Shown here one piece after another: positions 1 to 64,000 of a stretch of DNA of 64,000 nucleotides. Source of the stretch: Ginglymostoma cirratum (Eukaryota); the NCBI GenBank assembly GCA_024137785.1, contig JAHRHZ010000042.1, forward strand, positions 24,486,128-24,550,127. The letters are read 5' to 3'. Made by a program: the position numbers and the translations under genes. Numbering within the stretch: position 1 is the first letter of the stretch; each line of letters opens with the position of its first letter. The notes beneath the pieces were generated by a model that worked only from the letters and a program-made list of their open reading frames with translations, was not told the DNA's origin and did no database searches.

Positions 1-101
1 CCTTTTCTGATGAAGGGTCTAGGCCCGAAACGTGAAGCTTTCCTGCTCCTCTGATGCTGCTTGGCCTGCTGTGTTCATCCAGCCCCACACCGTGTTATCT
101 C
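1..101 (+). mobile_element. Short PLE-derived hammerhead-motif element (family A), at window edge
   Basis: CTGATGA-A-GGG-TCTAGG-CCC-GAAA-CGT at 7-33 followed by cctgctcctctgatgctgcttggcctgctgtgttcatccagc...gttatctc, the same body as copies at 9.1, 15.1, 19.2, 20.6, 22.6 and 49.8 kb. Confidence 0.85.
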
Positions 102-1226
102 TGCTCTTTCAAGTAGCTCTTTTTGCAGATTTTGGTTACAGAACAGAACACAGGCTTGGGAAGGCTCTCCTTCTGTTTCTCAAACAGTAAAGCACCCAGT
201 TACAGCCCTGACTGTAAAGTAACATCAGGAAACTCAGAAAATAAAAGACGGCTGCACCATTCACTAGTGTTAAGGTCCAAAAACTCAATTAGCCAATTAT
301 GGTCTCAGGTTAAAACCTTATGCCTCGAGGATACAAAGAAAACACAAATATGCATATTCTTTATATTTTATTTTCCTTTTGTACTGGGCACTAGCCCCTT
401 GTAATTTTGTACCTGTGCGTGAGGACATCAGTGGCTGCCCAGAGACCAGGTATTTGACATTGCATCTTGATTACTTTTATTTGGTGTCACCAGGTAACAA
501 ACACACACCTTTTCCAAATCAAGATAACCTTGTGGTTGGCTCCTTGCTGTTACAATTAAAAAAAAACTATGTTTAAATTAGAGAAAATTACATTGCTGGG
601 TGTTGAAAACAGCAGAAAGCTGAAAAGAAGGGAGCAAATTCACACCTTCTCACTTTGGCTATGACGTGATAACAAATGCCTTTATCAAAGCATTTGTAAA
701 TAATGAAATGCAAAGTTGTCTCAGGTAAAAGCAGGTCAACTTTTTAACTCTTTTTCAGGCTGAGTTGTTCATAGAATTGTGTCCCTTGCTACATTGTAGT
801 TATCAGATTTCAGGGCAAGGAGACAAAATCAAAAAAGATCACGCAGCGGCCTTGCTACACGGCAGCATCATTCTTATTTAAGACCAGATATGTCATGTTC
901 CCTCCCCATGGTTATCAATAGATTCCTCTTATACCACTGTCCACCTAGTTGTCATCACAGCTGTCAGTATGATCAGCTCCACTTGAGTCAAATCCAAAAG
1001 CTACAATACTTGGACTTCATCTTACTTCAGCTCCTATGTAGTTTCCTTCAAAACAGACAATAGAAAACTTTTCTTACTGTATTTTCCACCGGACTGGCAG
1101 AAGTTTAATTTTAAACCATTCTATATTTTTAAGAAACTGATTATGCAATTGTTTTCATTTCAGCTTCCAGCATTTACAATTTTTAAGAATATGAAGCTGA
1201 AATTGTTTTCTTTGAGCAGAAAGACT

Positions 1227-1742
1227 TACCAATTTTTATGGATGCACAATAGAAAGCATTCTACCTGGATGCATCACAGCTTAGTATGGCAACTGCTTTG
1301 CCCAGGACTGTAAGAAACTACAGAGAATTGCGAACACATCCCAGTCCATCACACAAGCCAACCTTCCATCCATTGACCCCATCTATACTTCTCTCTGCCT
1401 CAGGAAGGTAGCCAACATAATCAAAGATCCATCCCACCTTGGTTATAATCTCTTTCACCCTCTTCTATTGCGCAGAAGATACAAAAGCTTAAACAGGCGT
1501 AACAACAGTGTCTTCCCTGCTGTTATTAGACTTCTGAATAGGCCTCTCAAATTTTAAATTTGTTTTTGATCTCGCTCTTTATGGTCCTTCTCTGCAGCCA
1601 TAACGTTGTATTCTTCACTCTGTTCTATTTCACTCATGCACTTTGTGTGGTGACGACCTGCCTGTACTGTGCGCAAAACAAAACTTTTCACTGTACCTAG
1701 GTACATGTGGCAATAATAAATTGAATCAAATCAAAATCAAAA
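1227..1742 (+). mobile_element. 5'-truncated Rex1/Babar-like LINE 3' end
   Basis: Reads NFYGCTIESILPGCITA*YGNCFAQDCKKLQRIANTSQSIT, typical of the Rex1/Babar RT C-terminus; ends with aataaa and a (tcaaa)n tail. Confidence 0.75.
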
Positions 1743-1948
1743 TTGTCCAGTGAGCTGTGCAACAACCTGCCCCTGGGCAAGTTTCTCAATTGACAATAGT
1801 TCCTGACAGGAAACCCAAAATTGCCAAATTCCAAGCTGAGAAGGCACAGCCATGTTCCTCTTCTTGACTCACTTCCACCCTTGGTTGGCTGAAAAAAGAT
1901 TAATTTGCAAGGGAATAAAGCCCAAAGAACAGTGGATATTAAAAATCA

Positions 1949-2045
1949 GTTCTGAAGAAGGGTTACTGGACTTGAAGTGTTAACTCTGCTTTATCTCCAC
2001 GGATGCTACCAGACTTGTTGGATTTTCCAAAAACTTCTGTCTTAA
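1949..2045 (+). mobile_element. Degenerate short hammerhead-motif element (family D)
   Basis: gttctgaagaagggttactggacttgaagtgttaactctg...gatgctaccagac matches copies at 17.7, 18.7, 26.3, 28.2, 46.3, 52.0 and 55.7 kb. Confidence 0.7.
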
Positions 2046-3384
2046 TTTGAAAGGATCCTTTCTCCCAGATCAAAAAAAAAATTCATATCTTAAAAAGGGG
2101 GCAACTTAACAGGCTTCCTTGAACTAGCCACCAACTGGTTTCACTAATTACAAAAAAATTAAAAGAATGCAACGCACAAATAAGAAATAGGGAGCAAGTT
2201 AAAAATAAAATATGCAAATTAGTCTTCATCATTCAAGAAGAGTAGATTGTAGAACGTTGACAGCTGAGCAGTTAAATTTTGAAATTCTTGGTAGGTTAAC
2301 CAAAATTCTTTTGTCCTGTTTCGTATTGGACGGGCTGACTAGCTGGCTTCCAGCACTCTAAGCAAGAGAATCTTTCTTACATCCAGTCTCTTTCTGATTT
2401 GTTTCCAGTGAAGACACCTTTAACTACAATGCACGAGTATGAATATGCCAAGGGGGTCGTGTGTGTTAGCTTGGATTCAGGTGCCAGTGTGCTGTTAATT
2501 TCACAATGAGAGACCGATTCACCAGTCTCCCCTGCCTTGCAATAAAAAGGCATCACCCCTCCAACTGCTGGAAGCCGTTTAAATTTAAATCTCTAATCTA
2601 AAAAGAACGTTAGCTCACCTGCAAAGCCAGGAACCTCAAAATCAACTGTTCAAATGTTGACGTCCCATGGCATACTCTGTGCAAATATCCTAATGTACCC
2701 TCATGACCTCAAGTACTTTAACTCTAATCTTTATTTTTGGATCCTTTTGGATTTTGGATTCACATTTTTGACCTATATTTGCCCGTTGTATTACTGTTTT
2801 TTTTCTTCTAAATTGACTTCTTTTAAAACATGAATTAATTTAGTCTGGGAGAAAGTTATCCACAAGGGTGGGGGATCAGTTTTAAATTAACCTTGATATG
2901 ATAAACGGAGGGGGTGGGTGAATAAAGAAAAGTTCGCTTATCCATCTCCACATAAAAGCTCAACAATTTGGGGCATCCCACTTGGAATGGCAAGAAACTG
3001 GGGGAACCTCACGTGGAGAACTGATTGTATCATTTGGTAGGTAGGATTGGGGATGTAAAGGAACAGTGCTGACACTTCCAGTAGTTTTCGGAAGGGATTC
3101 TGTGAGGTGTCAAGATCAAGATAAGGGAGGCCTATTTTTATTTTTTGTTTTAATTTGCGAGCTGTTTAAAAGAAAAGCAAAACAACTTTTCTGTTCTGGT
3201 CCCATGAAGTTTCTCAAGTTCACCTGATTTCACATCTGTCTTTTACAAATACAAAAAAAACAAGTTGGAGACACAAGCTCTTTACAATCAAAAATAATGA
3301 CCTACTTTGAGGAAAAAAAAAGTCTAGAAATCTGCAAGGAATCTAACGATGAGAAGATAAATGATGAGGAAGTTGCTTATTTTA

Positions 3385-3497
3385 CAATATTTTCTAATCA
3401 ACCTGTTCAGAGATGTTATGACACAGCTGTGGAGCAGTTGACATCTCCACTTGGGATTTCTGGCTGAGAGACAGGGATACTACCACTGAGCCACAAG
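3385..3497 (-). mobile_element. Short tRNA-derived SINE (~110 bp)
   Basis: Minus strand reads ttgtggctcagtggtagtatccc (A-box)...cataacatctctgaacaggttgattagaaaata; related heads at ~33275 and ~55235. Confidence 0.5.
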
Positions 3498-5837
3498 AAC
3501 TCGAAGAAGTGGTTTCTTCATTCCTCTTGAGATCTGAAGGGGATTGACAAATTGTCACCATCTCCAAGCCTGATGCAACATGCGTTACTGGCCTCAACAG
3601 CCACAATGGTTTCGCTGTACCCCTCTTTTCGAAATGGCAGTCAGATTTGATGCCATCATCAGAATTTGATCTGCACACGTGAATGACCTCAGTGATTGCT
3701 GTTGGTGGCCCACTCTGTATTCAGTACAACAGGAGAACACCGGAGGTCAGAAAGGACAGTCAAAACAGTGCAATTAAGTCTCACAGGCCATTTTCATAGC
3801 AGTCTGGTTTCCACCAGGCACAGCTAAAATCCATTCTTATAACTGACAGATAAGCTTCAACACAAAATATAAGCATGTCAGGTTAACAATGCTGAATTAC
3901 TTGCAACATTAAATTACTGTCCAAAGAGAATCAACAAACTTCTTTTTTTGTCTCAGGCATCCCTCTGTGACAAAGGTCAGTGCAAATTCTACCGTACTGT
4001 GTTGTACTTACATGCTTTAGTACAACTACTTGCTGAAATGTTCTCAGTTGCACAGGCAAACAGAATGTAAATTGGAACTGGAGACTCTCAGTGCTAGAAT
4101 GTTAGCTGGACAAATAGCTTTTCTTCTTCTCACCCCATTACTTGGTTGGTGTAATTACTGGAAACACTGACTCACAGTGATCAAAGGAGAAATCTCATTG
4201 CATTTAATGTCAACCTCCCACATACATCATTTCATTCGTCTTTTATTAGCTGTTCAACTCATTCTCTGAATCCAATCACACTCACCATTGCACTGTTACA
4301 ATATTTTCCTGTCAAAAATTCTCATTCATTCAGAATGTCTCTGCCAGCTGTTACAGCATTGTTGGAGATGTTTAAAGAGTTCTCAAAACCAATAAGGAAG
4401 TCAGAGCATCTCATGAAAAAATCTGTAAGTCCCTTGGTAGTACAGAACTTGTCTATTGGTGAAAAGAGAAATGTGTTGCTCAAGCTTTTCATCTTTTATG
4501 CATCAGGACAAATGCAATAAAGCTGAATTCCAAATGACAACAATTATTTAATCCTAACAGGCATTTTCCATTTGGAGACTGGAAGAAAAAGTATCAAGAG
4601 TGAACTTACAAGTTCACCACATGCATCAACTAATGGCCAATTTTGCAGCATTGACAGGAGCCTGGGAATCTACTTGGCACTGGCAGCTGGAAAAGGGACA
4701 CATAACATTAAATAAGTACTCTTTGGGAGATAGTATCACAATAAAAAGGCGTTCCATCATGGAAAACCAGCGCAAAAGGAGAAAACAAAGGAAACACATT
4801 GTTTTTACTACAATTCATTTCTACTTAGACCATATTCAGTTCAGGTGGTTTGACAGTTTCATGACACCAAGGAGGAAAGCTGAATATTATTATTTCATGA
4901 TGCATCATGTTCATCTTTCAAATCATTTGTGTTGTGAATCTCTTTCATAAAGTCACGAGATAAAACAAACTAATGAAAATAAAAGGTGGCAGACACGTGA
5001 ACTCTCTAGAGCTAAACTTCTTCACTTTGCAACTTACAACCTACTTCAGAAAATGGCAAGAGATTTGTTGAATCTAAAGATAAATTAAAAGGGAGTTTGC
5101 TAGTTTAGAATAATGGAGTGCAGCTCCAGTAATTATGAGATTACCACCTTCTGCAGCTCAAACTAGTTTGGTCATTGACAGGTGACAGAAACCAATTTAC
5201 TGGTTTTATAACATAGTAAAAGTTCACATGTGGAAGTACAGCAAACTTTTCATTAACCTGCATCTATGGGACCAGGAATGTGCTGGTTGATTCCAGATAA
5301 TCAGTAGTCACGCATAACTGCAGTAAAACCTGACCAAGTGAAGCTTCAACACATCTGTGTAAAAAATAAGCACACCTCCTAAAATCAATATAAAAACACA
5401 CAGTAAGTGTTAGAAATGTAACGCAGAAGCTATAGACGTCTCTGTCATGCTTTATTGACAGCATAAATACTCGGACATCATAGTAGATTGCACTACCTGA
5501 GGTATAAAATTTTTGCCTGTTTATCAAGAGTGTCGGTTGATGAGGTGCCGGTTAGAATAAAGTTTCCTGTATTTTGTTCATGGATTAAACAAGCCAGCAA
5601 ACTATAACAATAAAAAAAAAAGCCAATAAAATTCTGTCACGTCCATTTTTCACACATGCATCAGAATTCCATGAAATGACCTCTGATGCCGATCCATGAA
5701 GCATTCAAATTTTAATCATGAAAATTCTTTATAAATATGCCAACTAAAATAAAAGAATGGAAGTTTTGACTCCACGTTGTCAAACGCTATAACATTATTG
5801 CATAGGTTCGGCATAGTGCTACCAAAATCGACGGCAT

Positions 5838-7125
5838 ATAACATAGAATAGTTTAGCACAGGAACCAGCCCTTTGACCCACCATGTCTGCGCAGAGCATA
5901 ATGCCATTCTAAACCAATCCCATCTGCCTGCACATGGTCCTAGTCCCTGTATTTCCTACCTGTTCATGTATCTATCTAAATGCCTCTTAAAAGTTACTAA
6001 CATTTCTGCTTCTACCACCTCCCATGGCAGCAATTTCCAGGCACCTACCACCCTTTTTGTGAGAACTTTCCTCATACGCCTCCTTTAAATTTTCCCCTCT
6101 CACCTTAAACCTATGTCCCCTAGGATTTGTTTGACATCTCCAGAAAAATACTCTGACTATCCACCCTACCTATCCTTCTTATAATTTTATATACTTCTTT
6201 CAGGCCACACCTCAGCCTCCAACACTCCAGCAAAAACAATCTAAATTCGTCTGACCTCTCCATGTACCTAATACACTCAAATCCAGGCAACATCCTCGTA
6301 AACCTCTTTTACACCCTCTCCAAAGCCTCCACATCCTTTTTACAGTGTGGCAGTCAGAACTGCACACAATACAGTACTCCAAATGCAGTAACGCTAAAGG
6401 TGCAACATGAGTTGCCAACGTTTATTCTCAATGCCCCAACTAATGAAGGCAAGCATGTTGTATGGCTTCTTTACCACCTTGTCCACTTGTGTTGCCATTT
6501 TAAGGGAGCTATGGATTGCAGCCAAGATCCTTCTGCGTATCAATATTTCTTACTGTGTACTTACCTCTTGCATTTGACCTCCCAAAATTCATAGCTCCAC
6601 ACTTGTCCAGATTAAACTCTATCTACCATTTCTCCATCCAACTTTCAAACTGATCTACATCCTTCTGTATCCTTTGACAACCTTCCTCACTATCCACAAC
6701 TCCACTCATTTTCATGCTGTCTGCTAATCTACTAATTGAGCAACTACACTTTCATATATGTTTCACAAACAACAGAGGTACCAGCACTGATCTTAGTGAA
6801 GCACAACTGATCACAGACACCCAGTCAGAAAACTGCACCCTCTCCACAACTACACTTTGTCTTTTATGATTTTGTATCCAACTTACCAACTCATCATGGA
6901 TCCCATGTGACTTAATCTTCTGCACTAGTCCACCATGACCTGACCTTGTCTAAATGCTGTTGTAAAGCACATGTGGACAATAGTCATTGCCCTACCCTCA
7001 TCATCATCTTTATCACTTCCTCAACAAACTCAATCAAATTTGTGGGACAAGACCTCCCCGACACAAAGCCAGCTGACAATCCCTAATAAGTCCATTCTTT
7101 TCCAAGTGCAAGTAAATTGATATCA
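5838..7125 (-). mobile_element. CR1/HER1-type LINE, 3' portion (RT C-terminus and 3' UTR), degraded
   Basis: Minus-strand peptide LHLEYCIV corresponds to CR1 RPHLEYCVQFW; short-repeat tail ttctatgt at 5838-5850; similar in reverse complement to 40.1-41.4 kb. Confidence 0.85.
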
Positions 7126-7271
7126 ATTGAATTCCTTGAATTTTACAAGCAGAAAGAAAATATTTGAACACTGCTAAATTCTCTTGGTAACACAAAGAAT
7201 GTAACCTATATCCTAGCAATGAGTAAGAGGAATATCTGAAAGGTTGGTCTAACTTCTGTCTGTTTACCTTC

Positions 7272-7800
7272 CCATTTCAGGAGGTCCTGTACCCGGTCAG
7301 AAACATCCATGACATTGGCACCAGGAGGCAACATACCATCCTCAAGTCTCTCTTGTGGTCACAGAAGCACCTTTCTGTGCCCCTGACTATTAAATCTCCA
7401 GTTATTCCTGTTCTACCATGCTTTATCCCTTCCCTCTGTACAGCAGGGCCAGCCGTGGTGCCATTGCTCTGGCTGTTGCTGCTGTTACCAAAATGGAATG
7501 CTTGTTTGGCAGGGGGGCAGCTGCAGGGGATATCCGCACTGACTGTCTGCCCTGTCCAGTGGTCACCCATCTATCTTCCTGTGCCTTGGGTGTGACCACG
7601 CTTCCATAACTTCTATCCATGACACTCTCTGCCATTTGTGTGCTCCTTTGGGTCTCTAACTGCCACTCAAACTGATCCATTCATTCAGTGACCTGCTGAA
7701 GATGGGTGCACTTGCTGAAGATGTAATTATCAGGGATGTTCTCTGCGTCATGATTGACCACATCTCGCTAAAGGAGCACAAAGTCCCACCAACTGATAGG
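7272..7800 (-). pseudogene. CR1 LINE ORF1 fragment (coiled coil plus start of SGNH-esterase domain), frameshifted
   Basis: ORF-track peptides VVTPKAQEDRWVTT, PLPNKHSIL and ITGDLIVRGTERCFCDHKRDLRMVCCL match the GDSIVRG...RMVCCLPGA motif of fish CR1 ORF1; same strand as 5838-7125, probably one internally deleted element. Confidence 0.75.
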
Positions 7801-9177
7801 ACTAAGCCTCTATTAGCTGTTAGATTACAAGTTAAATTTTAATTAGTTACCTAAACCTTAGTTATTCCTTTCTAAAAAATAGCACCACACACCCCACCCC
7901 TCCCCCCAACACCAACTCCCTGCACTAACCAGAAGACAAACTAACTGTATCCTTTAGAAAGACTGAGACATGCTTACCCTGCACTGCTGTGAAATTCCTT
8001 CATCTGTAGCACCACAGGAATGAACGGATTCAAACAAACTGGTCGTGACCAGACAGAAACCATGCTCCCTTTTCCCCCCGTGACATCAGCAGGATGAGTG
8101 GTTGCTGGCTCGCCGTGAAAGCAACACGCCTGACCCGAAACTAGGCCCCAGAAACTCCGCGTTCAATTTTAAATCTGCGCCGGTTTAGACTCCTCCATTC
8201 AGCTCCTGCTGCTAGCTCCTCCTAAAAAGGAACGTGCCCCAAACCGCAACTGAAATGTGCAAGCACGATGAGCTTAGTTTTAAAAAGGAATACTTGATGG
8301 TTGGGCGTGATTGCTCTGTATGAGATTTTTAATTCAGCATTACATCTATGGTTAAAAAATTTGTAAAATTATTGATTCAGTTGGCCAATAGGATTGCCTC
8401 CATTGGTAGTGCAGTCATATTAGCCAATTACAGCCAGTTTAGAAAAAAGACCCATTGATTTCCTTCTGTTTCCCTCCTCATACTCCTCCCCTCATCTTTG
8501 AACTCCTTATCTTCTCATCATATACCCCAAAACCAATGCCGATGCAACATGCCATATTATTCCCCACTGAGTCTATCAACTTTTAAGTCGTAGAAAGATC
8601 TTCTATGAACACAGCAGCAGCTTGCAGAAACCAGCCAGCAGCGATTTATGTGAAAGTAGTTAAAAAGCAGTTTAAAAAGGACCAATGCGGGTGAGCTAGG
8701 GCTTGTCTTCCTGCATCTTCAGCAATGCCGAGTTAACAGAAGGTTGGGGCACTCAGGTTCCAAATGGTGGTGCTGGCATCAAGTAAGCATGACATGTTGA
8801 CAGACATCACCCCCCTGTTACTTATTTACTTACTTACAGGCATGATCTCCCTATGCCTGTTCACAAGACAGACGTAAATGAACCCAAAATGGCACTCGTA
8901 GCACTGAAAATGTGGGAGAAGGCAACCAAATAGGACACATATCCTCATATCTGCTGTGAAGCCCCTCATCTCCACTCATCACGATTCAACGGGCTTGCTG
9001 AAATGCAGACTCAATGGAAAAATAAGGAAGCAAACCTAGGTCCTTCTACCTATCTGCAGAAAAGCTGCTAAACTGTAATCTTAGATAAAAGGTACTGCAG
9101 ATGCTGGAGAATCCGAGATAACGAGCATGGGGCTGGATGAACACAGCAGGTCAAGCAGCATCATCGGAGCAGGAAAA

Positions 9178-9211
9178 CTTGACGTTTCGGGCCTAGTCCC
9201 TTCATCAGAAA
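9178..9211 (-). ncRNA. Minimal type-I hammerhead ribozyme motif
   Basis: Minus strand: TTT-CTGATGA-A-GGG-ACTAGG-CCC-GAAA-C-GTC-AAG; full catalytic core, GUC triplet, weak 3 bp stem I. Confidence 0.7.
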
Positions 9212-9214
9212 TGA

Positions 9215-9248
9215 TTTCTGATGAAGGATCTAGGCCTGAAACGTCAAG
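9215..9248 (+). ncRNA. Minimal type-I hammerhead ribozyme motif
   Basis: TTT-CTGATGA-AGG-ATCTAGG-CCT-GAAA-C-GTC-AAG, back to back with the minus-strand copy. Confidence 0.6.
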
Positions 9249-9260
9249 TTTTCCTGCTCC

Positions 9261-9660
9261 NNNNNNNNNNNNNNNNNNNNNNNNNNNNNNNNNNNNNNNN
9301 NNNNNNNNNNNNNNNNNNNNNNNNNNNNNNNNNNNNNNNNNNNNNNNNNNNNNNNNNNNNNNNNNNNNNNNNNNNNNNNNNNNNNNNNNNNNNNNNNNNN
9401 NNNNNNNNNNNNNNNNNNNNNNNNNNNNNNNNNNNNNNNNNNNNNNNNNNNNNNNNNNNNNNNNNNNNNNNNNNNNNNNNNNNNNNNNNNNNNNNNNNNN
9501 NNNNNNNNNNNNNNNNNNNNNNNNNNNNNNNNNNNNNNNNNNNNNNNNNNNNNNNNNNNNNNNNNNNNNNNNNNNNNNNNNNNNNNNNNNNNNNNNNNNN
9601 NNNNNNNNNNNNNNNNNNNNNNNNNNNNNNNNNNNNNNNNNNNNNNNNNNNNNNNNNNNN
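9261..9660. other. Assembly gap (400 N)
   Basis: Run of n. Confidence 1.
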
Positions 9661-11590
9661 GGAGCAGGAAAACTTGACGTTTCAGGCCTAGATCCTTCAT
9701 CAGAAATCATTTCTGATGAAGGGACTAGGCCCGAAACGTCAAGTTTTCCTGCTCCGATGATGCTGCTTGACCTGCTGTGTTCATCCAGCCCCATGCTTGT
9801 TATCTCTTAAACTGTAATCTTAACTGTTTTCACCTTTTACGATTTCCGATTTTGCAATTTAACAGACAAAATGCAGCATGTTTGATGCAACACATAGTTG
9901 GTCAGCCAATGTCAGTTTGAGGTTATAAGACATGTTACGGCTTACAGATTTTCAAACATTATGTCAAGAAATGTTTCATTTTTCCAGAATTCATATCCAC
10001 ATTAAATAAATGCAACATGTAATTAAGTGGCAGGTGTGAATTTAATCCACTATACTTGGGGGCTTTTGGGATGTTTGGAGTGTTTGCAAAAAAAAATGGT
10101 TTGAATTTGAACCTGGCTGTTGTCACTATGACTTTTCATAACATTGAAAAAACTGCATACTGGTCTGCAAAAGTTTGTTTTCATTCTGAAGGAAGTATCC
10201 GTCTGTAATGCATCAAAGAAACTGCACTGAAACTGTGCAAAGATGGGATACAAGATGACAAATTTAGGTACACAGCGCATTAGTTTAATAGTCCATTAAC
10301 ATTAGAGTCATTGCTCCCAGTCTTACCATATCTAGATGGAGAAATGCAGTTTTCAACATTTAATAACCGTGACATGCTGCCATTTTGAGCAATTTTACCT
10401 CAAGTAATAAGAAATTTAATATGAATTAGAGGGAATTGCAAAGTCATTCCAAAAGCTCTGCAAGATTACAGCAGTACAAGCTGGTTGAAACAAGCTGACA
10501 CTTTCCAGTGCTCTCACATTGAGCTGGATGTGTAAGTACTGCCAGACAACCAATACTGACAGCCTTGTATAATATGGTTATCAATCTGCTAACAGGAGGT
10601 TGTAATATGCACTGTGAAAAGCATGGTCTGGTCATATGAGATAAATCACTCATTTCAGAGATGGCTGTTTAATCAATGTTAATTTGGCAACACAATTTCC
10701 TTCTCTCAAACAAAATTGCTGGGATTAGTGGCAAAATGTTATCAGCAAAATCAACCGCTAATTTTCATCAAATGGAAAGTAATTAACATTTGCTGCCTAT
10801 GAAATTACTGTATTAATGTGTATGCTGCACACACACACACACAAGCATACATGCTTGTCAAGCTGTTGAAAAAAGGACAAATTTGCAATTGTGTTTTCAT
10901 AAATGACTCAACTACATGTTATTGAAATCAGCCGGTTTGAACCTCTACCGCACTGTTAACAAGAGGCAGGGAGATTAATTGCAACCCAGAACTGTAAAAG
11001 GCAGAAAAATGTCAAACAAGCTACAACATTTGAAATATGAAAAGCCAGTGGCTTTGAGTCTGCAGTCATTCAGCTGAATGCTCCTTTCCTTGGTGAACCT
11101 TTGGACCTGTTCTTTCATGACACTCACTCACAGACTTTCCATGGGTTTTTACAACTTAAAATCCAAGTGAATCAAAAGTGCCCTCTGCACTGTATCAGAC
11201 CTGTGTGTCGAGGGAAAACAACTGTATGTCTAGCTTGATGATTCTGATCTACAAATCCGTAATAAGCAATGCAAGGAATAAGCCAGCGAGTTTCAATTAG
11301 AATAATTAACAAAGCAAATTGAAGGCAGGAAAACAAAGATTGGATGAAGAAAGGTAAATTGGAATGCAGAATGCACGAGAGGAAAACATTTTTTTTCTTT
11401 TTCTTCATCTCTAACAATAGCATAAATCTCTCAGAATTAGACTTCACATTTAATTTTCATTGCCAAAGAGATTAGGTAGAGATAGTCTAGACTAAGACAG
11501 GAAAAAATTTTGTTCTGCTGATATGATCAAGCTTAATTTTTTTTTTAGTTGAGGTTAGTGCTTGGATCAGGTCCATACAGAGTTTGACAC

Positions 11591-11995
11591 TGAGTCATAC
11601 AGTCATCATACAGCACAGAAACAGACCCTTCAGTCCAACTAATCCATGCCACCCATAATCCCAAACTAAACTAGTCTTGCGTGTCTGCGCTTGGCCCATA
11701 TCCTTCCAAACATTTCTTCTTCATGTATGTATCTAAATCTCTTTTAAATATGGCAACTGTGCCCGCATCCATGGCTTCATCTGGAAAATCATTCCATACA
11801 CAAACCACTGTGTGTAAAAACATTGCCTCATGTCTTTTTTAAACTTTCTCCTCTCATCTTAAAAATATGCCCTCCTTGGTCTTGAAATCTCCCACCATAG
11901 GGAAAAGGTACATGCCATTCCCCTTGTTTATATCCCTTATGATTTTATAAACCTCTGTAATGTTAACCCTGAACCTCCTACGCTCCAGTGAAAAA
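11591..11995 (-). mobile_element. CR1/HER1 LINE 3' end
   Basis: Reverse complement matches 33500-33892 (ggactgaagggtctgtttctgtgctg...atgactc tail). Confidence 0.85.
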
Positions 11996-12379
11996 AAAAT
12001 TCCTGATTTATACGATTAACTCTGCATGTGGAGTTCATGTATAATTGTAGCAATGGAAAAGAGGGCTAGGAGATTCTGCTTTGTACCACAGGCCTATTAT
12101 CTACATAAATTGGTGAAACCAAATCATAGCTTTCTAAGTACAATTTGTGTTCACTGGAATCTCTACAATCATTTACATTAGCTTTAAAAAGTCATTTTGT
12201 ACTTTAGCCCTGCCTATTAAACTTGCCAACCCTGGAGGGTAGATTAAAAACATTTGCAGTTTACAAGCTTTGAATGAAGCTTTATATATTCAGTTGATTT
12301 TACTGGATGCAAGAAAACTAATAATCAGTAGGAGCATTAGCAGATATTGAAGGAGATATTTTGGAATACACAATATTGA

Positions 12380-14123
12380 CACATTTCAAAGAGAAACAAA
12401 AACGCCAATGGAATAAGTGACCATTTGCGGCAAACTAAACAAGTTAAAATACGGAATGAAACTTAAGGAAATAAAATATCATTAACAAAATTCTATGGCA
12501 GATCAGATAATTTGACTGAGTGTATACAAGAAGAATGACTACGAAAAAGGAGGGCATAAGTGAAGCATGAAAGAATGCTAGCTAGAAATGCAGCAACAGA
12601 TGGTAGGAATTTCTACAGCTATTTGAAAAAGAAAAAGGTTTTAAAAAGTGTTCAAAAAAAAACTGAATATTGGTCCTAGAGAAAGTGAGTCTGGGGAATT
12701 AATAATGGGGGTAAAAGGCACATGAATTGAACTTTGCATCAGTCTTCAGTGTAAAGAATACAGGCGACATTCCAGAAATAGTTGTATATCAGGAACTATG
12801 AAGGAAGGGGGAACTCAGGGCAATCACAGCACCAGGGGTATGATACGACCAAAGTGTTTGAGCTGTTTCTGGCAAATCCCTGGTCCAAACAGACTTCATC
12901 TTAGGACATTAAAAGAAATACGTTGTGAGATGGTTGATGTTTGAGTTTTATTTTACAATATTACTTAGATTCAGAGAAAGTTCAACTGATTGGAAAATAG
13001 AATGTAATTCCTTCATTCAAAAGTGACGGAGACAGAAAGTAGGAAACTGCACACAGTTAGCTTAATATCGGTTTTTGGGAAGATGCAGTAAGGGTAATAT
13101 ATTGACATGGAAAAAGAGCCCGCATAAATAACTCATCTTCTGGTCACTACGGTGTAATGTGTGGTGTGCCAGAGGAATCAGTGTTGGACTTCAACTCTTT
13201 ACAATTTATATAAATGACGTGAAAGAAGGTGCATTAGCTAATTTCCTGACACATGAAAATAAATAGGGAAGTAAGTTATGAAGAGGATGTAAGAGGGCTA
13301 CAATAAGATTTAGATAAGTTAAGGGAGCAGGCAACTATCTATCAAATGGAATTTAATATTAGTAGATGTGAACCTGTCCACAATGGTTGGAAGACTTTTA
13401 AAATAAAGCGTCTTATCGAGATGGTGAGAAATTGCAGGGGTCTAGGTTGCAAAAATATTAGTATGCAGCTGCAGCAAATAATTAAGAAAGCTATTTGAGT
13501 ATGACTGTTTATTATGAAAAGAATTAAGTACAAAAATAAGAAAGTAATACTTTAGTTTATACAAGGCATTGGCAAGGTCACAGCTGGAGTACTATGTACA
13601 GTATTGGTCTCCTTCCTTAATGAAAGATGCAAACATTTTTGAAGTCGTGCAAAGACTGCTTTACCAGACTAAATCCTGGAATGAGTGACTTATCTTTGGA
13701 GGCAAAGTTGAACAAGCCAGATTTCAATCCACGAGAATTTAGAAGAGTAAGAGATGACTTGATTGGAACATAGAAAGATCCTGAGGGATTTTAACAGGCT
13801 GCCCGTGAAAGAACGTTTCTTCTTGTGGGAAGATCTAAAACGAGGGGTCACCGTTTAAAAATAAGGAGTTGCCCAGTCAAGATCGAAATGAGGGAAGAAA
13901 AAAAGCATCTCATAGAGTGACTCTCTTTCACAAGATGCAGTGGCAGCAGAGTCCTTGTTAGATAGAAGTAGTTAGATTATTGATAAGGAAAAGAAAAAGA
14001 AAAATCATCAGTTGTAGTGAAGAATGTGGAGTAATCAGATCAATCATGATCCTACTGAGTGGCAGCATACACTTAAGGGGCTATGTGGTTTACTCCTGTT
14101 GCTAATTTATATGTTTGTACGTA
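12380..14123 (+). mobile_element. Old, heavily degraded CR1 LINE ORF2 and 3' UTR
   Basis: Recognisable remnants: ttgcatcagtcttca, cagttagcttaatatc (YRPVSLT), ggtcacagctggagtactatgtacagtattggtctcc (RPHLEYCVQFWSP); tail tttactcctgttgctaatttatatgttt. Confidence 0.75.
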
Positions 14124-15106
14124 AACTTTTCCCAGAAGTTTTAAACATGACTTCTGCTTACTGAAGAGCTGACTGATATAACTCAAAATAGTTCAAAAGT
14201 AGATCCACATATTTAAAGTTTATTTCACTCATTATAAACTATCTTACTCAGGAGGTGCTAGACTGACAGGCTAAAAATATTGATTTGTTTGTGATCATCA
14301 GTTTAAACAAAAATAATAATCTACGACATTTATAGATCTGGTGGGTATTGTTCAAAAGCAATATCATCTTGAATATTAGACATTAAGCACAACCCAATTG
14401 GACTGGTTTATGACAGATTTAGCAAACTCTCAGAAAGAAAACACTTTAAATTGGGAATAGCTGGTGCAGTAACGGGCAGTGACATCCCAGGGGAGATATT
14501 TAGAATTATATCTTGAAAATTTTACTTAAGATAGTCCAGCTAAAAGTAAACAATTGGAAAGTGTTTTAATTGCTCTTTGGAGCAATACATGACAAATTGG
14601 TATTTTGTGTCGGTTTGGGATATTTTAAATGTGTCTGTTTTTGACTGAAAAGAATGCACTTCATCATTTTGTCACTGATATTTGCATGTGTGCAGGGATG
14701 GAAGGTTTGAATTCTATGTCTGGTTCCAGTGAACACATTATAAGGTGAAATTTCCCAGTATTATTGATTTTCTTTTTGTCTGCCCTATGTTCAAAGTCTA
14801 TGAGACAAACAAACACAAGCATGATATAATCTTTTTTGTTCATTACTTAATCTCGAGAAGAATCTGTAAATTAACTGTGTAAAAAAGCTTCTGATTTAAG
14901 TTCAACTAAAGTCATCAAAATAAAAAATCAACGTTTCTGCAACACTTGCCGTAACAGGAGACACACCATCACAAAACTAAGCTCATTATGTTGACCTATC
15001 CACTAAAATTCAATGTTTTCTTTTTTACGCACTTCAACCTTTATTTATTGCAAAGCTGAATAGGCTGAACAGCATCCTTCACAAAAACAGACAGCATGAT
15101 CTATTT

Positions 15107-15234
15107 AGAAATAGGCCTAGGCTCGAAACGTCAGCCTTCCTGCTCCTCTGATGCTGCTTGGCCTGCTGTGTTCGTTCAGCTCTACGCCTTGTTATCTCAG
15201 ATTCTCCAGCATCTGCAGTTCCTGCTATCTCTGA
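15107..15234 (+). mobile_element. Family A mini-element with tail and 14 bp TSD
   Basis: agcatgatctattt at 15093-15106 and 15235-15248; body and tail agattctccagcatctgcagttcctgctatctctg. Confidence 0.85.
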
Positions 15235-15375
15235 AGCATGATCTATTTGTTCTTCTGCAATCAAGAAAAGGATGCCAGCCATTTTCAGAAAGAGGAGGCG
15301 CTGGTGTTGGACTCGGGCGGACAAGGTCAGAAATCACACGACATCAGGTTATAGTCCAACGGGTTTATTTGAAAT

Positions 15376-15410
15376 CACAAGCTTTCAGATCCTCTCTCCT
15401 TCTTCAGGTG
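15376..15410 (-). ncRNA. Minimal hammerhead ribozyme motif in family C PLE terminus
   Basis: Minus strand: CAC-CTGAAGA-A-GGA-GAGAGGA-TCT-GAAA-GCTT-GTG; stem I cac/gtg, palindromic AAGCTT. Confidence 0.6.
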
Positions 15411-15994
15411 TTAGTGAGAGAGGTAGCATCAGGCACAGAATTTATCAGTAAAAGATCAAAGGGTCACACCACTGATCAGGGTGTATGAAACAAATCTGAG
15501 ATGCTGTTAAATATTTAATCTGTTAGAAGATTTTAATTGATTAATAGTTATATGTAAATCCCTGAAGTTCTTTTCAGTCACTGTCCTGAGAAGACTAAAG
15601 GTTTTATTAGTGGAAAGAAGAGGTGACATTTTAGGTCAGACAACGTATGTTAGGTGTGAGGTCTTGTTTAGAATCTGTTTGTGTTTTGCTTTGGAGTCAG
15701 ACTGGTTTTATTTCTAAAGTAGGAATTTATAAAACACCACATTGACTGACTATCTATAAATTGTGTGCTTTTTGAACAAAATAGAATGTATCGGCAAATA
15801 CAAATTCACCCCATAGATTTGTGTGTGTGTGAGAGAGAGAGAGAGCGTGTGTGAGGAAGAGAGGAAGAGAGGAAGAGGGTGTATGTGTGCACACTTGAGA
15901 GACTGTGTGTTTGAGAGAGGATCTGTGACAGTTTGTGTGAGTGAGCGTGTATGTATGTATGCATGCTTGTGTGAGTGTATAGTGTGGTAGGATC

Positions 15995-16830
15995 ACCTGC
16001 AATGTGACATGAACCCAAGGTTCTGATTGAGGCTGTTCTCATGGGTACCGAGCTTGGAGGAAGTTTACGAAGATCTGAGGCTGAATGTCCTTGACATCTG
16101 AATTGTTCCCCCACTGGAAGGGAACATCTCTGTCTGGCAATTGTTGCGTGGTGCCCATTCATCCATTGTTGTCGCGTCTGCATGATTTCGCCAATGTACC
16201 ATGCCTCGGAGCATCCTTACCTGCAGCATTTGAGATAGACAACATTGGCCGAGTCACATGAGTATCTGCTGTGCGCATGGTGGGTGGTGATCCCACGTGT
16301 GGTGCTGGAGCCCATGTTGATGAACTGACATGACTTGCAGAGGTTGCCATGACAGGGTTGTGAGGTGTTGTGGTTGATGTTGTCCTGAAGGCCGGGTAGT
16401 TTGCTGTGAATAATGGTCTGTTTAAGGTTTGGTGGTTGTTTGAGGGAGAGAGGTGGAGGCGTGGGGAAGACCTTGGCGAGGTGCTCATTGTCATCAATAA
16501 TGTGTTGAAGGCTGCAAAGAACATGGCATAGTTTCTCTGCTCCTGGGAAGTATTGGACAATGAAGGGCACCCTATTGGACGTATCCCATGTCTGTCTTTA
16601 CGGAGGTGGTAATGGTTTGTTGCTGAGGCACGTCAGAACTGGCAATTGGTGCATTGAGCATCATATCCTGTTCCTATGAGGACGTCCTTCAACACCTTCA
16701 GGTGTCTGTCTCATTCCTCCTCATCTGTACAGATCCTGTGTATGTGCAGGGCTTGTCTGTATGTTGATATGTTTTAATATGGAAGCTACAGAAGTGCAGC
16801 ATCGCGAGGTTATCCGTGGGCTTGTGGTAG
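15995..16830 (-). pseudogene. PLE RT C-terminus, Cys linker and GIY-YIG endonuclease, frameshifted
   Basis: YHKPTDNLAMLHF, QALHIHRICTDEE, PFIVQYFPGAEKL, PCHGNLCKSC, YSCDSANVVYL..C, MQTRQQWMNGH across several frames. Confidence 0.85.
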
Positions 16831-16850
16831 AGTGGGCTTGTGGTAGAGTG

Positions 16851-17325
16851 AGCAACAAACTACCTAGCCTTCAGGACAACATCAACCACAACAACTCACA
16901 ACCCTGTCGTTGCACACTCTGCAAGTCATGTCAGATCTTCGACACGGACACTACCATCACACGTGCGAACACCACCCACCACATGCACAGCAGATACTCA
17001 TGTGACTCGGCCAATGTTGTCTATCTCATATGCTGCAGGCAAGGATGCTCCAAGGCATGGTATATTGGCGAAACCATGCAGACGCTACGACAATGGATGA
17101 ATGGACACCACGCAACAATTGCCAGACAGGAATGTTCCCTTCCAGTGAAGGAACACTTCAACGGTCAAAGACATTCAGCCTCCGATCTTTGGGTAAACGC
17201 CCTCAAAGACTGACTTCGGGATACACAACAACCCAGAGTCACTGAGCAGAGGCCGATAGCCAAGTTCGGTCCCCATGAGGACAGCCTCAACTGGGATCAT
17301 GGGTTCATGTTGCACTACAGGTGAC
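16851..17325 (+). pseudogene. PLE Cys linker and GIY-YIG endonuclease
   Basis: PCRCTLCKSCQ...YSCDSANVVYLICCRQGCSKAWYIGETMQTLRQWMNGH...PVKEHFN: VVY...YIG motif with Cys-rich linker as in Neptune-clade PLEs; premature stop at 17211-17213. Confidence 0.9.
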
Positions 17326-17667
17326 CCCACCCACACTTTACACACACACACACACACGAATCTGTATTCGCAGATACGTTCTATTTTGTTCAAAAAGCAC
17401 ACAACTTCGAGATAGTAGGTCAATGTGGCATTTTTATAAATTCCTACTTTAGAAGTAAAACCAGTCTGACTCCAAACTAAAACACAAACAGATTCTAAAC
17501 AAGGTCTTACACTTAATGTGCATTGTCTGACCTAAAATGTCACCTCCCCTTTCCACTGATAAAACCTTTAGTTCCCTCAGGACCATGAGTTGAAAGGAAT
17601 TTGGGGATTTACATATACATATTAATCAATTAAAACTTGGTAACTGATTAAAGATTTAATAGCATCT

Positions 17668-17769
17668 GTTCTGAGGAAGGGTCACCGGACCCAAAACGTT
17701 AGCTCTGTTTTTCCCTTCACAGATGCTGCCAGACCTGCTGAGCTTTTCCAGCAACTTTGTTTTTGTTCC
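17668..17769 (+). mobile_element. Family D mini-element inserted into the family C right arm
   Basis: gtt-ctgagga-a-gggtc-accg-gaccc-aaaa-cgtt; imperfect TSD taatagcatct (17657-17667) / taacagcaact (17770-17780); absent from the left arm. Confidence 0.8.
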
Positions 17770-17938
17770 TAACAGCAACTCAGGGTTGACTAATACATCC
17801 TGATGAGTGGTATGGCCCTTTGATTTTTTACTTATAAAATCTGTGTGAGATACTACCTCTCTCAGGGTTTGAGTGAAGATTTGTAGTTTGGGTGCTGGTT
17901 ATAGATGTTGGTGTGTTTGCTGAGCTGGGAGATTTGAT

Positions 17939-17980
17939 AGCAGACATTTCGTCCCCATACTAGTTGACATCCTCAGTGCT
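17939..17980 (-). ncRNA. Minimal hammerhead ribozyme motif, family B
   Basis: Minus strand: AGCA-CTGAGGA-T-GTC-AACTAGTATGGG-GAC-GAAA-T-GTC-TGCT; perfect 4 bp stem I, 3 bp stem II, GUC triplet. Confidence 0.75.
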
Positions 17981-18676
17981 GTGGAGCCTCCTGTGAACTG
18001 CTGTTGTCTTGTGCCGGTTTGAATTTATATGGCCTGGTTTTTGCTGCTTCCAGTAGGTGCCAGTTCCAGCAATGCTTTGTAATGGTCGGTATTCAGGAAA
18101 TCCACACATACTGACCAGCCCTTAAACTAGCACTGCAACGCCCCAACTCACACAAGAGGAACTGCATTAGGACCCTGGTTAAAAGGGCCTCTACACACTG
18201 CAACACACCTGATCTGCAGAAGGAAGAAGAACACCTCTATGAAGGTCTTTACCAGGAATGGATACCCCCGCAGCTTCACCCACAGACGCCTAGCCAACAG
18301 ACAACACAACCAGGACACACCAAAACCTGAAACAATAACCTCCATACCATACATTAAAAAAAAACCTCAGAACTGACAGCCTTACGACTCAGACCACGAG
18401 AAATCATGACAGTACACAAACCGGCAGCCACACTAAGACAGCAGCCGACCAGAGTTAAAGACCCAATAGATACCATGGACAAGACAAGTGTGGTTCACAA
18501 GATACCCATGCAGAGACCTCACAAAACACTACGTGGGACAAACAGGCAGACAACTAGCAACCCGCATCCACAAACACCAGCTAGCAACTAAATGAAACGA
18601 CCAGACATCCTTGGTTTCAAAACACACAGACAAGAAAATCCACACTTTCAACTGGGACAAGACTACTATCTTTGGC

Positions 18677-18912
18677 ACAAAAACAGAAGTTGCTGGAGAA
18701 GCTCAGCAGGTCTGGCAGCATCAGTGAAGAAAATATCAAAGTTAACGCTTTGGGTCCGGTGACCCTTCCTTAGAGCTCAGAACTCGGGTCACCGGATCCG
18801 AAACGTTAACTTTGATATTTTCTTCACCGATGCTGCCAGACCTGCTGAGCTTCTCCAGCAACTTCTGTTTTTGTTCCTAATTTACGGCATCCATAGTTCT
18901 TTCAGTATTTAT
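18677..18912. mobile_element. Palindromic family D mini-element inserted in family B GIY-YIG region
   Basis: acaaaaacagaagttgctggagaagctcagcagg... mirrored by ...cctgctgagcttctccagcaacttctgtttttgt; tail on right arm only. Confidence 0.85.
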
Positions 18913-19126
18913 TGCTTTCATCAGACAAGTTAAACAGAGGACAGCCAGGGAATTCTTGGAGGATTGGCATTCGTCCACAGAATTCATCAACAAATACATG
19001 GAATTAGACACGATATACCAACCATTAGAACGCACAGCCAGAACCAGCACCTACCAGAAGCAGCAAAAACCAGGCTATATAAATTCAAACCGGCACAAGA
19101 TAACAGCACTTCACAGGAAGCTCCAC

Positions 19127-19168
19127 AGCACTGAGGGTGTCACCTAGTAAGGGGACGAAACGTCTGTT
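19127..19168 (+). ncRNA. Minimal hammerhead ribozyme motif, family B (A9 changed to G)
   Basis: AGCA-CTGAGGG-T-GTC-ACCTAGTAAGGG-GAC-GAAA-C-GTC-TGTT. Confidence 0.6.
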
Positions 19169-19211
19169 ATCAAACCTCCCAGCTTGGCAAACACACTAAC
19201 ATCCACAACTA

Positions 19212-19472
19212 GAGATAACAAAGTGCAGAGCTGGATGAACACAGCAGGCCAAACAGCACCAGAGGAGCAGGAAAGCTGATGTGGGGGCCCATTTCTGAAG
19301 AAGGGTCGAGGCCCGAAATGTCAGATTTCCTGCTGCCCATTTCTGAAGAAGGGTCCAGGCCCGAAACGTCAGCTTTCCTGCTCCTCTGATGCTGCTTGGC
19401 CTGCTGTGTTCATCCAGCTCTACACCTTGTTATCTCAGATTCTCCAGCATCTGCAGTTCCTCCGATCTCCGA
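19212..19472. mobile_element. Palindromic family A mini-element with two tandem hammerhead motifs
   Basis: TSD aacatccacaacta (19198-19211) / aacatctacaacta (19473-19486); inverted arms; CTGAAGA...GAAA cores at 19295 and 19343. Confidence 0.85.
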
Positions 19473-19674
19473 AACATCTACAACTACATCTCTCACTAAC
19501 ATCTTAAGAAGGAGAGAGGCTCCGAAAGCTTGTGTTTTCAAATAAATCTGTTGGACTGATGTTGTGTGATTTCTGACCAACATAAAGTGACACATATGTA
19601 CAACTGACACAAAAAAATACTTGATCGAAGAATTTTAAAGAGCATCTTAGTCGAAAGGGCTAATGGATCTCGAC

Positions 19675-20060
19675 TAGAATCAAAAAGACATTATGATATG
19701 GGGAGGCCACTGAGCCCACTGTGTCTATATCATCCTCCAGAAGCCAATCAATTTCTCCACCGTATCCCTATAGCCCTACAAGATTATCACCCACAAAAAC
19801 CATCCCATTTGCTTTTGAAATTATCCATTATATCTGCTTCCACAACTCTTTTTCAGAAATGAGTTCAAACCATTATCACTCAATCTTAATCACTTCATCT
19901 GACAAAGGAGCAGTGCTTCGAAAGTGTGTGTTTTCAAATAAACCTGTTAAGACTATTATCTGGTGTCATGTGACTTCTGACTCAATCTAAAAACATTTTC
20001 CCGCACATTGCCCTGCATATCCTCCACAATAGTTTAAATCTTTGTCCTCTGGTTGTCATA
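19675..20060 (-). mobile_element. Degraded CR1 3' end, interrupted by a family C terminal fragment
   Basis: tagaatc...ggaggccactgagccc...tatccctatagccct, the reverse-complement CR1 3' UTR pattern. Confidence 0.5.
19889..19979 (+). mobile_element. Solo family C terminal fragment with decayed hammerhead motif
   Basis: catctgacaaaggagcagtgcttcgaaagt...caaataaacctgttaagacta...tgacttctga matches 19500-19577; direct repeat actcaatct at 19878-19886 and 19980-19988. Confidence 0.7.
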
Positions 20061-20633
20061 CATAAGCAATTTATTATTTTTATGCTACTTTTCTGTCTTT
20101 TCATTTTATTGGCGAGTAACACAACAATGGGTTCACCAAGAACAGACACAACGAACAACATAAGATGCCAACTTCAAGTAGCTGAAACTCCCCAAAGGAC
20201 AATTGTGCTTGGAACACTGCACAAAGGCCGTGATAAGATGTTCTTCTTGTTAATGCAGTTCAGTGCCATGATGCAGCAGTGCTTTATAGAATGAAACTGA
20301 AAGGAATTACAGTGTTCCACACTAAATTTACATGGACAAATATCTGTTGCCCATTAAATTGTCATTGTCTGAGGTAAGTATGTAAATAATCACATCTAGA
20401 GTACTTCACAGAGAGCTTCTGCTCGGTTGTGCTGAATTTTTGTTGTAATTCGTACAACATTTGCATTTTTTGTGAAATTTGAAAGGCAAATTTTGTTCAA
20501 TTTAACATAATTTTAATCGTACCCCAGATTAAATTGATCTCCATTGGGAATTTCCACTTGCTTGCAAGTGCTTTTCAAAACAAAAAAAGCTGCTACTTTT
20601 GGGTTCATGGATAAGAAAAGAATATAAAATTTT

Positions 20634-20724
20634 GAGATAACAAGGTGTAGAGCTGGATGAACGCAGCCGGCCAAGCTGCATCAGAGGAGCAGGAAAGCTG
20701 ACGTTTTGGGTCAAGACCCTTCAT
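20634..20724 (-). mobile_element. Family A mini-element with 13 bp TSD
   Basis: tataaaattttga at 20623-20635 and 20725-20737. Confidence 0.85.
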
Positions 20725-21195
20725 TATAAAATTTTGATTTGCTTTTACAATTGATGAAAAAAATGATTACGGTGTCTATAAATTATAACACTTTTTGAAA
20801 AAAAAAAGTCAATTTCAGTAGCTTTATATAAGATTACACAGAGGTGGTAAAGTAACACTGTGATTAAAAAAGATCAAATACCATTCTTGACCTTGATTAA
20901 TTCATCTTGATTTCAAATTGCTTTGAATTGTCATTACTCAGATGACAAAGTATCTAGTTTTCTGCAAAACATAAGGGCATCGAGTTTCTCCTTTCGCACA
21001 ATCGATCATCCAGGTATACATTGTACTCACAAGAGCACAGGAGATTAGTGGTAATATTGATGGACTAATCATCCAGATACCTTGACGAAAGTTTCAGAGA
21101 TACAAATTCAAATCCAACCACAACTTCTGGGGCAATTTAAATTTAATTTTAGAAAGTTGGCATAAGAAAGTTAGTGTCAGTAACAATCATTAAAT

Positions 21196-21528
21196 TCATT
21201 CACAGGATGAGGGTGTCACTGGCTAGGCAACATTTATTACCCATCCCTAATTGCCCAGAGTCAACCACATTGCTGTGGGTTTGGAATCACATGTAGGCCA
21301 GACCAGGTAAGGATGGCAGTTTCCTTCCCCGAAGGTCATTAGTGAACCAGATAGATTTTTCCAACAATTGTCAATGGATTCACATTAATCATTAGACTCT
21401 TAATTCCAGAAATTTATTGAATTCAAACGCCATCATCTGCCTTGGGATTTGAACCCAGGCCTCCAGAAAATTGTGGGTCTCTGGGTTAACAGTCCAGTGA
21501 TAATGCCACCAGGCCATCACCTCCCCCT
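21196..21528 (-). mobile_element. tRNA-derived SINE (~330 bp)
   Basis: Minus strand: ggggaggtgatggcctggtggcatt (A-box), gggttcaaatccc (B-box), tail gggcaattagggatggg; further copies at 32.3, 43.4, 51.1 and 62.9 kb. Confidence 0.8.
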
Positions 21529-22566
21529 ACCAGGCTCTTCTAAGGACCATCTGTTCAGTGTTGTCCTTCAGGGAAAGAAATCTGCTGTCATTATCTGTTC
21601 TGGCCTACACGTTACTTCAGACCCACAGAAATGGGCTAGTGAGCTGCTCCAGGTAAGCTAATTAAAAATAAAGCCAGACCGACCACCCAGAATTGGAAAC
21701 AACAAAGGCACACCCTGTCAATGTTGCAAAGCTCTCCTCAGTAAGGTTTGGGGACTTGTCAAAATTGGGAGATCTGTCATACACATGGAATTGTACCCTA
21801 CAGCTAACTCCTCCATTACCATGAGGTGAGTCCTGTCTCACTGGCAGGCAGACCCATCAGAGATGGTGGCACAGTTGTTTATAGTCAGGAGAGAGCTCTG
21901 GCAGTCTTGATCGTTTGGAATTGGTGAAGACTCATTCCCTCAAATCAAACCTGGAAACAGAATCCTCATGCTCATTACCACCTCACACTCTTCACTGATA
22001 ATCATCACTTGGAAGAAGCTCGGAGGGTATCAAGGGCACACGATGTAAATTGTTTAGCAAAATTCAAACTCCAACACAAAAATTGGGTTTTAAAGCGTGC
22101 TACTGGCTGATCTGTTTGAGCCGCTCAAGAAAGATCTGTTACAGTGGACTTGTGGCAGGTGGTCAAAAAACAAGCAAGAGGGGATCATTTTCTTGGCTAC
22201 TTCTTCACAATTCTATATTCATCTGTGTTAGTAGAGGTAGGACATCATAAGAACAACATTGTGTTGCATGGCACTACTCCCTTGCTAAATGTGCTTGATT
22301 CCGAACAGCTTCAGCAACTCAACACTAGACTAGCCTCAGCAGTAGCAGCAGAAAAAAAATTCATCCAGAATCTTATGATTCATCATTCTACCATTACCAT
22401 GAAGCTGGTGTGTCATCTTTGTTCAATAAGGAGTGTAAGGCATGCTAAGAGCACAATCAGGCACACCTAAAAATGGAACGTCTACTTATTTGAAGCTACA
22501 ATATGGAGTATATACATCGAAAAAGCAGAAACAGCATTTTACGAACAGAACTAAATTATTCCACAA

Positions 22567-22660
22567 GTTAACAAGGTGTGGGGCTGGATGAACACAGCAG
22601 GCCAGGCAGCATCAAAGGAGCAGAAAAGCTGACGTTTCAGGTCTAGACCCTTCTTCAGAA
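22567..22660 (-). mobile_element. Family A mini-element with intact hammerhead core and 14 bp TSD
   Basis: aaattattccacaa at 22553-22566 and 22659-22672; minus strand ttCTGAAGAagggtctagacctGAAAcGTCag. Confidence 0.85.
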
Positions 22661-22711
22661 ATTATTCCACAACCAGTTAATCAGGTCAATGCTCTGCTGT
22701 CCTAAAATATA

Positions 22712-22927
22712 ACATAAAATCACCACAGGTTTACCAGCCAGTAGGGCTGCTCTCTCATTAGAAAGAGAGAGGGCTGGTGGTGGGTTAATCTGAGAGTCAC
22801 CACACATCAGGCAAGAAGACGTTAAGAAGGACAGTCCTTCATGGTAGCCTCAGCCAGTCTAAGAATTGAACCCGCACCATTGGCATCACTCCACATAGCA
22901 AAACAGCCGTCCAGCTAACTGATCGCT
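22712..22927 (-). mobile_element. tRNA-derived SINE with 14 bp TSD
   Basis: tgtcctaaaatata at 22698-22711 and 22928-22941; minus strand tcagttagctgg (A-box-like) and gggttcaattc (B-box). Confidence 0.75.
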
Positions 22928-24164
22928 TGTCCTAAAATATACAGCTATGAATGTTGGTAGACAATAAAACATTAATAACCGAGCAATAAGTCTCTGAGCA
23001 GGAACTCCATAAAGAACTCAATAATTGAGTGTCCAGAATATCAGTGCAAAAGACAAGGCTGAAGCATTTCAAACTATCTACAGCCTGAGGTGCTGAATGA
23101 ACTTATGTTCCCCCTGCGGTCATCAGCATCAAAGAGTAGGTATGATATGAACAAAATATTGAAGTTGAAAATCTGTGGACTCTGATGTCAATCTGTAGTG
23201 GTGCTAACATGTGTTCCAGAATCAGCCACACCCCTTACCAAGCACTTCCAGCAACTCTGCAACACAATAAGTGTATCCACCGGTCAATATGGAAAGCTGA
23301 CCAGCTACACGCTGTCCACAAAAGGCATGATAAATCTAATATAGCTAATTATTGCTGCATCGGGTGGCTCTCCATCATCAGCAAAGTCAATAATGTATCG
23401 TCGACAGTACGATCAAGCAATATTTCCACAGGAATAACCCGCTCACTGATACTCAGTCTATGCCATGTTGCTCCACACTACATCACACATTGGTGCAATA
23501 TGGACAAAAGCACTGAACTCAAGTGATGAGGCTTGAATTACTGGCCTTGTCATCGAGGCAGTATTTGACTCAAGGAGCATGACTAGGTTCAATGTGAAGC
23601 AGGCGGAAAACTCTCCACTGGTTGGCAACTCACCAAGCGCAAAAGGGAAAATAGTTGTGGTTGTTGAAAGCCAATCATCCCAGGATATTGCTGTTAGAGT
23701 TCCTCAGGGAATGTCCAAGGCTGAAGTGCTTTCAGCCGGTTCATCAGCGACCTTCCTCCCATCAGAAAATCTGAAGTATGGATGTTTACCAATGATTACA
23801 CAACGTTCAGTCCTTTTTGTGTCCCCTCAGAGATTAAAATGCCGCTGTGCAGCAAGACCTGACAACGTTCATACTTGGCTTGATAAGTGGAAAGTAACAT
23901 TTACACCATCACAGTACCAGGTAATGCCCATCTCCAACAAGAGAGAAACTATTCATTTCCCTATGACGGTCAACAGTATCAACTTATATTTATATTGAGG
24001 CTGTAAGGTAATTAAATGACTGAAGACGCTGCACAGGAACATTTTGAGACAAAGAATGATACTAATCCACAAAGGGAGATGTTAGATCAGAAAGCCAAAA
24101 GTTTGATCAGCAATGAAAGGTGTAAAATTTAGGCACACGTCAATATCATTTTTGGAATTTGGTT

Positions 24165-24790
24165 TGGGATCAAGTGGTGCGGCCCAGTGATTGGTGCAGA
24201 GACTTCTACTGTTTACAATTTATACAAATGATTTACAATAATAATGATAGGAGGTACGGTTGCTAAATTTACTGATAACACAGAGATAGGTCAAAAAGTT
24301 GCGAAGTGGATATTAGGAATCTACAGAAATTTATAGATAGATTAAGTGAATGGGAAAAGGTGTGGCAAATGAAATATAATGTGGGAAACCATGTGAAATT
24401 GTTCATTTTTGATGGAAGGAGTTTTTTTTAAAAAGCATGTTATCAAAATGGTAGGAGGTTGCACATCTTACAATCACTGGGGTTTAGAAGGCAACTTATT
24501 GTAACATATAAGATTCGGAAGGGTCCTGACATGTACATGTGAAGTTGTTGTTTCCTCTTGAGGCAGAATCTAGATGTAGTTTCAAAATCAGGGATTGCCC
24601 ATTTAACATGGAGATAAGGCAACGTGTTTCTCTTTCAGAGGATCGAGGGTCTTTAGCACTCTCATCTGCTAGATTCTTGTTCAGCAAGGAGGTGGAATGT
24701 GAGATGGGAATGCAGATTTGAGGATGCAATAGATCAGGCATGATCTCAGTGAATGACAAAGCAGTCAAATGGTCCACTCCTTGTCCTTCT
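24165..24790 (+). mobile_element. Degraded CR1 RT/3' fragment
   Basis: gctaaatttactgataacaca (KFADDT), gaatgggaaaaggtgtggcaaatgaaatataat (WA..WQM.YN). Confidence 0.7.
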
Positions 24791-26317
24791 GTTAAGCAAA
24801 GCAGGACTGTAATTAGGAGGAATTAGCAGATGAATTCTCCCCCATCCAGGTGATGGGCTACGTATATCTGTTGCTCTGTTTTTCACTCACCGGTTTAACT
24901 GATCAAGTTGTGCAGAACATTTTTAACCGAGTGAATGAATTAGCTATCACTCCAGTTTAATATTAACTGGCAAATTGATGCAATCGGCCAGTTTTAGAGC
25001 ATTGATGAGAAAGATATCACTGTATGTTCTTAAACCTATCAGATAATCTTTAGCTCACACTTCAAATTTTTCACAATATTTTACTGTTTGAAGAAACACA
25101 TCTCATTTGTTTTCGTGATGACGGTAAGTGCTACTTACAATCAATATTTTATGAAACATGAATATACAATCCTACTGGAAAAACAAGTTAAAATAGATTT
25201 TCCCGATTATACAATTATCGAGTAATTTGACATCTTTCAGTAAATGCCCATCATGGTTAGGTATAAATAGCTTTAAGAGCAGTCACATCTTCTAAATTGT
25301 GTCAAATATACAGCTTGCAAGGGATTGTCGAACAATCAATTCATGACTTAAACAGAAATCATTACATCTGGACCTAAATCTGTAAAGGAGCACAGGTAAC
25401 ACAACTGGTTTTTCTCAAAATTATAATCTGAATGCCTGCTTATATTTTAGTGCCATTGTACATGTTTTAAAAAACTGAATTTATAAGATAATACATTTGA
25501 TTCATTAGGGGATCAATGAAACCCAAAAACATTTTGGGTTGTAAGTGCTTCAACTCAACTACTTCAGTTCCAACAACTTCCAGTTTAAAAAAGGGAGCCA
25601 CATAGTGCTTGCAATCAATCCACTCTCACAAACTGGGCTGTCTATTTAAATATTTAATTGAGACTTGATGCTTCACAGTTCAGATTCATTGTGAATTTAG
25701 TGCTAGCCAGCTGTGCTTCTTATCCTTCATAAAACCCAGCAACTAAAAGGAAGTGAGGGACGCTGCTGAATGAGATTAGATGCCTTCCCAGTACTGCACG
25801 TGGGCCAGGAGAAATAGCTATAATTCTTCCTAGTCTTCAAGCCTTCCCGCAATTTGACCTCAAACATACAGCTCCACCTCTTACTTGGAAAATCCACTCC
25901 ATTGAGCATTCAGGTGATTGAGATTTTTGGCGTGATTCCTTATCGATGGCAATTTTAAGGAGTCTAGGATGAGTAATCATGAGGATGCCAAGCACAATTA
26001 CTGCAGTCACTTCTTAAGCAAATGATGATGTGTGTTCTTTTGTGGGATTTAGTCTACCTCTAATCCTTCAGATTCAAATAAGTATGAATAATTCTGTGTT
26101 TCGATGGGCACAAGAATACTTTCACTAGCCCTCTACACTTCTGATAGGGACATAGGATAATAAAGAAAAAATTCTAACCTTGATCTCTACGGGACCTTTT
26201 TCCTATTTCTACAAAGCTTCACACCATCAAACATCTTTCATATTTCAGCCAAAAAGCTGGATTCCGCTCATTAAGTGCAGGATGTACAAGTACAGAACAG
26301 TAATGCATTCATAGTGA

Positions 26318-26487
26318 AAACGGAAAGAACAGCGGATGCTGTAAATCAGAAACAAAAACAGAAATTGCTGGAAAAGCTCAGCAGGTCTGGCAGAATCTGT
26401 GAAGAGAAATCCGAATTAATGTTTCAGGCCTGGCGACCCTTCTGCGGAAGGTGGCCCTTTTGAGGAAGGATCATCGGACCCAAATGT
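26318..26487. mobile_element. Family D mini-element with short inverted end and 11 bp TSD
   Basis: attcatagtga at 26307-26317 and 26488-26498. Confidence 0.8.
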
Positions 26488-28160
26488 ATTCATAGTGATT
26501 GTTCACTAGGCAACTCTTACAAAAAAAAAAATTCTCAGTACAAGGGTAGTAAGCTATTATTTTATGAATAACTTTAATAAATCGTGTTATTCCTTTCGTG
26601 TTACACTTTCCTACGAATTGATGAGATCTATTGCTCTCTTAAATTCCATAACCAACTTTATGACTTCAACAATTCAACTGACTCATCTACTCCAAAGGTT
26701 GCCATTTCTTGTTGAATTTAATTATCTGTCGGATCGATACAAATGTGGTAGGCATTCGTATAAGTGCATCAATTGCTCAGCTAATTCACCTTTAGAATAC
26801 ATGGCTTGATTCCTTCCCGAAATAAATTCCCTTGGATAATCCAAAAAATGTTATACACAGTGGGGCCTCCATTAGGCTAAGGGAAATCAGCCTAAATGTT
26901 AATGTGGAGCTTACATGTGACATTTGGACACCAGGGCGACTTGGAAACATTTATAATGGTTCTAGAGTGAGGCTTGCTTTACTTTAACTTCCCTAGCTTC
27001 AAAAGAATGATCAAAGGTCACTTCCACCCAAACACAGCAGAAAAGATGAGTTTCGACCAGAAAGTAACCTCAATGCCAAGTTTCAGATTCCTGAGTGAAA
27101 ATCTCATCCTTGACGTTTGACAAGGAGTCAGAGGCAGTGGAAGGGCTAAGAGAGTGTGCAGTGAGTGTTGTCAGCATAATCATGGGACTTGGAATGTTAT
27201 ATGTCTGAATGATGATGATACTCCAATTTGCCTTTTTCAACAGTCTTCTAATTCCTTTAGTACGATCTATTTTAAACTTGGGATATAAGTGCATTTGCGA
27301 GTAGATGGCAAATAGGTAGAAAAGAGAAAGGGTTCTGTTTGATTTTCAAGGAAGGAATTCAGACCATTTGACTTTTCCTCAATTCTAACTTGACAATTGC
27401 AACCTGGTGGAAGGTGGTGACTTGGCTTGATTCTTTCTTACGCCTTTGGTCAGCCACAACAAAAGAGTTGTAATTATTTTAGTGTGCAGCTATAATCAGA
27501 CCAATTAGGATGCAGTGCCAGTTCAATTTTTTTTAAAATTGTAATCGGAACATACATGTTTTCTTGAATGAAAGAAAGAGAAATTTTATCACTTCGTAAC
27601 CCCAAGAAAAATAACAAAATACATGGTGGGCATACCCACAAATACTGGTATAAGGTATACAGAGAAAAGAACATCTCAACGAAAAAAGGAAGGTCAAGAA
27701 CGTGCAGTCTAAAAAGTGCTCAGATTCCTTGAGGTGATACATTTCAATGTGCAACCACAGTTGCTTAATTGACGTATGCTCGGTAGTGTCCTAATTTGTC
27801 AATAGCCTGGAGCTCTCAATAAATGTTTTGTTTTTCACTAAGCCTTATCACTGGGCACTGTGATTTCAGAGAGACTGAGAAAAACTGGGAGAGACAGTAA
27901 GCCTTCCAGTCCTAATGTTATGAATTCATTTCTGTTCTCTCTGCTTTGCCAAAGAACTGTTGGTTGAAATATAGTCCCTTTATATCTCCATGTGTGCTTT
28001 CATTGTTTATCCCAAGGCAGATAATCTGAAGGCAACTTTTATCACAATATGTGAAACTTCCAGGAGGGTATAAATCAAACATTGGATACAGATCTCAATA
28101 ACAGTGTTTATTAATGGTTTCGTGAGGTTCATCAATTAGGTCAACCAACTACTGTGGCCA

Positions 28161-28379
28161 CAAAAACAAAGTTGCTGCTAAAGCCCAGCAGGTCTGGCAG
28201 CATTTGTGAAGGGAAAAAACAGAGTTAACGTTTCAGGTCCAGTGACCCTTCCTCAGAACCCGACCCGAGACGTTAACTCTGGTTTCTCTTTCACAGATGC
28301 TGCCAAACCTGCTGAGCTTTTCCAGCAACTTTGTTTTTGTTCCTGATTTAGAGCATCTGCAGTTCTTTTGGTTTTTATT
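28161..28379. mobile_element. Palindromic family D mini-element with 14 bp TSD
   Basis: aactactgtggcca (28147-28160) / aactgctgtggcca (28380-28393); inverted arms; tail on right arm only. Confidence 0.85.
28224..28259 (-). ncRNA. Minimal hammerhead ribozyme motif, family D
   Basis: Minus strand: GTT-CTGAGGA-A-GGGTC-ACTG-GACCT-GAAA-C-GTT-AAC; stem I gtt/aac, 5 bp stem II, palindromic AACGTT, GUU triplet. Confidence 0.7.
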
Positions 28380-31300
28380 AACTGCTGTGGCCATCTCAGC
28401 TCAGTGGTTTTTCCTTTTGAAAAACATCTTCATCAATGAAAGGCCCCAGCTCGTAAAATCAGATGATGGAGGCTAAAAATTCATAATTAACTTTTACCAC
28501 CATCGTAAAGTTTTAAAGTTTTAAATTCACTATGCTGTAACTGTCAGCTCCTTGATTTACAAGTTGTGGTCAAATGATGGACCAGCATGGACCATGGCAG
28601 GCAATGAATCCGTTCACCGCCAGCACGGAAAGAACTCAACAAGAAAAAGGAGACTATCCAAAAACATAATCTGTGGCAAACACACAATGGCCAGCTTCCA
28701 GAGCTGACAGCACAATGGAAGACCCTCCAGCAAACTACAGAAGACAGCTCAGTTGGCAATAAGCATTTATGCCCCATCAGATAATGCAGAACAGTGTGCA
28801 CTGGAACTGGTTCACGTGTGTTGCATTTGTGCTTATGACTTTTAATAATTTGTTAAGGAGTCTTATTGATATGGATTAGGTGAAATGAAAAAAAAAAAGA
28901 ATATGCTCCATTGATTTGCAGAAGAAATAACATAGCTGGCCTGAAGTGTGGGATAATGTTGCCCGTGATAAGACAAATATAGGGGCACTGGGTACCAGCT
29001 TGCAGAGACAGCTATGATCACCCACTAACAATGCTGCTGACTTAGACTAGAAGGCAAGGATTCTGAGTGCATGTTTGTCTGTGTGTGTATATGCACTCAC
29101 ATCTGTGAATGTATGCTGCATGGGCAAGAGACAATTATGCTAAGAAATTTGTCGTTAAACCATCTGCTTTTTTAGTTGAGTAACTTAAGACTCTGACTGT
29201 GCTGTAACATTGCCTACAGTCAAAATGCAAAGGGTCACATATGAGATTGTATTGCTTCTGTTGACAGTAAAATGAGAGCGGACAGAACAATGAAGGACAA
29301 AGCTCAATAATACTTCAGCAGGAAATGCTCCTTCCCACAGAATACAGGATTATTGTGTATCAAACTCTCTGGAGGACTGATTAGTTTGCAAGAGTTGCTC
29401 CCTTGAAAATTTGTGGTTACAATGTCAGAAACATTCCATATTTCATGTAGAAAACTCTGCAGAACTAAGGAACAAGGCAAGGACAGTGTTTTTGACTTAG
29501 TATTGGCAGTTCATCTATCTGATTCAAATGATGTACAGCAGCACGAAGAGGAATAGACAATTAAATATCCTTCAATTAGTTTGTGGCAGCATTCCCAGGA
29601 TTCTCTTGTTTCTCTACTTCAACGAAAAACACTCTCAACCCTGTACTCTAATGTTAACTGTTGATAAAGGACTCATTGTCCATTTATAGTTTTATTATTT
29701 GTGGAGGCACTTCTGTGCAGATAAATTACTTTGGGTAGATGAGTTGTTGATCTTTGGTGACTATTTTAGGGCATGTTTGCAAAGAAAATGAACAACATTT
29801 TGGAAATTGTCAGGAAAACAACACATTGAGGTTAACTTTTTTGTAGCAGTGTGCAAATGAAAGAAGCAAGGCACATTATAACTGAATAAAGTGGTTTTCT
29901 TTAACCATTTAATATTCTGAGGATATCTTTTAAAGCAGTGCGCTGATTATTGTACAAAATTACACATTCAGTCTGTTCAGCGCATGCAATGAATGCCAAC
30001 ATTTATGACACTCACCAGCATCCTCCCACTCATTTTAACTGACAACTTACAAACCCATCCCTCATTCTTAAACCTCAATTCCTTCTATCCCTTTCTCTCT
30101 CATGTACTTCCTCACAAGAATGAATAGGGTATAATGACTCCGTACGGCAGGGACTTCCACCGTCTGATCATTCCCTGGTGGCCTGTCTGGGAGGTTACAT
30201 AACGAAGTGAGAAAGCTGATTCTAACATTCAATACCAATTGCAGAAAGGGATTGTTAACCAGGCATCAAGAACTTTGTGGTGTTTACAAGAAATCCAGAA
30301 TATAGGTTAAAGCCAAGTGCCAATATTGGCAAGGCACAGCTTCAGGTGCATTTCAGGTAACCTTGGGACACAGGGCATAATCCCCAAAATTCAACTCTTC
30401 TGTACTTTGTCAAACATGGGAAAAAGGAAGGTTGAGATCCCATTTCACTGCTGCCTACGCATATGTAATCTGGGATATTCTAAATGGTTTAAGTGATTAA
30501 TAAAATGTTCTAAATTCATTTCTAAAAACTGTAAATTGAATAAAACAGCTAAACAAGTGTCTAACTCAATGATCAAGTCAATACAATGAAACAATCTGAA
30601 ATTCAGAATTCTCTCTCAAAGCCTGCCAATATAGATATCGATGGGGAAAGCTGCTTTAAAGAACATAAGTCTGGCATCATGTTTGATTTGGCACATAGTG
30701 CGAGTGGGGACTGAGCAACATGGGTAATTGTAAAACTTGTGGCAAATTACTTCAGAACTCTGGAAAGAGCTGTTTCAACATCAGGAGCATCTTGCTGCAT
30801 CTTTTATTCTTTTGGTGAGGAATGCAGTGAGCTTTTCACTACGCACCATCATTTGTCAATTAAGGTGGATTATGGATTGTTAAATGTTTCTTGCCTTGTT
30901 CACATTCAATTTTCCACCATAACAAACAAAACCTTGACATGGAAATTAATGTAGCTACCTGGCAACTCCAGCTCACCATCTGCTCCAAAGAACCTCTATG
31001 TTGGACACCAGCCACTGACATCTCAGGAAATGCCATACGAATACCAGCATCCCGTGTCCATACCTATTGGCATCCAACATGTGCCTGCCTCAATGAACCC
31101 TTACGGCACATCTTCGATTCTGTACTCCAATGCTGCAAGGCCAGCCACCTTTGCAGCAAGGACACTTTGTGTTCAAGGACACACCACCAGCTCAAGTACT
31201 GGACCAGGCTCCATGACCAGGCTCTTCACTTGCTATCATAGTGTACACATTCATGCTAAACCTATCTGGATGCTCACAACATCCCTGCCATTGTCCTGTT

Positions 31301-31509
31301 TGTGTGCAGTTTGCCCCCTTAGCAAGTGCTTATCAAGCTGAAATTACTTCCAGCTTTCCTTGCCTTTTAGCACTTTCACAAAGTTAGCGTGCTTGTCCTG
31401 GTCATCATGTGGCCTCAGTCAAAGGGCATAGCCTTCACTCAGGGGGCAAGTTAACATCACTGGTACCAATCTAGAGGCTTGGACACAGTCAGTCAGCCAG
31501 CCACTCAGG

Positions 31510-31615
31510 GTGGTCAGAGTCCAGATGACCTCTTCATAAGGGGTGAACAGCCAAAAGTCACGCAGCCCACCACCTGTCTTGACTCTTTCTGCCCTATTGT
31601 GAGCTGTTTTCCTCA
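31510..31615 (-). pseudogene. Myb/SANT-like DNA-binding protein remnant, probably from a PIF/Harbinger transposon
   Basis: RKTAHNRAERVKTGGGLRDFWLFTPYEEVIWTL fits the K.AHNR.E..KTGGG....LTP.EE pattern C-terminal to Harbinger Myb/SANT domains. Confidence 0.55.
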
Positions 31616-31959
31616 TGGAATGGAGGAGGGGCAGGTATAAAGGAAGATGAAAGTGGGTGGCACAGCTGTTGGTTCTGGTGCAGGAGAGGTGGTGTCCTGA
31701 GCAAGTGATTAGGCAGCAAACAGGACGCGCAGGATTGGTAGTGCCCGGGTTGGATGGCAGAAAAGCAAGTGAGGAAGCTGTTGCAGGCAATAGTGACAGT
31801 ACTGGGGCATACGCTTACACTTACACTCTGTGTAAAAAAAAGCCCCTCTTGTCTCTTTTAAATCTTTCTCCTCTCACTGTCAAAATATGCACCCCAGTGT
31901 TGAAATCCGCCACCCAAAGGAAAGAAAGGAAAGGAACACCCAAAGGAAGAAGGAAAGTG

Positions 31960-32275
31960 TCCTTCTGTACAAGGTTGGTGTGCATAAGGTGTAAGATAAG
32001 GCGTATAAGACTATGAATGGCATGAACATGGTGAATAGAAACAAGCTGATTCCCTTAGTTGAAAGGCCAGCTACAAGGGGGTGTAATTTTAAACTGAAAG
32101 GCAAGAGGTTTAGAGGGGATTTGAGGAAAGATGCTTTCAACCAGATAGTGGTGGGGGTTTGGATTGCACTGTCAAGGAAGTGTGTTTGGATGACCACTTG
32201 AAGTGTCTTAACATTCAAGGCTACGGACTGAGTGCAGGAAAGTAGAACTAGTGCAGATAGTAGTATATGTTTGGT
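31960..32275 (+). mobile_element. CR1 3' fragment
   Basis: RPATRGCNFKLKGKRFRGDLRKDAFNQIVVGVWIAL corresponds to CR1 ORF2 C-terminal TRGH..K...F...RK.FF.QRVV..WN.LP. Confidence 0.8.
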
Positions 32276-32339
32276 GATACAGAATTTTGACGTGATGGTT
32301 TTCCAATCTGCCAGCAAAAGTACCACCATCTTCTCTGTG

Positions 32340-32595
32340 ATATCTCACTGTATTTTTGTTACAGCATCCACTTTCACCAAATGGTATTAGTGAACTAGAT
32401 GGATTTTGTTTTACAAAAATAAATGATAATTTTGGAGATCAACATTATTCAGATTAGCTTTCAATTTCAGACATCAATTTAATTTAATTTAAATTCCACC
32501 CATGGGCACGGTCAGATTCAACCCTATATCCCCAGGACATTTGTCTTCTTGATTATTAATACAGAGAGAGTACCATTACACTACTGCGTCCCTGT
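32340..32595 (-). mobile_element. Degraded tRNA-derived SINE (same family as 21196-21528)
   Basis: attagtgaactagatggatttt...aaattccacccatggg...gattcaacc...taccattacactac. Confidence 0.6.
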
Positions 32596-33351
32596 CTGAA
32601 ATTAAAATTCCACTTGCAGTTGCTTTTCAGTTTAGAGCAGGCAGAAAAGCAGAAGACGTGCAGCCTCATGGTCCAAACAAGTGCCTCAAACCTTCATCAT
32701 CAGGTGTTTGTCCAAGAAACTAAAGCAGGAATAGGCCATTCTAGTCCGCTCATAGTTGATCTTCAACCTCAACGTCATCTACCTTCACTATCACCATATC
32801 CCTTGATATCTTTGATCTGCTCTGCTCAAGTGACCATAATTTCATGCTACCACGTGCAATTCAGTTTGACTGGCATCTTATTCCAGAATTTTAAATCAAT
32901 AGCCAAAGTTTCCTGCTGTGATTTGGACAGCTGCTGTCATTCATTCACCTTTCTCTTTCAACTATACAAATTTTGTTCTGTCCTTCTCCAAGCCCATCAA
33001 CAAGTTCCTTTTTTAAAAAAAAAGTTAGCTCAAGAGCATTTTAATTGGAGGTGTGGAAGCTCCCCCATTCCCACACCACCCAATATCCTCCTTGACTTGC
33101 CATCTGAAAGCATGACTTTCAAAACCATCCACAGTTAACCATGTACACAACCCCATCCCAAATCCAATTCATGTGCTTCAGAAGCAAGCTGTAAGAGATC
33201 ACCTGCCTACACATGATTACTTGACGCAGGTCAAAAATGTTCATAGTTCAGTATTAAGACACAATTGAAGGATACTTGTGGTGTTGCAGTCATATCCCCA
33301 GCTCTGGCCTAGGAGACCTGGGTTCAATCCCCACTGCCCCAGACATGTGGG

Positions 33352-33892
33352 TCAGGCCTCTTCTGGAGTACTCTATCCAGGTCTGGTCACCTGGGAAGGG
33401 TATAGGAAGGGTGGTATTAAGCTAGACAGGGTTGAGAGAAAATTTACCAGGATGTTGTCGGGAATGGAGGGATGGAGTTGAGGGGAAAGGCTGCATAGGC
33501 TGGGACATTTTTCACTGGAGTGAAGGAGGTTGAGGGGTGACTTTATCAAGGTTGTGAAAATCATGAGGTGGACAGATAAGGTGAATGGCAGGTGTCTTTT
33601 CCTTTGGATGGGGGATTTCAAGACTGGGGTGCATATTTTGACAGTGAGAGGAGAAAGATTTAAAAGAGACAAGAGGGGATTTTTTTTTTTTACACAGAGA
33701 GTGTAAGTGAAAGTGTTGGATGCAAGTACAGAGACAATGTTAAAGATATTTGGATCAGTATGTGAATAAGAAATGTTTGAAGGGATATGGGCCAAGCGCA
33801 GGCAAGTGGGACTAATTTAGTTCGATATTATGTTCGCCATGGATTGGTTGGACTGAAGGGTCTGTTTCTGTGCTGTGTGACTCTATGACTCA
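33352..33892 (+). mobile_element. CR1/HER1 LINE 3' end
   Basis: YRKGGIKLDRVERKFTRMLSGMEG; tail ggactgaagggtctgtttctgtgctgtgtgactctatgactc. Confidence 0.9.
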
Positions 33893-36676
33893 ATAAGAAG
33901 TTGATTAGAAAGTATCTCAGATCATATTAATACAGATGTAGGACAGCAGTGCAAGACAGCACAGTGTTAATATTAATACTTTCTTCAAATCTGAAACTCA
34001 GCAAAGATTAAAAATTAGACATATATAAATTAAACTATTCGTCACATACTATCCATTCCACTCAAATTGTAGAGCGGAGTCATTTTTATCAAGTATAATT
34101 GAAGGAGAAAACCATGAGCTAATGCCAGTTGCAAAACTCTTTGCAAACATGAGAAAAGTTCACGCTGCATGGCATCATTATTTTCTTCAAACAACAATGT
34201 TATACCTGTCTAAAACACAAAACGTTAATAGCATTTTGCTGTTATCTACAACTTGTGTTCAGAATGTATGTCACAGGCACTAAAATCTGATGTTAATCGA
34301 TCGTCTTCCACATGATGGAGTAAACGTAAAACGCTAAAATCCTCAAAAAAAAATCAAGAAGCAGTCAAACTTCTAATCCTATTGTGACAAAAGAAATGCC
34401 TTAATCACAGCATTTATTTTTGAACACAAGCAATTCTTTTGAAGTATTTCATAAGATGCCAATTAAGTGTCTAGAAAAACTGCAAATTTTATAAACAAAG
34501 CAAAGCAAAATATCCCACAATATAAAACTATTGCACTCATGAGGGAATAATTTTAAACCAAGAAGACATTTCAAGCAATCAAGTACTGTGATACCCAAAA
34601 TTGTGATTTCAAAATTATATTCCTCTATTTTTGCAAGACTAATGATTAACTCATCATTGTACTTTAACAGAATTACTTTTCAACTACTCATAAGAATCTT
34701 GATTTTATTTCAATGGAAAAAAATACTTGTCTCCCATCAGAGTCGGTCAAGTGTGTCAAGGAGAAAATTCTTCCTTAAACTCAGCTGAAAGCAGCCATAC
34801 TACATTAAGTCTACTGGTTGTAAGTTTTTAACAGTATCATGCAGTTTTCATAGTCACAGCTCTGCTTATTTCAATATCCTCGCTCTCTCTCTCCTGCATA
34901 TTAATTCTCTCCCCAGGGATGGTGCAGCACTCCATACCGACAGCTAATATCAACACTTCATATTTTTGTGCTCAGCACACTCAGCAAAATCTGCCAAAAT
35001 CTGCATAGGCATGACATATTTCTGGAGCAAACAAAAAGGTCATTAAAAAATTCCCTGCTACAGTCAGATCATTCCATCATCCAACTCTGCCTTCAGTTTA
35101 CCAAAAGTAATCCAAATTGTACGCTTGAGAGTCCAAGCTAAAAAGGTGATGACAAATGATAGAGCCAACATTTACTTCAGGTTGACTGCTGGAATGTGCG
35201 TCAACTCATTCATACACAAAATCTTCCCCTCAGCATAACGCGGCTGTTGATCTAAAAATCAAAGGGGCACAAATGTTACAATGCAATAATTTTTACTGCA
35301 TGTGGCATATTTCAGCTCAGTATGACAATTATTTATTGCATCAGCAAATTAAAGCACCTCCACAATAATGTGGAAGATACAACAGATGTCATTACTTCAC
35401 AAATGCTAGTATCGGAGAAAACCAATTAACAAAAAAGCATCAAGGTCTTTGAATATTTTTTTGAGTCAAATTAAATTCCCAATGAATAGCTCCCTTGATG
35501 CTGGGCAATTAATGTGTGTCCAAACAGACTTGATTAAAATTAATCACCAAATCTCATCAACATGCTCAGCACAGGCTTGCCTTATCAATCATGTCCCAAT
35601 ATGCAGAGCAAACACAACAATACTGGGCTATCTAACTGGCTGGCAGTGACTCTTGGATCAAACCTGTTACACTTCAAGAAGGATAGATGGCCAAAATATT
35701 TAACAACAGGAACTGTATTAAAGAAGGTATTCACTCTGCAGGCACCAATTGCTACCTCAGCACATCTGCACGCGAAAGAAATGTGAAGAGAACCATAACT
35801 ATAGAAGTGAAGCAGTGGAGTACACTATCTTCTTCCCCCTAAAGTAAAGGAACAACCAGCTTCAAAGGATATAGAAATGCCAAAAATGAGTGACAATAAA
35901 GTTCCATTTGAAAAGCGTTCTTTTAATCAGTCTTTCATGAAAATTGCTTTTACTACAGTCCACTAAAAGTGTCAATCATCTAGACCTTTTAGAATATCAA
36001 CAGCAGAAACTGCAGGCACTCAAAACCTTGGGTAAATGAACGTTGTGCAATTGAAAGAACAAAAAGTCAGAACTGTCAATTGAACAATGATTTCCCTGGA
36101 TGCAGCTATGTGAACATTAACATTCTCATGTGTGCGTGTGGGCTGTTAGCCAGGAACAGACTGAAGGGTGTATGTATCATTTGGGTTACTAGGCTCTGTT
36201 CAGACGATATAGAGGGTCAATGGATATAAAAGTGCTATCGCTTTAAACAGTAGCTAATTGGGGCCATGGCATGTGTTAGGGTTATATCTTAGCATGGAAA
36301 GCATGAGGGGTCATCTGTGTGGATTGAGGATCATGAGTGGCATGGATCTGGTATGGGAGTGTATAGTAGGGGAAGGGTAAGGAAGAATGAGGAAAGATGG
36401 CTCAGAGTGCTCATTGTTTTTAAATTATGACGAGAAAAAAAAAAAACAGTTCCAGAGCATGGAAGTGGGCCTTTTAAATAACCTGCCTCAGCAGCCCCAG
36501 CGGGTGCCTCTGAATTATGTCCGGTGGGGAGGGGGAGGTCACAGACTTAACTCCTGTTAGCCCCTAAACCCTGGAATAAAATCCCATCTTTGTGGGCGTC
36601 TTGTATCGGTGTGGCTATACTGAGCTGGGAAAATTCCTGTCTCCCACTGTTTACTTCAAGGATAAAAATCCACTCA

Positions 36677-36960
36677 GGGTGGCATAGTGGCTCAGTGGTT
36701 AGCACTGCTACCTCACATGCCAGGGACCCAGGTTCAATTCCAGCCTTGGGTGACTGTCTGTGTGGAGTCTGCACATTCTGCCTGTGTCTGCGCGGGTTTC
36801 CTCCCACAGTCCAAAGATGTGCAGGTTAGGTGTATCGGCCATACTAATTTGTCCATTGTGGGAAATGCAGGGATAGGGTAGGGGGTGGGATGCTTTTCGG
36901 AGGTTCAGCGTGGACTTGATGGGCTTAATGGCCTGCTTCCACACTGTAGGGATTCTGTAT
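36677..36960 (+). mobile_element. HE1-type V-SINE
   Basis: A-box tggctcagtggtt, B-box ggttcaattcc, V-domain ctgtgtggagtctgcacattct...gggtttcctcccacagtccaaagatgtgcaggttagg, CR1-like 3' tail. Confidence 0.9.
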
Positions 36961-38221
36961 GTATGGGCACACATGTGCAACAGGTTTTAGTCACATTGCC
37001 TTAAATTTTGGGTTTGACACGATTCTGGGTCTGACTTTGAGCTCCTCCTCTGGCTCAGTTTATTTTCCTTTTCCCGAGTCCACACCCGGGTTTAACGAAT
37101 CAAGAAGAGTGAGCATCAATTGTAAGCAGAATCATTTCTTTGCCATCCTGTTATCCCCGACACTCACACTCCTTCATCTTGGGTGTCCAAACGCTGCCTT
37201 CAAGCCAGTGTTTAGAAGCATGTCGCATTTTGGATTACTTGTGGAACCTTATAACGTGACAATATTTAATACCTAACTTGACACAAGATTTATTTTGCTA
37301 ACTTGGCCACCAAACAGTACAAAACGGTGACACTTGTTCTGAAATCTTGAAGATTTTGCTTAATCTCCCTTTCTGCCTCACTCTGTCCAGAGTCTCAATG
37401 CTCAACTGGGTTTTCCCTGAATGCAATTTCAGTGGCCAATCTACTCCGATTACCTCTGCTTTTAGGTTTCTGCCGAAATGGGCTTGGTGCCTGAGCCTTG
37501 TTGGCAGCAGCCCTGTCTTCCTTTATAGTGTGTCAGAGCAGCCAATTTGGATTTACAACACAAAAAGCCACATTGATTGATGGAGTGGGTCCCTGGTGTT
37601 TTGGCAATGAGCCCACCCTAAAAAATGTGGAGATAGTAAGGAAGTTACCAATAATTAATCACGGGAGAGGTGCGTAAAACACCAAGCTATGGAAATGGAG
37701 AACAGCTGATCACTGTTCCTCCTTCTTTTGAAGGCATTTGGTGACATTCCTGATTGCATTCTCCATTGATGGATGATCTAAATCAGCTCTTCATCCTTGT
37801 TATTTGTGTCAAGTGAATGTTTGAGAAGTGAGAAAGGATTTCTGAAAGAATTGCAAGAAAACAAAATGACTCCCAATAAATCCAAAATTAATTGATACAA
37901 TATCATAAAAGATTAAACACAAATAAAATTGTGAAAAAAAACGTTTTCAAGACACATTAATTTCAATGATATTTCAAAAACTGAAGACCAGATGTTTGAG
38001 AAATACATGACATGACTGCACAATAAATTAGCAATGAGTAGAGCTCAACAGAAGAGTGATTTCAAAAACATCAAATGTGTAGTCTAATGGCTTCTTCTGA
38101 ACCACAAATGCATGTTCTATTAACTAACATGGCAATTTATTTCCTTAAGGCTTCCAATGTGACATTCCACAAACAGTTAAAAGGACAAAAACTGATTGAC
38201 ATGCAACTATCTTGTTTTAAG

Positions 38222-38430
38222 GATAATGAGGTAAGAAATAGGGAGAGAGTGCAGCTGAACACATGGCTACAGGACTGGTGTAGGAGGGAGGGCTTCCATT
38301 ATGCGGACAATTGGAGCACATTCTGGGGAAGGTGGGACCTGTACAGTAAGGACAGGTTGCAGCTGAACCGGAAGGGCACAAATATCCTGGGAGGGAGGTT
38401 TGATAGAGCTGCAAGGGATGGTTTAAACGA
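38222..38430 (+). pseudogene. CR1 ORF1 C-terminus (SGNH-esterase-like)
   Basis: RNRERVQLNTWLQDWCRREGFHYADNWSTFWGRWDLYSKDRLQLNRKGTNILGGRF; D.LHLN..G block V with His changed to Gln. Confidence 0.85.
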
Positions 38431-38559
38431 GATTAGCAGGGGGTGGGGAACCGGATTTATAATTCAGAGGATGAGGTATGTGGCCTTCCTACAGACCCAA
38501 CAGGGAGTGAGGTGGTTTATAAAGAAATGCGGTCGATGGAGCATAATTGCGGACACCGA

Positions 38560-41300
38560 GATGGTTTGAGGTGTGTATACTTCAATGCTAGGAGTATCAG
38601 AAATAAAGCTGACGAACTTAGAGCATGGGGCGGTACCTGGAACTACAATTTTGTGGCCATTACAGAAACTTAGGTAACTCAGGGAGAGGAATGGTTGTTG
38701 GAAGTTACAGGATTTAGATGCTTTAAAAGAAATAGGGAGGGTGGAAAAAGAGGTGGGGGAATGGCATTGCTAGTCAGGATGAGTATAGCAGCTACTGAAA
38801 GGCAGTTTGAGAATGATACGTCTACAGAGTCAGTTTGGGTTGAGGTCAGGAACAAGAAAGGAGCAGTCACTTTGCTGGGGTGTTTTACAGACCCCCTCAT
38901 AGTTGCAGAGAAGTAGAGGAGCGGATTGGGAGGCAGATACTGGAAAGGTGCGGAAGTCACAGGGTTGCAGACATGGGTGACTTCAACTTTCCAAATATTG
39001 ATTGGAAACTTTTTAGTTGGAATAGTTTAGATGGAGCGGATTTTGTCCAGTGCATTCAGGCAGGATTCCTGACACAGTATGTAGATAGATCAACACGAGG
39101 AGAGGCCACTTTGGATTTGGTGCTTGGCAACGAACTGGGCCAAGTGTTAGACCTGTTGGTAGGACAGCATTTTGGCGGTAACAATCATAACTCTGTTTCT
39201 TTCACGATAGTCATGGATAAGGATAGGTACATACGGCAGTGTAAAGTTTACAACTGGGGGAAGGGTAATTACAATTCAGTTAGGCAAGAACTGGGTAACA
39301 TAAGTTGGGAACAGATGCTGTCAGGGAAGAGCACCACAGAAATGTGGAGATTGTTTAAGGAATGCATACTGCACGTGCTCGATATGTTTGCCCCGAGCAG
39401 GCAGAGAAGATGCGGTCGAGTGAGGGAGCCACGGTTCTCGAGAGAGGTTGAACGACTGGTTAAGAGGAAGAAGGATGCTTATGTAAGGTTTAGGAAAGGA
39501 GGAACGGAAAAGGCTCTAGAGGGATACAAGTTAGCCAGGAAGGAGCTGAAGAAAGGGCTTAGGAGAGCTATGAGGGGCATGAGAAAACCTTGGCGGGTAG
39601 GATCAAGAAAAACTCCAAGGCTTTTTACACGTATGTGCAGAACAAAAGAATGACCAGAGAAAGGGTAGGGCCGATCAAGGATTGTAAAGGGAATTTGTGC
39701 ACAGAGCCTAAAGAGATAGGAGAGGTCCTTAATGAGGACTTTTCTTCAGTATTCACAACTGAGAGGGACCTAGTTGTAGAGGAGGACGTTGTGAAACCGG
39801 CAGGTAGGCGAGAGGAGGTTGATGTTAGTAAAGAAGATATGCTAGGAATTCTGAGGAAGTTGTAGATAGATAAGTTCCCCGGGCCTGATGGGATTTATCC
39901 AAGGATTCTATGGGAAGCGAGGGACGAGATCGCAGGGCCTTTGGCGATGATCTTTTCGTCCTCACTGTCCACGGGTATGGTGCTTGAAGATTGGAACGAG
40001 GCAAACGTCATTCCCTTGTTCAAAAAAGGGAACAGGGATAACTCCAGAAATTACAGGCCAGTTAGTCTTACGTCAGTGGTGGGCAAATTATTGGAAAGGG
40101 CTCTGAGAGACAGGATTTATGAGCACTTGGAAAGACACAGTTTGATTCGTGATAGTCAGAATGGATTTGTGAGGGGTAGATCCTGCCTCACAAACCTTAT
40201 TGAATTCTTTGAAGAGGTGACCAAACACATGGATGAAGGTGGAGCAGTGGATGTGGTATACGCGGATTTAAGTAAGGCGTTTGATAAGGTTCCCCATGGT
40301 AGGCTCATGCAGAAGGTAAGGAGGCATGGGATAGGGGGCAATGTGGCAGATTGGATTCAGAATTGGCTGACCCTTAGAAGACGAAGGGTGGTAGTGGATG
40401 GAAAATATTCAACACGGTGCTCAGTTATGAGTGGTGTACCACAAGGATCTGTTCTGGGTCCTCTTCTATTTGTGATTTTTCGTAAATGATTTGGATGAAG
40501 GAGTGGAAGGGTGGATTAGCAAGTTCGCGGACGATACGAAGGTGGGTCACGTTTTGGACAGTGCGGAGGGCTGTTCTAGGTTACAAAGGGACATTGATAG
40601 AATGCAGAGCTGGGCTGAGAAGTGGCAGATGGAGTTTAATTCTGAAAAGTGTGAGGTGATTCATTTTGGAAGGACAAACTTGAAAGCAGAATACAGGGTT
40701 AACAAAAAGATTCTTGGCAGTTTGGAGGAGCAGAGGGATCTTGGGGTTCATGTCCACAGTTCCCTGAATGCTGCCACCCAGGTGGATAGAGTTGTTAAGA
40801 AGGCGTATGGTGTGTTAGCTTTCATTAAAAAGAGGGACTGAGTTCAAGAGCCGTGAAGTTATGCTCCAGCTATACAAAACCCTGGTTCGGCCACATCTGG
40901 AGTATTGTGTCCAGTTCTGGTCACCTCATTACAGAAAAGATGTGGAAGCACTAGAAATGGTGCAGAGAAGATTTACCAGGATGTTGCCTGGATGGAGGGA
41001 AGGTCTTACGAGGAAAGGTTGAGAGAGCGAGGGTTTTTCTCTTCAGAATGATGAAGGATGAGAGGTGACTTGATAGAGGTGTACAAAATTATCAGAGGTA
41101 TAGATAGATTAGACAACCAGAGACTTTTTCCTAGGGTGGAGGTAGCTTTTACGAGGGGACATAGTTTTAAAGTGAAAGGAGGTAGATATCGGGGAGACGT
41201 CGGAGGTAGGTCCTTTCCTCAGAGAGTGGTAGGGGAGTGGAATGCATTGCCGGAGAGGGTAGTGGAGTTGGCCTCATGGGGGCATTTAAGCAGCTATTAG
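38560..41300 (+). pseudogene. CR1 ORF2 (APE endonuclease plus reverse transcriptase), broken by frameshifts and stops
   Basis: YFNARSIRNK, VAITET, YRPP, MGDFNFP, LDLVL, NYRPVSLTS, DLSKAFDKVPH, GVPQGSVLGPLLF, KFADDTK, TRGHSFK split over about eight ORFs. Confidence 0.97.
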
Positions 41301-41599
41301 ATAGGCATATGGATGATAGTATAAGGTAGCGGTGGAGGTTAGATAGACCTTAGGTTTAGGGTAAAAGTTCGGCACAGCATCATGGGCCGAAGGGCCTGTA
41401 CTGTGCTGTACTGTTCTATGTTCTGTGTTCTATCTCCCAATCTAAGAGTAAGGTCACATCAAGAAGTGAGCCATATTCTATCTGATAAAGCAATTTTGGA
41501 GATGGTTCAAACATTCATGTGCAAGTTATTATGCCTTGGTTACCTCTCATCTTGATTATTGAAATACAATCATGGCAGTCACTTTATCTTTGACCCTCA

Positions 41600-41700
41600 G
41601 CAGTGATCTTTTCTCTCCTCAAACCAAAAAAACCCTTGATTCAACTGTGCTTGTAAAGTACCACTCCATTTCTAACCACCTATTCCTCTCCAAAGCCTGT
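41600..41700 (+). mobile_element. L2-like LINE RT fragment
   Basis: KKTLDSTVLVKYHSISNHLFLSKA resembles KKP.LD...LANYRPISNLPFLSK. Confidence 0.5.
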
Positions 41701-42855
41701 GTATGTACAGTCCCAGCCACTGGGGCTGGGTATCATATGGCAAGAGTGCGAGAAGTGATTCCTCCTAGTTAGGTATCATGTGCCCATTGGGAGTGCTCAA
41801 CCCCAATCTCCCCTTCATGAAATGGACAACTCATGCTCATTTAAACACTAAGGTCCCTTGCTCATTATCACAATTACCTTCCAATCTATCATCCTCAGCA
41901 TGGACTGATTGCAGTCCTTTAGCGATCACAACTCTCGGTGGGGTTGGCCATTTTCTTATCCAGTGGCTGTTGGAGGCAAGAAATCCTCCTTCATGGGGTG
42001 GAAGCCATAACATTTGGCACTTGACTGCCCACCGATCATAAAATCAGGACATACCCTCTCAGGAAAGCAAAAACAGGCTTGCCATTAACTTTTGAGCTGG
42101 TGGGTGGGGTTATTACTTTAGCATAAAATCCAGCCCAGGAAGAACACAGCCTCTTCAGGAAAAGCGTCATCACATTTATCCATAGTTCATCTCCACAATC
42201 TCTACAATGTTGATTGCTACAGATGTCCCACAAGCTCAAAATCCATGGTCCTTACTAAGTAATGATCCATGGTGGTATTATGCCACTACTATTCACAAGG
42301 CACCAGTGTAAAAATATAGCGATGAGCCTGTCCAATGTCATTGACCACCTCTTCAACAGTATGACCTCTCAACTTGAAGCCTGCCAGTCCTGATGAGAAA
42401 GCAAGATCAATCCAGGGTTCAGAATAAAGAATGCCTGACTAAAATCATTTCAATGGGGATTAAATTAATACCGCTGGGTTTTATGACAAATGGCAACAAT
42501 TCTGTTCCTATGAAATCCAGCCACAAAGAAAGAGACCTGCTAACGCTTTTTTTAAAAATCAAATTAAGTACGATTTGTTTTGTTTAGTTATGTTATATTT
42601 CTGTGTACTCCATTGAGGTATAAGTACAATTGCATATGAATTTTAACAATGCTGTACCTCATCTTTCACTTCGTAGTAATAACATTTAGACCTGATCATT
42701 TTCTGCATTTCATTATTACAGATGGTAATCCACCAGTTTAATTTTAGTAAAAGGATTCTTCATAATAGTGTCCTTGACCTCATGTACCGCAGAAAATGCT
42801 TTGAATTCACATCAATGCAAGGCCTCTTGAAACTTTACCTCAATCTACCATTAAT

Positions 42856-43192
42856 GAACAAAGAACAAAGAACAGTACGGCACTGGAACAGGCCCTTCAG
42901 CCCACAAGATTGCATCAATGCATGATGCCCTTCCAAACAAAAAATCTTTTGCCTCTATTTGTTCCATATCCCTCTATTCCCTGCCTGTTCATATATCTGT
43001 TAAGATGCTTCTTGAACATTGCTATTGTATCTGACTCTAGCACCTTCTCTGGCAGCACATTCCAGGTATTTACTGTTTAAAAAAACTTGTCTCTCATATC
43101 ACTTTTAAACTTACCCATGTCCCCTACTAACTGACATTTCTACCCTGGTAGAAAAGACTCCGGCTGTCCATTCTATCCATGCCTCTCATACT
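42856..43192 (-). mobile_element. CR1 3' end
   Basis: (gaacaaa)n tail in reverse complement, aacaggcccttcagccc stem; similar to 5838-6180. Confidence 0.8.
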
Positions 43193-43362
43193 TGTTTGAA
43201 AATAAGAGAAACTATACCTCCTTGACTGCATTTTATGGATGTCAAAGTTCATGTTTCTCAACTGTTTTGTTTTATTTTGTATTTGTTTCTGAATCAAGGG
43301 GTTAAAAAATATTTAGCCAACTGGGCTGTCTATTTGGAATAAATGATGTAAAGACATGGAAT

Positions 43363-44700
43363 TTTTTTATTCGTTGATGGGCTGAGGGCACCACTGGCTA
43401 GGCAGCATGATTTGCTCATCCCAGAGAGCAGTTAAGAATTGAGCACATTGTTGTGGGTCTGGAGTCATGCGTAGGCCAGACCAGGATCTGGGCAGCATCA
43501 AGCTTCTTGAGTGTTGTTGAAGCTGCACTCAACCAAGCAAGTGAGGAGTATGCCATCACACTCCTGACTTGTGCCTTGTAGAAGTTAGAGAGAAATGGCT
43601 CGTCTAGGTATGTTATGGTCGATGGTAAACCCCAGGACGTTGATCATGAGGAATTCAGCAATGGTAATACTATTCAATATGAAGGAGTGAGACACGATCG
43701 AAGTCCTCGAATTTCATGGAATATCATTGGAAAGTATTTCATATTCCCTTAAAAACAATAAACCTCTCACCATCTGTTAGAAGCCTCCAAACCAATGATA
43801 TGAAGGAAAAACATGCATTCTGCGATGTGTAAAAAAAACTTGTGATCAATTTGTGTGAAGAAACTGCATCTAAAGGATAAACTGTTATTACAACTTATTG
43901 AAACTAGCATTCATTCTCAGATGAATGAAAAACCCCGAAATAAGAGCAGAAAATACCAAAGAAAGGTCCAGAAGTGGCAGTATTTGCAGAGAAGAAACAA
44001 GATTAAGATTTTGGTTAAGGTCTCAGCTAGTTCCAGAACACAAATCCTCAATATTACAGCTGAGATGCTTTTAGAGCTCAGAGCATTGTTTGTATCCATT
44101 GCCTTTAGCTGTTTCCTGACAATTCATGGAGAATATCCGGTTGGTGAGTGACTCCTGTCATTGTGGAGATCTTGGGCAAATGCATCATCCATTTGGCACT
44201 TCTGAAGATGGCTGCAAATACATCAACCTTTTGTTTTAAACTTAGGTGCAGTGGTCTACCGTTATTGAGGATTGGTGCTCAGCAAGTCTGCTGCCTTTAC
44301 TGATTTAGTTCTAATTTAATTTTTCACCACTATTTATGTCTGTGTACACCAGAACTGCAGAATCTTAATTTGATGCACTCGTTGTGGTATCACTTAGCTC
44401 TATCCAGTGTGTGCGGCAACCACTGCTTATCATGATTAGTTTGGTGTTGTTTCATATTTAGGGATGTCTGACACCTCGTGCTCTCCCACACTCCTCATTC
44501 AATCAAGGTTCAATGGTATAGCAATGGCAGCTTGAATGATATGTTTGACCTTAATGTTACAGATTGCTACTGGTCCCCACTGACTCAGGGATACCCTGTT
44601 TTACACTGCTATATATGTTGTTAATTTATCTCATTTTAGACAATGGCAGTGCCACAGCACTTGATCGCTAGTCCACAATGTGGAGATGGGACTTGACCCG
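43363..44700 (-). mobile_element. SINE 3' part (43363-43485) joined to degraded LINE fragments of the 21.0-24.0 kb family
   Basis: ttttattcgttgatggg...cacattgttgtgggtctggagtcatgcgtaggccagaccagg, then agcttcttgagtgttgttgaagctgcactc as at 63.8 kb. Confidence 0.65.
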
Positions 44701-45882
44701 CAAAAGGATTAAATACATTTACAAACATGCTAAAATTTTAGTCCTCAGAGGAATTCGGTTTCAGGAATGCACAGCTTGGGGATGTACTGCTGACATTTAT
44801 ACTTTAGCGTTCTACTCTGGAATTCTTAATAGCATAAAACTCGGGTGATCATTGATCTGATTCTTAAAACTAAGTGGCTTCTGCTGTGATCACCAATAGA
44901 TAAAGCTTATTTAAAAAATAATGGATAGGCTTTCAGGAAATCAACATCAAAACAAGAAAAAGACCAAAACACATGTGCATTGTAAAATAATCACTTAACC
45001 TAATGAAAGTTAAAAATAGTCTTTGTTTTCTTATTTAGTAGTATCTATATTTATCGGCACAAAAGTGAGCTATTGAAGGATTTTCAAAATGGCATTCTGA
45101 GCCATGCTAAAGCATTTGGGAACTCTTACATTTTTTGTGTTAAAATCAATCTCAATTTTCCTACATAGTTGTGAGTCAAGAATATTAGACCTCTGGCAGT
45201 GCTAAATTTGGTAGCCTTTTGCTGGTTTTCATTTATCTCCACTAAACAATCCAGTTTAAGTTATTTTGACATCAGATCAATATTTATGCAACCCAACAGC
45301 GAAAATGATGGGTTTGACTCCTCTCATAGCACTTTCATTTCATCCAAATGCTTTTAATTTTTAATTCCATTTCTCGGCTTCAGGCTGATATCTGAGCAGA
45401 AGCCAAGTTCAACCTGCAATGATGTGCACGTTTTTTTTTTAATTTAAATAACTGACTCAATTCAAATACTTAATACCACTCAACTACTCCAAGGGACATG
45501 TACCTCATGATTGTTATAACTCTGCTTTCCATAATAACCAGGAATCACAGTCAAAAAATGTAAGCCTATGAAACCCCAATGAAAAATATGGCATGTCTGT
45601 GTTGCAATTGCTCAGAATTAGCTTAGTTCAATCAGTTTAATTTCTACAATAAATGCATTCTTACAAAGAATACTGCAACATTCATAAACAAGTAAGCCCT
45701 GGAATTCATTGGTTACATTGACACACTATACCAAGCCTTATGCTCGTTTCTGTGCCAGTATTTCTGCTGAAACTATTTACACAAGGTTCTGTGGCACAAT
45801 AAAGAGTGCTTAGGACTTCTACAGAGTTACTAAAGTTGTCATTCAAAAGTTGTGGGCTCTAGTCCCACCAGGCTCCAATTTA

Positions 45883-46226
45883 GGGGCGGCATTGTGGCTC
45901 AGTGATGGGCACTGCTGCTTTGCAGCACCAGGGACGCAGGTTGACTCCAGCCTTTGACAAGTGTGTTTGCATTTTCATGTTCTCCCTGTATCTGCGTGGG
46001 TTTCCTCCAGGGGCTCCAGTTTCCTCCCACACTCCAAAGATGTGTAGGTTAGGTGGACTGGCCATGCCAAATTCTCCAGGGGTGTGCAAGCTGGGTGGAT
46101 GAGCCATAAGAAATGCAGGGTTACAGGTATAGGGCAGGGGAGTAGGTCTGGGTGGGATGCTCTTCAGAGGGATGACGTGAACTCGATGGGCTGAATAGCT
46201 TGCTTCCACAATGTAGGGATTCTATG
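45883..46226 (+). mobile_element. HE1-type V-SINE
   Basis: ggggcggcattgtggctcagtg head, V-domain gcgtgggtttcctccaggggctccagtttcctcccacactccaaagatgtg, tail tgtagggattctatg. Confidence 0.9.
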
Positions 46227-46303
46227 AATGTTTGTTGCAATCCTTATTGTGCAAATAGCACAAATGCAGCATCACTCGTAAAACATAAGAGCAGAAAAAC
46301 TTT

Positions 46304-46398
46304 TGTTCTGATGAAGGTTCACTGGAATAAAAATGTTGACTCTGCTTCTCTCTACAGATGCTGTCTGACCTGCTGATTTTCTTCAGCACTTTGTTTGT
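46304..46398 (+). mobile_element. Degenerate family D mini-element
   Basis: gttctgatgaaggttcactgg...aaatgttgactctg...cagatgctgtctgacctgctga. Confidence 0.7.
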
Positions 46399-46402
46399 GT
46401 AA

Positions 46403-47993
46403 TACATAATGAATGATTTGTTCAGTCAGCAGACCAGGAGACTCATTGACCTATAAGAAAGAAATTAGCTCGTACTAAAGTGATATTAATTAAAGAAAGA
46501 TGTTAAAAACCAAGTCAAATAGGATGCTTAGGAGAACCAAATGCAACCTGGAGTTTTTAGTTTCCCTGAATGCATCAGAACGAATACTTGAAAATGCTGC
46601 ATGGCAATTTTCAAATGTGTATTTTTATATAACATATCTTTGTTTCACTACGTTATTGGCGTTTAAATTGTCACATGAGTTGTACCGCACTCACTCATTG
46701 AGCCTTAAGAACATGGTTTGCACTTTGCAGCAAATAAGCAAAGATAAAACTACATTTAGATAATGATTTATACAAGGAACTGTTCTTCCTCTTTTTCAGT
46801 GACTGAAGTCCAACAGATGAAAATAACCCTTCATGCCTTTTGGTTTCTTCATTGGTTCTGTTCGAAACTCTGCATATTCTGCCATTTTTTGAAACTTGTC
46901 AAAATCTCCTGATCTAAAATTTCTCAAGTCCTCTTGTATGTTACTGCTTTATAATTCTAATTCAAAAAATTATATTGATCAACAGTCCACATTTCTTATT
47001 CTCCATCACAAAATGAAATAATCCTGGTAAATTCTCAATGACAAGATCCCAAAATGTTAAAATACTTGGAGACACTAAGGGCTGCAGATTCTGGAAGTCA
47101 GAGTTGATAAAACGTGGAGCTGGAGGAGCACAGCAGGTCAGGATGAAGGGGCCAGACCCGAAATGTCAACTTTCCTGCTCCGGGAAAACTGACATTTCCG
47201 GTCTGGACACTTCATCCTGACCTGCTGTGTTTCTCCAGCTCCACATTTTATCAATGTTAAAATATTACTTTATTAACAAGTCTCGCTCAATGTACAGGCC
47301 AGGTCCTGTTGATGACGTTTCATAACTTAATGTACAGAAAAATTAAAACATGAAGGGGAAATATTCCGTAAACATTCTTGTGTAAACCTGGCCTTATTCA
47401 TCTTCAGGCTCAAATGTAGAGTCTGTTAAACTTGTCAGACCCTCTCTCCAGACACGTGAAAGTACAAATTTACATCAATGTCGGATAGCAACAATAAAAT
47501 GCCACTTTTTCCAGCCAGCCATAATGACTTCTTGTTAGCTTTGGAAAGTAACTTCAACATATTTAACACTTAATTCTTACCACTTATCTTTTCCATATGC
47601 ATTTCTTTCCATACGTGAAACAGATGGGTGTTCAGTTTAACCAATCATAAACCATTAAGAGAAAGGACTTTAATTGCAGCGATCTTCCTTGGCACTCAAT
47701 GATCGAGTGCTGCACAACTCATGTGACAATTTAAACACTAATCATGCTGTGAAACAAAGATATGTTATATAAAAATGAACATTTGAAAATTGCCATGCAG
47801 CATTTTCAAGTATTCGTTCTGATGCATTCAGGGAAACTAAGAACTCCAGGTTGCATTTGGTTCTCCTAAGCATCCTATTTGACTTGGTTTTTAACATCTT
47901 TCTTTAATTAATACCACTTAGTATGAGGTAATTTCTTCCTTATAGGACAATGAGTCTCCTGGTCTGCTGACTGAACAAATCAGTCAATATGTA
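46403..47993. repeat. Pair of ~300 bp inverted repeats (46403-46702 / 47695-47993) around a ~1 kb spacer
   Basis: Direct reverse-complement match, e.g. gaatgcatcagaacgaatacttgaaaatgctgcatggcaattttcaaatg at 46.57-46.62 kb versus its complement at 47.78-47.83 kb. Confidence 0.95.
47065..47252. mobile_element. Palindromic family-A-related mini-element with 12 bp TSD
   Basis: aatgttaaaata at 47053-47064 and 47253-47264; arms 47104-47175 / 47182-47254. Confidence 0.8.
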
Positions 47994-48174
47994 GGGAATT
48001 GTAATTACCACTGACATGTTTTAAAAAATGAATATATTGCACATTTGGTACAATTTAAAGGATTGTACACTTAAACTGTTCCAGAGATCTAACACTGTTT
48101 TGGACTTATGCTTTCTGAGGGCTGGATATGCAACTTGCATATGAATTCTATTCAAATTAAATGCTATCAATAAT

Positions 48175-49277
48175 ACAAACACAATCTCTCTCCTTCAACC
48201 TATGGACCATGGTGTAATAGAAGCGTTTAAAGCTTATTATTTAAGGCACATATTTAAGAGGCTGATTGCAGCCACTGAGGGGGATAACGACAGTGTTCTT
48301 CAGTTTTGGAAGAGTTTTAACATCAAGAATACAATTGACATTATCGTGGAGACCTGGAGTGATGTCAGTAAGGACTGCTTGCATGCAGTTTGGCAGAAGC
48401 TTATCCCAGGTTTTTTTCAAGATTTTAAAGGCTTTGATCCATCAGAGGAGCTCCCAAGAATCAAAGAACATTGTGTTGATATGGCAAAGCAAGTTGGATT
48501 TGAAGAAGTCGAGAGTGAGGGTGTTGAAGAGCTGCTGGAGTCCTACTGTGAAGACCTCCCTACAGCTGATCTGCAACAACTTGTCACTGAGGGGATAATG
48601 GAAGGCAGAGATGAAGAAGATGAAGTCCAGGATGCAGCACCACCAGACATTTCCACTTTTGTTTTGTCTTCTATCCTGAGGGAGGTTGAGAAGCAATTGC
48701 AGCTCTGAGAGGACAATGATTACAATGCAGAATGCAGCAGGGTAGCAGTTTGTGAAATAAGATCTTATTCGACACCCTGTGAACAGCTTCTTCATGAAAG
48801 ACGACAAAGGGAAAAGCAACAAAAACTGAATGTCTTTTTTAAGCCACCCCCAAGAAACAGTCAGAGGGCAATAGGCAATAGCCAGCCACTTCTGGATTAA
48901 CTATTTTTTCACGCCAACCATGTACCACAACTGCACCTGTAAGTGATGATGATGATGATGATGGCAACCGTTAGCCCCAGCATTAACAGCAGAGCAACCT
49001 CAAAACCTCTTCCCCAATCAAATCATCTTGACATTTTTCAAGGTAAGGTGTTAGATGTACTTTTATTTCATTATTGGATATGAATTAAACATTTATTCAA
49101 ACTGTGCTATCCTCTGTGTTCAGCTTTTGAGTGAATTTTGAACGATTTTGAGATACTTTTTGGTGGTCTGCCCCAATTCCGCTTTTCCCATTGGCCACAT
49201 TATTTCTTTGGCATGATTTTTTATGACATGCTGTTGCACAGGAACGCAACTATCATGATATAGCAGAACCGACTGTA
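48175..49277 (+). mobile_element. Tigger/pogo DNA transposon 3' half (DDE_1 transposase C-terminus and right TIR)
   Basis: NTISLLQPMDHGVIEAFKAYYLR...FWKSFNIKNTIDIIVETWSDV...AVWQKL is the Tigger PNTTSLLQPMDQGVI..FK..Y motif; ends gcagaaccgactg followed by TA (49276-49277). Confidence 0.9.
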
Positions 49278-49770
49278 CCGAGAAGCACCAGAGGAAAGGT
49301 GACGTAAGCAAACAAAATGCCTTTTTTTTTTAATTTAGCTCTCTTTCAGAAAACAAAATAGGAAAAGCACTGAATTGTAATTGGAAAATTGTATTGACGT
49401 CATGGCACCAAAAATCTACAAAACTTCAATTTATCTGTCAGAGAAGAAGTCTGCAATTTAAAATTTGTGCATGATTTGTACCGAAAATGATTATAACGAC
49501 ATCCATAAAGGATTGCAGCTGCAACAGAGTTTTTGTAAATGCTTATGTTCTTCCGTGTAGACACTTCAAAATGCAATCTTGCCTTAAATCTATTCGTTAT
49601 GGAATATGATGACTAAAAATAATTACACTGAAATAAAGGCTACCCATCAACTAAAAGGACAGTTTGATGCAACGGACTACCTTTTACTGTTCTGAACTTG
49701 ATAGTTTTTTGATATCCACAAATTTCCAATTGGATTCTATTTCCAGCATCTGTCATGACCTGACAATATT

Positions 49771-49870
49771 AAGTTTTCCTGCTCCTATGATGCTGCTTGA
49801 CCTGCTGTGTTCATCCAGCCCCATGCTTGTTATCTCGGATTCTCCAGCATTTGCAGTACCTTTTATCTCT
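49771..49870 (+). mobile_element. Family A mini-element (subtype nearly identical to the 9.1 kb copy), lacking the ribozyme core
   Basis: aatattaa at 49765-49772 and 49871-49878; body is the reverse complement of 9083-9180 with about three differences. Confidence 0.85.
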
Positions 49871-51117
49871 AATATTAAATTCTGAATCATTTTTATAGCG
49901 CAATATATTGTTTTTATGTTTTGTAACCTTGAATGTATTCATGCAATTATGTAGTCCAATTCAAAAAATGTAATTTGTGAAAGTAAAAGAAAATACCGTT
50001 AAACTCCAAATACTCAAAATAATCTTAATGTTTAATCAAAGAGGAGCCTTGCTTTGCGGTGTACGTTCTGGCTGAGAAACACCTTGGATCTCAATGCAGT
50101 CAGTCTGTCCACACTCAAGTACAATTCCAAGTTAACAATTTAGAACAGTTTTCCTTCAATATCTCATTTCAAGGATTGCTAATAAATAAACAATTAAAAT
50201 TTCCTGAGCACGCTACATTCATAATATTAACGGAGATAGAGCCCTGCATCCTTACATCATTAATTCAAAGTACATTTCACCCCTGTTTACAAGCATGTCT
50301 GTGTTAATTCAGTAGGATATTTAAACAAACAACACATTCCCAACTGCTGCAGACATGTTAAAGTATCCTGAAAGTCAATGTTCAGTTCATGGGTGTCAAC
50401 AAGGCCCATGTAATGTGGCATGAAAATCTTACAATTAAGTGAAAGAACATGTGAAAGTATGAAATGTTAGAATATGTGTACGTACAGAACAGGTTGGTTT
50501 TTAATTCTAAAGAAGATCACCAGACATAGAGCACATTTAAGTGCTTTCTGAGGATGCTACAAAAGTGGACCTCTTAAGACACATTATGAGTTGAGTACTT
50601 GTCATGATTGTGACTCAGAGAGACCATGCGCAGTGCCATTAGACATTCGCTCATTATAGTTAATTGAAACAGATCTAGTGACCTCAAAACAGAACAAGAT
50701 ATGTATGGGAAAGTGAAGGGAAATTGTCATGCTGGCCCTGAGAATCAAATTAATATTCATTGCCCAAGCAGTACATTGCATCTTAGAAGCTACAGCTGCA
50801 TGCCTTAAAGCAGTGAGATTTGTCAATTGTAGTTAAGAGGGGAAAGGTATTCAAATCAATGAACAGTAATCGGAACTTAGGTTTGACCCAGGAAGATTGG
50901 TTGAACAACTGCATGCACAACGGATTTTGTTTCTCTGTTCAGGTCAGTTTAAATTGCAAATGCTCTTAACTTATTTGAGGGTTAAGGTTGTCAGCTGTAG
51001 CGTTGTGACAGCACTCTTGCCTTAGGTCAGAACGTTGCGGATTCATGACCAACTCCAGGCAATAGAGCACCAATTCTAATTTGTTACTCTTACGCAAAAC
51101 AAATTAGATCTTTTAAA

Positions 51118-51458
51118 AATTGACTAACAGGATGTGGGCATCACTGGTCTAGCCATCAAAACCTCCAAGAGGGCAGTTCAGTGTCAACCACATTTATGTG
51201 CATCTGGAGTCACATGCAGGCCAGCTCAGACAGACCAGACAATAGTTTCCTTTCCCAAAAGGCGTCAGTAAAGTAAATGGATTTTCCTGACAATCAACTA
51301 TAGCTTCATTGCCATTACTAAACTCATAATTCCAGATATTTTTTGAATTCAAATTCCGTCATCTGCTATGACAGACTTTGAACTTGAGTCCCCAGAACAC
51401 TACCGGGGTCTCTCGATTAATAGCCCAGTGATAATACAACCAGGTCATCACCTCCCTC
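51118..51458 (-). mobile_element. tRNA-derived SINE (same family as 21196-21528)
   Basis: caggatgtgggcatcactgg...tctggagtcacatgcaggcca...gaattcaaattcc...aggtcatcacctccc. Confidence 0.8.
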
Positions 51459-52004
51459 GCTGGTCATGGCATTACTATTGGTGGTACTTACAGAGGAGTT
51501 GAAAAACGTATTGAGAATTACAAAGTTATAGTGACTAGATTATGTCCCAGTTCATATAGGTTTACTGCACAGCTTCTTTCAGTCTATTTCCTGAGTGCAA
51601 GTTTCAAAGTCCTCCTGTCTCTGTTCTCCATCTACAACATAGCTGTCAGCAGTACTTATCTCCTTGACTTCTACGGGCAAATATGTGGCAAGTTGAAGCA
51701 ATAGATGGAAAAAAGACATCGGAGAGATTTAATACTCAAAGTGGGGTTTTGTGCCAGCACAGCTATGATTTAACCAACAGCAGGAGATACTCAGCCCAGC
51801 AGCTTTCCTTGCACTGCATGGGGGAGGAGGGAGGGTGGAATTGTAGTTCAAAATTTAATTTGCATATTGAGCCTATTAAAGTGCCCCACCAACTATCAAC
51901 AGTAAAGTATAAAACTGGAGATTTTTAGTCATTTTGTACATTAAATCTGGTATCTATTTTATAATTTACAGTCTAAATTGCTGACTGATATTTTATTTAA
52001 TTAA

Positions 52005-52225
52005 CAATGACAGAAATTGAGGAGCCATTCAAAAGGTCTGGCAGCATTTGTGGCGACAAAGCAGAGATGGTGTTCCAAGAACAGTAACGCCTCTTCAGAA
52101 CACAAACACAGAATAGGACTCAAAATGGTAACTCTACTTTCTCTTCACGGATGCTGTCGGACCTGCTGAGATTTTCCAACAATTTCTGATTTTGTTTCAG
52201 ATCGTCAGTTCTTTGTTTTATTTTA
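52005..52225. mobile_element. Old palindromic family D mini-element
   Basis: acagaaattg...aggtctggcagcatttgtg...cttcagaac mirrored by ...gatgctgtcggacctgctgagattttccaacaatttctg. Confidence 0.65.
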
Positions 52226-53994
52226 GTGTTTAGTCAATGTTGGTTTTGTAAATCTGTGTCATAGTAAAGTCTTTAAACTTAAAAATCTTCCGATGTGATC
52301 CTTTCAATAAATGTTTGTCTCCATCGGGACCACATCACAGCGGAGTAAAGATCAATCTCTCCAAGGAGAGATTTTAACTAATTCAGTGTTCTTGCTCAAA
52401 TTCCAAACTGAGTTCCGGGGCTGAACAGGATGGGCTAAAATTGACGATGATATTCCACAGCTGCATGACCTTGAATGAGTCCTGTGAACATTCCTGTATG
52501 TGCTGAGGACTGCATAATCAACGTGTTTTTCTGTACTTGCTGTTTGTTACACTGTATATGAGAGAGAGTTTCCTTCCCAGTGGTTGGACTTCACCTCAGA
52601 TTGGGACCGTGAAAGGTACCAGGAACAACCTAAGCCTCCAGACCAGCTGTCGATTGAGGGGACCCCCACAGGCATAAGGGTGTGAGGTTTCCTGTCTTTC
52701 TTTTCTTTCCTTTTTCATTTTCTTTTTACATACTTAAAAAAATTCATATTTAAGTAAATTCATGTCGTTGAGTCTTCTTTTAACTACATTTGACAGAATC
52801 TGAAAAGAACCATTTGGTTACACGTTGTGATCCAAGACGGTAGCCAGCCAAAATATATCCCCCTCAAAGCACGAGTAAGGACTAATGTGACCTGTCTTAC
52901 CGTCAATATGTCAGTATACCTTTAATTAACATTCTCATGAAAGCATCAGCATAGTGCCTATGACCTGAGAGTACAAAGGTCCCATTCTCCATCTTACCTC
53001 AGGAAGTCTCAAAGCATGACATGCTACAAGTACTGCTCTCTGCTGTCAACGACTAGTGAATTTCCCTTAGGAATGTAATGTTTGCATACAATAGTCAGCT
53101 GTAATAAACATCAGTTGGATTGTTAAACAGCACAATATCCAGACCCAGTATCTTAGGAACAAAGCTGTTGCACTAACAGCATTCTGTCATTACAGTTAAT
53201 AAAAAATCTGACTGTGGACGTTCTTGTATTTTCAGGCATCTTATGTTTTATGGAAACAAAGTTGAGCAAAGAATATCTGTAACATTAACTGCGTGAGAAT
53301 TTATTTTATATTTTAGCAGAGAGTGGTTGTGGTCTTGGTATTCTTTTTAATTGATTCAAAATGAGATCAACAAATTACAGTCTGCTAGTCATCAGAACTG
53401 CACAAGCGTGTTTTCTTCATGGGAAGAAAAGGGAGTTTACTGAGTTTTAGATTTGTGCTAACAAGGCAAATGAAAATGAGTACTTATTTGATGATAATGA
53501 AGATAGCTGAGTTCATAGAAAAGTCACAGTGCTGGACTATTGATGTGCAATTGCCAAGTCTGATATTAATTCTCCTGAAACCTACTTACTTGTACTGCTG
53601 TATGTTGTCAAGGGTAAGCTAATCATGCTTGACAATATTTGTTCATGGCTGAATAATATGTCAGTTGTTCCAACTCCTCCCTTATCTGTTATAGGAACAA
53701 ATAGTTTACAGCATCTGTTATTTGTTTCAAATTAGATACTTGCATGAAGTCAGACCCACTGCAGTGCAATATTTAACAACGCTGAACGAGCTCAAATTAT
53801 ATCTAATTGGTCTTATTCTATATCATAGCACTCAGCAAATCTGGTGAAGATATCTTAAAAATTTCCCGAGTGAGGCAATCAACATTCAAATCAATGTTTA
53901 ATTGCAGCTTTGCTGATGTGAATTAAGCTCCAAGTGTCTTTTTCTTACAATTCCAGTTCAGCTATAATTTTAAAAGTTCCAAAGATCTCACCCA

Positions 53995-54420
53995 GAATGC
54001 AGTGGTACAGTGTTAATATTCTTGTTTTCAAAGTTGTGAATTCAAACATGGGTTGAGGAAAAGTCAAAGCAAGCTGGGACTTCACAGCCATACTGAGGAG
54101 TTAGTACAATTCTGAAAGTACACATTTCAGAAGGGATATTAAACTCAATTGCTAACTTAACTCTCAGCTAGATATAAAATATCCTGTGACAAAATTCAAA
54201 GATAACCAAGATGACTTCTTCCAGTGAGCACGTTGATATTAATGCCCCAACCGAAACATTTTCTCTGGTCATTATCTCGAAGAAATTGCTTTGTTCAAAT
54301 TGGTTGCTAAGCTTTTCTGGACAACAATAATGTTTCAAAAGGTCCTTCATTAGTTGCAAAGCACATTGAAATGTGCTAGCGTTGTGACAGCCATTGCATA
54401 ATTGAAAACTTGTTTTCTCT
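53995..54420 (+). mobile_element. Ancient Deu-domain-like SINE, very degraded
   Basis: tctggtcattatc...ttgttcaaattggttgct...ttcaaaaggtccttcattagttgcaaagcacattg resembles the DeuSINE core and L2-like tail. Confidence 0.5.
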
Positions 54421-55689
54421 TGAACAATTTTTACTACAAGTTAATGAAGTCCATATCATATTGTCCTTTTCATGATTAGGATGCTTGCATTAGTGTTTTT
54501 TTCTTAAATTGAGTCTCTTCAATCTTTACTGTCCCAGAGAAAAAGGTACCCATCACCAGGAAAGAACGTTTCACTTATTTTCTTTGGATGGACTTCAGTT
54601 TGTTATACCACTTAACTAATGAGGATTTCTGAAAATTCCCAGAATTGAATTGGAAACAAATGCACAGTGAGAATCTGAGCCATGACAATGACAAGGTGAG
54701 TTGTTAGCATTATCACTGAGTGGAAGTGGACTGTATCTGATTAACACCCAGAAATTACAATGTACTCTTGTCAGTTGAAAGAGATTTGATAGTGTTTGTT
54801 AGTAACAACATTACAGGATGGGCAATCAAATAATCAAAGTAATAACTCACATGACAGAAAGGATTTTGAAGGATTGTTGCTGTACTTTAGCATAAAGCAG
54901 AGTTAGTAACCGGGGAAAAGATACAGATGTGCAAGTGAAGAAAATTTAGAGAAGAGAAATGAAACAACACGATCGGGATCAAGGTGTAGAATGGGAAAAA
55001 GAAATGGTCACAATTGATAGAAAAGAATATTCCCTCATTTTTTTCTGAACAGGGCATCTTATTACAAGACAGCAAAGAGAAAACGGGTATGTCTTCCAAA
55101 AGCTGCCGCGTTTGCGTACACAAAAAAAAAATCTACAATCCTCTGTCTCATGTTGTTGTGGCAGCTGTACCTTGTTAAAGAAGTTTGATGCATCTTTTGA
55201 ACAATGCTGCAGTAGACAATGATGAATTACCAACATTGTGGTAAAGTGGTAGGGTCTCTGAGTCTGGGCCAGAAGTCTGGGTTCGAGTCTTACTTGCGCT
55301 GGAAGCGTCTCACAATAAGGTTGATCCAAGTGACTTAAAAAGTGGCCACTGTGATCCTGTCACAGATAACCATGTTAAGGCAGCCAGAATAACTCAAGCA
55401 GTGGAAAGAAATCTAACCTTGTTGTTAAACATAATGATGTAACAAACCTGGCACGCAGAAGAATGGCCCAATATAATTTCATTTTCACAACAAGCTGATC
55501 ATCTGATTTGGAAACTGGATGTAAAGACCAAATCCAACTCCTTACTCTACTTTCTTCAGGATCAGGTTGGGAATTGACACCAGATTAATGATACATCTTC
55601 TCCAAATCTGTACAGTTGTTTCCAAGCAAAACTACTTAACACCAACACTACATGTGTCGAGTAAACACATCCTAAGCAGCATGGCATTT

Positions 55690-56122
55690 ATGAGAAAGAA
55701 ACTCAGCCCGTTTGGCAGCATTTTAAATCCAGTGACCCTTTGTCAGAACTGACATCTGCTCTGACAAAGGGTTACTGGACTGGAAACATTAACTTTATGT
55801 CTCTATACATAGATGCTACCGGACCTGCTGTGTTTCCCCAGCAAATAAAAACCGAAAAACTGCGGATGCTGTAAATCAGGAACAAAAACAAAGTTGCTAG
55901 AAAAGCTCAGGAGGTCTGCCAACATCTGTCAAGAAAAAAATCAGAGTGAACATTCCGGGTTTTCCGAGGAAGGGTCACCGGACCCAAAACATTAACTCTG
56001 ATTTTTTCTTCACAGATACTGCCAGACCTGCTGAGCTTTCCAAGCAACTTTGTTTTTGTTTGTGTTTCTCCAGTACCCTATCTTTGTTTCAGATTTCCAC
56101 AATCCAAAGTCCGTGGTGTTTA
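55690..56122. mobile_element. Two nested palindromic family D mini-elements
   Basis: Inner element 55844-56060 flanked by tgtgtttccccagca (55829-55843) / tgtgtttctccagta (56061-56075) inside an older copy. Confidence 0.8.
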
Positions 56123-57289
56123 TCTCTGGCATCACAATGGTAGCCATGCAAATTGAAGATTTTTGATTTGATCTGACAGATGGATGACTGAAGCATCCTG
56201 TAATTATTTTGCTGGAGCATCATTTAGAAATACAATTCCGATGGAGCAACGTGCAGATTACAGGTCACACAAGGGACACAGGAACACACAATACAATCTT
56301 CATGGAATGCTCCCAGTCCATTTAAAACATATTCAGTTGGAGCAGTTAACAAAAACCGAATCAATCATATATTTTATGGGCATTGATAATGCAGAGTCTG
56401 CTGTTACTCATTCAGAAAATAATAATTTTCAACATGATAAATAATATTTCATCAATCACAAAAAATACTGATCGATGATCATTGGTTAGAAATTGTAAAC
56501 TGATGACATATTGGAATTTTTCATATGAATTCCATCTATCAGTTTTATCATAGCAGATGGATTGACAACTATCATTCCTTTCATGACAAGGCTAACAAGG
56601 TTAGCAGTGATTATACATTCAAATTATATCTGATTCCCAAGTCATGACATTGAAATTATCGAATTCTTTTTAAATTATTGTCATTTACTTCAACAAATTC
56701 AACTACCGTCTGCACAATATTGAAGGTTCTCCAATACGATTACTTAAAAACAAATCCATAAAAATCAAACTACAGATGATTTTTATTTTATAGACACTTC
56801 CTACAACATTAAAAAAGGCTGCAGTTAATTTCCCTAATGAAAGTCTCTGGATGATGGCAATCATTTCTAATTGGAAGTCACTGATGAGCTATTCACTTGA
56901 GGCTAAAAGCAGCCAAGTTAGGAGATCAAAACTTTCATAGTTACAGCTATAGACCATAGGCAATCAGGTATGTCTAAGTCTGACATCTATGGCATAGTTG
57001 CTTAGCTACCAACTTGGCCTGTTTTTTGTAACCACTGCTCTGATTCTCCCTAAAGACTAATTACTATTGGAAGATTGGCAACTGCTTCTTTCTGTGCTAT
57101 AGAAATACTGGCAGTCTGTGGGTTGTGAATGGGTTTGATTCTGTAGTCCTTTTGCAAGTCGATTTGTTCACAAGTTGGAATGCAATTTAGGACAATGGAA
57201 AACACTCATTCATAAGATGCTTGCATGTAAAGACTTTAAATGCTAAATCTATGTCTGGTATCGTGTTCATAGGTACAAGTGTTCATAAA

Positions 57290-57560
57290 TCAGATATTTG
57301 TAAATGTGGAAAAGAAACAGGAAGAGTAGATCATTCAGTCCATCAAGCCTGTTCAGCGATTCAAAAAAGATCATGTTTGTTCCACTACCATAATTTTCCC
57401 TTGTTATCCCCATATCCCTTCAGATCTTTCTTATCTGGAAGTCTATGATCTCTGACGAGAATTTACTCAATGAATGAGCCTCCACAGCCCTCGGGATAGA
57501 AAATTCCAAGGATTCCCCATATTATGAATTAAGAAATTCTGAGTCGTAAATGGCCTGACA
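57290..57560 (-). mobile_element. Degraded CR1 3' end
   Basis: aacaggaagagtagatcattcagtcc...tccccatatccctt...gcctccacagccctcgggatagaaaattccaa. Confidence 0.65.
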
Positions 57561-57632
57561 CTGACTTCCACCCCACAACTGAGTTCTCAACCACACCCAC
57601 CCCCACACACACACAGTCTAGAAACATCATTA

Positions 57633-57976
57633 ATAGAACTCTATGGCACAGAAGCACACCATTTGGCCGATCAAGTTCACACCGACCCTCCAAAGAGCAT
57701 CCCACCCGGACCCATACCCCCTCCTCTGTCCCTCCAACCCTGCATTCTCCATGGCTAATCCACCTAACCTGCACACTCTCGACACTATGAGCAACTTAAC
57801 GTGGCCAATCCAACTAACCTGTACTTGTGGGAAGAAACTGGAGTACTCAAAAGAAACCTGCACAGACATAGGGAGAATATATGCAAAATCCACACAGTCA
57901 CCCAAGGTTGGAATCGAACCCGAGTCCCTGGCACTGTGCGGCAGCAGTACTAACCACCGAACCACTATGCTACCCC
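57633..57976 (-). mobile_element. HE1-type V-SINE
   Basis: Reverse complement of the 36.7 and 45.9 kb copies (ggggtagcatagtggttcggtggttagtactgctgcc...gggttcgattcc). Confidence 0.9.
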
Positions 57977-60900
57977 AATGATTCCTGCATCTGCCCTGTT
58001 GAGCTCTGGAACAATTTTTTACCCCTCAGTGAGATCAACATCAACATCAGAATCATGTGCCCAGGTTATTTTACTGCAAGAAGCAAAAGCAGAACTAATT
58101 CAACTTGGTATTCTGTTCATGTTTTATATTCAAAACTTAAGTCCAGCCAGTTACTTTGACAGTGTCTCACATAAAACATCATGCCCGGCATGCAGAGAAT
58201 TTTGTCAAAACTGAAATCTTAAAATAATGATTGAATATGGATTTGAATGGAGTGAAACCATGCACTGAAATGTCAGTTATATAATTTCTGGGATGATGGT
58301 GGACTAACTGATAGAGATTAATTATCAACAACTCTATTATCATTGCAAAATGAGATGACTAGGAAGGGAGACAGCAAAGTAATTGGACCTTAGTCTACTT
58401 TCAACTGCCATTTTGTGTGACCTTAAAGGTAGGCAATGATTACTTAAGACAGAGCTACCCAAAGTGTAGGTCAAGATGCCTGGTGGGATCGTAATTTCTG
58501 AGGCAGCAATTGACTTTTAATAGCTATGCCTCTGCTCTCTCAGCAGCCCACCTCCTTTCCTCATCGTCCCACATCACCCATCTCCCCCCACACTCAGTTC
58601 CCATTGAGGGGCTGTGATAGTTTTCATACCCCAAAATGAGGCCACAGAGGGAAAAGGTTTGGGAAGCACTGACTTAAGGTATTGAAAATGCTTTCTCACC
58701 AAATACTTTTGTGAGTGCTAATTTGGAAATATCAGAAGGCTTGTGTTCAAACTAAACAATTTTGGGCAAAAGAAATATGAATGTAAGTAACAGAATGGGA
58801 GTAGGCCAGATGGTTACATGAGACTGTGCTAAATTTAGCACTTAAATACAAATTAAGCATTTACAATTTATTGGAAAATGACAAATCATTACACATTTAC
58901 AAACAGTTATAGCTGCACTGATAAATAGTAAAATACTTATTTTCCTGCTGCCTATGATATGATCTGGACTCCACTCTGCAATTTGCAAGAATGATGACTA
59001 AGATGCTCAATCATTCAAGAAAAATCACAGCAGAAATATACTTTTCAGCATTCTATGTTCTTTATTCTCTAACATGTCTTCATAGAATCCAATTCTAGGC
59101 TAATAACATCAAAACATTAGCTTCAATGCACATATTCATTACAGAATTAAAGTATACACATTCTACCTCAGAAATAACTATCATCTTTTCTGTTCAATAA
59201 TACAGAAATGATCAGTTCAGCCACTTACTTAACTAACTCAAAATTGAAACTCAAAATTAATTTCACATCGTCATACTTCTGTCTCAGTACGTCAGCATAC
59301 CTGATTCAATTTGAGACATAGTATGGCATCTCTTGGAATCAGTATTGTAAGGAAAGTGTCTTTTTATTTTGTTTTTAAGAGTCTGGACTGAACTGAGAAA
59401 GAACTATTTTAAAACCAGTGTTGAAAAGATTATCGGCATGTTTTGGAAAGTAAACCGATGCCCCGGCAAGCCTCAAACAGGTGCTTGAAGAAAAGTAATT
59501 GAAGTGTTTGCAGGCAAACAGGAGCCCAGGGGTTCTGCGTTTAGATGCAGTTGGCTGGCAACAAGAAGTTGATTGGTCACTGGACTAGTGACCAGTTATT
59601 GATAACAAATATTATTTGCCTTCCAACAGCCATGTGGCTGGTTGCTAAGTAAATGAACAGCTTGGAGCTGGAAAGAAGACATAATGAAAGGCTTCAGTCT
59701 CTACTAGCATGGAAGCAGTTCTCTGCCATCGAACCTCACTTTAAACCGGAGGAAAAGTAATTAATCTTTCCATCAGCTGTTACTGTAAACTGTGAGATTT
59801 ACCTGATAAAGTAGAGACATTTTACAAGTGAACCAGCCACTCTGTGCCTTTTGGAAACCAATGGAAGCATTTGGTAAAGAGAATCCAGGGATAAACTTTT
59901 GGATCAGCAAAATCCAACTCAACAGAACTTGTGGACAAAGAATATTGAACTGTCCTCCCAGTTTTTCCCCTGCATCCATGTGTTTTATATTCCCTGTCTG
60001 TGTGTAAGAGGAAGTTTATACAGGGAGTAGAGTTTTAATTAGTAGTGTTATATGCTGATGGCTTAGACCTGTTTATCTGTAGTCCATCAAGTCTGTATTA
60101 GTTTTCTTGAAGATAAATCCAGACTGTCCTACCAATTGCAAACAATTTGGTCGTTCTTATTATGCTGCCATTCCTGAGTCTTTGAACCTGGCAATGTCAT
60201 TTTTAAACACTCATCTTGCGATTTCCTCAAAGGCTATATTTTAATTTTCAGCAGCTACTTTTACTATCAGTGGCTCCATTTACATTCGCACTAACTAACT
60301 TATTCAATGACGTATCCACGTAGTAACGATACCTTTAGATTTGGGTTGACGTATGAGGTATTTCAACTCCTGTAGAATCAGAATTAGGAGTATTCATCAG
60401 TATCCTTAGTTATGAATCTTCCATTAATCATAAAACCACAACATACAATACAATGCCAGGTACCACAGTGTTTAAATTTGTGCAAGTCAATAGACAAAAG
60501 TCTTTTCTTTTTCAAAATAACCGACACACACTTCAACATAAGAAAAACCAAAATCGTTCCTTGCGGGGACAGCTGAAGTCGTAGCAAATGCCTTTCTATC
60601 AGATAGTAACAAAGCTAGAACATTTAAAACAAGTGGTTATTACCATCTTTAATACATTTGAGATCTCAATCTGAGATACTATTTAACAAGTGGCCATATT
60701 AATTACAGTAGCATCCATTACATTTCTCCCCATTAGTAGCTCTGGCCTTATGCAGCAGTAAAATAGAGATGCCACAAAAAATTTCAAGGAATTGTTTACT
60801 TCAGCGATTACCATTTTCCTGTCTCTCATGTAGGTGAACCTTTCATTGTGAATCCCTGGCCTCCAGCCCTGTCCACCCCATTTCAGCCCCAAATTCTTCT

Positions 60901-62924
60901 TTTGCTCCCATTTGCAACTTCCTTTTCTCCCTGTTGTGCAACCTCTTCCTCTGATTCACTGGCCCTTGTAGCCTCATTCTTTGGCCCAGATCCTTTGTAA
61001 TTTCCTTCTTTGCACCCCTTGTCGTCTCATGCATTACCATCACCCCCACCTCCACCTAACCCCACCTGTTCCAACTTCCATTTCCCTGCTGCTCCTGACC
61101 ACTTACAGCCTTCTTCTCCTCCTTTGTGTAGCCTCACTGTTTCCTATCCCTGTTTGCCTTTTATTGCCTCCTGCTTTTCTTCCCCAATCCTTTCAGTCTC
61201 CTCCTTTCCTCACCCCCTTTATCTTTGAGCTTCCTAATTTCCTCACCACATACTCACCACTATCCAGCAAGCCCCTTAATAGGTGGCACTGACAAATCCA
61301 GATGACAGCAATGTCTGTGTCCCAGAGCCAGCTGACAGCAATTGTAGTGACATGTTCACCATTGTTATTTGTCTTCCACCCTGCTTCTCCGATCACTGGC
61401 TGGTTCTATTCTGTTTGCTCAAGAGCCTATCAGCAGCAAATCTGGAAATGAAGCAACCTGTGATTGGAGCAGCAGGTCCTCAGAGTTTCTCACCAATAGG
61501 GACAATGTTGTTCCGACTGGGCACCGCTCAAGCGAGGGATAGATCTGTCTGACCCCAGACCCATCTCAAGAGATGGTCCCCAGTTAGGAGTTCGATTTAA
61601 AACCCCCTCTCCTGGGTCTGAATGTCACCTCTTCTGCCCTCTTGGCTGAATTACGTACAAATTAAAGGATGCTTGGGAGTTAGAAACAAATAGAAGAAAA
61701 CCTGTGACCTTATGCATTCATCGAAATTCATGTCAAATACATCTCAAGAAAAGTGGCAACTGGAAAAGCTATGAGTTGATTTTGTTTTAGTGTCTACATA
61801 AATCTGAAAACATTGAAGAGACTTTCTATAAGCAGCTGTGATAACACCATTGCTAGTAGTGGACTGCGATCACACAGAAAATGTACCACTACATCTTACA
61901 CAGAAATTAATATGAACCTAAGCCTTGTGAGCTGCAGCATGATGATATCAGAGTTTTTTATTCCTTGAGATGTTCAAGGCAGATTGAATTAGTGCCAGCA
62001 AAGTCTGGGCAAGATGTTATTTTGGTTCCGCTGCAAGCTTTCAAATGTACTGCGTGACTATTAGCTGAACAATCAGAATTCTAATGAAAAGTGAATTCTG
62101 AAAACTGAAGCCTGTTATGAATTGCAAGCCTAGGGCAACTGGTATCAGCTTTTCACAGCTAGGAATATAACAAAATAGCATTTTGATAATTGGTGCTGAA
62201 CAGCTTGGATACAGATGGCTTGCTATTATCGGTGAGCGTCATATTTTCTGTCCACAGAGTAGTTCCACAGTTTCACTATTGAGAAGGAAACAAAGAAAAG
62301 AATGCAGATTTCCAAAAATTGTGTAATGAGCTGATGCTCAAAGATTCCCCTTTCTATACAGATGAATTTGAATGAAATGAAAGACAACGCGATTCTAAAT
62401 TAATGTCTCAGTGATTAGCTTATTAAAAGGTCTCTCCTTGTTCTGAAGCAATCAAATCATAGTTTTTGATTTTTCTGCTCAGCCTCCCTTGTGGCTTCTT
62501 GAACAGAAGTACTCTCCTAAATGTTATTTCTGATTTTTTTTTGTTCTCAAGGCATGAGAAAGATAGCGGGAGGAAATTCAAGTTTATTTACCCCCTCCAA
62601 CCCTGTCAGAGTCAAGATCAGACAATAATATGGATAAGACTCAGAATAAAGCTCTCCTTATCTACTCCAACACGGTGCCTGAGGTCTAACACACAAACTG
62701 CCCAATGCTATTGTATACCATTTCACACATAAGGCATTCTCACAGCCAATTTATTGCTGTATTGAAAATAGGTTTCACTCTGTAAACCCAGATCAATTGG
62801 AAACAAGGTTTCCCTTATCATGACATTTTGAAAAGTGGAATTCAGTTTGAAAGGAAAAAGCTGCTTTTTGGAGTGGGGGATAGGCAGTCATGTCTTCTGT
62901 CAAAGCAATAACTAATTCACTAAT

Positions 62925-63117
62925 CTCCATAGAAGTGAAAACTGCCCTGCTTACCGGGTAAGGTCTATAGGTGACTCCACTTCCACACGAGTGTGTTTGA
63001 CTCTTGTTGTCTCAAGTGAACTAACCTGTTTCCTCAATATTCTCTAGGAGCAATGGAAGATGGCAATACATGCTGGCCTTGCTAATAACACCCACATTGT
63101 AAAAATGAAATAAAAAC
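62925..63117 (+). mobile_element. 3' half of tRNA-derived SINE (21196 family)
   Basis: actgccctgcttacc...gtgactcca...ttgactctt...gatggcaatacatgctggccttgct...aatgaaataaaaa. Confidence 0.65.
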
Positions 63118-63579
63118 AAGCTTCTATTGCAAGGAGGGAAAAGGCCTGGCCATTTACTTTCCCATTTTGCTTCTGCTCCAGATTATGATGTTGCATCTAA
63201 CCTCCTTGCTAAGATGTTGTTTTTATTCAAGTAATAGTGATCTCAGTATCTTAATGTGCAGGAAAATAGAACAGTTACAATGGAAAACCATTGCAGTTAA
63301 TGTCTCATTCGCCATGAAGATTTAATATTGGAAGTTTGAAGTTTGAAGTTGCAATGTACAACATATTTTAGTATCAAAAGGACAGTTAGTCACAGAGCAC
63401 AAATCATATGCACAAGCTTCTCCATTAGACAGAGACAATAGTTATATAGGTTGAGAAGTGTCATTCTGCAAGCATGGGACAAGAGGAGGAAGCAGGTCTC
63501 CTTGAGGTACTACTGTTGATACAGGGATCAAACTGCAGGGTTGGTGTCATCCTGTGTTTCACTCTAGCCATCAACTTGA

Positions 63580-64000
63580 CTGAGCAGGAAGTGTGCTGGT
63601 GGTGTTCTTATGCTCCTGCTGCCTTTATCCTTCCAGGCAGTAGAACTCCTCGGTTTGGAAGATACTGTTGAAGGAGATTTGTTGAGTTACTGCAGTGTCT
63701 CTTGTAGATTATAAACACTGCTGCCACCTTACACAGGTAGTGAAGGCAGTGAATGTTGAAGGCAGTGGGTAGGGAACCAATCAAGCAAGTTGCATATGTT
63801 GAACTTCTTGCATGCTGTTAGAGTTGTAACTGCTCAAAGCAAATGAAGGGTATCCACCATACTCCTGATTTATACCGTGTAGCTGGTAAACAGGCATTAC
63901 AAAACAGAAGGTGGGCTCCTCGCTGCAGAATTTCTAATCAAGACCTGTTTTTGTAGCTAAAGGATTGGTATGGCTGGTCAAGTTCAGTTTCTGGTCAGTG
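63580..64000 (-). mobile_element. Degraded LINE fragment (21.0-24.0 kb family), continues past the window end
   Basis: ggtggtgttcttatgctcctgctgcc...tgttgaacttcttg...gctgcagaatt...ggctggtcaagttcagtttctggtca; shares blocks with 43500-43640. Confidence 0.65.

Follow-up and report, generated by a model that had tools for sequence, protein, structure and literature searches.

Minimal hammerhead motifs in a Ginglymostoma cirratum genomic window belong to terminal repeats of Penelope-like retrotransposons

The hammerhead motifs scattered over a 64,000-nt stretch of the Ginglymostoma cirratum genome (GCA_024137785.1 JAHRHZ010000042.1:24486128-24550127; hereafter the window) are minimal type-I hammerheads and sit in terminal repeats (pLTRs) derived from Penelope-like retrotransposons (PLEs). 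With high confidence, they can be read together as PLE pLTR hammerheads carried by about 20 insertions of three lineages (Neptune-type family C, Poseidon-type family B and the related pair A/D) and decaying neutrally, for which we infer priming on both target strands and the steps proposed below for A/D. A first-pass annotation had already recognized minimal hammerheads here and given the type-I hammerheads of PLE termini as background; the PLE link is now shown directly by coding remnants for B and C and supported by the anatomy of the A and D insertions. The four motifs which it cited, leaving out the strand, were all located and all lie on the minus strand (Table 1). PLE-derived DNA makes up ~10% of the window. 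Because it is known that PLE ends bear hammerheads and that these are common in animals, where they are described as "massive and widespread" (PMC4209133), this core conclusion will not surprise a specialist.

Table 1. PLE-derived features of the window
Position	Strand	Feature
1-101	+	Family A arm, tail-less, cut by window edge; core present, H17 = G (non-cleavable triplet)
1947-2049	+	Old family D solo arm; decayed hammerhead 1947-1986
9084-9807	.	Family A head-to-head insertion; 15-bp TSD 9069-9083 / 9808-9822
9176-9213	-	Tail-bearing arm of 9084-9807, intact hammerhead (cited motif A)
9213-9250	+	Second arm of 9084-9807, stem II decayed
9261-9660		N gap duplicating palindrome centre of 9084-9807; assembly artefact
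15107-15234	+	Tail-bearing family A arm, 5' truncation within stem II; 14-bp TSD
15290-19578	.	Family C element (Neptune-type PLE), large inverted 3'-end pair; hosts four nested insertions; tail on left arm only
15375-15412	-	Family C hammerhead, core intact, AGCU palindrome, CUU triplet (cited motif C)
16002-16832	-	Broken C ORF 3' end: post-RT region, CX2-5CxxC linker, GIY-YIG-type endonuclease; pieces 60-83% identical to shark P0009
16848-17318	+	Second inverted copy of C ORF end, 66% identical to P0009
17666-17770	+	Family D solo arm within C terminal repeat; G12 -> A
17865-19482	.	Family B element (Penelope/Poseidon-type) in C terminal repeat; 13-bp TSD; left inverted pLTR + tail, right ORF end + pLTR
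17939-17980	-	Family B hammerhead, core intact, 4-bp stem I (cited motif B)
18092-19042	+	Broken B ORF end: post-RT region + GIY-YIG endonuclease, split by D insertion
18671-18913	.	Family D palindrome inside B ORF; arms 95% identical; predicted single long hairpin, -167 kcal/mol
19127-19168	+	Second family B hammerhead, A9 -> G
19212-19472	.	Family A palindrome at B pLTR end; 14-bp TSD
19290-19327, 19338-19375		Two same-strand intact-core A hammerheads, 48 nt apart; sole natural tandem
19498-19535	+	Right-arm family C hammerhead, decayed
19890-19981	+	Short C-related solo end, starts at own decayed hammerhead
20636-20724	-	Family A solo arm, tail-less, G12 -> A; 13-bp TSD
22567-22658	-	Family A solo arm, tail-less, core intact, 2-bp stem I; 14-bp TSD
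26318-26482	.	Family D tail-bearing arm (minus) + short inverted hammerhead piece; 16-bp TSD
28161-28379	.	Family D palindrome; 14-bp TSD; plus arm tail-bearing, truncated in stem II
28222-28261	-	Intact D hammerhead (cited motif D)
46303-46400	+	Old family D solo arm, decayed
47065-47252	.	A-related palindrome; in both arms, hammerhead piece inverted relative to own 3' domain; 12-bp TSD
49773-49870	+	Family A arm with tail, without hammerhead; 5' end = predicted cleavage site within 2-nt microhomology
52003-52224	.	Old D-related head-to-head pair, arms just 59% identical
55697-56122	.	Old D-related palindrome; four decayed hammerheads including nested younger copy
55842-56060		Younger D palindrome in right arm of 55697-56122; 13-bp TSD

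A strict descriptor (CUGANGA, one spacer nucleotide, stem II of at least 3 bp, GAAA, NN-U-H, stem I of at least 2 bp) matched 8 sites in the window, whereas 300 dinucleotide shuffles gave 0.02 on average (maximum 1); every window match falls within PLE-type ends. The two flanks of a 400-N gap (9166-9260 and 9661-9755) are the same sequence in opposite orientation, exact reverse complements, which makes one of the 8 matches an assembly duplicate and leaves seven distinct. A covariance model trained on 15 A, C and D copies, B not being modelled, gave 22 matches at E<=0.021 among the 27 listed (15 of them training copies); subtracting two gap duplicates and adding the two unmodelled B copies yields about 22 recognisable copies, in agreement with the earlier count of about 20 intact or decayed ones. 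Part of the motif was present in 31 arms, 5'-truncated arms included, of which 8 kept the core CUGANGA...GAAA...UH and 7 the core and both stems (stem II, 3-5 bp; stem I, 2-5 bp, and just 2 bp in the commoner A subtype, 19343 and 22658). The palindrome replacing helix III (15.1-16.1) reads ACGU in A, B and D and AGCU in C, CpG decay aside. The window motif matches the metazoan PLE consensus (PMC4209133 text and Fig. S3) in the H after CUGANGA, G10.1-C11.1 and the palindromic 15.2/16.2, and further shares with published PLE hammerheads their type-I topology, the core CUGANGA-H plus GAAA-NN-UH, a short stem I and the occurrence of several families per genome, mostly as single truncated copies with some opposite-strand pairs (PMC4209133). 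Cartilaginous fish are not among the species named in that study's Fig. S3 rows and searched supplement.

The four families, initially thought unrelated, fall into three lineages, A and D being homologous: aligned 3' of the cleavage site, A and D scored 47-58 against shuffle maxima of 40-45 (0/1000 shuffles in all four pairs), whereas nine cross-family pairs with B or C were at chance, their scores being reached by 171 to 851 of 1000 shuffles. The companion claim that the stems differ in sequence but still pair held by eye between lineages and fell short of statistical significance in the 15 A, C and D copies, which are few and heavily decayed; pairing was kept in 71.5% of cells, a value reached by 24/500 shuffles, and the covariation score was matched by 102/500. 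B was excluded from this test because it was misaligned.

The hammerheads of B and C adjoin PLE coding remnants with 61-78% identity to named shark proteins. The C ORF end had 30 relatives at E<=0.001 among 44 candidates, those named to species all being sharks; RVT_1 was found in 4 and GIY-YIG in 1 of the 6 scanned, and a CX2-5CxxC linker preceded GIY-YIG in 3/3 relatives as well as in the window frames. This linker, rather than a tree, would place C on the Neptune/Nematis side, Nematis sharing it with Neptune such that the two are not separated. The B ORF end had 133 relatives, with RVT_1 in 10 and GIY-YIG in 7 of 12 scanned (E<=0.01); the linker was absent from all nine checked, and B is putatively assigned to the Penelope/Poseidon clade from this absence only. 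The RT core, missing from the window copies of B and C by 5' truncation, is present in their relatives. The Pfam GIY-YIG profile did not match the window's own ORF remnants, and a word-seeded search with family B found nothing. Like Neptune-clade PLEs, C combines an RT followed by the CX2-5CxxC linker with a C-terminal GIY-YIG, an inverted 5'-truncated partner and a tail, but only its broken ORF 3' end is found here; B shares with Anolis PAc (PMC11167929) an RT and GIY-YIG without Cys linker, a pLTR hammerhead and two 3' ends one tail apart, but is a dead 5'-truncated copy.

Target-site duplications (TSDs) of 12-16 bp exceeded the null maximum (n=147) in 10 of 20 tested intervals, the other 10 having no convincing TSD. 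All four families display two discrete 3' ends 30-40 nt apart, one tail-bearing and one tail-less, and the tail was on one arm only in 8/8 two-armed insertions displayed with both arms. An inverted 5'-truncated head-to-head partner accompanied 11/20 insertions, and insertions are nested, with A, B and D copies within the C element and D within B. Inverted 5'-truncated copies and 30-40-bp tails are described for PLEs (PMC8557442), as are head-to-head junctions and 8-10-bp TSDs for Penelope (PMC3846280).

Families A and D (17 insertions in 64 kb, with copies of about 130-150 nt) start in a narrow interval, 26/26 arm 5' ends lying between about -8 and +29 of C3 and 16/26 at -8 to -1 (that of A9218 was set by eye owing to a self-palindrome artefact). 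Since no copy begins outside the hammerhead, stem I is the probable start of the template RNA, which suggests a ~140-nt non-autonomous element. No coding sequence adjoins A or D within the window; a peptide search with A returned six short predicted proteins, all lacking an RT domain, and a GTDB scan for an autonomous partner of A/D found nothing, both being weak tests. The PLE membership of A/D thus rests on anatomy and motif. Tentatively, we propose that A/D may be an undescribed class of non-autonomous PLE, a "hammerhead-capped mini-Penelope" of ~140 nt, whose RNA would contain, beyond the hammerhead with its stem I start, only a conserved 3' domain of ~100 nt bearing two RT starts, and which would prime on both strands, exceed by far the published minimal hammerhead counts with 10^5-10^6 copies in sharks, and seed long perfect hairpins genome-wide. 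There is a substantial possibility, if somewhat below an even chance, that A and D instead derive from long autonomous PLEs, either as 5'-truncated ends or as 5'-proximal run-off copies, if the RT stalled in the hammerhead or reached the mRNA 5' end and ran off. Ten of the 26 arms indeed end within the hammerhead, whose stem II could halt the RT, and the short C-related copy at 19890 likewise starts at its own hammerhead; moreover, the PAc RT starts internally, 111-118 nt into an ORF beginning at the hammerhead, and a similar internal start would yield A/D-sized copies from the mRNA 5' end. Yet none of the 26 arms extends past about -8, whereas the insertions of B and C retain as much as ~1 kb of the ORF upstream; nor was a common A/D reading frame seen by eye across the tail, and the A frame matched no RT-bearing protein.

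The proposed small A/D element resembles two known systems. Animal non-LTR retrozymes, proposed to be non-autonomous PLE derivatives and reported from one chondrichthyan (bioRxiv 10.64898/2026.07.22.740005), are likewise non-coding and carry type-I hammerheads, but are by definition head-to-tail tandem arrays, whereas A/D copies are dispersed, solo or head-to-head, with TSD and tail; with one partial tandem only in the window (19290-19375), A/D was rejected as a non-LTR retrozyme. The solo and inverted pLTRs of Adineta vaga Penelope, in which the pLTR alone is enough for mobilisation in trans, share with the window head-to-head junctions, an optional tail (31 bp there) and TSDs (PMC3846280); they differ in being low-copy with 8-10-bp TSDs, against 17 A/D insertions per 64 kb, TSDs of 12-16 bp and 5' ends confined to the hammerhead. 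Small, plentiful and marked by TSDs, a pair of 3' ends and sharp 5' ends, such a family would bear on how PLEs integrate and on what their hammerheads do: it would make a two-primer model testable from genome sequence alone, as copies starting at the cut site would in vivo cleavage.

While this anatomy was observed in the window, we infer two-strand priming from work on Anolis PAc, in which both target strands are cut and extended from two RT starts (PMC11167929). The active parent RNA would lack a helix III of its own, the 4-nt palindrome (ACGU or AGCU) pairing with a second copy, and cleavage after GUC, GUU or CUU would be slow and dimer- or protein-assisted, as established in other PLEs. 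The GIY-YIG nuclease would nick the two strands of the target at an offset of 12-16 nt, and reverse transcription would begin at either of two RNA sites 30-40 nt apart; the nick offset and the alternative RT sites would produce target duplications and tail-bearing or tail-less ends, and both nicks, once extended and joined, a head-to-head palindrome with one tail. A/D would move in trans, and inserted copies would decay neutrally. Rather less likely is that the palindromes arose by fold-back (self-priming) of a single cDNA, which is how head-to-head junction palindromes were read in rotifer Penelope (PMC3846280). The full arm of A19212 bears the tail while its truncated arm does not, and the arms of D18671 are mutual best matches (95%), as fold-back would have it; in 5/6 D palindromes, however, the tail-bearing arm is truncated (+6 to +19) and the tail-less arm complete (-1 to -3), a pattern which, if suggestive only at n=6, a single folded-back cDNA could yield only with a later deletion at the centre, and at 28161, 55842 and 52003 (86, 83 and 59%) the two arms do not match each other best.

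Most copies are decayed fossils rather than working ribozymes. Among 25 scorable arms (six misregistered or diverged ones were dropped), the C11.1-G12 CpG was intact in 12, TG in 7, CA in 5 and changed at both positions in 1, so that G12 was lost (6/25) about as frequently as its tolerated CpG partner (8/25). A large population of working genomic ribozymes cutting host transcripts, as put forward at first, is therefore an overstatement and very improbable, 24/31 arms being broken or truncated. The seven intact arms amount to about 51-110 per Mb, the members of one same-strand tandem pair are 48 nt from each other (19295/19343), the 5' end of A copy 49773 coincides with the predicted cleavage site, and the PAc hammerhead cleaves with protein assistance (PMC11167929), all of which would suit such a population. 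Against it, the predicted probabilities of stems I and II were <=0.02 in 7/7 intact copies folded with 60 or 150 nt of flank, in a model that leaves out tertiary contacts, co-transcriptional folding and chaperones; five palindromes, burying the fold, were predicted to form long hairpins (-113 to -167 kcal/mol); the dimer fold of the tandem pair was predicted at +0.2 against an MFE of -30.1 kcal/mol; and published minimal hammerheads were inactive as monomers and weak as dimers (PMC4209133), 8/9 Xenopus dimers failing to cleave.

Chance matches, or MITE or miRNA hairpins unrelated to hammerheads, are ruled out for practical purposes by the descriptor counts against shuffles, by the PLE coding remnants of B and C, and by the tail and long variable TSDs, which are PLE traits, even though an Rfam scan of the window gave no hammerhead match at E<=5 and its best match was a miRNA model on the 18681-18870 hairpin, whose score of 97.5, under the gathering score of 150, merely reflects the palindrome.

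In the literature searched (Lunse et al., Repbase and Dfam lay outside its scope), shark PLE hammerheads are undescribed save for the one chondrichthyan of the retrozyme preprint; unclassified repeats make up 10.85% of the whale shark genome. The highest vertebrate counts of minimal hammerheads are about 4,000 in coelacanth and 9,000 in Xenopus (PMC4209133), whereas the density of intact motifs here extrapolates to 1.5-3.3 x 10^5 per 2.96-Gb genome, a figure drawn from one window with a descriptor unlike that of PMC4209133.

The hammerhead motifs of the window belong to Penelope-like element (PLE) terminal repeats (pLTRs) in a shark; they are minimal type-I hammerheads of a known kind, and mostly fossil. 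The four motifs cited in the first-pass annotation, one for each of the repeat families A, B, C and D, all exist in the window [Table]. A strict descriptor (CUGANGA, one spacer nucleotide, a stem II of at least 3 bp, GAAA, NN-U-H and a stem I of at least 2 bp) yielded 8 matches compared to 0.02 expected from 300 dinucleotide shuffles, and the motifs are thus real and well above chance. The numbering of hammerhead positions used here and the NUH rule are established. One of the 8 matches repeats another, since the 95-nt stretches on either side of an N gap (9261-9660; 400 N) are exact reverse complements of each other. Both flanks carry the same palindrome centre in opposite orientations, a single 15-bp target-site duplication (TSD) encloses the entire insertion, and the locus is most simply a misassembled palindrome. 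The four hammerheads around the gap were accordingly rejected as a count, the flanks duplicating each other, and in shark assemblies built from short reads such elements may cause breaks and be counted twice.

A 13-row cross-family alignment misaligned family B, which was therefore excluded from the covariance model (built from 15 A, C and D copies), from its searches and from the covariation test. The model returned 22 matches in the window at E<=0.021; leaving out 2 duplicates and including the 2 copies of B gives about 22 distinct motifs, in line with the roughly 20 copies first proposed. Once truncated element ends were counted, 31 motif-bearing arms were recognized, the core being retained in 8/31 and the core plus both stems in 7/31. 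No hammerhead family was found by Rfam scan of the window; Rfam matches to MIR8670, MIR533 and mir-761 were sub-threshold, fell on palindromes and were rejected. The MIR8670 match at 18681-18870 (97.5 bits, gathering threshold 150) is a family D palindrome itself, and palindromes of this type could be mis-called as miRNA precursors.

Self-BLAST and family queries resolved 20 insertions in the window (8 A, 9 D, 1 B and 2 C). A and D proved homologous outside the ribozyme, none of 1000 shuffles reaching the observed score in 4/4 A-D pairs, while B and C were unrelated to A/D and to one another in the same pairwise comparison. The families, initially described as four unrelated ones, thus reduce to three lineages. 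The palindrome of helix III is either ACGU or AGCU. That stems differ in sequence and still pair holds insofar as pairing differs between lineages around a fixed core, but covariation across the 15 copies was not significant.

Hammerheads of families B and C are linked to ORF remnants, which they terminate [Table]. Pieces of the two inverted copies of the broken C ORF match shark protein P0009 at 60-83% identity, and the species-named relatives of this ORF are all from sharks (Heptranchias, Scyliorhinus, Mustelus, Chiloscyllium). Pfam searches of 12 frames of the B and C remnants found neither RT nor GIY-YIG matches, and the identity of the remnants was therefore taken from their relatives. 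RVT_1 was present in 4/6 and GIY-YIG in 1/6 of the C relatives scanned, and 3/3 of those checked harbored the CX2-5CxxC linker that marks Neptune/Nematis PLEs (PMC8557442). A PDB sequence search with a C fragment returned nothing meaningful. For B, 133 relatives were found, with RVT_1 in 10/12 and GIY-YIG in 7/12 of those scanned; the linker was absent from 9/9 checked, as in Penelope/Poseidon. A word-seeded search with B gave 0/464 candidates. Protein P0031 aligns through the B hammerhead region (19030-19207 and 17891-18097), indicating that this pLTR is also present in a related element elsewhere, whose predicted ORF reads into it. Other repeats in the window are listed in the same table.

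Hammerhead motifs, ORF remnants and other repeats in the window
Feature	Position	Strand	Evidence
Family A motif	9178-9211	-	
Family B motif	17939-17980	-	
Family C motif	15376-15410	-	
Family D motif	28224-28259	-	
ORF remnant, family B	18092-19042		
ORF remnant, family C	16002-16832	-	
ORF remnant, family C	16848-17318	+	
Non-LTR retrotransposon remnant	38060-40840	+	AP-endonuclease and RVT_1 matches (Pfam)
DDE_1 transposase remnant	48145-48705	+	Pfam
Dispersed repeat without hammerheads	5840-6372, 11591-11995, 33355-33892, 40889-41242, 42856-43066		self-BLAST
Dispersed repeat without hammerheads	21194-21633, 43369-43485, 51179-51456		self-BLAST
Dispersed repeat without hammerheads	36677-36956, 45883-46223, 57651-57976		self-BLAST
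Dispersed repeat without hammerheads	46403-46702, 47695-47993		self-BLAST

The C11.1-G12 CpG was intact in 12 of 25 scorable arms, changed to the tolerated TG in 7, to the lethal CA in 5 and to both in 1 (six arms were left out as misregistered or too diverged), and its decay looks neutral. With flanks included, predicted stem probabilities were <=0.02 in 7/7 intact copies, and five palindromes were predicted to fold as long hairpins burying the motif. Two same-strand intact-core hammerheads lying 48 nt apart within a palindrome (19290-19375) form a candidate natural dimer, the dimer fold of which is predicted at 30 kcal/mol above the MFE. The motifs are mostly not working ribozymes; since the folding models leave out tertiary contacts and proteins, individual copies may still be active. 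Minimal hammerheads are described as lacking helix III, with monomers that are inactive and dimers that are weak (PMC4209133).

Intact motifs occur at 110 per Mb, or at 51 per Mb if the nested cluster is set aside; recognizable ones occur at 346 per Mb. Using the 2.96-Gb whale-shark assembly (PMC8455134) as a yardstick, this density, which rests on one window and on a different descriptor, scales to 1.5-3.3 x 10^5 intact motifs, compared with approximately 4,000 in coelacanth and 9,000 in Xenopus reported earlier (PMC4209133). The ribozymes, first suggested to be mostly unannotated, may be so, but for the elements themselves this is doubtful, given that PLEs, including an expansion in introns, have been reported in the whale shark (bioRxiv 10.1101/443036). 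No description of shark PLE hammerheads was found in the literature searched, and cartilaginous fish were absent from the Fig. S3 rows examined in the 2014 supplement (PMC4209133); a 2026 preprint describes tandem retrozymes in one chondrichthyan (bioRxiv 10.64898/2026.07.22.740005). Retrozyme membership was rejected for the window elements, whose remaining interest lies in how dense they are, in the putative A/D mini-element and in the footprint left by integration.

A start is visible in 26 A/D arms, and in every one it falls between about -8 and +29 as counted from C3; in 16 arms it lies at -8 to -1. The A/D references carried only 12 upstream nucleotides, a limit reached by none save one self-palindrome artefact, and upstream flanks had nothing in common beyond inverted partners. 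In B and in the larger of the two C insertions, upstream ORF is present over as much as about 1 kb; A/D starts, by contrast, are bounded, and their template RNA probably begins at stem I. A/D would then probably be either a non-autonomous element of ~140 nt or copies of an autonomous mRNA made by run-off at its 5' end. No coding part adjoins A or D in the window; as weak evidence against an autonomous partner, a GTDB motif scan gave 0 matches and an A-frame protein search 6 short proteins, all without RT. In a single case, a family A copy (49773-49870), the start coincides with the predicted site of cleavage to within a 2-nt microhomology; this copy is possibly a cDNA of the 3' cleavage product. 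RNAalifold analysis of 7 A/D arms predicted a common 3' structure consisting of a 7-bp long-range helix into the 3' tail and a 4-bp hairpin (e.g. 19385-19460), a candidate protein-binding or RT-start structure that is unproven, as just 1/14 pairs displays a two-sided change.

TSDs of 12-16 bp were found in 10/20 tested intervals, with scores exceeding the highest among 147 random controls. In every family the 3' end falls at one of two discrete sites separated by 30-40 nt, the tail being the extension between them. Eleven insertions are head-to-head; the extension was on only one arm in 8/8 of those displayed with both arms, and the remaining three fit this pattern by eye. Five insertions sit within older PLE copies (rough P=0.013, post hoc): at 15290-19578, C contains D and B, and B in turn contains D and A; at 55842-56060, D lies within D. 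These traits are shared with published PLEs, for which inverted 5'-truncated partners and tails (PMC8557442), head-to-head junctions with TSDs (PMC3846280) and insertion into existing PLEs (PMC6765202) have been described. The Anolis PAc protein is reported to cut and extend both target strands, to initiate reverse transcription at two sites one tail apart, to use uncleaved RNA and to assist its own hammerhead (PMC11167929). By our proposal, staggered nicks would generate the TSD, each nick would prime one cDNA from one of two RT start sites, and joining of the cDNA ends would yield a one-tailed palindrome. A single cDNA folded back on itself fits less well: in 5/6 D palindromes it is the arm with the tail that is truncated, and the arm lacking it is complete, a small sample that fits two cDNAs better, while the family A palindrome A19212 shows the reverse of this pattern, as fold-back would allow. 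Arm identities, compared for single-template origin, were mixed. At 47065-47252, both arms of an A-related palindrome have their hammerhead piece in the opposite orientation to the 3' domain, as though a copy that was rearranged beforehand had been copied once more.

Follow-up and report, generated by a model that had tools for sequence, protein, structure and literature searches.

The insertion units of EN+ Penelope-like elements (PLEs), as described by Arkhipova et al. (2013, PMC3846280), carry an inverted pLTR, a 31-bp tail at one end, a target-site duplication (TSD) and palindromes at inverted junctions. Such inverted structures are reported to disrupt short-read assemblies by a source that also describes the PLE insertion cycle as still undefined (PMC8557442). 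Opposite-strand pairs of minimal hammerhead ribozymes, 100-700 bp apart, are described from truncated PLEs in Schistosoma (Cervera and De la Pena 2014, PMC4209133), and the non-LTR retrozymes of animals are described as tandem repeats in direct orientation, every unit of which has a hammerhead (bioRxiv 10.64898/2026.07.22.740005). For PAc, the Poseidon PLE of Anolis, two internal start sites of reverse transcription with the tail lying between them have been reported, along with cutting and extension of both target strands in vitro and the use of uncleaved RNA as the main template (Frangieh et al. 2024, PMC11167929).

The locus at 9069..9822 of the window (the whole stretch of 64,000 nucleotides of nurse shark, Ginglymostoma cirratum, DNA that was analysed) very probably consists of two short pLTR pieces of an EN+ PLE placed head to head, about 229 bp in all, as the dead-end product of a single event. 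The insertion is real, but as an inverted copy pair from a PLE family that is young and abundant it is ordinary, and its architecture is one already published. Head-to-head inverted pLTRs, a 31-bp tail at one end, a TSD and assembly trouble are shared with the EN+ PLE units described in PMC3846280 and PMC8557442; unlike those units, the copies at the locus are cut to about 100-130 bp with no ORF between them, and the copy number is very high. The TSDs of the nurse-shark hairpins span 8-16 bp, against 8-10 in the rotifer examples given in PMC3846280.

Exact 15-bp direct repeats at 9069..9083 and 9808..9822 (both plus strand) enclose 177 called bases, 400 N and 147 called bases. The repeat is a true TSD, as the earlier note on this DNA had proposed: a 3,039-base contig of runs X1, X6 and X7 aligns to 8700-9083 (11 differences, 2 gaps), and in the related runs X6 and X7 it is listed as continuing into what lies 3' of 9822, an empty site with the 15-bp repeat present once. 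Inward from the left copy lie a 31-bp PLE tail (9084..9114, minus strand), which is found on the left arm only and matches the 3' extension of long copies, and then the tailed arm (9115..9212, minus strand), a pLTR piece whose start, at an ATTT hot spot, lies 4 bases ahead of the hammerhead core. Over 131 bp the tailed arm shares 96% identity with the 3' terminus of an ORF-bearing copy, L024. The single unpaired central base, 9213, is either a genomic C before the ATTT of one arm or an added G before the ATTT of the other. The start of the second arm, with a plus-strand hammerhead motif read from the sequence, occupies 9214..9260 (plus strand) and is interrupted by the run of 400 N (9261..9660). 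Beyond the run, 9661..9755 is a flipped second reading of the central 95 bp (the reverse complement of 9166-9260), and the tail-less arm (9709..9807, plus strand; 97% identical to L024 over 99 bp) stops at the first of the two usual 3' ends of the family.

A self-comparison of the locus shows the inverted arms that the earlier note had described, though of unequal length; where they meet at the centre they differ at 3 of 47 bases. The nine-base spacing that it gave for the opposite-strand cores is likewise seen, with the minus motif at 9212-9177, the plus motif at 9214-9249 and AAATGATTT (9209-9217) between the two CTGATGA boxes. The assembly as given, however, holds four hammerhead cores and not two, the central 95 bp standing on both sides of the gap, and the statement that there is no ORF holds for the 354 called bases, the other 400 of the 754 being N, of which the note made no mention.

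In exact-match counts over the whole assembly (4.36 Gb in 289 pieces), a 31-base piece of the arm is found 51,102 times and a 19-nt core anchor 77,283 times. Of 52 arm instances sampled for context, all from the first contig, 31 extend upstream into a UTR rich in C, 16 end no more than 7 bases from the core, gaps interrupt 4, and the remaining one is other or unclear. Long copies lead into an ORF with an RVT_1 domain (E 1.7e-7, locus L121) and a GIY-YIG endonuclease domain (E 1.2e-4, just at the curated cut-off, locus L192); these frames, each upstream of that arm sequence, belong to other copies and not to the hairpin. At L178 and L201 the arm runs directly into the N-terminus of the ORF, in L178 as arm plus tail. 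The arm is thus the pLTR of an EN+ Penelope-like element, found both after and before its ORF. A CxxxxCxxC linker between RT and endonuclease, recognised by eye, suggests by comparison with the description in PMC8557442 that the family belongs to Neptune. The family resembles PAc, as reported in PMC11167929, in having two probable RT start positions with the tail between them, and differs from that Poseidon element in its CxxxxCxxC linker.

The common subfamily haplotypes occur alike in hairpin, solo and long copies (250 distinct arms, a sample biased by the search patterns). In proposing a MITE-shaped, PLE-mobilised, retrozyme-like class, the earlier note was right that the hairpins are PLE-made and have no coding capacity, but a separate replicating class is not supported. 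Hallmarks of a fixed, MITE-like unit (constant length, matching termini, a shared internal junction and a lineage of its own) were not found, since the arm ends differ and vary, the junctions are diverse and the haplotypes are common to long copies. Direct tandem hammerhead units, the hallmark of non-LTR retrozymes, are absent from the site, where the cores are inverted. The locus is like the non-LTR retrozymes described in bioRxiv 10.64898/2026.07.22.740005 in being non-coding, PLE-derived and equipped with a type I hammerhead, and unlike them in being an inverted pair with no fixed unit.

The minus-strand motif (9177..9212) has the form of a minimal type I hammerhead, with stem I AUUU/AAGU, an extra A after the CUGAUGA box, a palindromic ACGU instead of stem III and a predicted cut after 9181. 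The hallmarks of PLE minimal hammerheads are present: the core boxes, one additional base following position 9, helices I and II, and a palindromic remnant of helix III. The metazoan PLE hammerheads described in PMC4209133 are likewise minimal, of type I and placed in the pLTR, with an extra base at 9/10.1, a short helix I and palindromic 15.2-16.2. The Schistosoma pairs in the same source differ from the pair here, which is 9 bases apart and has stem II damaged in both cores (the minus core has one mismatch, the plus core one mismatch plus two G-U pairs). Over 14 window copies the three proposed helices have 84.6% of cells paired, against 8-51% when they are slid; covariation is weak, with double changes at 3 pairs and an equally high value in 205 of 500 shuffles. 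Rfam at gathering scores has no match within the window, and with E up to 10 over 9661-9830 it yields generic miRNA-model hairpins far under their cut-offs and no hammerhead family. According to PMC4209133, PLE minimal hammerheads are inactive in vitro as monomers and weak as dimers.

Gaps were surveyed at 33 exact-junction loci, namely 32 taken from the 339 genome matches together with the window locus. Within 150 bp there are exactly 400 N at 23 of the 33, longer runs at 4 and none at 6, and the 6 gap-free loci are single hairpins of about 180-235 bp with TSDs of 12-15 bp. The flipped doubling of the centre is also seen at the gapped loci L003, L007, L013 and L155. Because gaps adjoin 27 of the 33 exact-junction loci and the central 95 bp is doubled, we infer that the true element is probably one hairpin of 129 + 1 + 99 = 229 bp and not of about 750 bp, although a longer or doubled hairpin may exist at this locus. 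The 400 N are probably an artefactual gap of fixed size at an unresolved palindrome, not real bases, and 9661..9755 is probably the same DNA as the centre, assembled twice. In practice, short-read assemblies double such hairpins around 400-N gaps, and so inflate both length and ribozyme count.

The 5' ends of the copies have a hot spot beside the ribozyme core. At the position 15 bases upstream of the core, where intact copies have only pyrimidines, 15,756 of the 77,283 copies (20%) have a purine; because only about half of unrelated flanks show a purine at the tested position, roughly a third or more of all copies would end just before the core. Copies primed further into the leader respect the boundary too: among 30 of them, 6 start at -2 or -3, 1 at +2, 3 further upstream and 20 within the arm. 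Hand counts, which cover the first 100 matches listed per search and the first contigs only, were made of the base before ATTT where it is not C: of 100 matches listed, 71 have G, 25 have A and 4 have T, while G at an internal control position is found in 29 of 100 matches listed. Dropping 19 rows with a possible small-duplication source leaves G before ATTT in 52 of 81. A fourth T is present in 19 of 163 short copies versus 0 of 64 long copies, and in 10 of 100 among the matches listed in the purine search; only 22 long-type matches to it are found genome-wide.

Judged by these ends, the cDNA runs off the end of its template at the ATTT site, and the hot spot would be the 5' end of the element RNA. 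The site resembles an initiator consensus, and the boundary predicts a transcription start there. An RNA cap can be copied as an extra G. The extra G here need not be a cap copy, because R2 RT is reported to add G and T without a template to 5' junctions in vitro (PMC13000458). In the literature searched, largely that outside subscription journals, we found no published mapping of such a 5' hot spot in PLEs.

Cleavage by the ribozyme was considered as the cause of the hot spot and rejected, the main peak lying at -1 to -7 and the cut site at +28. Apparent starts at the cut site number 1,074, against 293 at a control 3 bases upstream, a comparison confounded by a local palindrome and by deletions: of 30 loci inspected, 6 are folds on a local palindrome of 6 bases, and among 100 matches listed 12 look like single-base deletions. 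The location of the boundary away from the cut site agrees with the uncleaved-RNA template reported in PMC11167929. A separate proposal, that long copies arise by a jump from a short cDNA to the RNA's 3' end, is disfavoured, as the extra T is nearly absent from long copies.

At the other end of the arm, the 3' ends cluster near +90-99 and near +125-133 in long, solo and hairpin copies alike. Exactly one arm is tailed in 48 of 53 ungapped hairpins, both are in 5 and neither in 0 (p 4e-10 versus 50%). When the two arms of the same hairpin are compared at polymorphic columns, 18 of 234 comparisons are discordant; about 40% would be expected from unrelated templates. The differences include subfamily alleles at position 57 (A/G; 8 of 53 hairpins) and position 44 (A/C; 6 of 53, this position having been chosen after looking); for both, the background is 6% of columns with any difference. 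Rare variants common to both arms were found at 22 columns in 10 of the 53 hairpins, several of them being older-subfamily states. T-run length is equal in both arms of about 20 of 23 symmetric junctions (hand count, among matches listed). The low discordance and the equal T-runs suggest a shared template for both arms in most hairpins, though the agreement of T-runs is only partly explained.

The exact junction of 9069..9822 has 339 genome matches, duplicates across gaps included, and makes up about 8% of the 4,482 matches to two cores with a 0-16-nt spacer. In a hand count of the first 50 places among the matches listed there were 29 different spacers in 43 loci. Asymmetric hairpins are far more numerous; they account for 13 rows (12 loci) among 30 loci with an arm starting just before the core, their partner arms starting at -5, -3, +6, +28, +32, +33, +47 or +65. 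The pairs L022/L023 and L034/L035 have the same head-to-head build, with arms hundreds of bases long and a TSD around the pair. Twelve ungapped two-core hairpins, with TSDs of 8-16 bp, include no left-right arm difference common to two hairpins, and the exact junction is present on old, middle and young subfamily backgrounds. It is likely from these patterns that hairpins formed anew many times and are not one lineage. The exact junction would recur because solo copies share the 5'-end hot spot, both cDNAs stopping there.

The earlier note had set junctions that recur identically, as in a replicating unit, against unique junctions on the 3' ends of autonomous PLEs, as in ordinary inverted insertions. 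What was found largely agrees with the second, the 29 kinds of junction in 43 loci and the PLE origin of the arms speaking against a lineage, although with 339 matches the junctions are not all unique. The similar hairpins that it listed at seven other sites in the window fared unevenly: five have an inverted self-match (18671-18880, 19212-19436, 28160-28340, 47104-47254 and 55881-56060) and two, at 26318 and 52005, do not. The junction of 9069..9822 is absent from all seven, and the core pattern scan finds no opposite-strand core pair there.

A mechanism that would produce such hairpins begins when the element's RT-endonuclease nicks one target strand and, about 15 bp away, the other. Within the leader of the RNA a cDNA would be primed from either nick, one at the near start (about +95), without the tail, and one at the far start (about +130), with it. 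Both cDNAs would continue as far as the RNA's 5' end, placed 4 bases ahead of the hammerhead core, and their ends would then be joined with zero to a few bases added or lost. As both cDNAs would stop at the same place, both would hold the whole ribozyme motif and a few junctions would recur. In the 5' inversions of L1 elements made by twin priming, the second primer pairs with an internal part of the same RNA, which yields non-overlapping segments. The events proposed here would be like L1 twin priming in joining the ends of two cDNAs from opposite target strands, and unlike it in that both cDNAs copy the same stretch and so give a palindrome. The locus has its value as a record of mechanism, its family providing tens of thousands of young copies in which a 5' boundary falls sharply at the base of hammerhead stem I; the family-wide boundary and the one-tail rule make a modest, testable contribution to the understanding of PLE integration.

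The same PLE origin could be combined with a second arm made by self-priming, the first cDNA folding back on one template, in place of a second target-primed cDNA. Such a model has been published for rotifer Penelope palindromes (PMC3846280), and it would suit the matched T-runs and the fact that the arms mostly carry the same subfamily alleles and sometimes the shared rare variants (the 22 columns in 10 of 53 hairpins). Against it, in L022/L023 and L034/L035 it is the arm without the tail that extends further 5', the short arms mostly stop at a start site that solo copies also use, centres with 0-1 unpaired bases would be difficult to produce by folding back, and the arms differ in the alleles at positions 57 and 44, which later gene conversion could explain. 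We regard fold-back as unlikely: the sharp boundary, the added G or T, the one-tail rule and the discordant arms speak for two target-primed cDNAs made on uncleaved RNA and against antisense self-priming.

Less likely still is that the hairpin itself replicates as a non-autonomous unit, with transcription from either side and the PLE protein copying all of it. The 339 exact junction matches would fit such a unit, copying of a hairpin RNA would also yield one tailed and one shorter arm, matched T-runs and alike arms would be expected of it too, and in rotifers pLTRs alone are reported to be enough to mobilise a host gene in trans (PMC3846280). This idea is nevertheless already largely refuted, given that the junction is only 8% of comparable hairpins and stands on subfamily backgrounds of every age, that the 12 ungapped two-core hairpins have no common left-right asymmetry, that solo copies have the same 5' hot spot, and that the Anolis RNA is reported to require about 50 bases past the RT starts (PMC11167929), a part that the hairpins do not have. 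It is somewhat easier, if still unlikely, to suppose that, because the tailed arm has the RNA start, the ribozyme and both RT starts, short copies and hairpins are transcribed from their own start and serve as SINE-like templates, two-nick priming on a single RNA or on two rebuilding the hairpin at each insertion; there would then be a non-autonomous cycle with the arm as its unit and tens of thousands of copies, a genome-scale fossil record of PLE integration. It is extremely improbable that library preparation or short-read assembly created the entire palindrome around a solo copy, for although gaps adjoin most exact-junction loci and the central part of this one is doubled, the 53 ungapped hairpins have diverged arms, the 12 with two cores have TSDs of 8-16 bp, and at the locus itself the outer ends differ by one tail, 3 of 47 bases are unlike between the central arms and the TSD agrees with the empty site. 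The reading as pLTR pieces joined head to head in one event keeps its place as the best explanation.

The earlier note had also expected a long double-stranded RNA hairpin if the locus were transcribed through, and the predicted fold bears this out. The fold of 9115-9260 has a calculated energy of -90.5 kcal/mol (z -13, matched by 0 of 200 shuffles), and a single arm folded alone is not above shuffles (z -0.38). In the predicted fold of the read-through RNA the sense core would be buried inside the helix. Palindromic repeats are described as editing targets in other animals (PMC5625713), and thousands of near-perfect 200-bp palindromes may supply substrates for RNA editing where they lie inside transcripts. 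Four contig runs, whose RNA nature is a guess, give patchy cover of 1000-9083 with no clean splice joint, and over that interval they contain two T>C differences, each in a single contig.

Short copies of the PLE terminal repeat often have their first ~7 bases repeated as a small direct duplication (for example at the fetched genomic loci L068, L235 and L248), as if the cDNA end had realigned on the template and then been extended anew, a behavior that would recall repeat addition by telomerase. CTG stands directly 5' of ATTT, the hot spot of 5' ends four bases before the hammerhead core, in 19 of 100 short-copy rows among the matches listed. ATTT also begins the 3' pLTR piece of an ORF-bearing PLE copy (L178:1500-1640, near 5612600 of contig G000:C3), where the piece is fused to the RT region, directly abutting its middle; this joint suggests a template jump from a short cDNA to the ORF.

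A solo tailed copy of the young subfamily, the same as in the studied hairpin, lies on the plus strand at window 49771-49874, and its 5' end either coincides with the position where the ribozyme is predicted to cut or is one base off. In the young subfamily, an extra A after the cut site, at arm position +29, brings stem I to a full 4 bp, where the older state has a mismatch. A second hammerhead-bearing PLE end family, more diverged than the young one, is also present in the window, with copies at 1945-1985, 17669-17767, 18671-18880, 26317-26450, 28160-28380, 46301-46403, 52025-52196 and 55699-56126. Its stem II is longer than that of the young family, and a stem I pair that is U-G in the young family is G-C at the same place.

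The fold-back at window 19212-19477, of the older subfamily, carries two plus-strand cores as a 48-bp direct tandem (19287-19382), an arrangement that could give an active double hammerhead. Long inverted repeats are nested across 15353-19557 (16070-16406/16853-17189, 15499-15734/17432-17667 and 17895-18092/19015-19212), and are probably longer inverted retroelement insertions, one within another. Within 46403-47993, the small fold-back at 47104-47254 sits between two inverted arms, one 225 bp and the other 76 bp long (92-94%).
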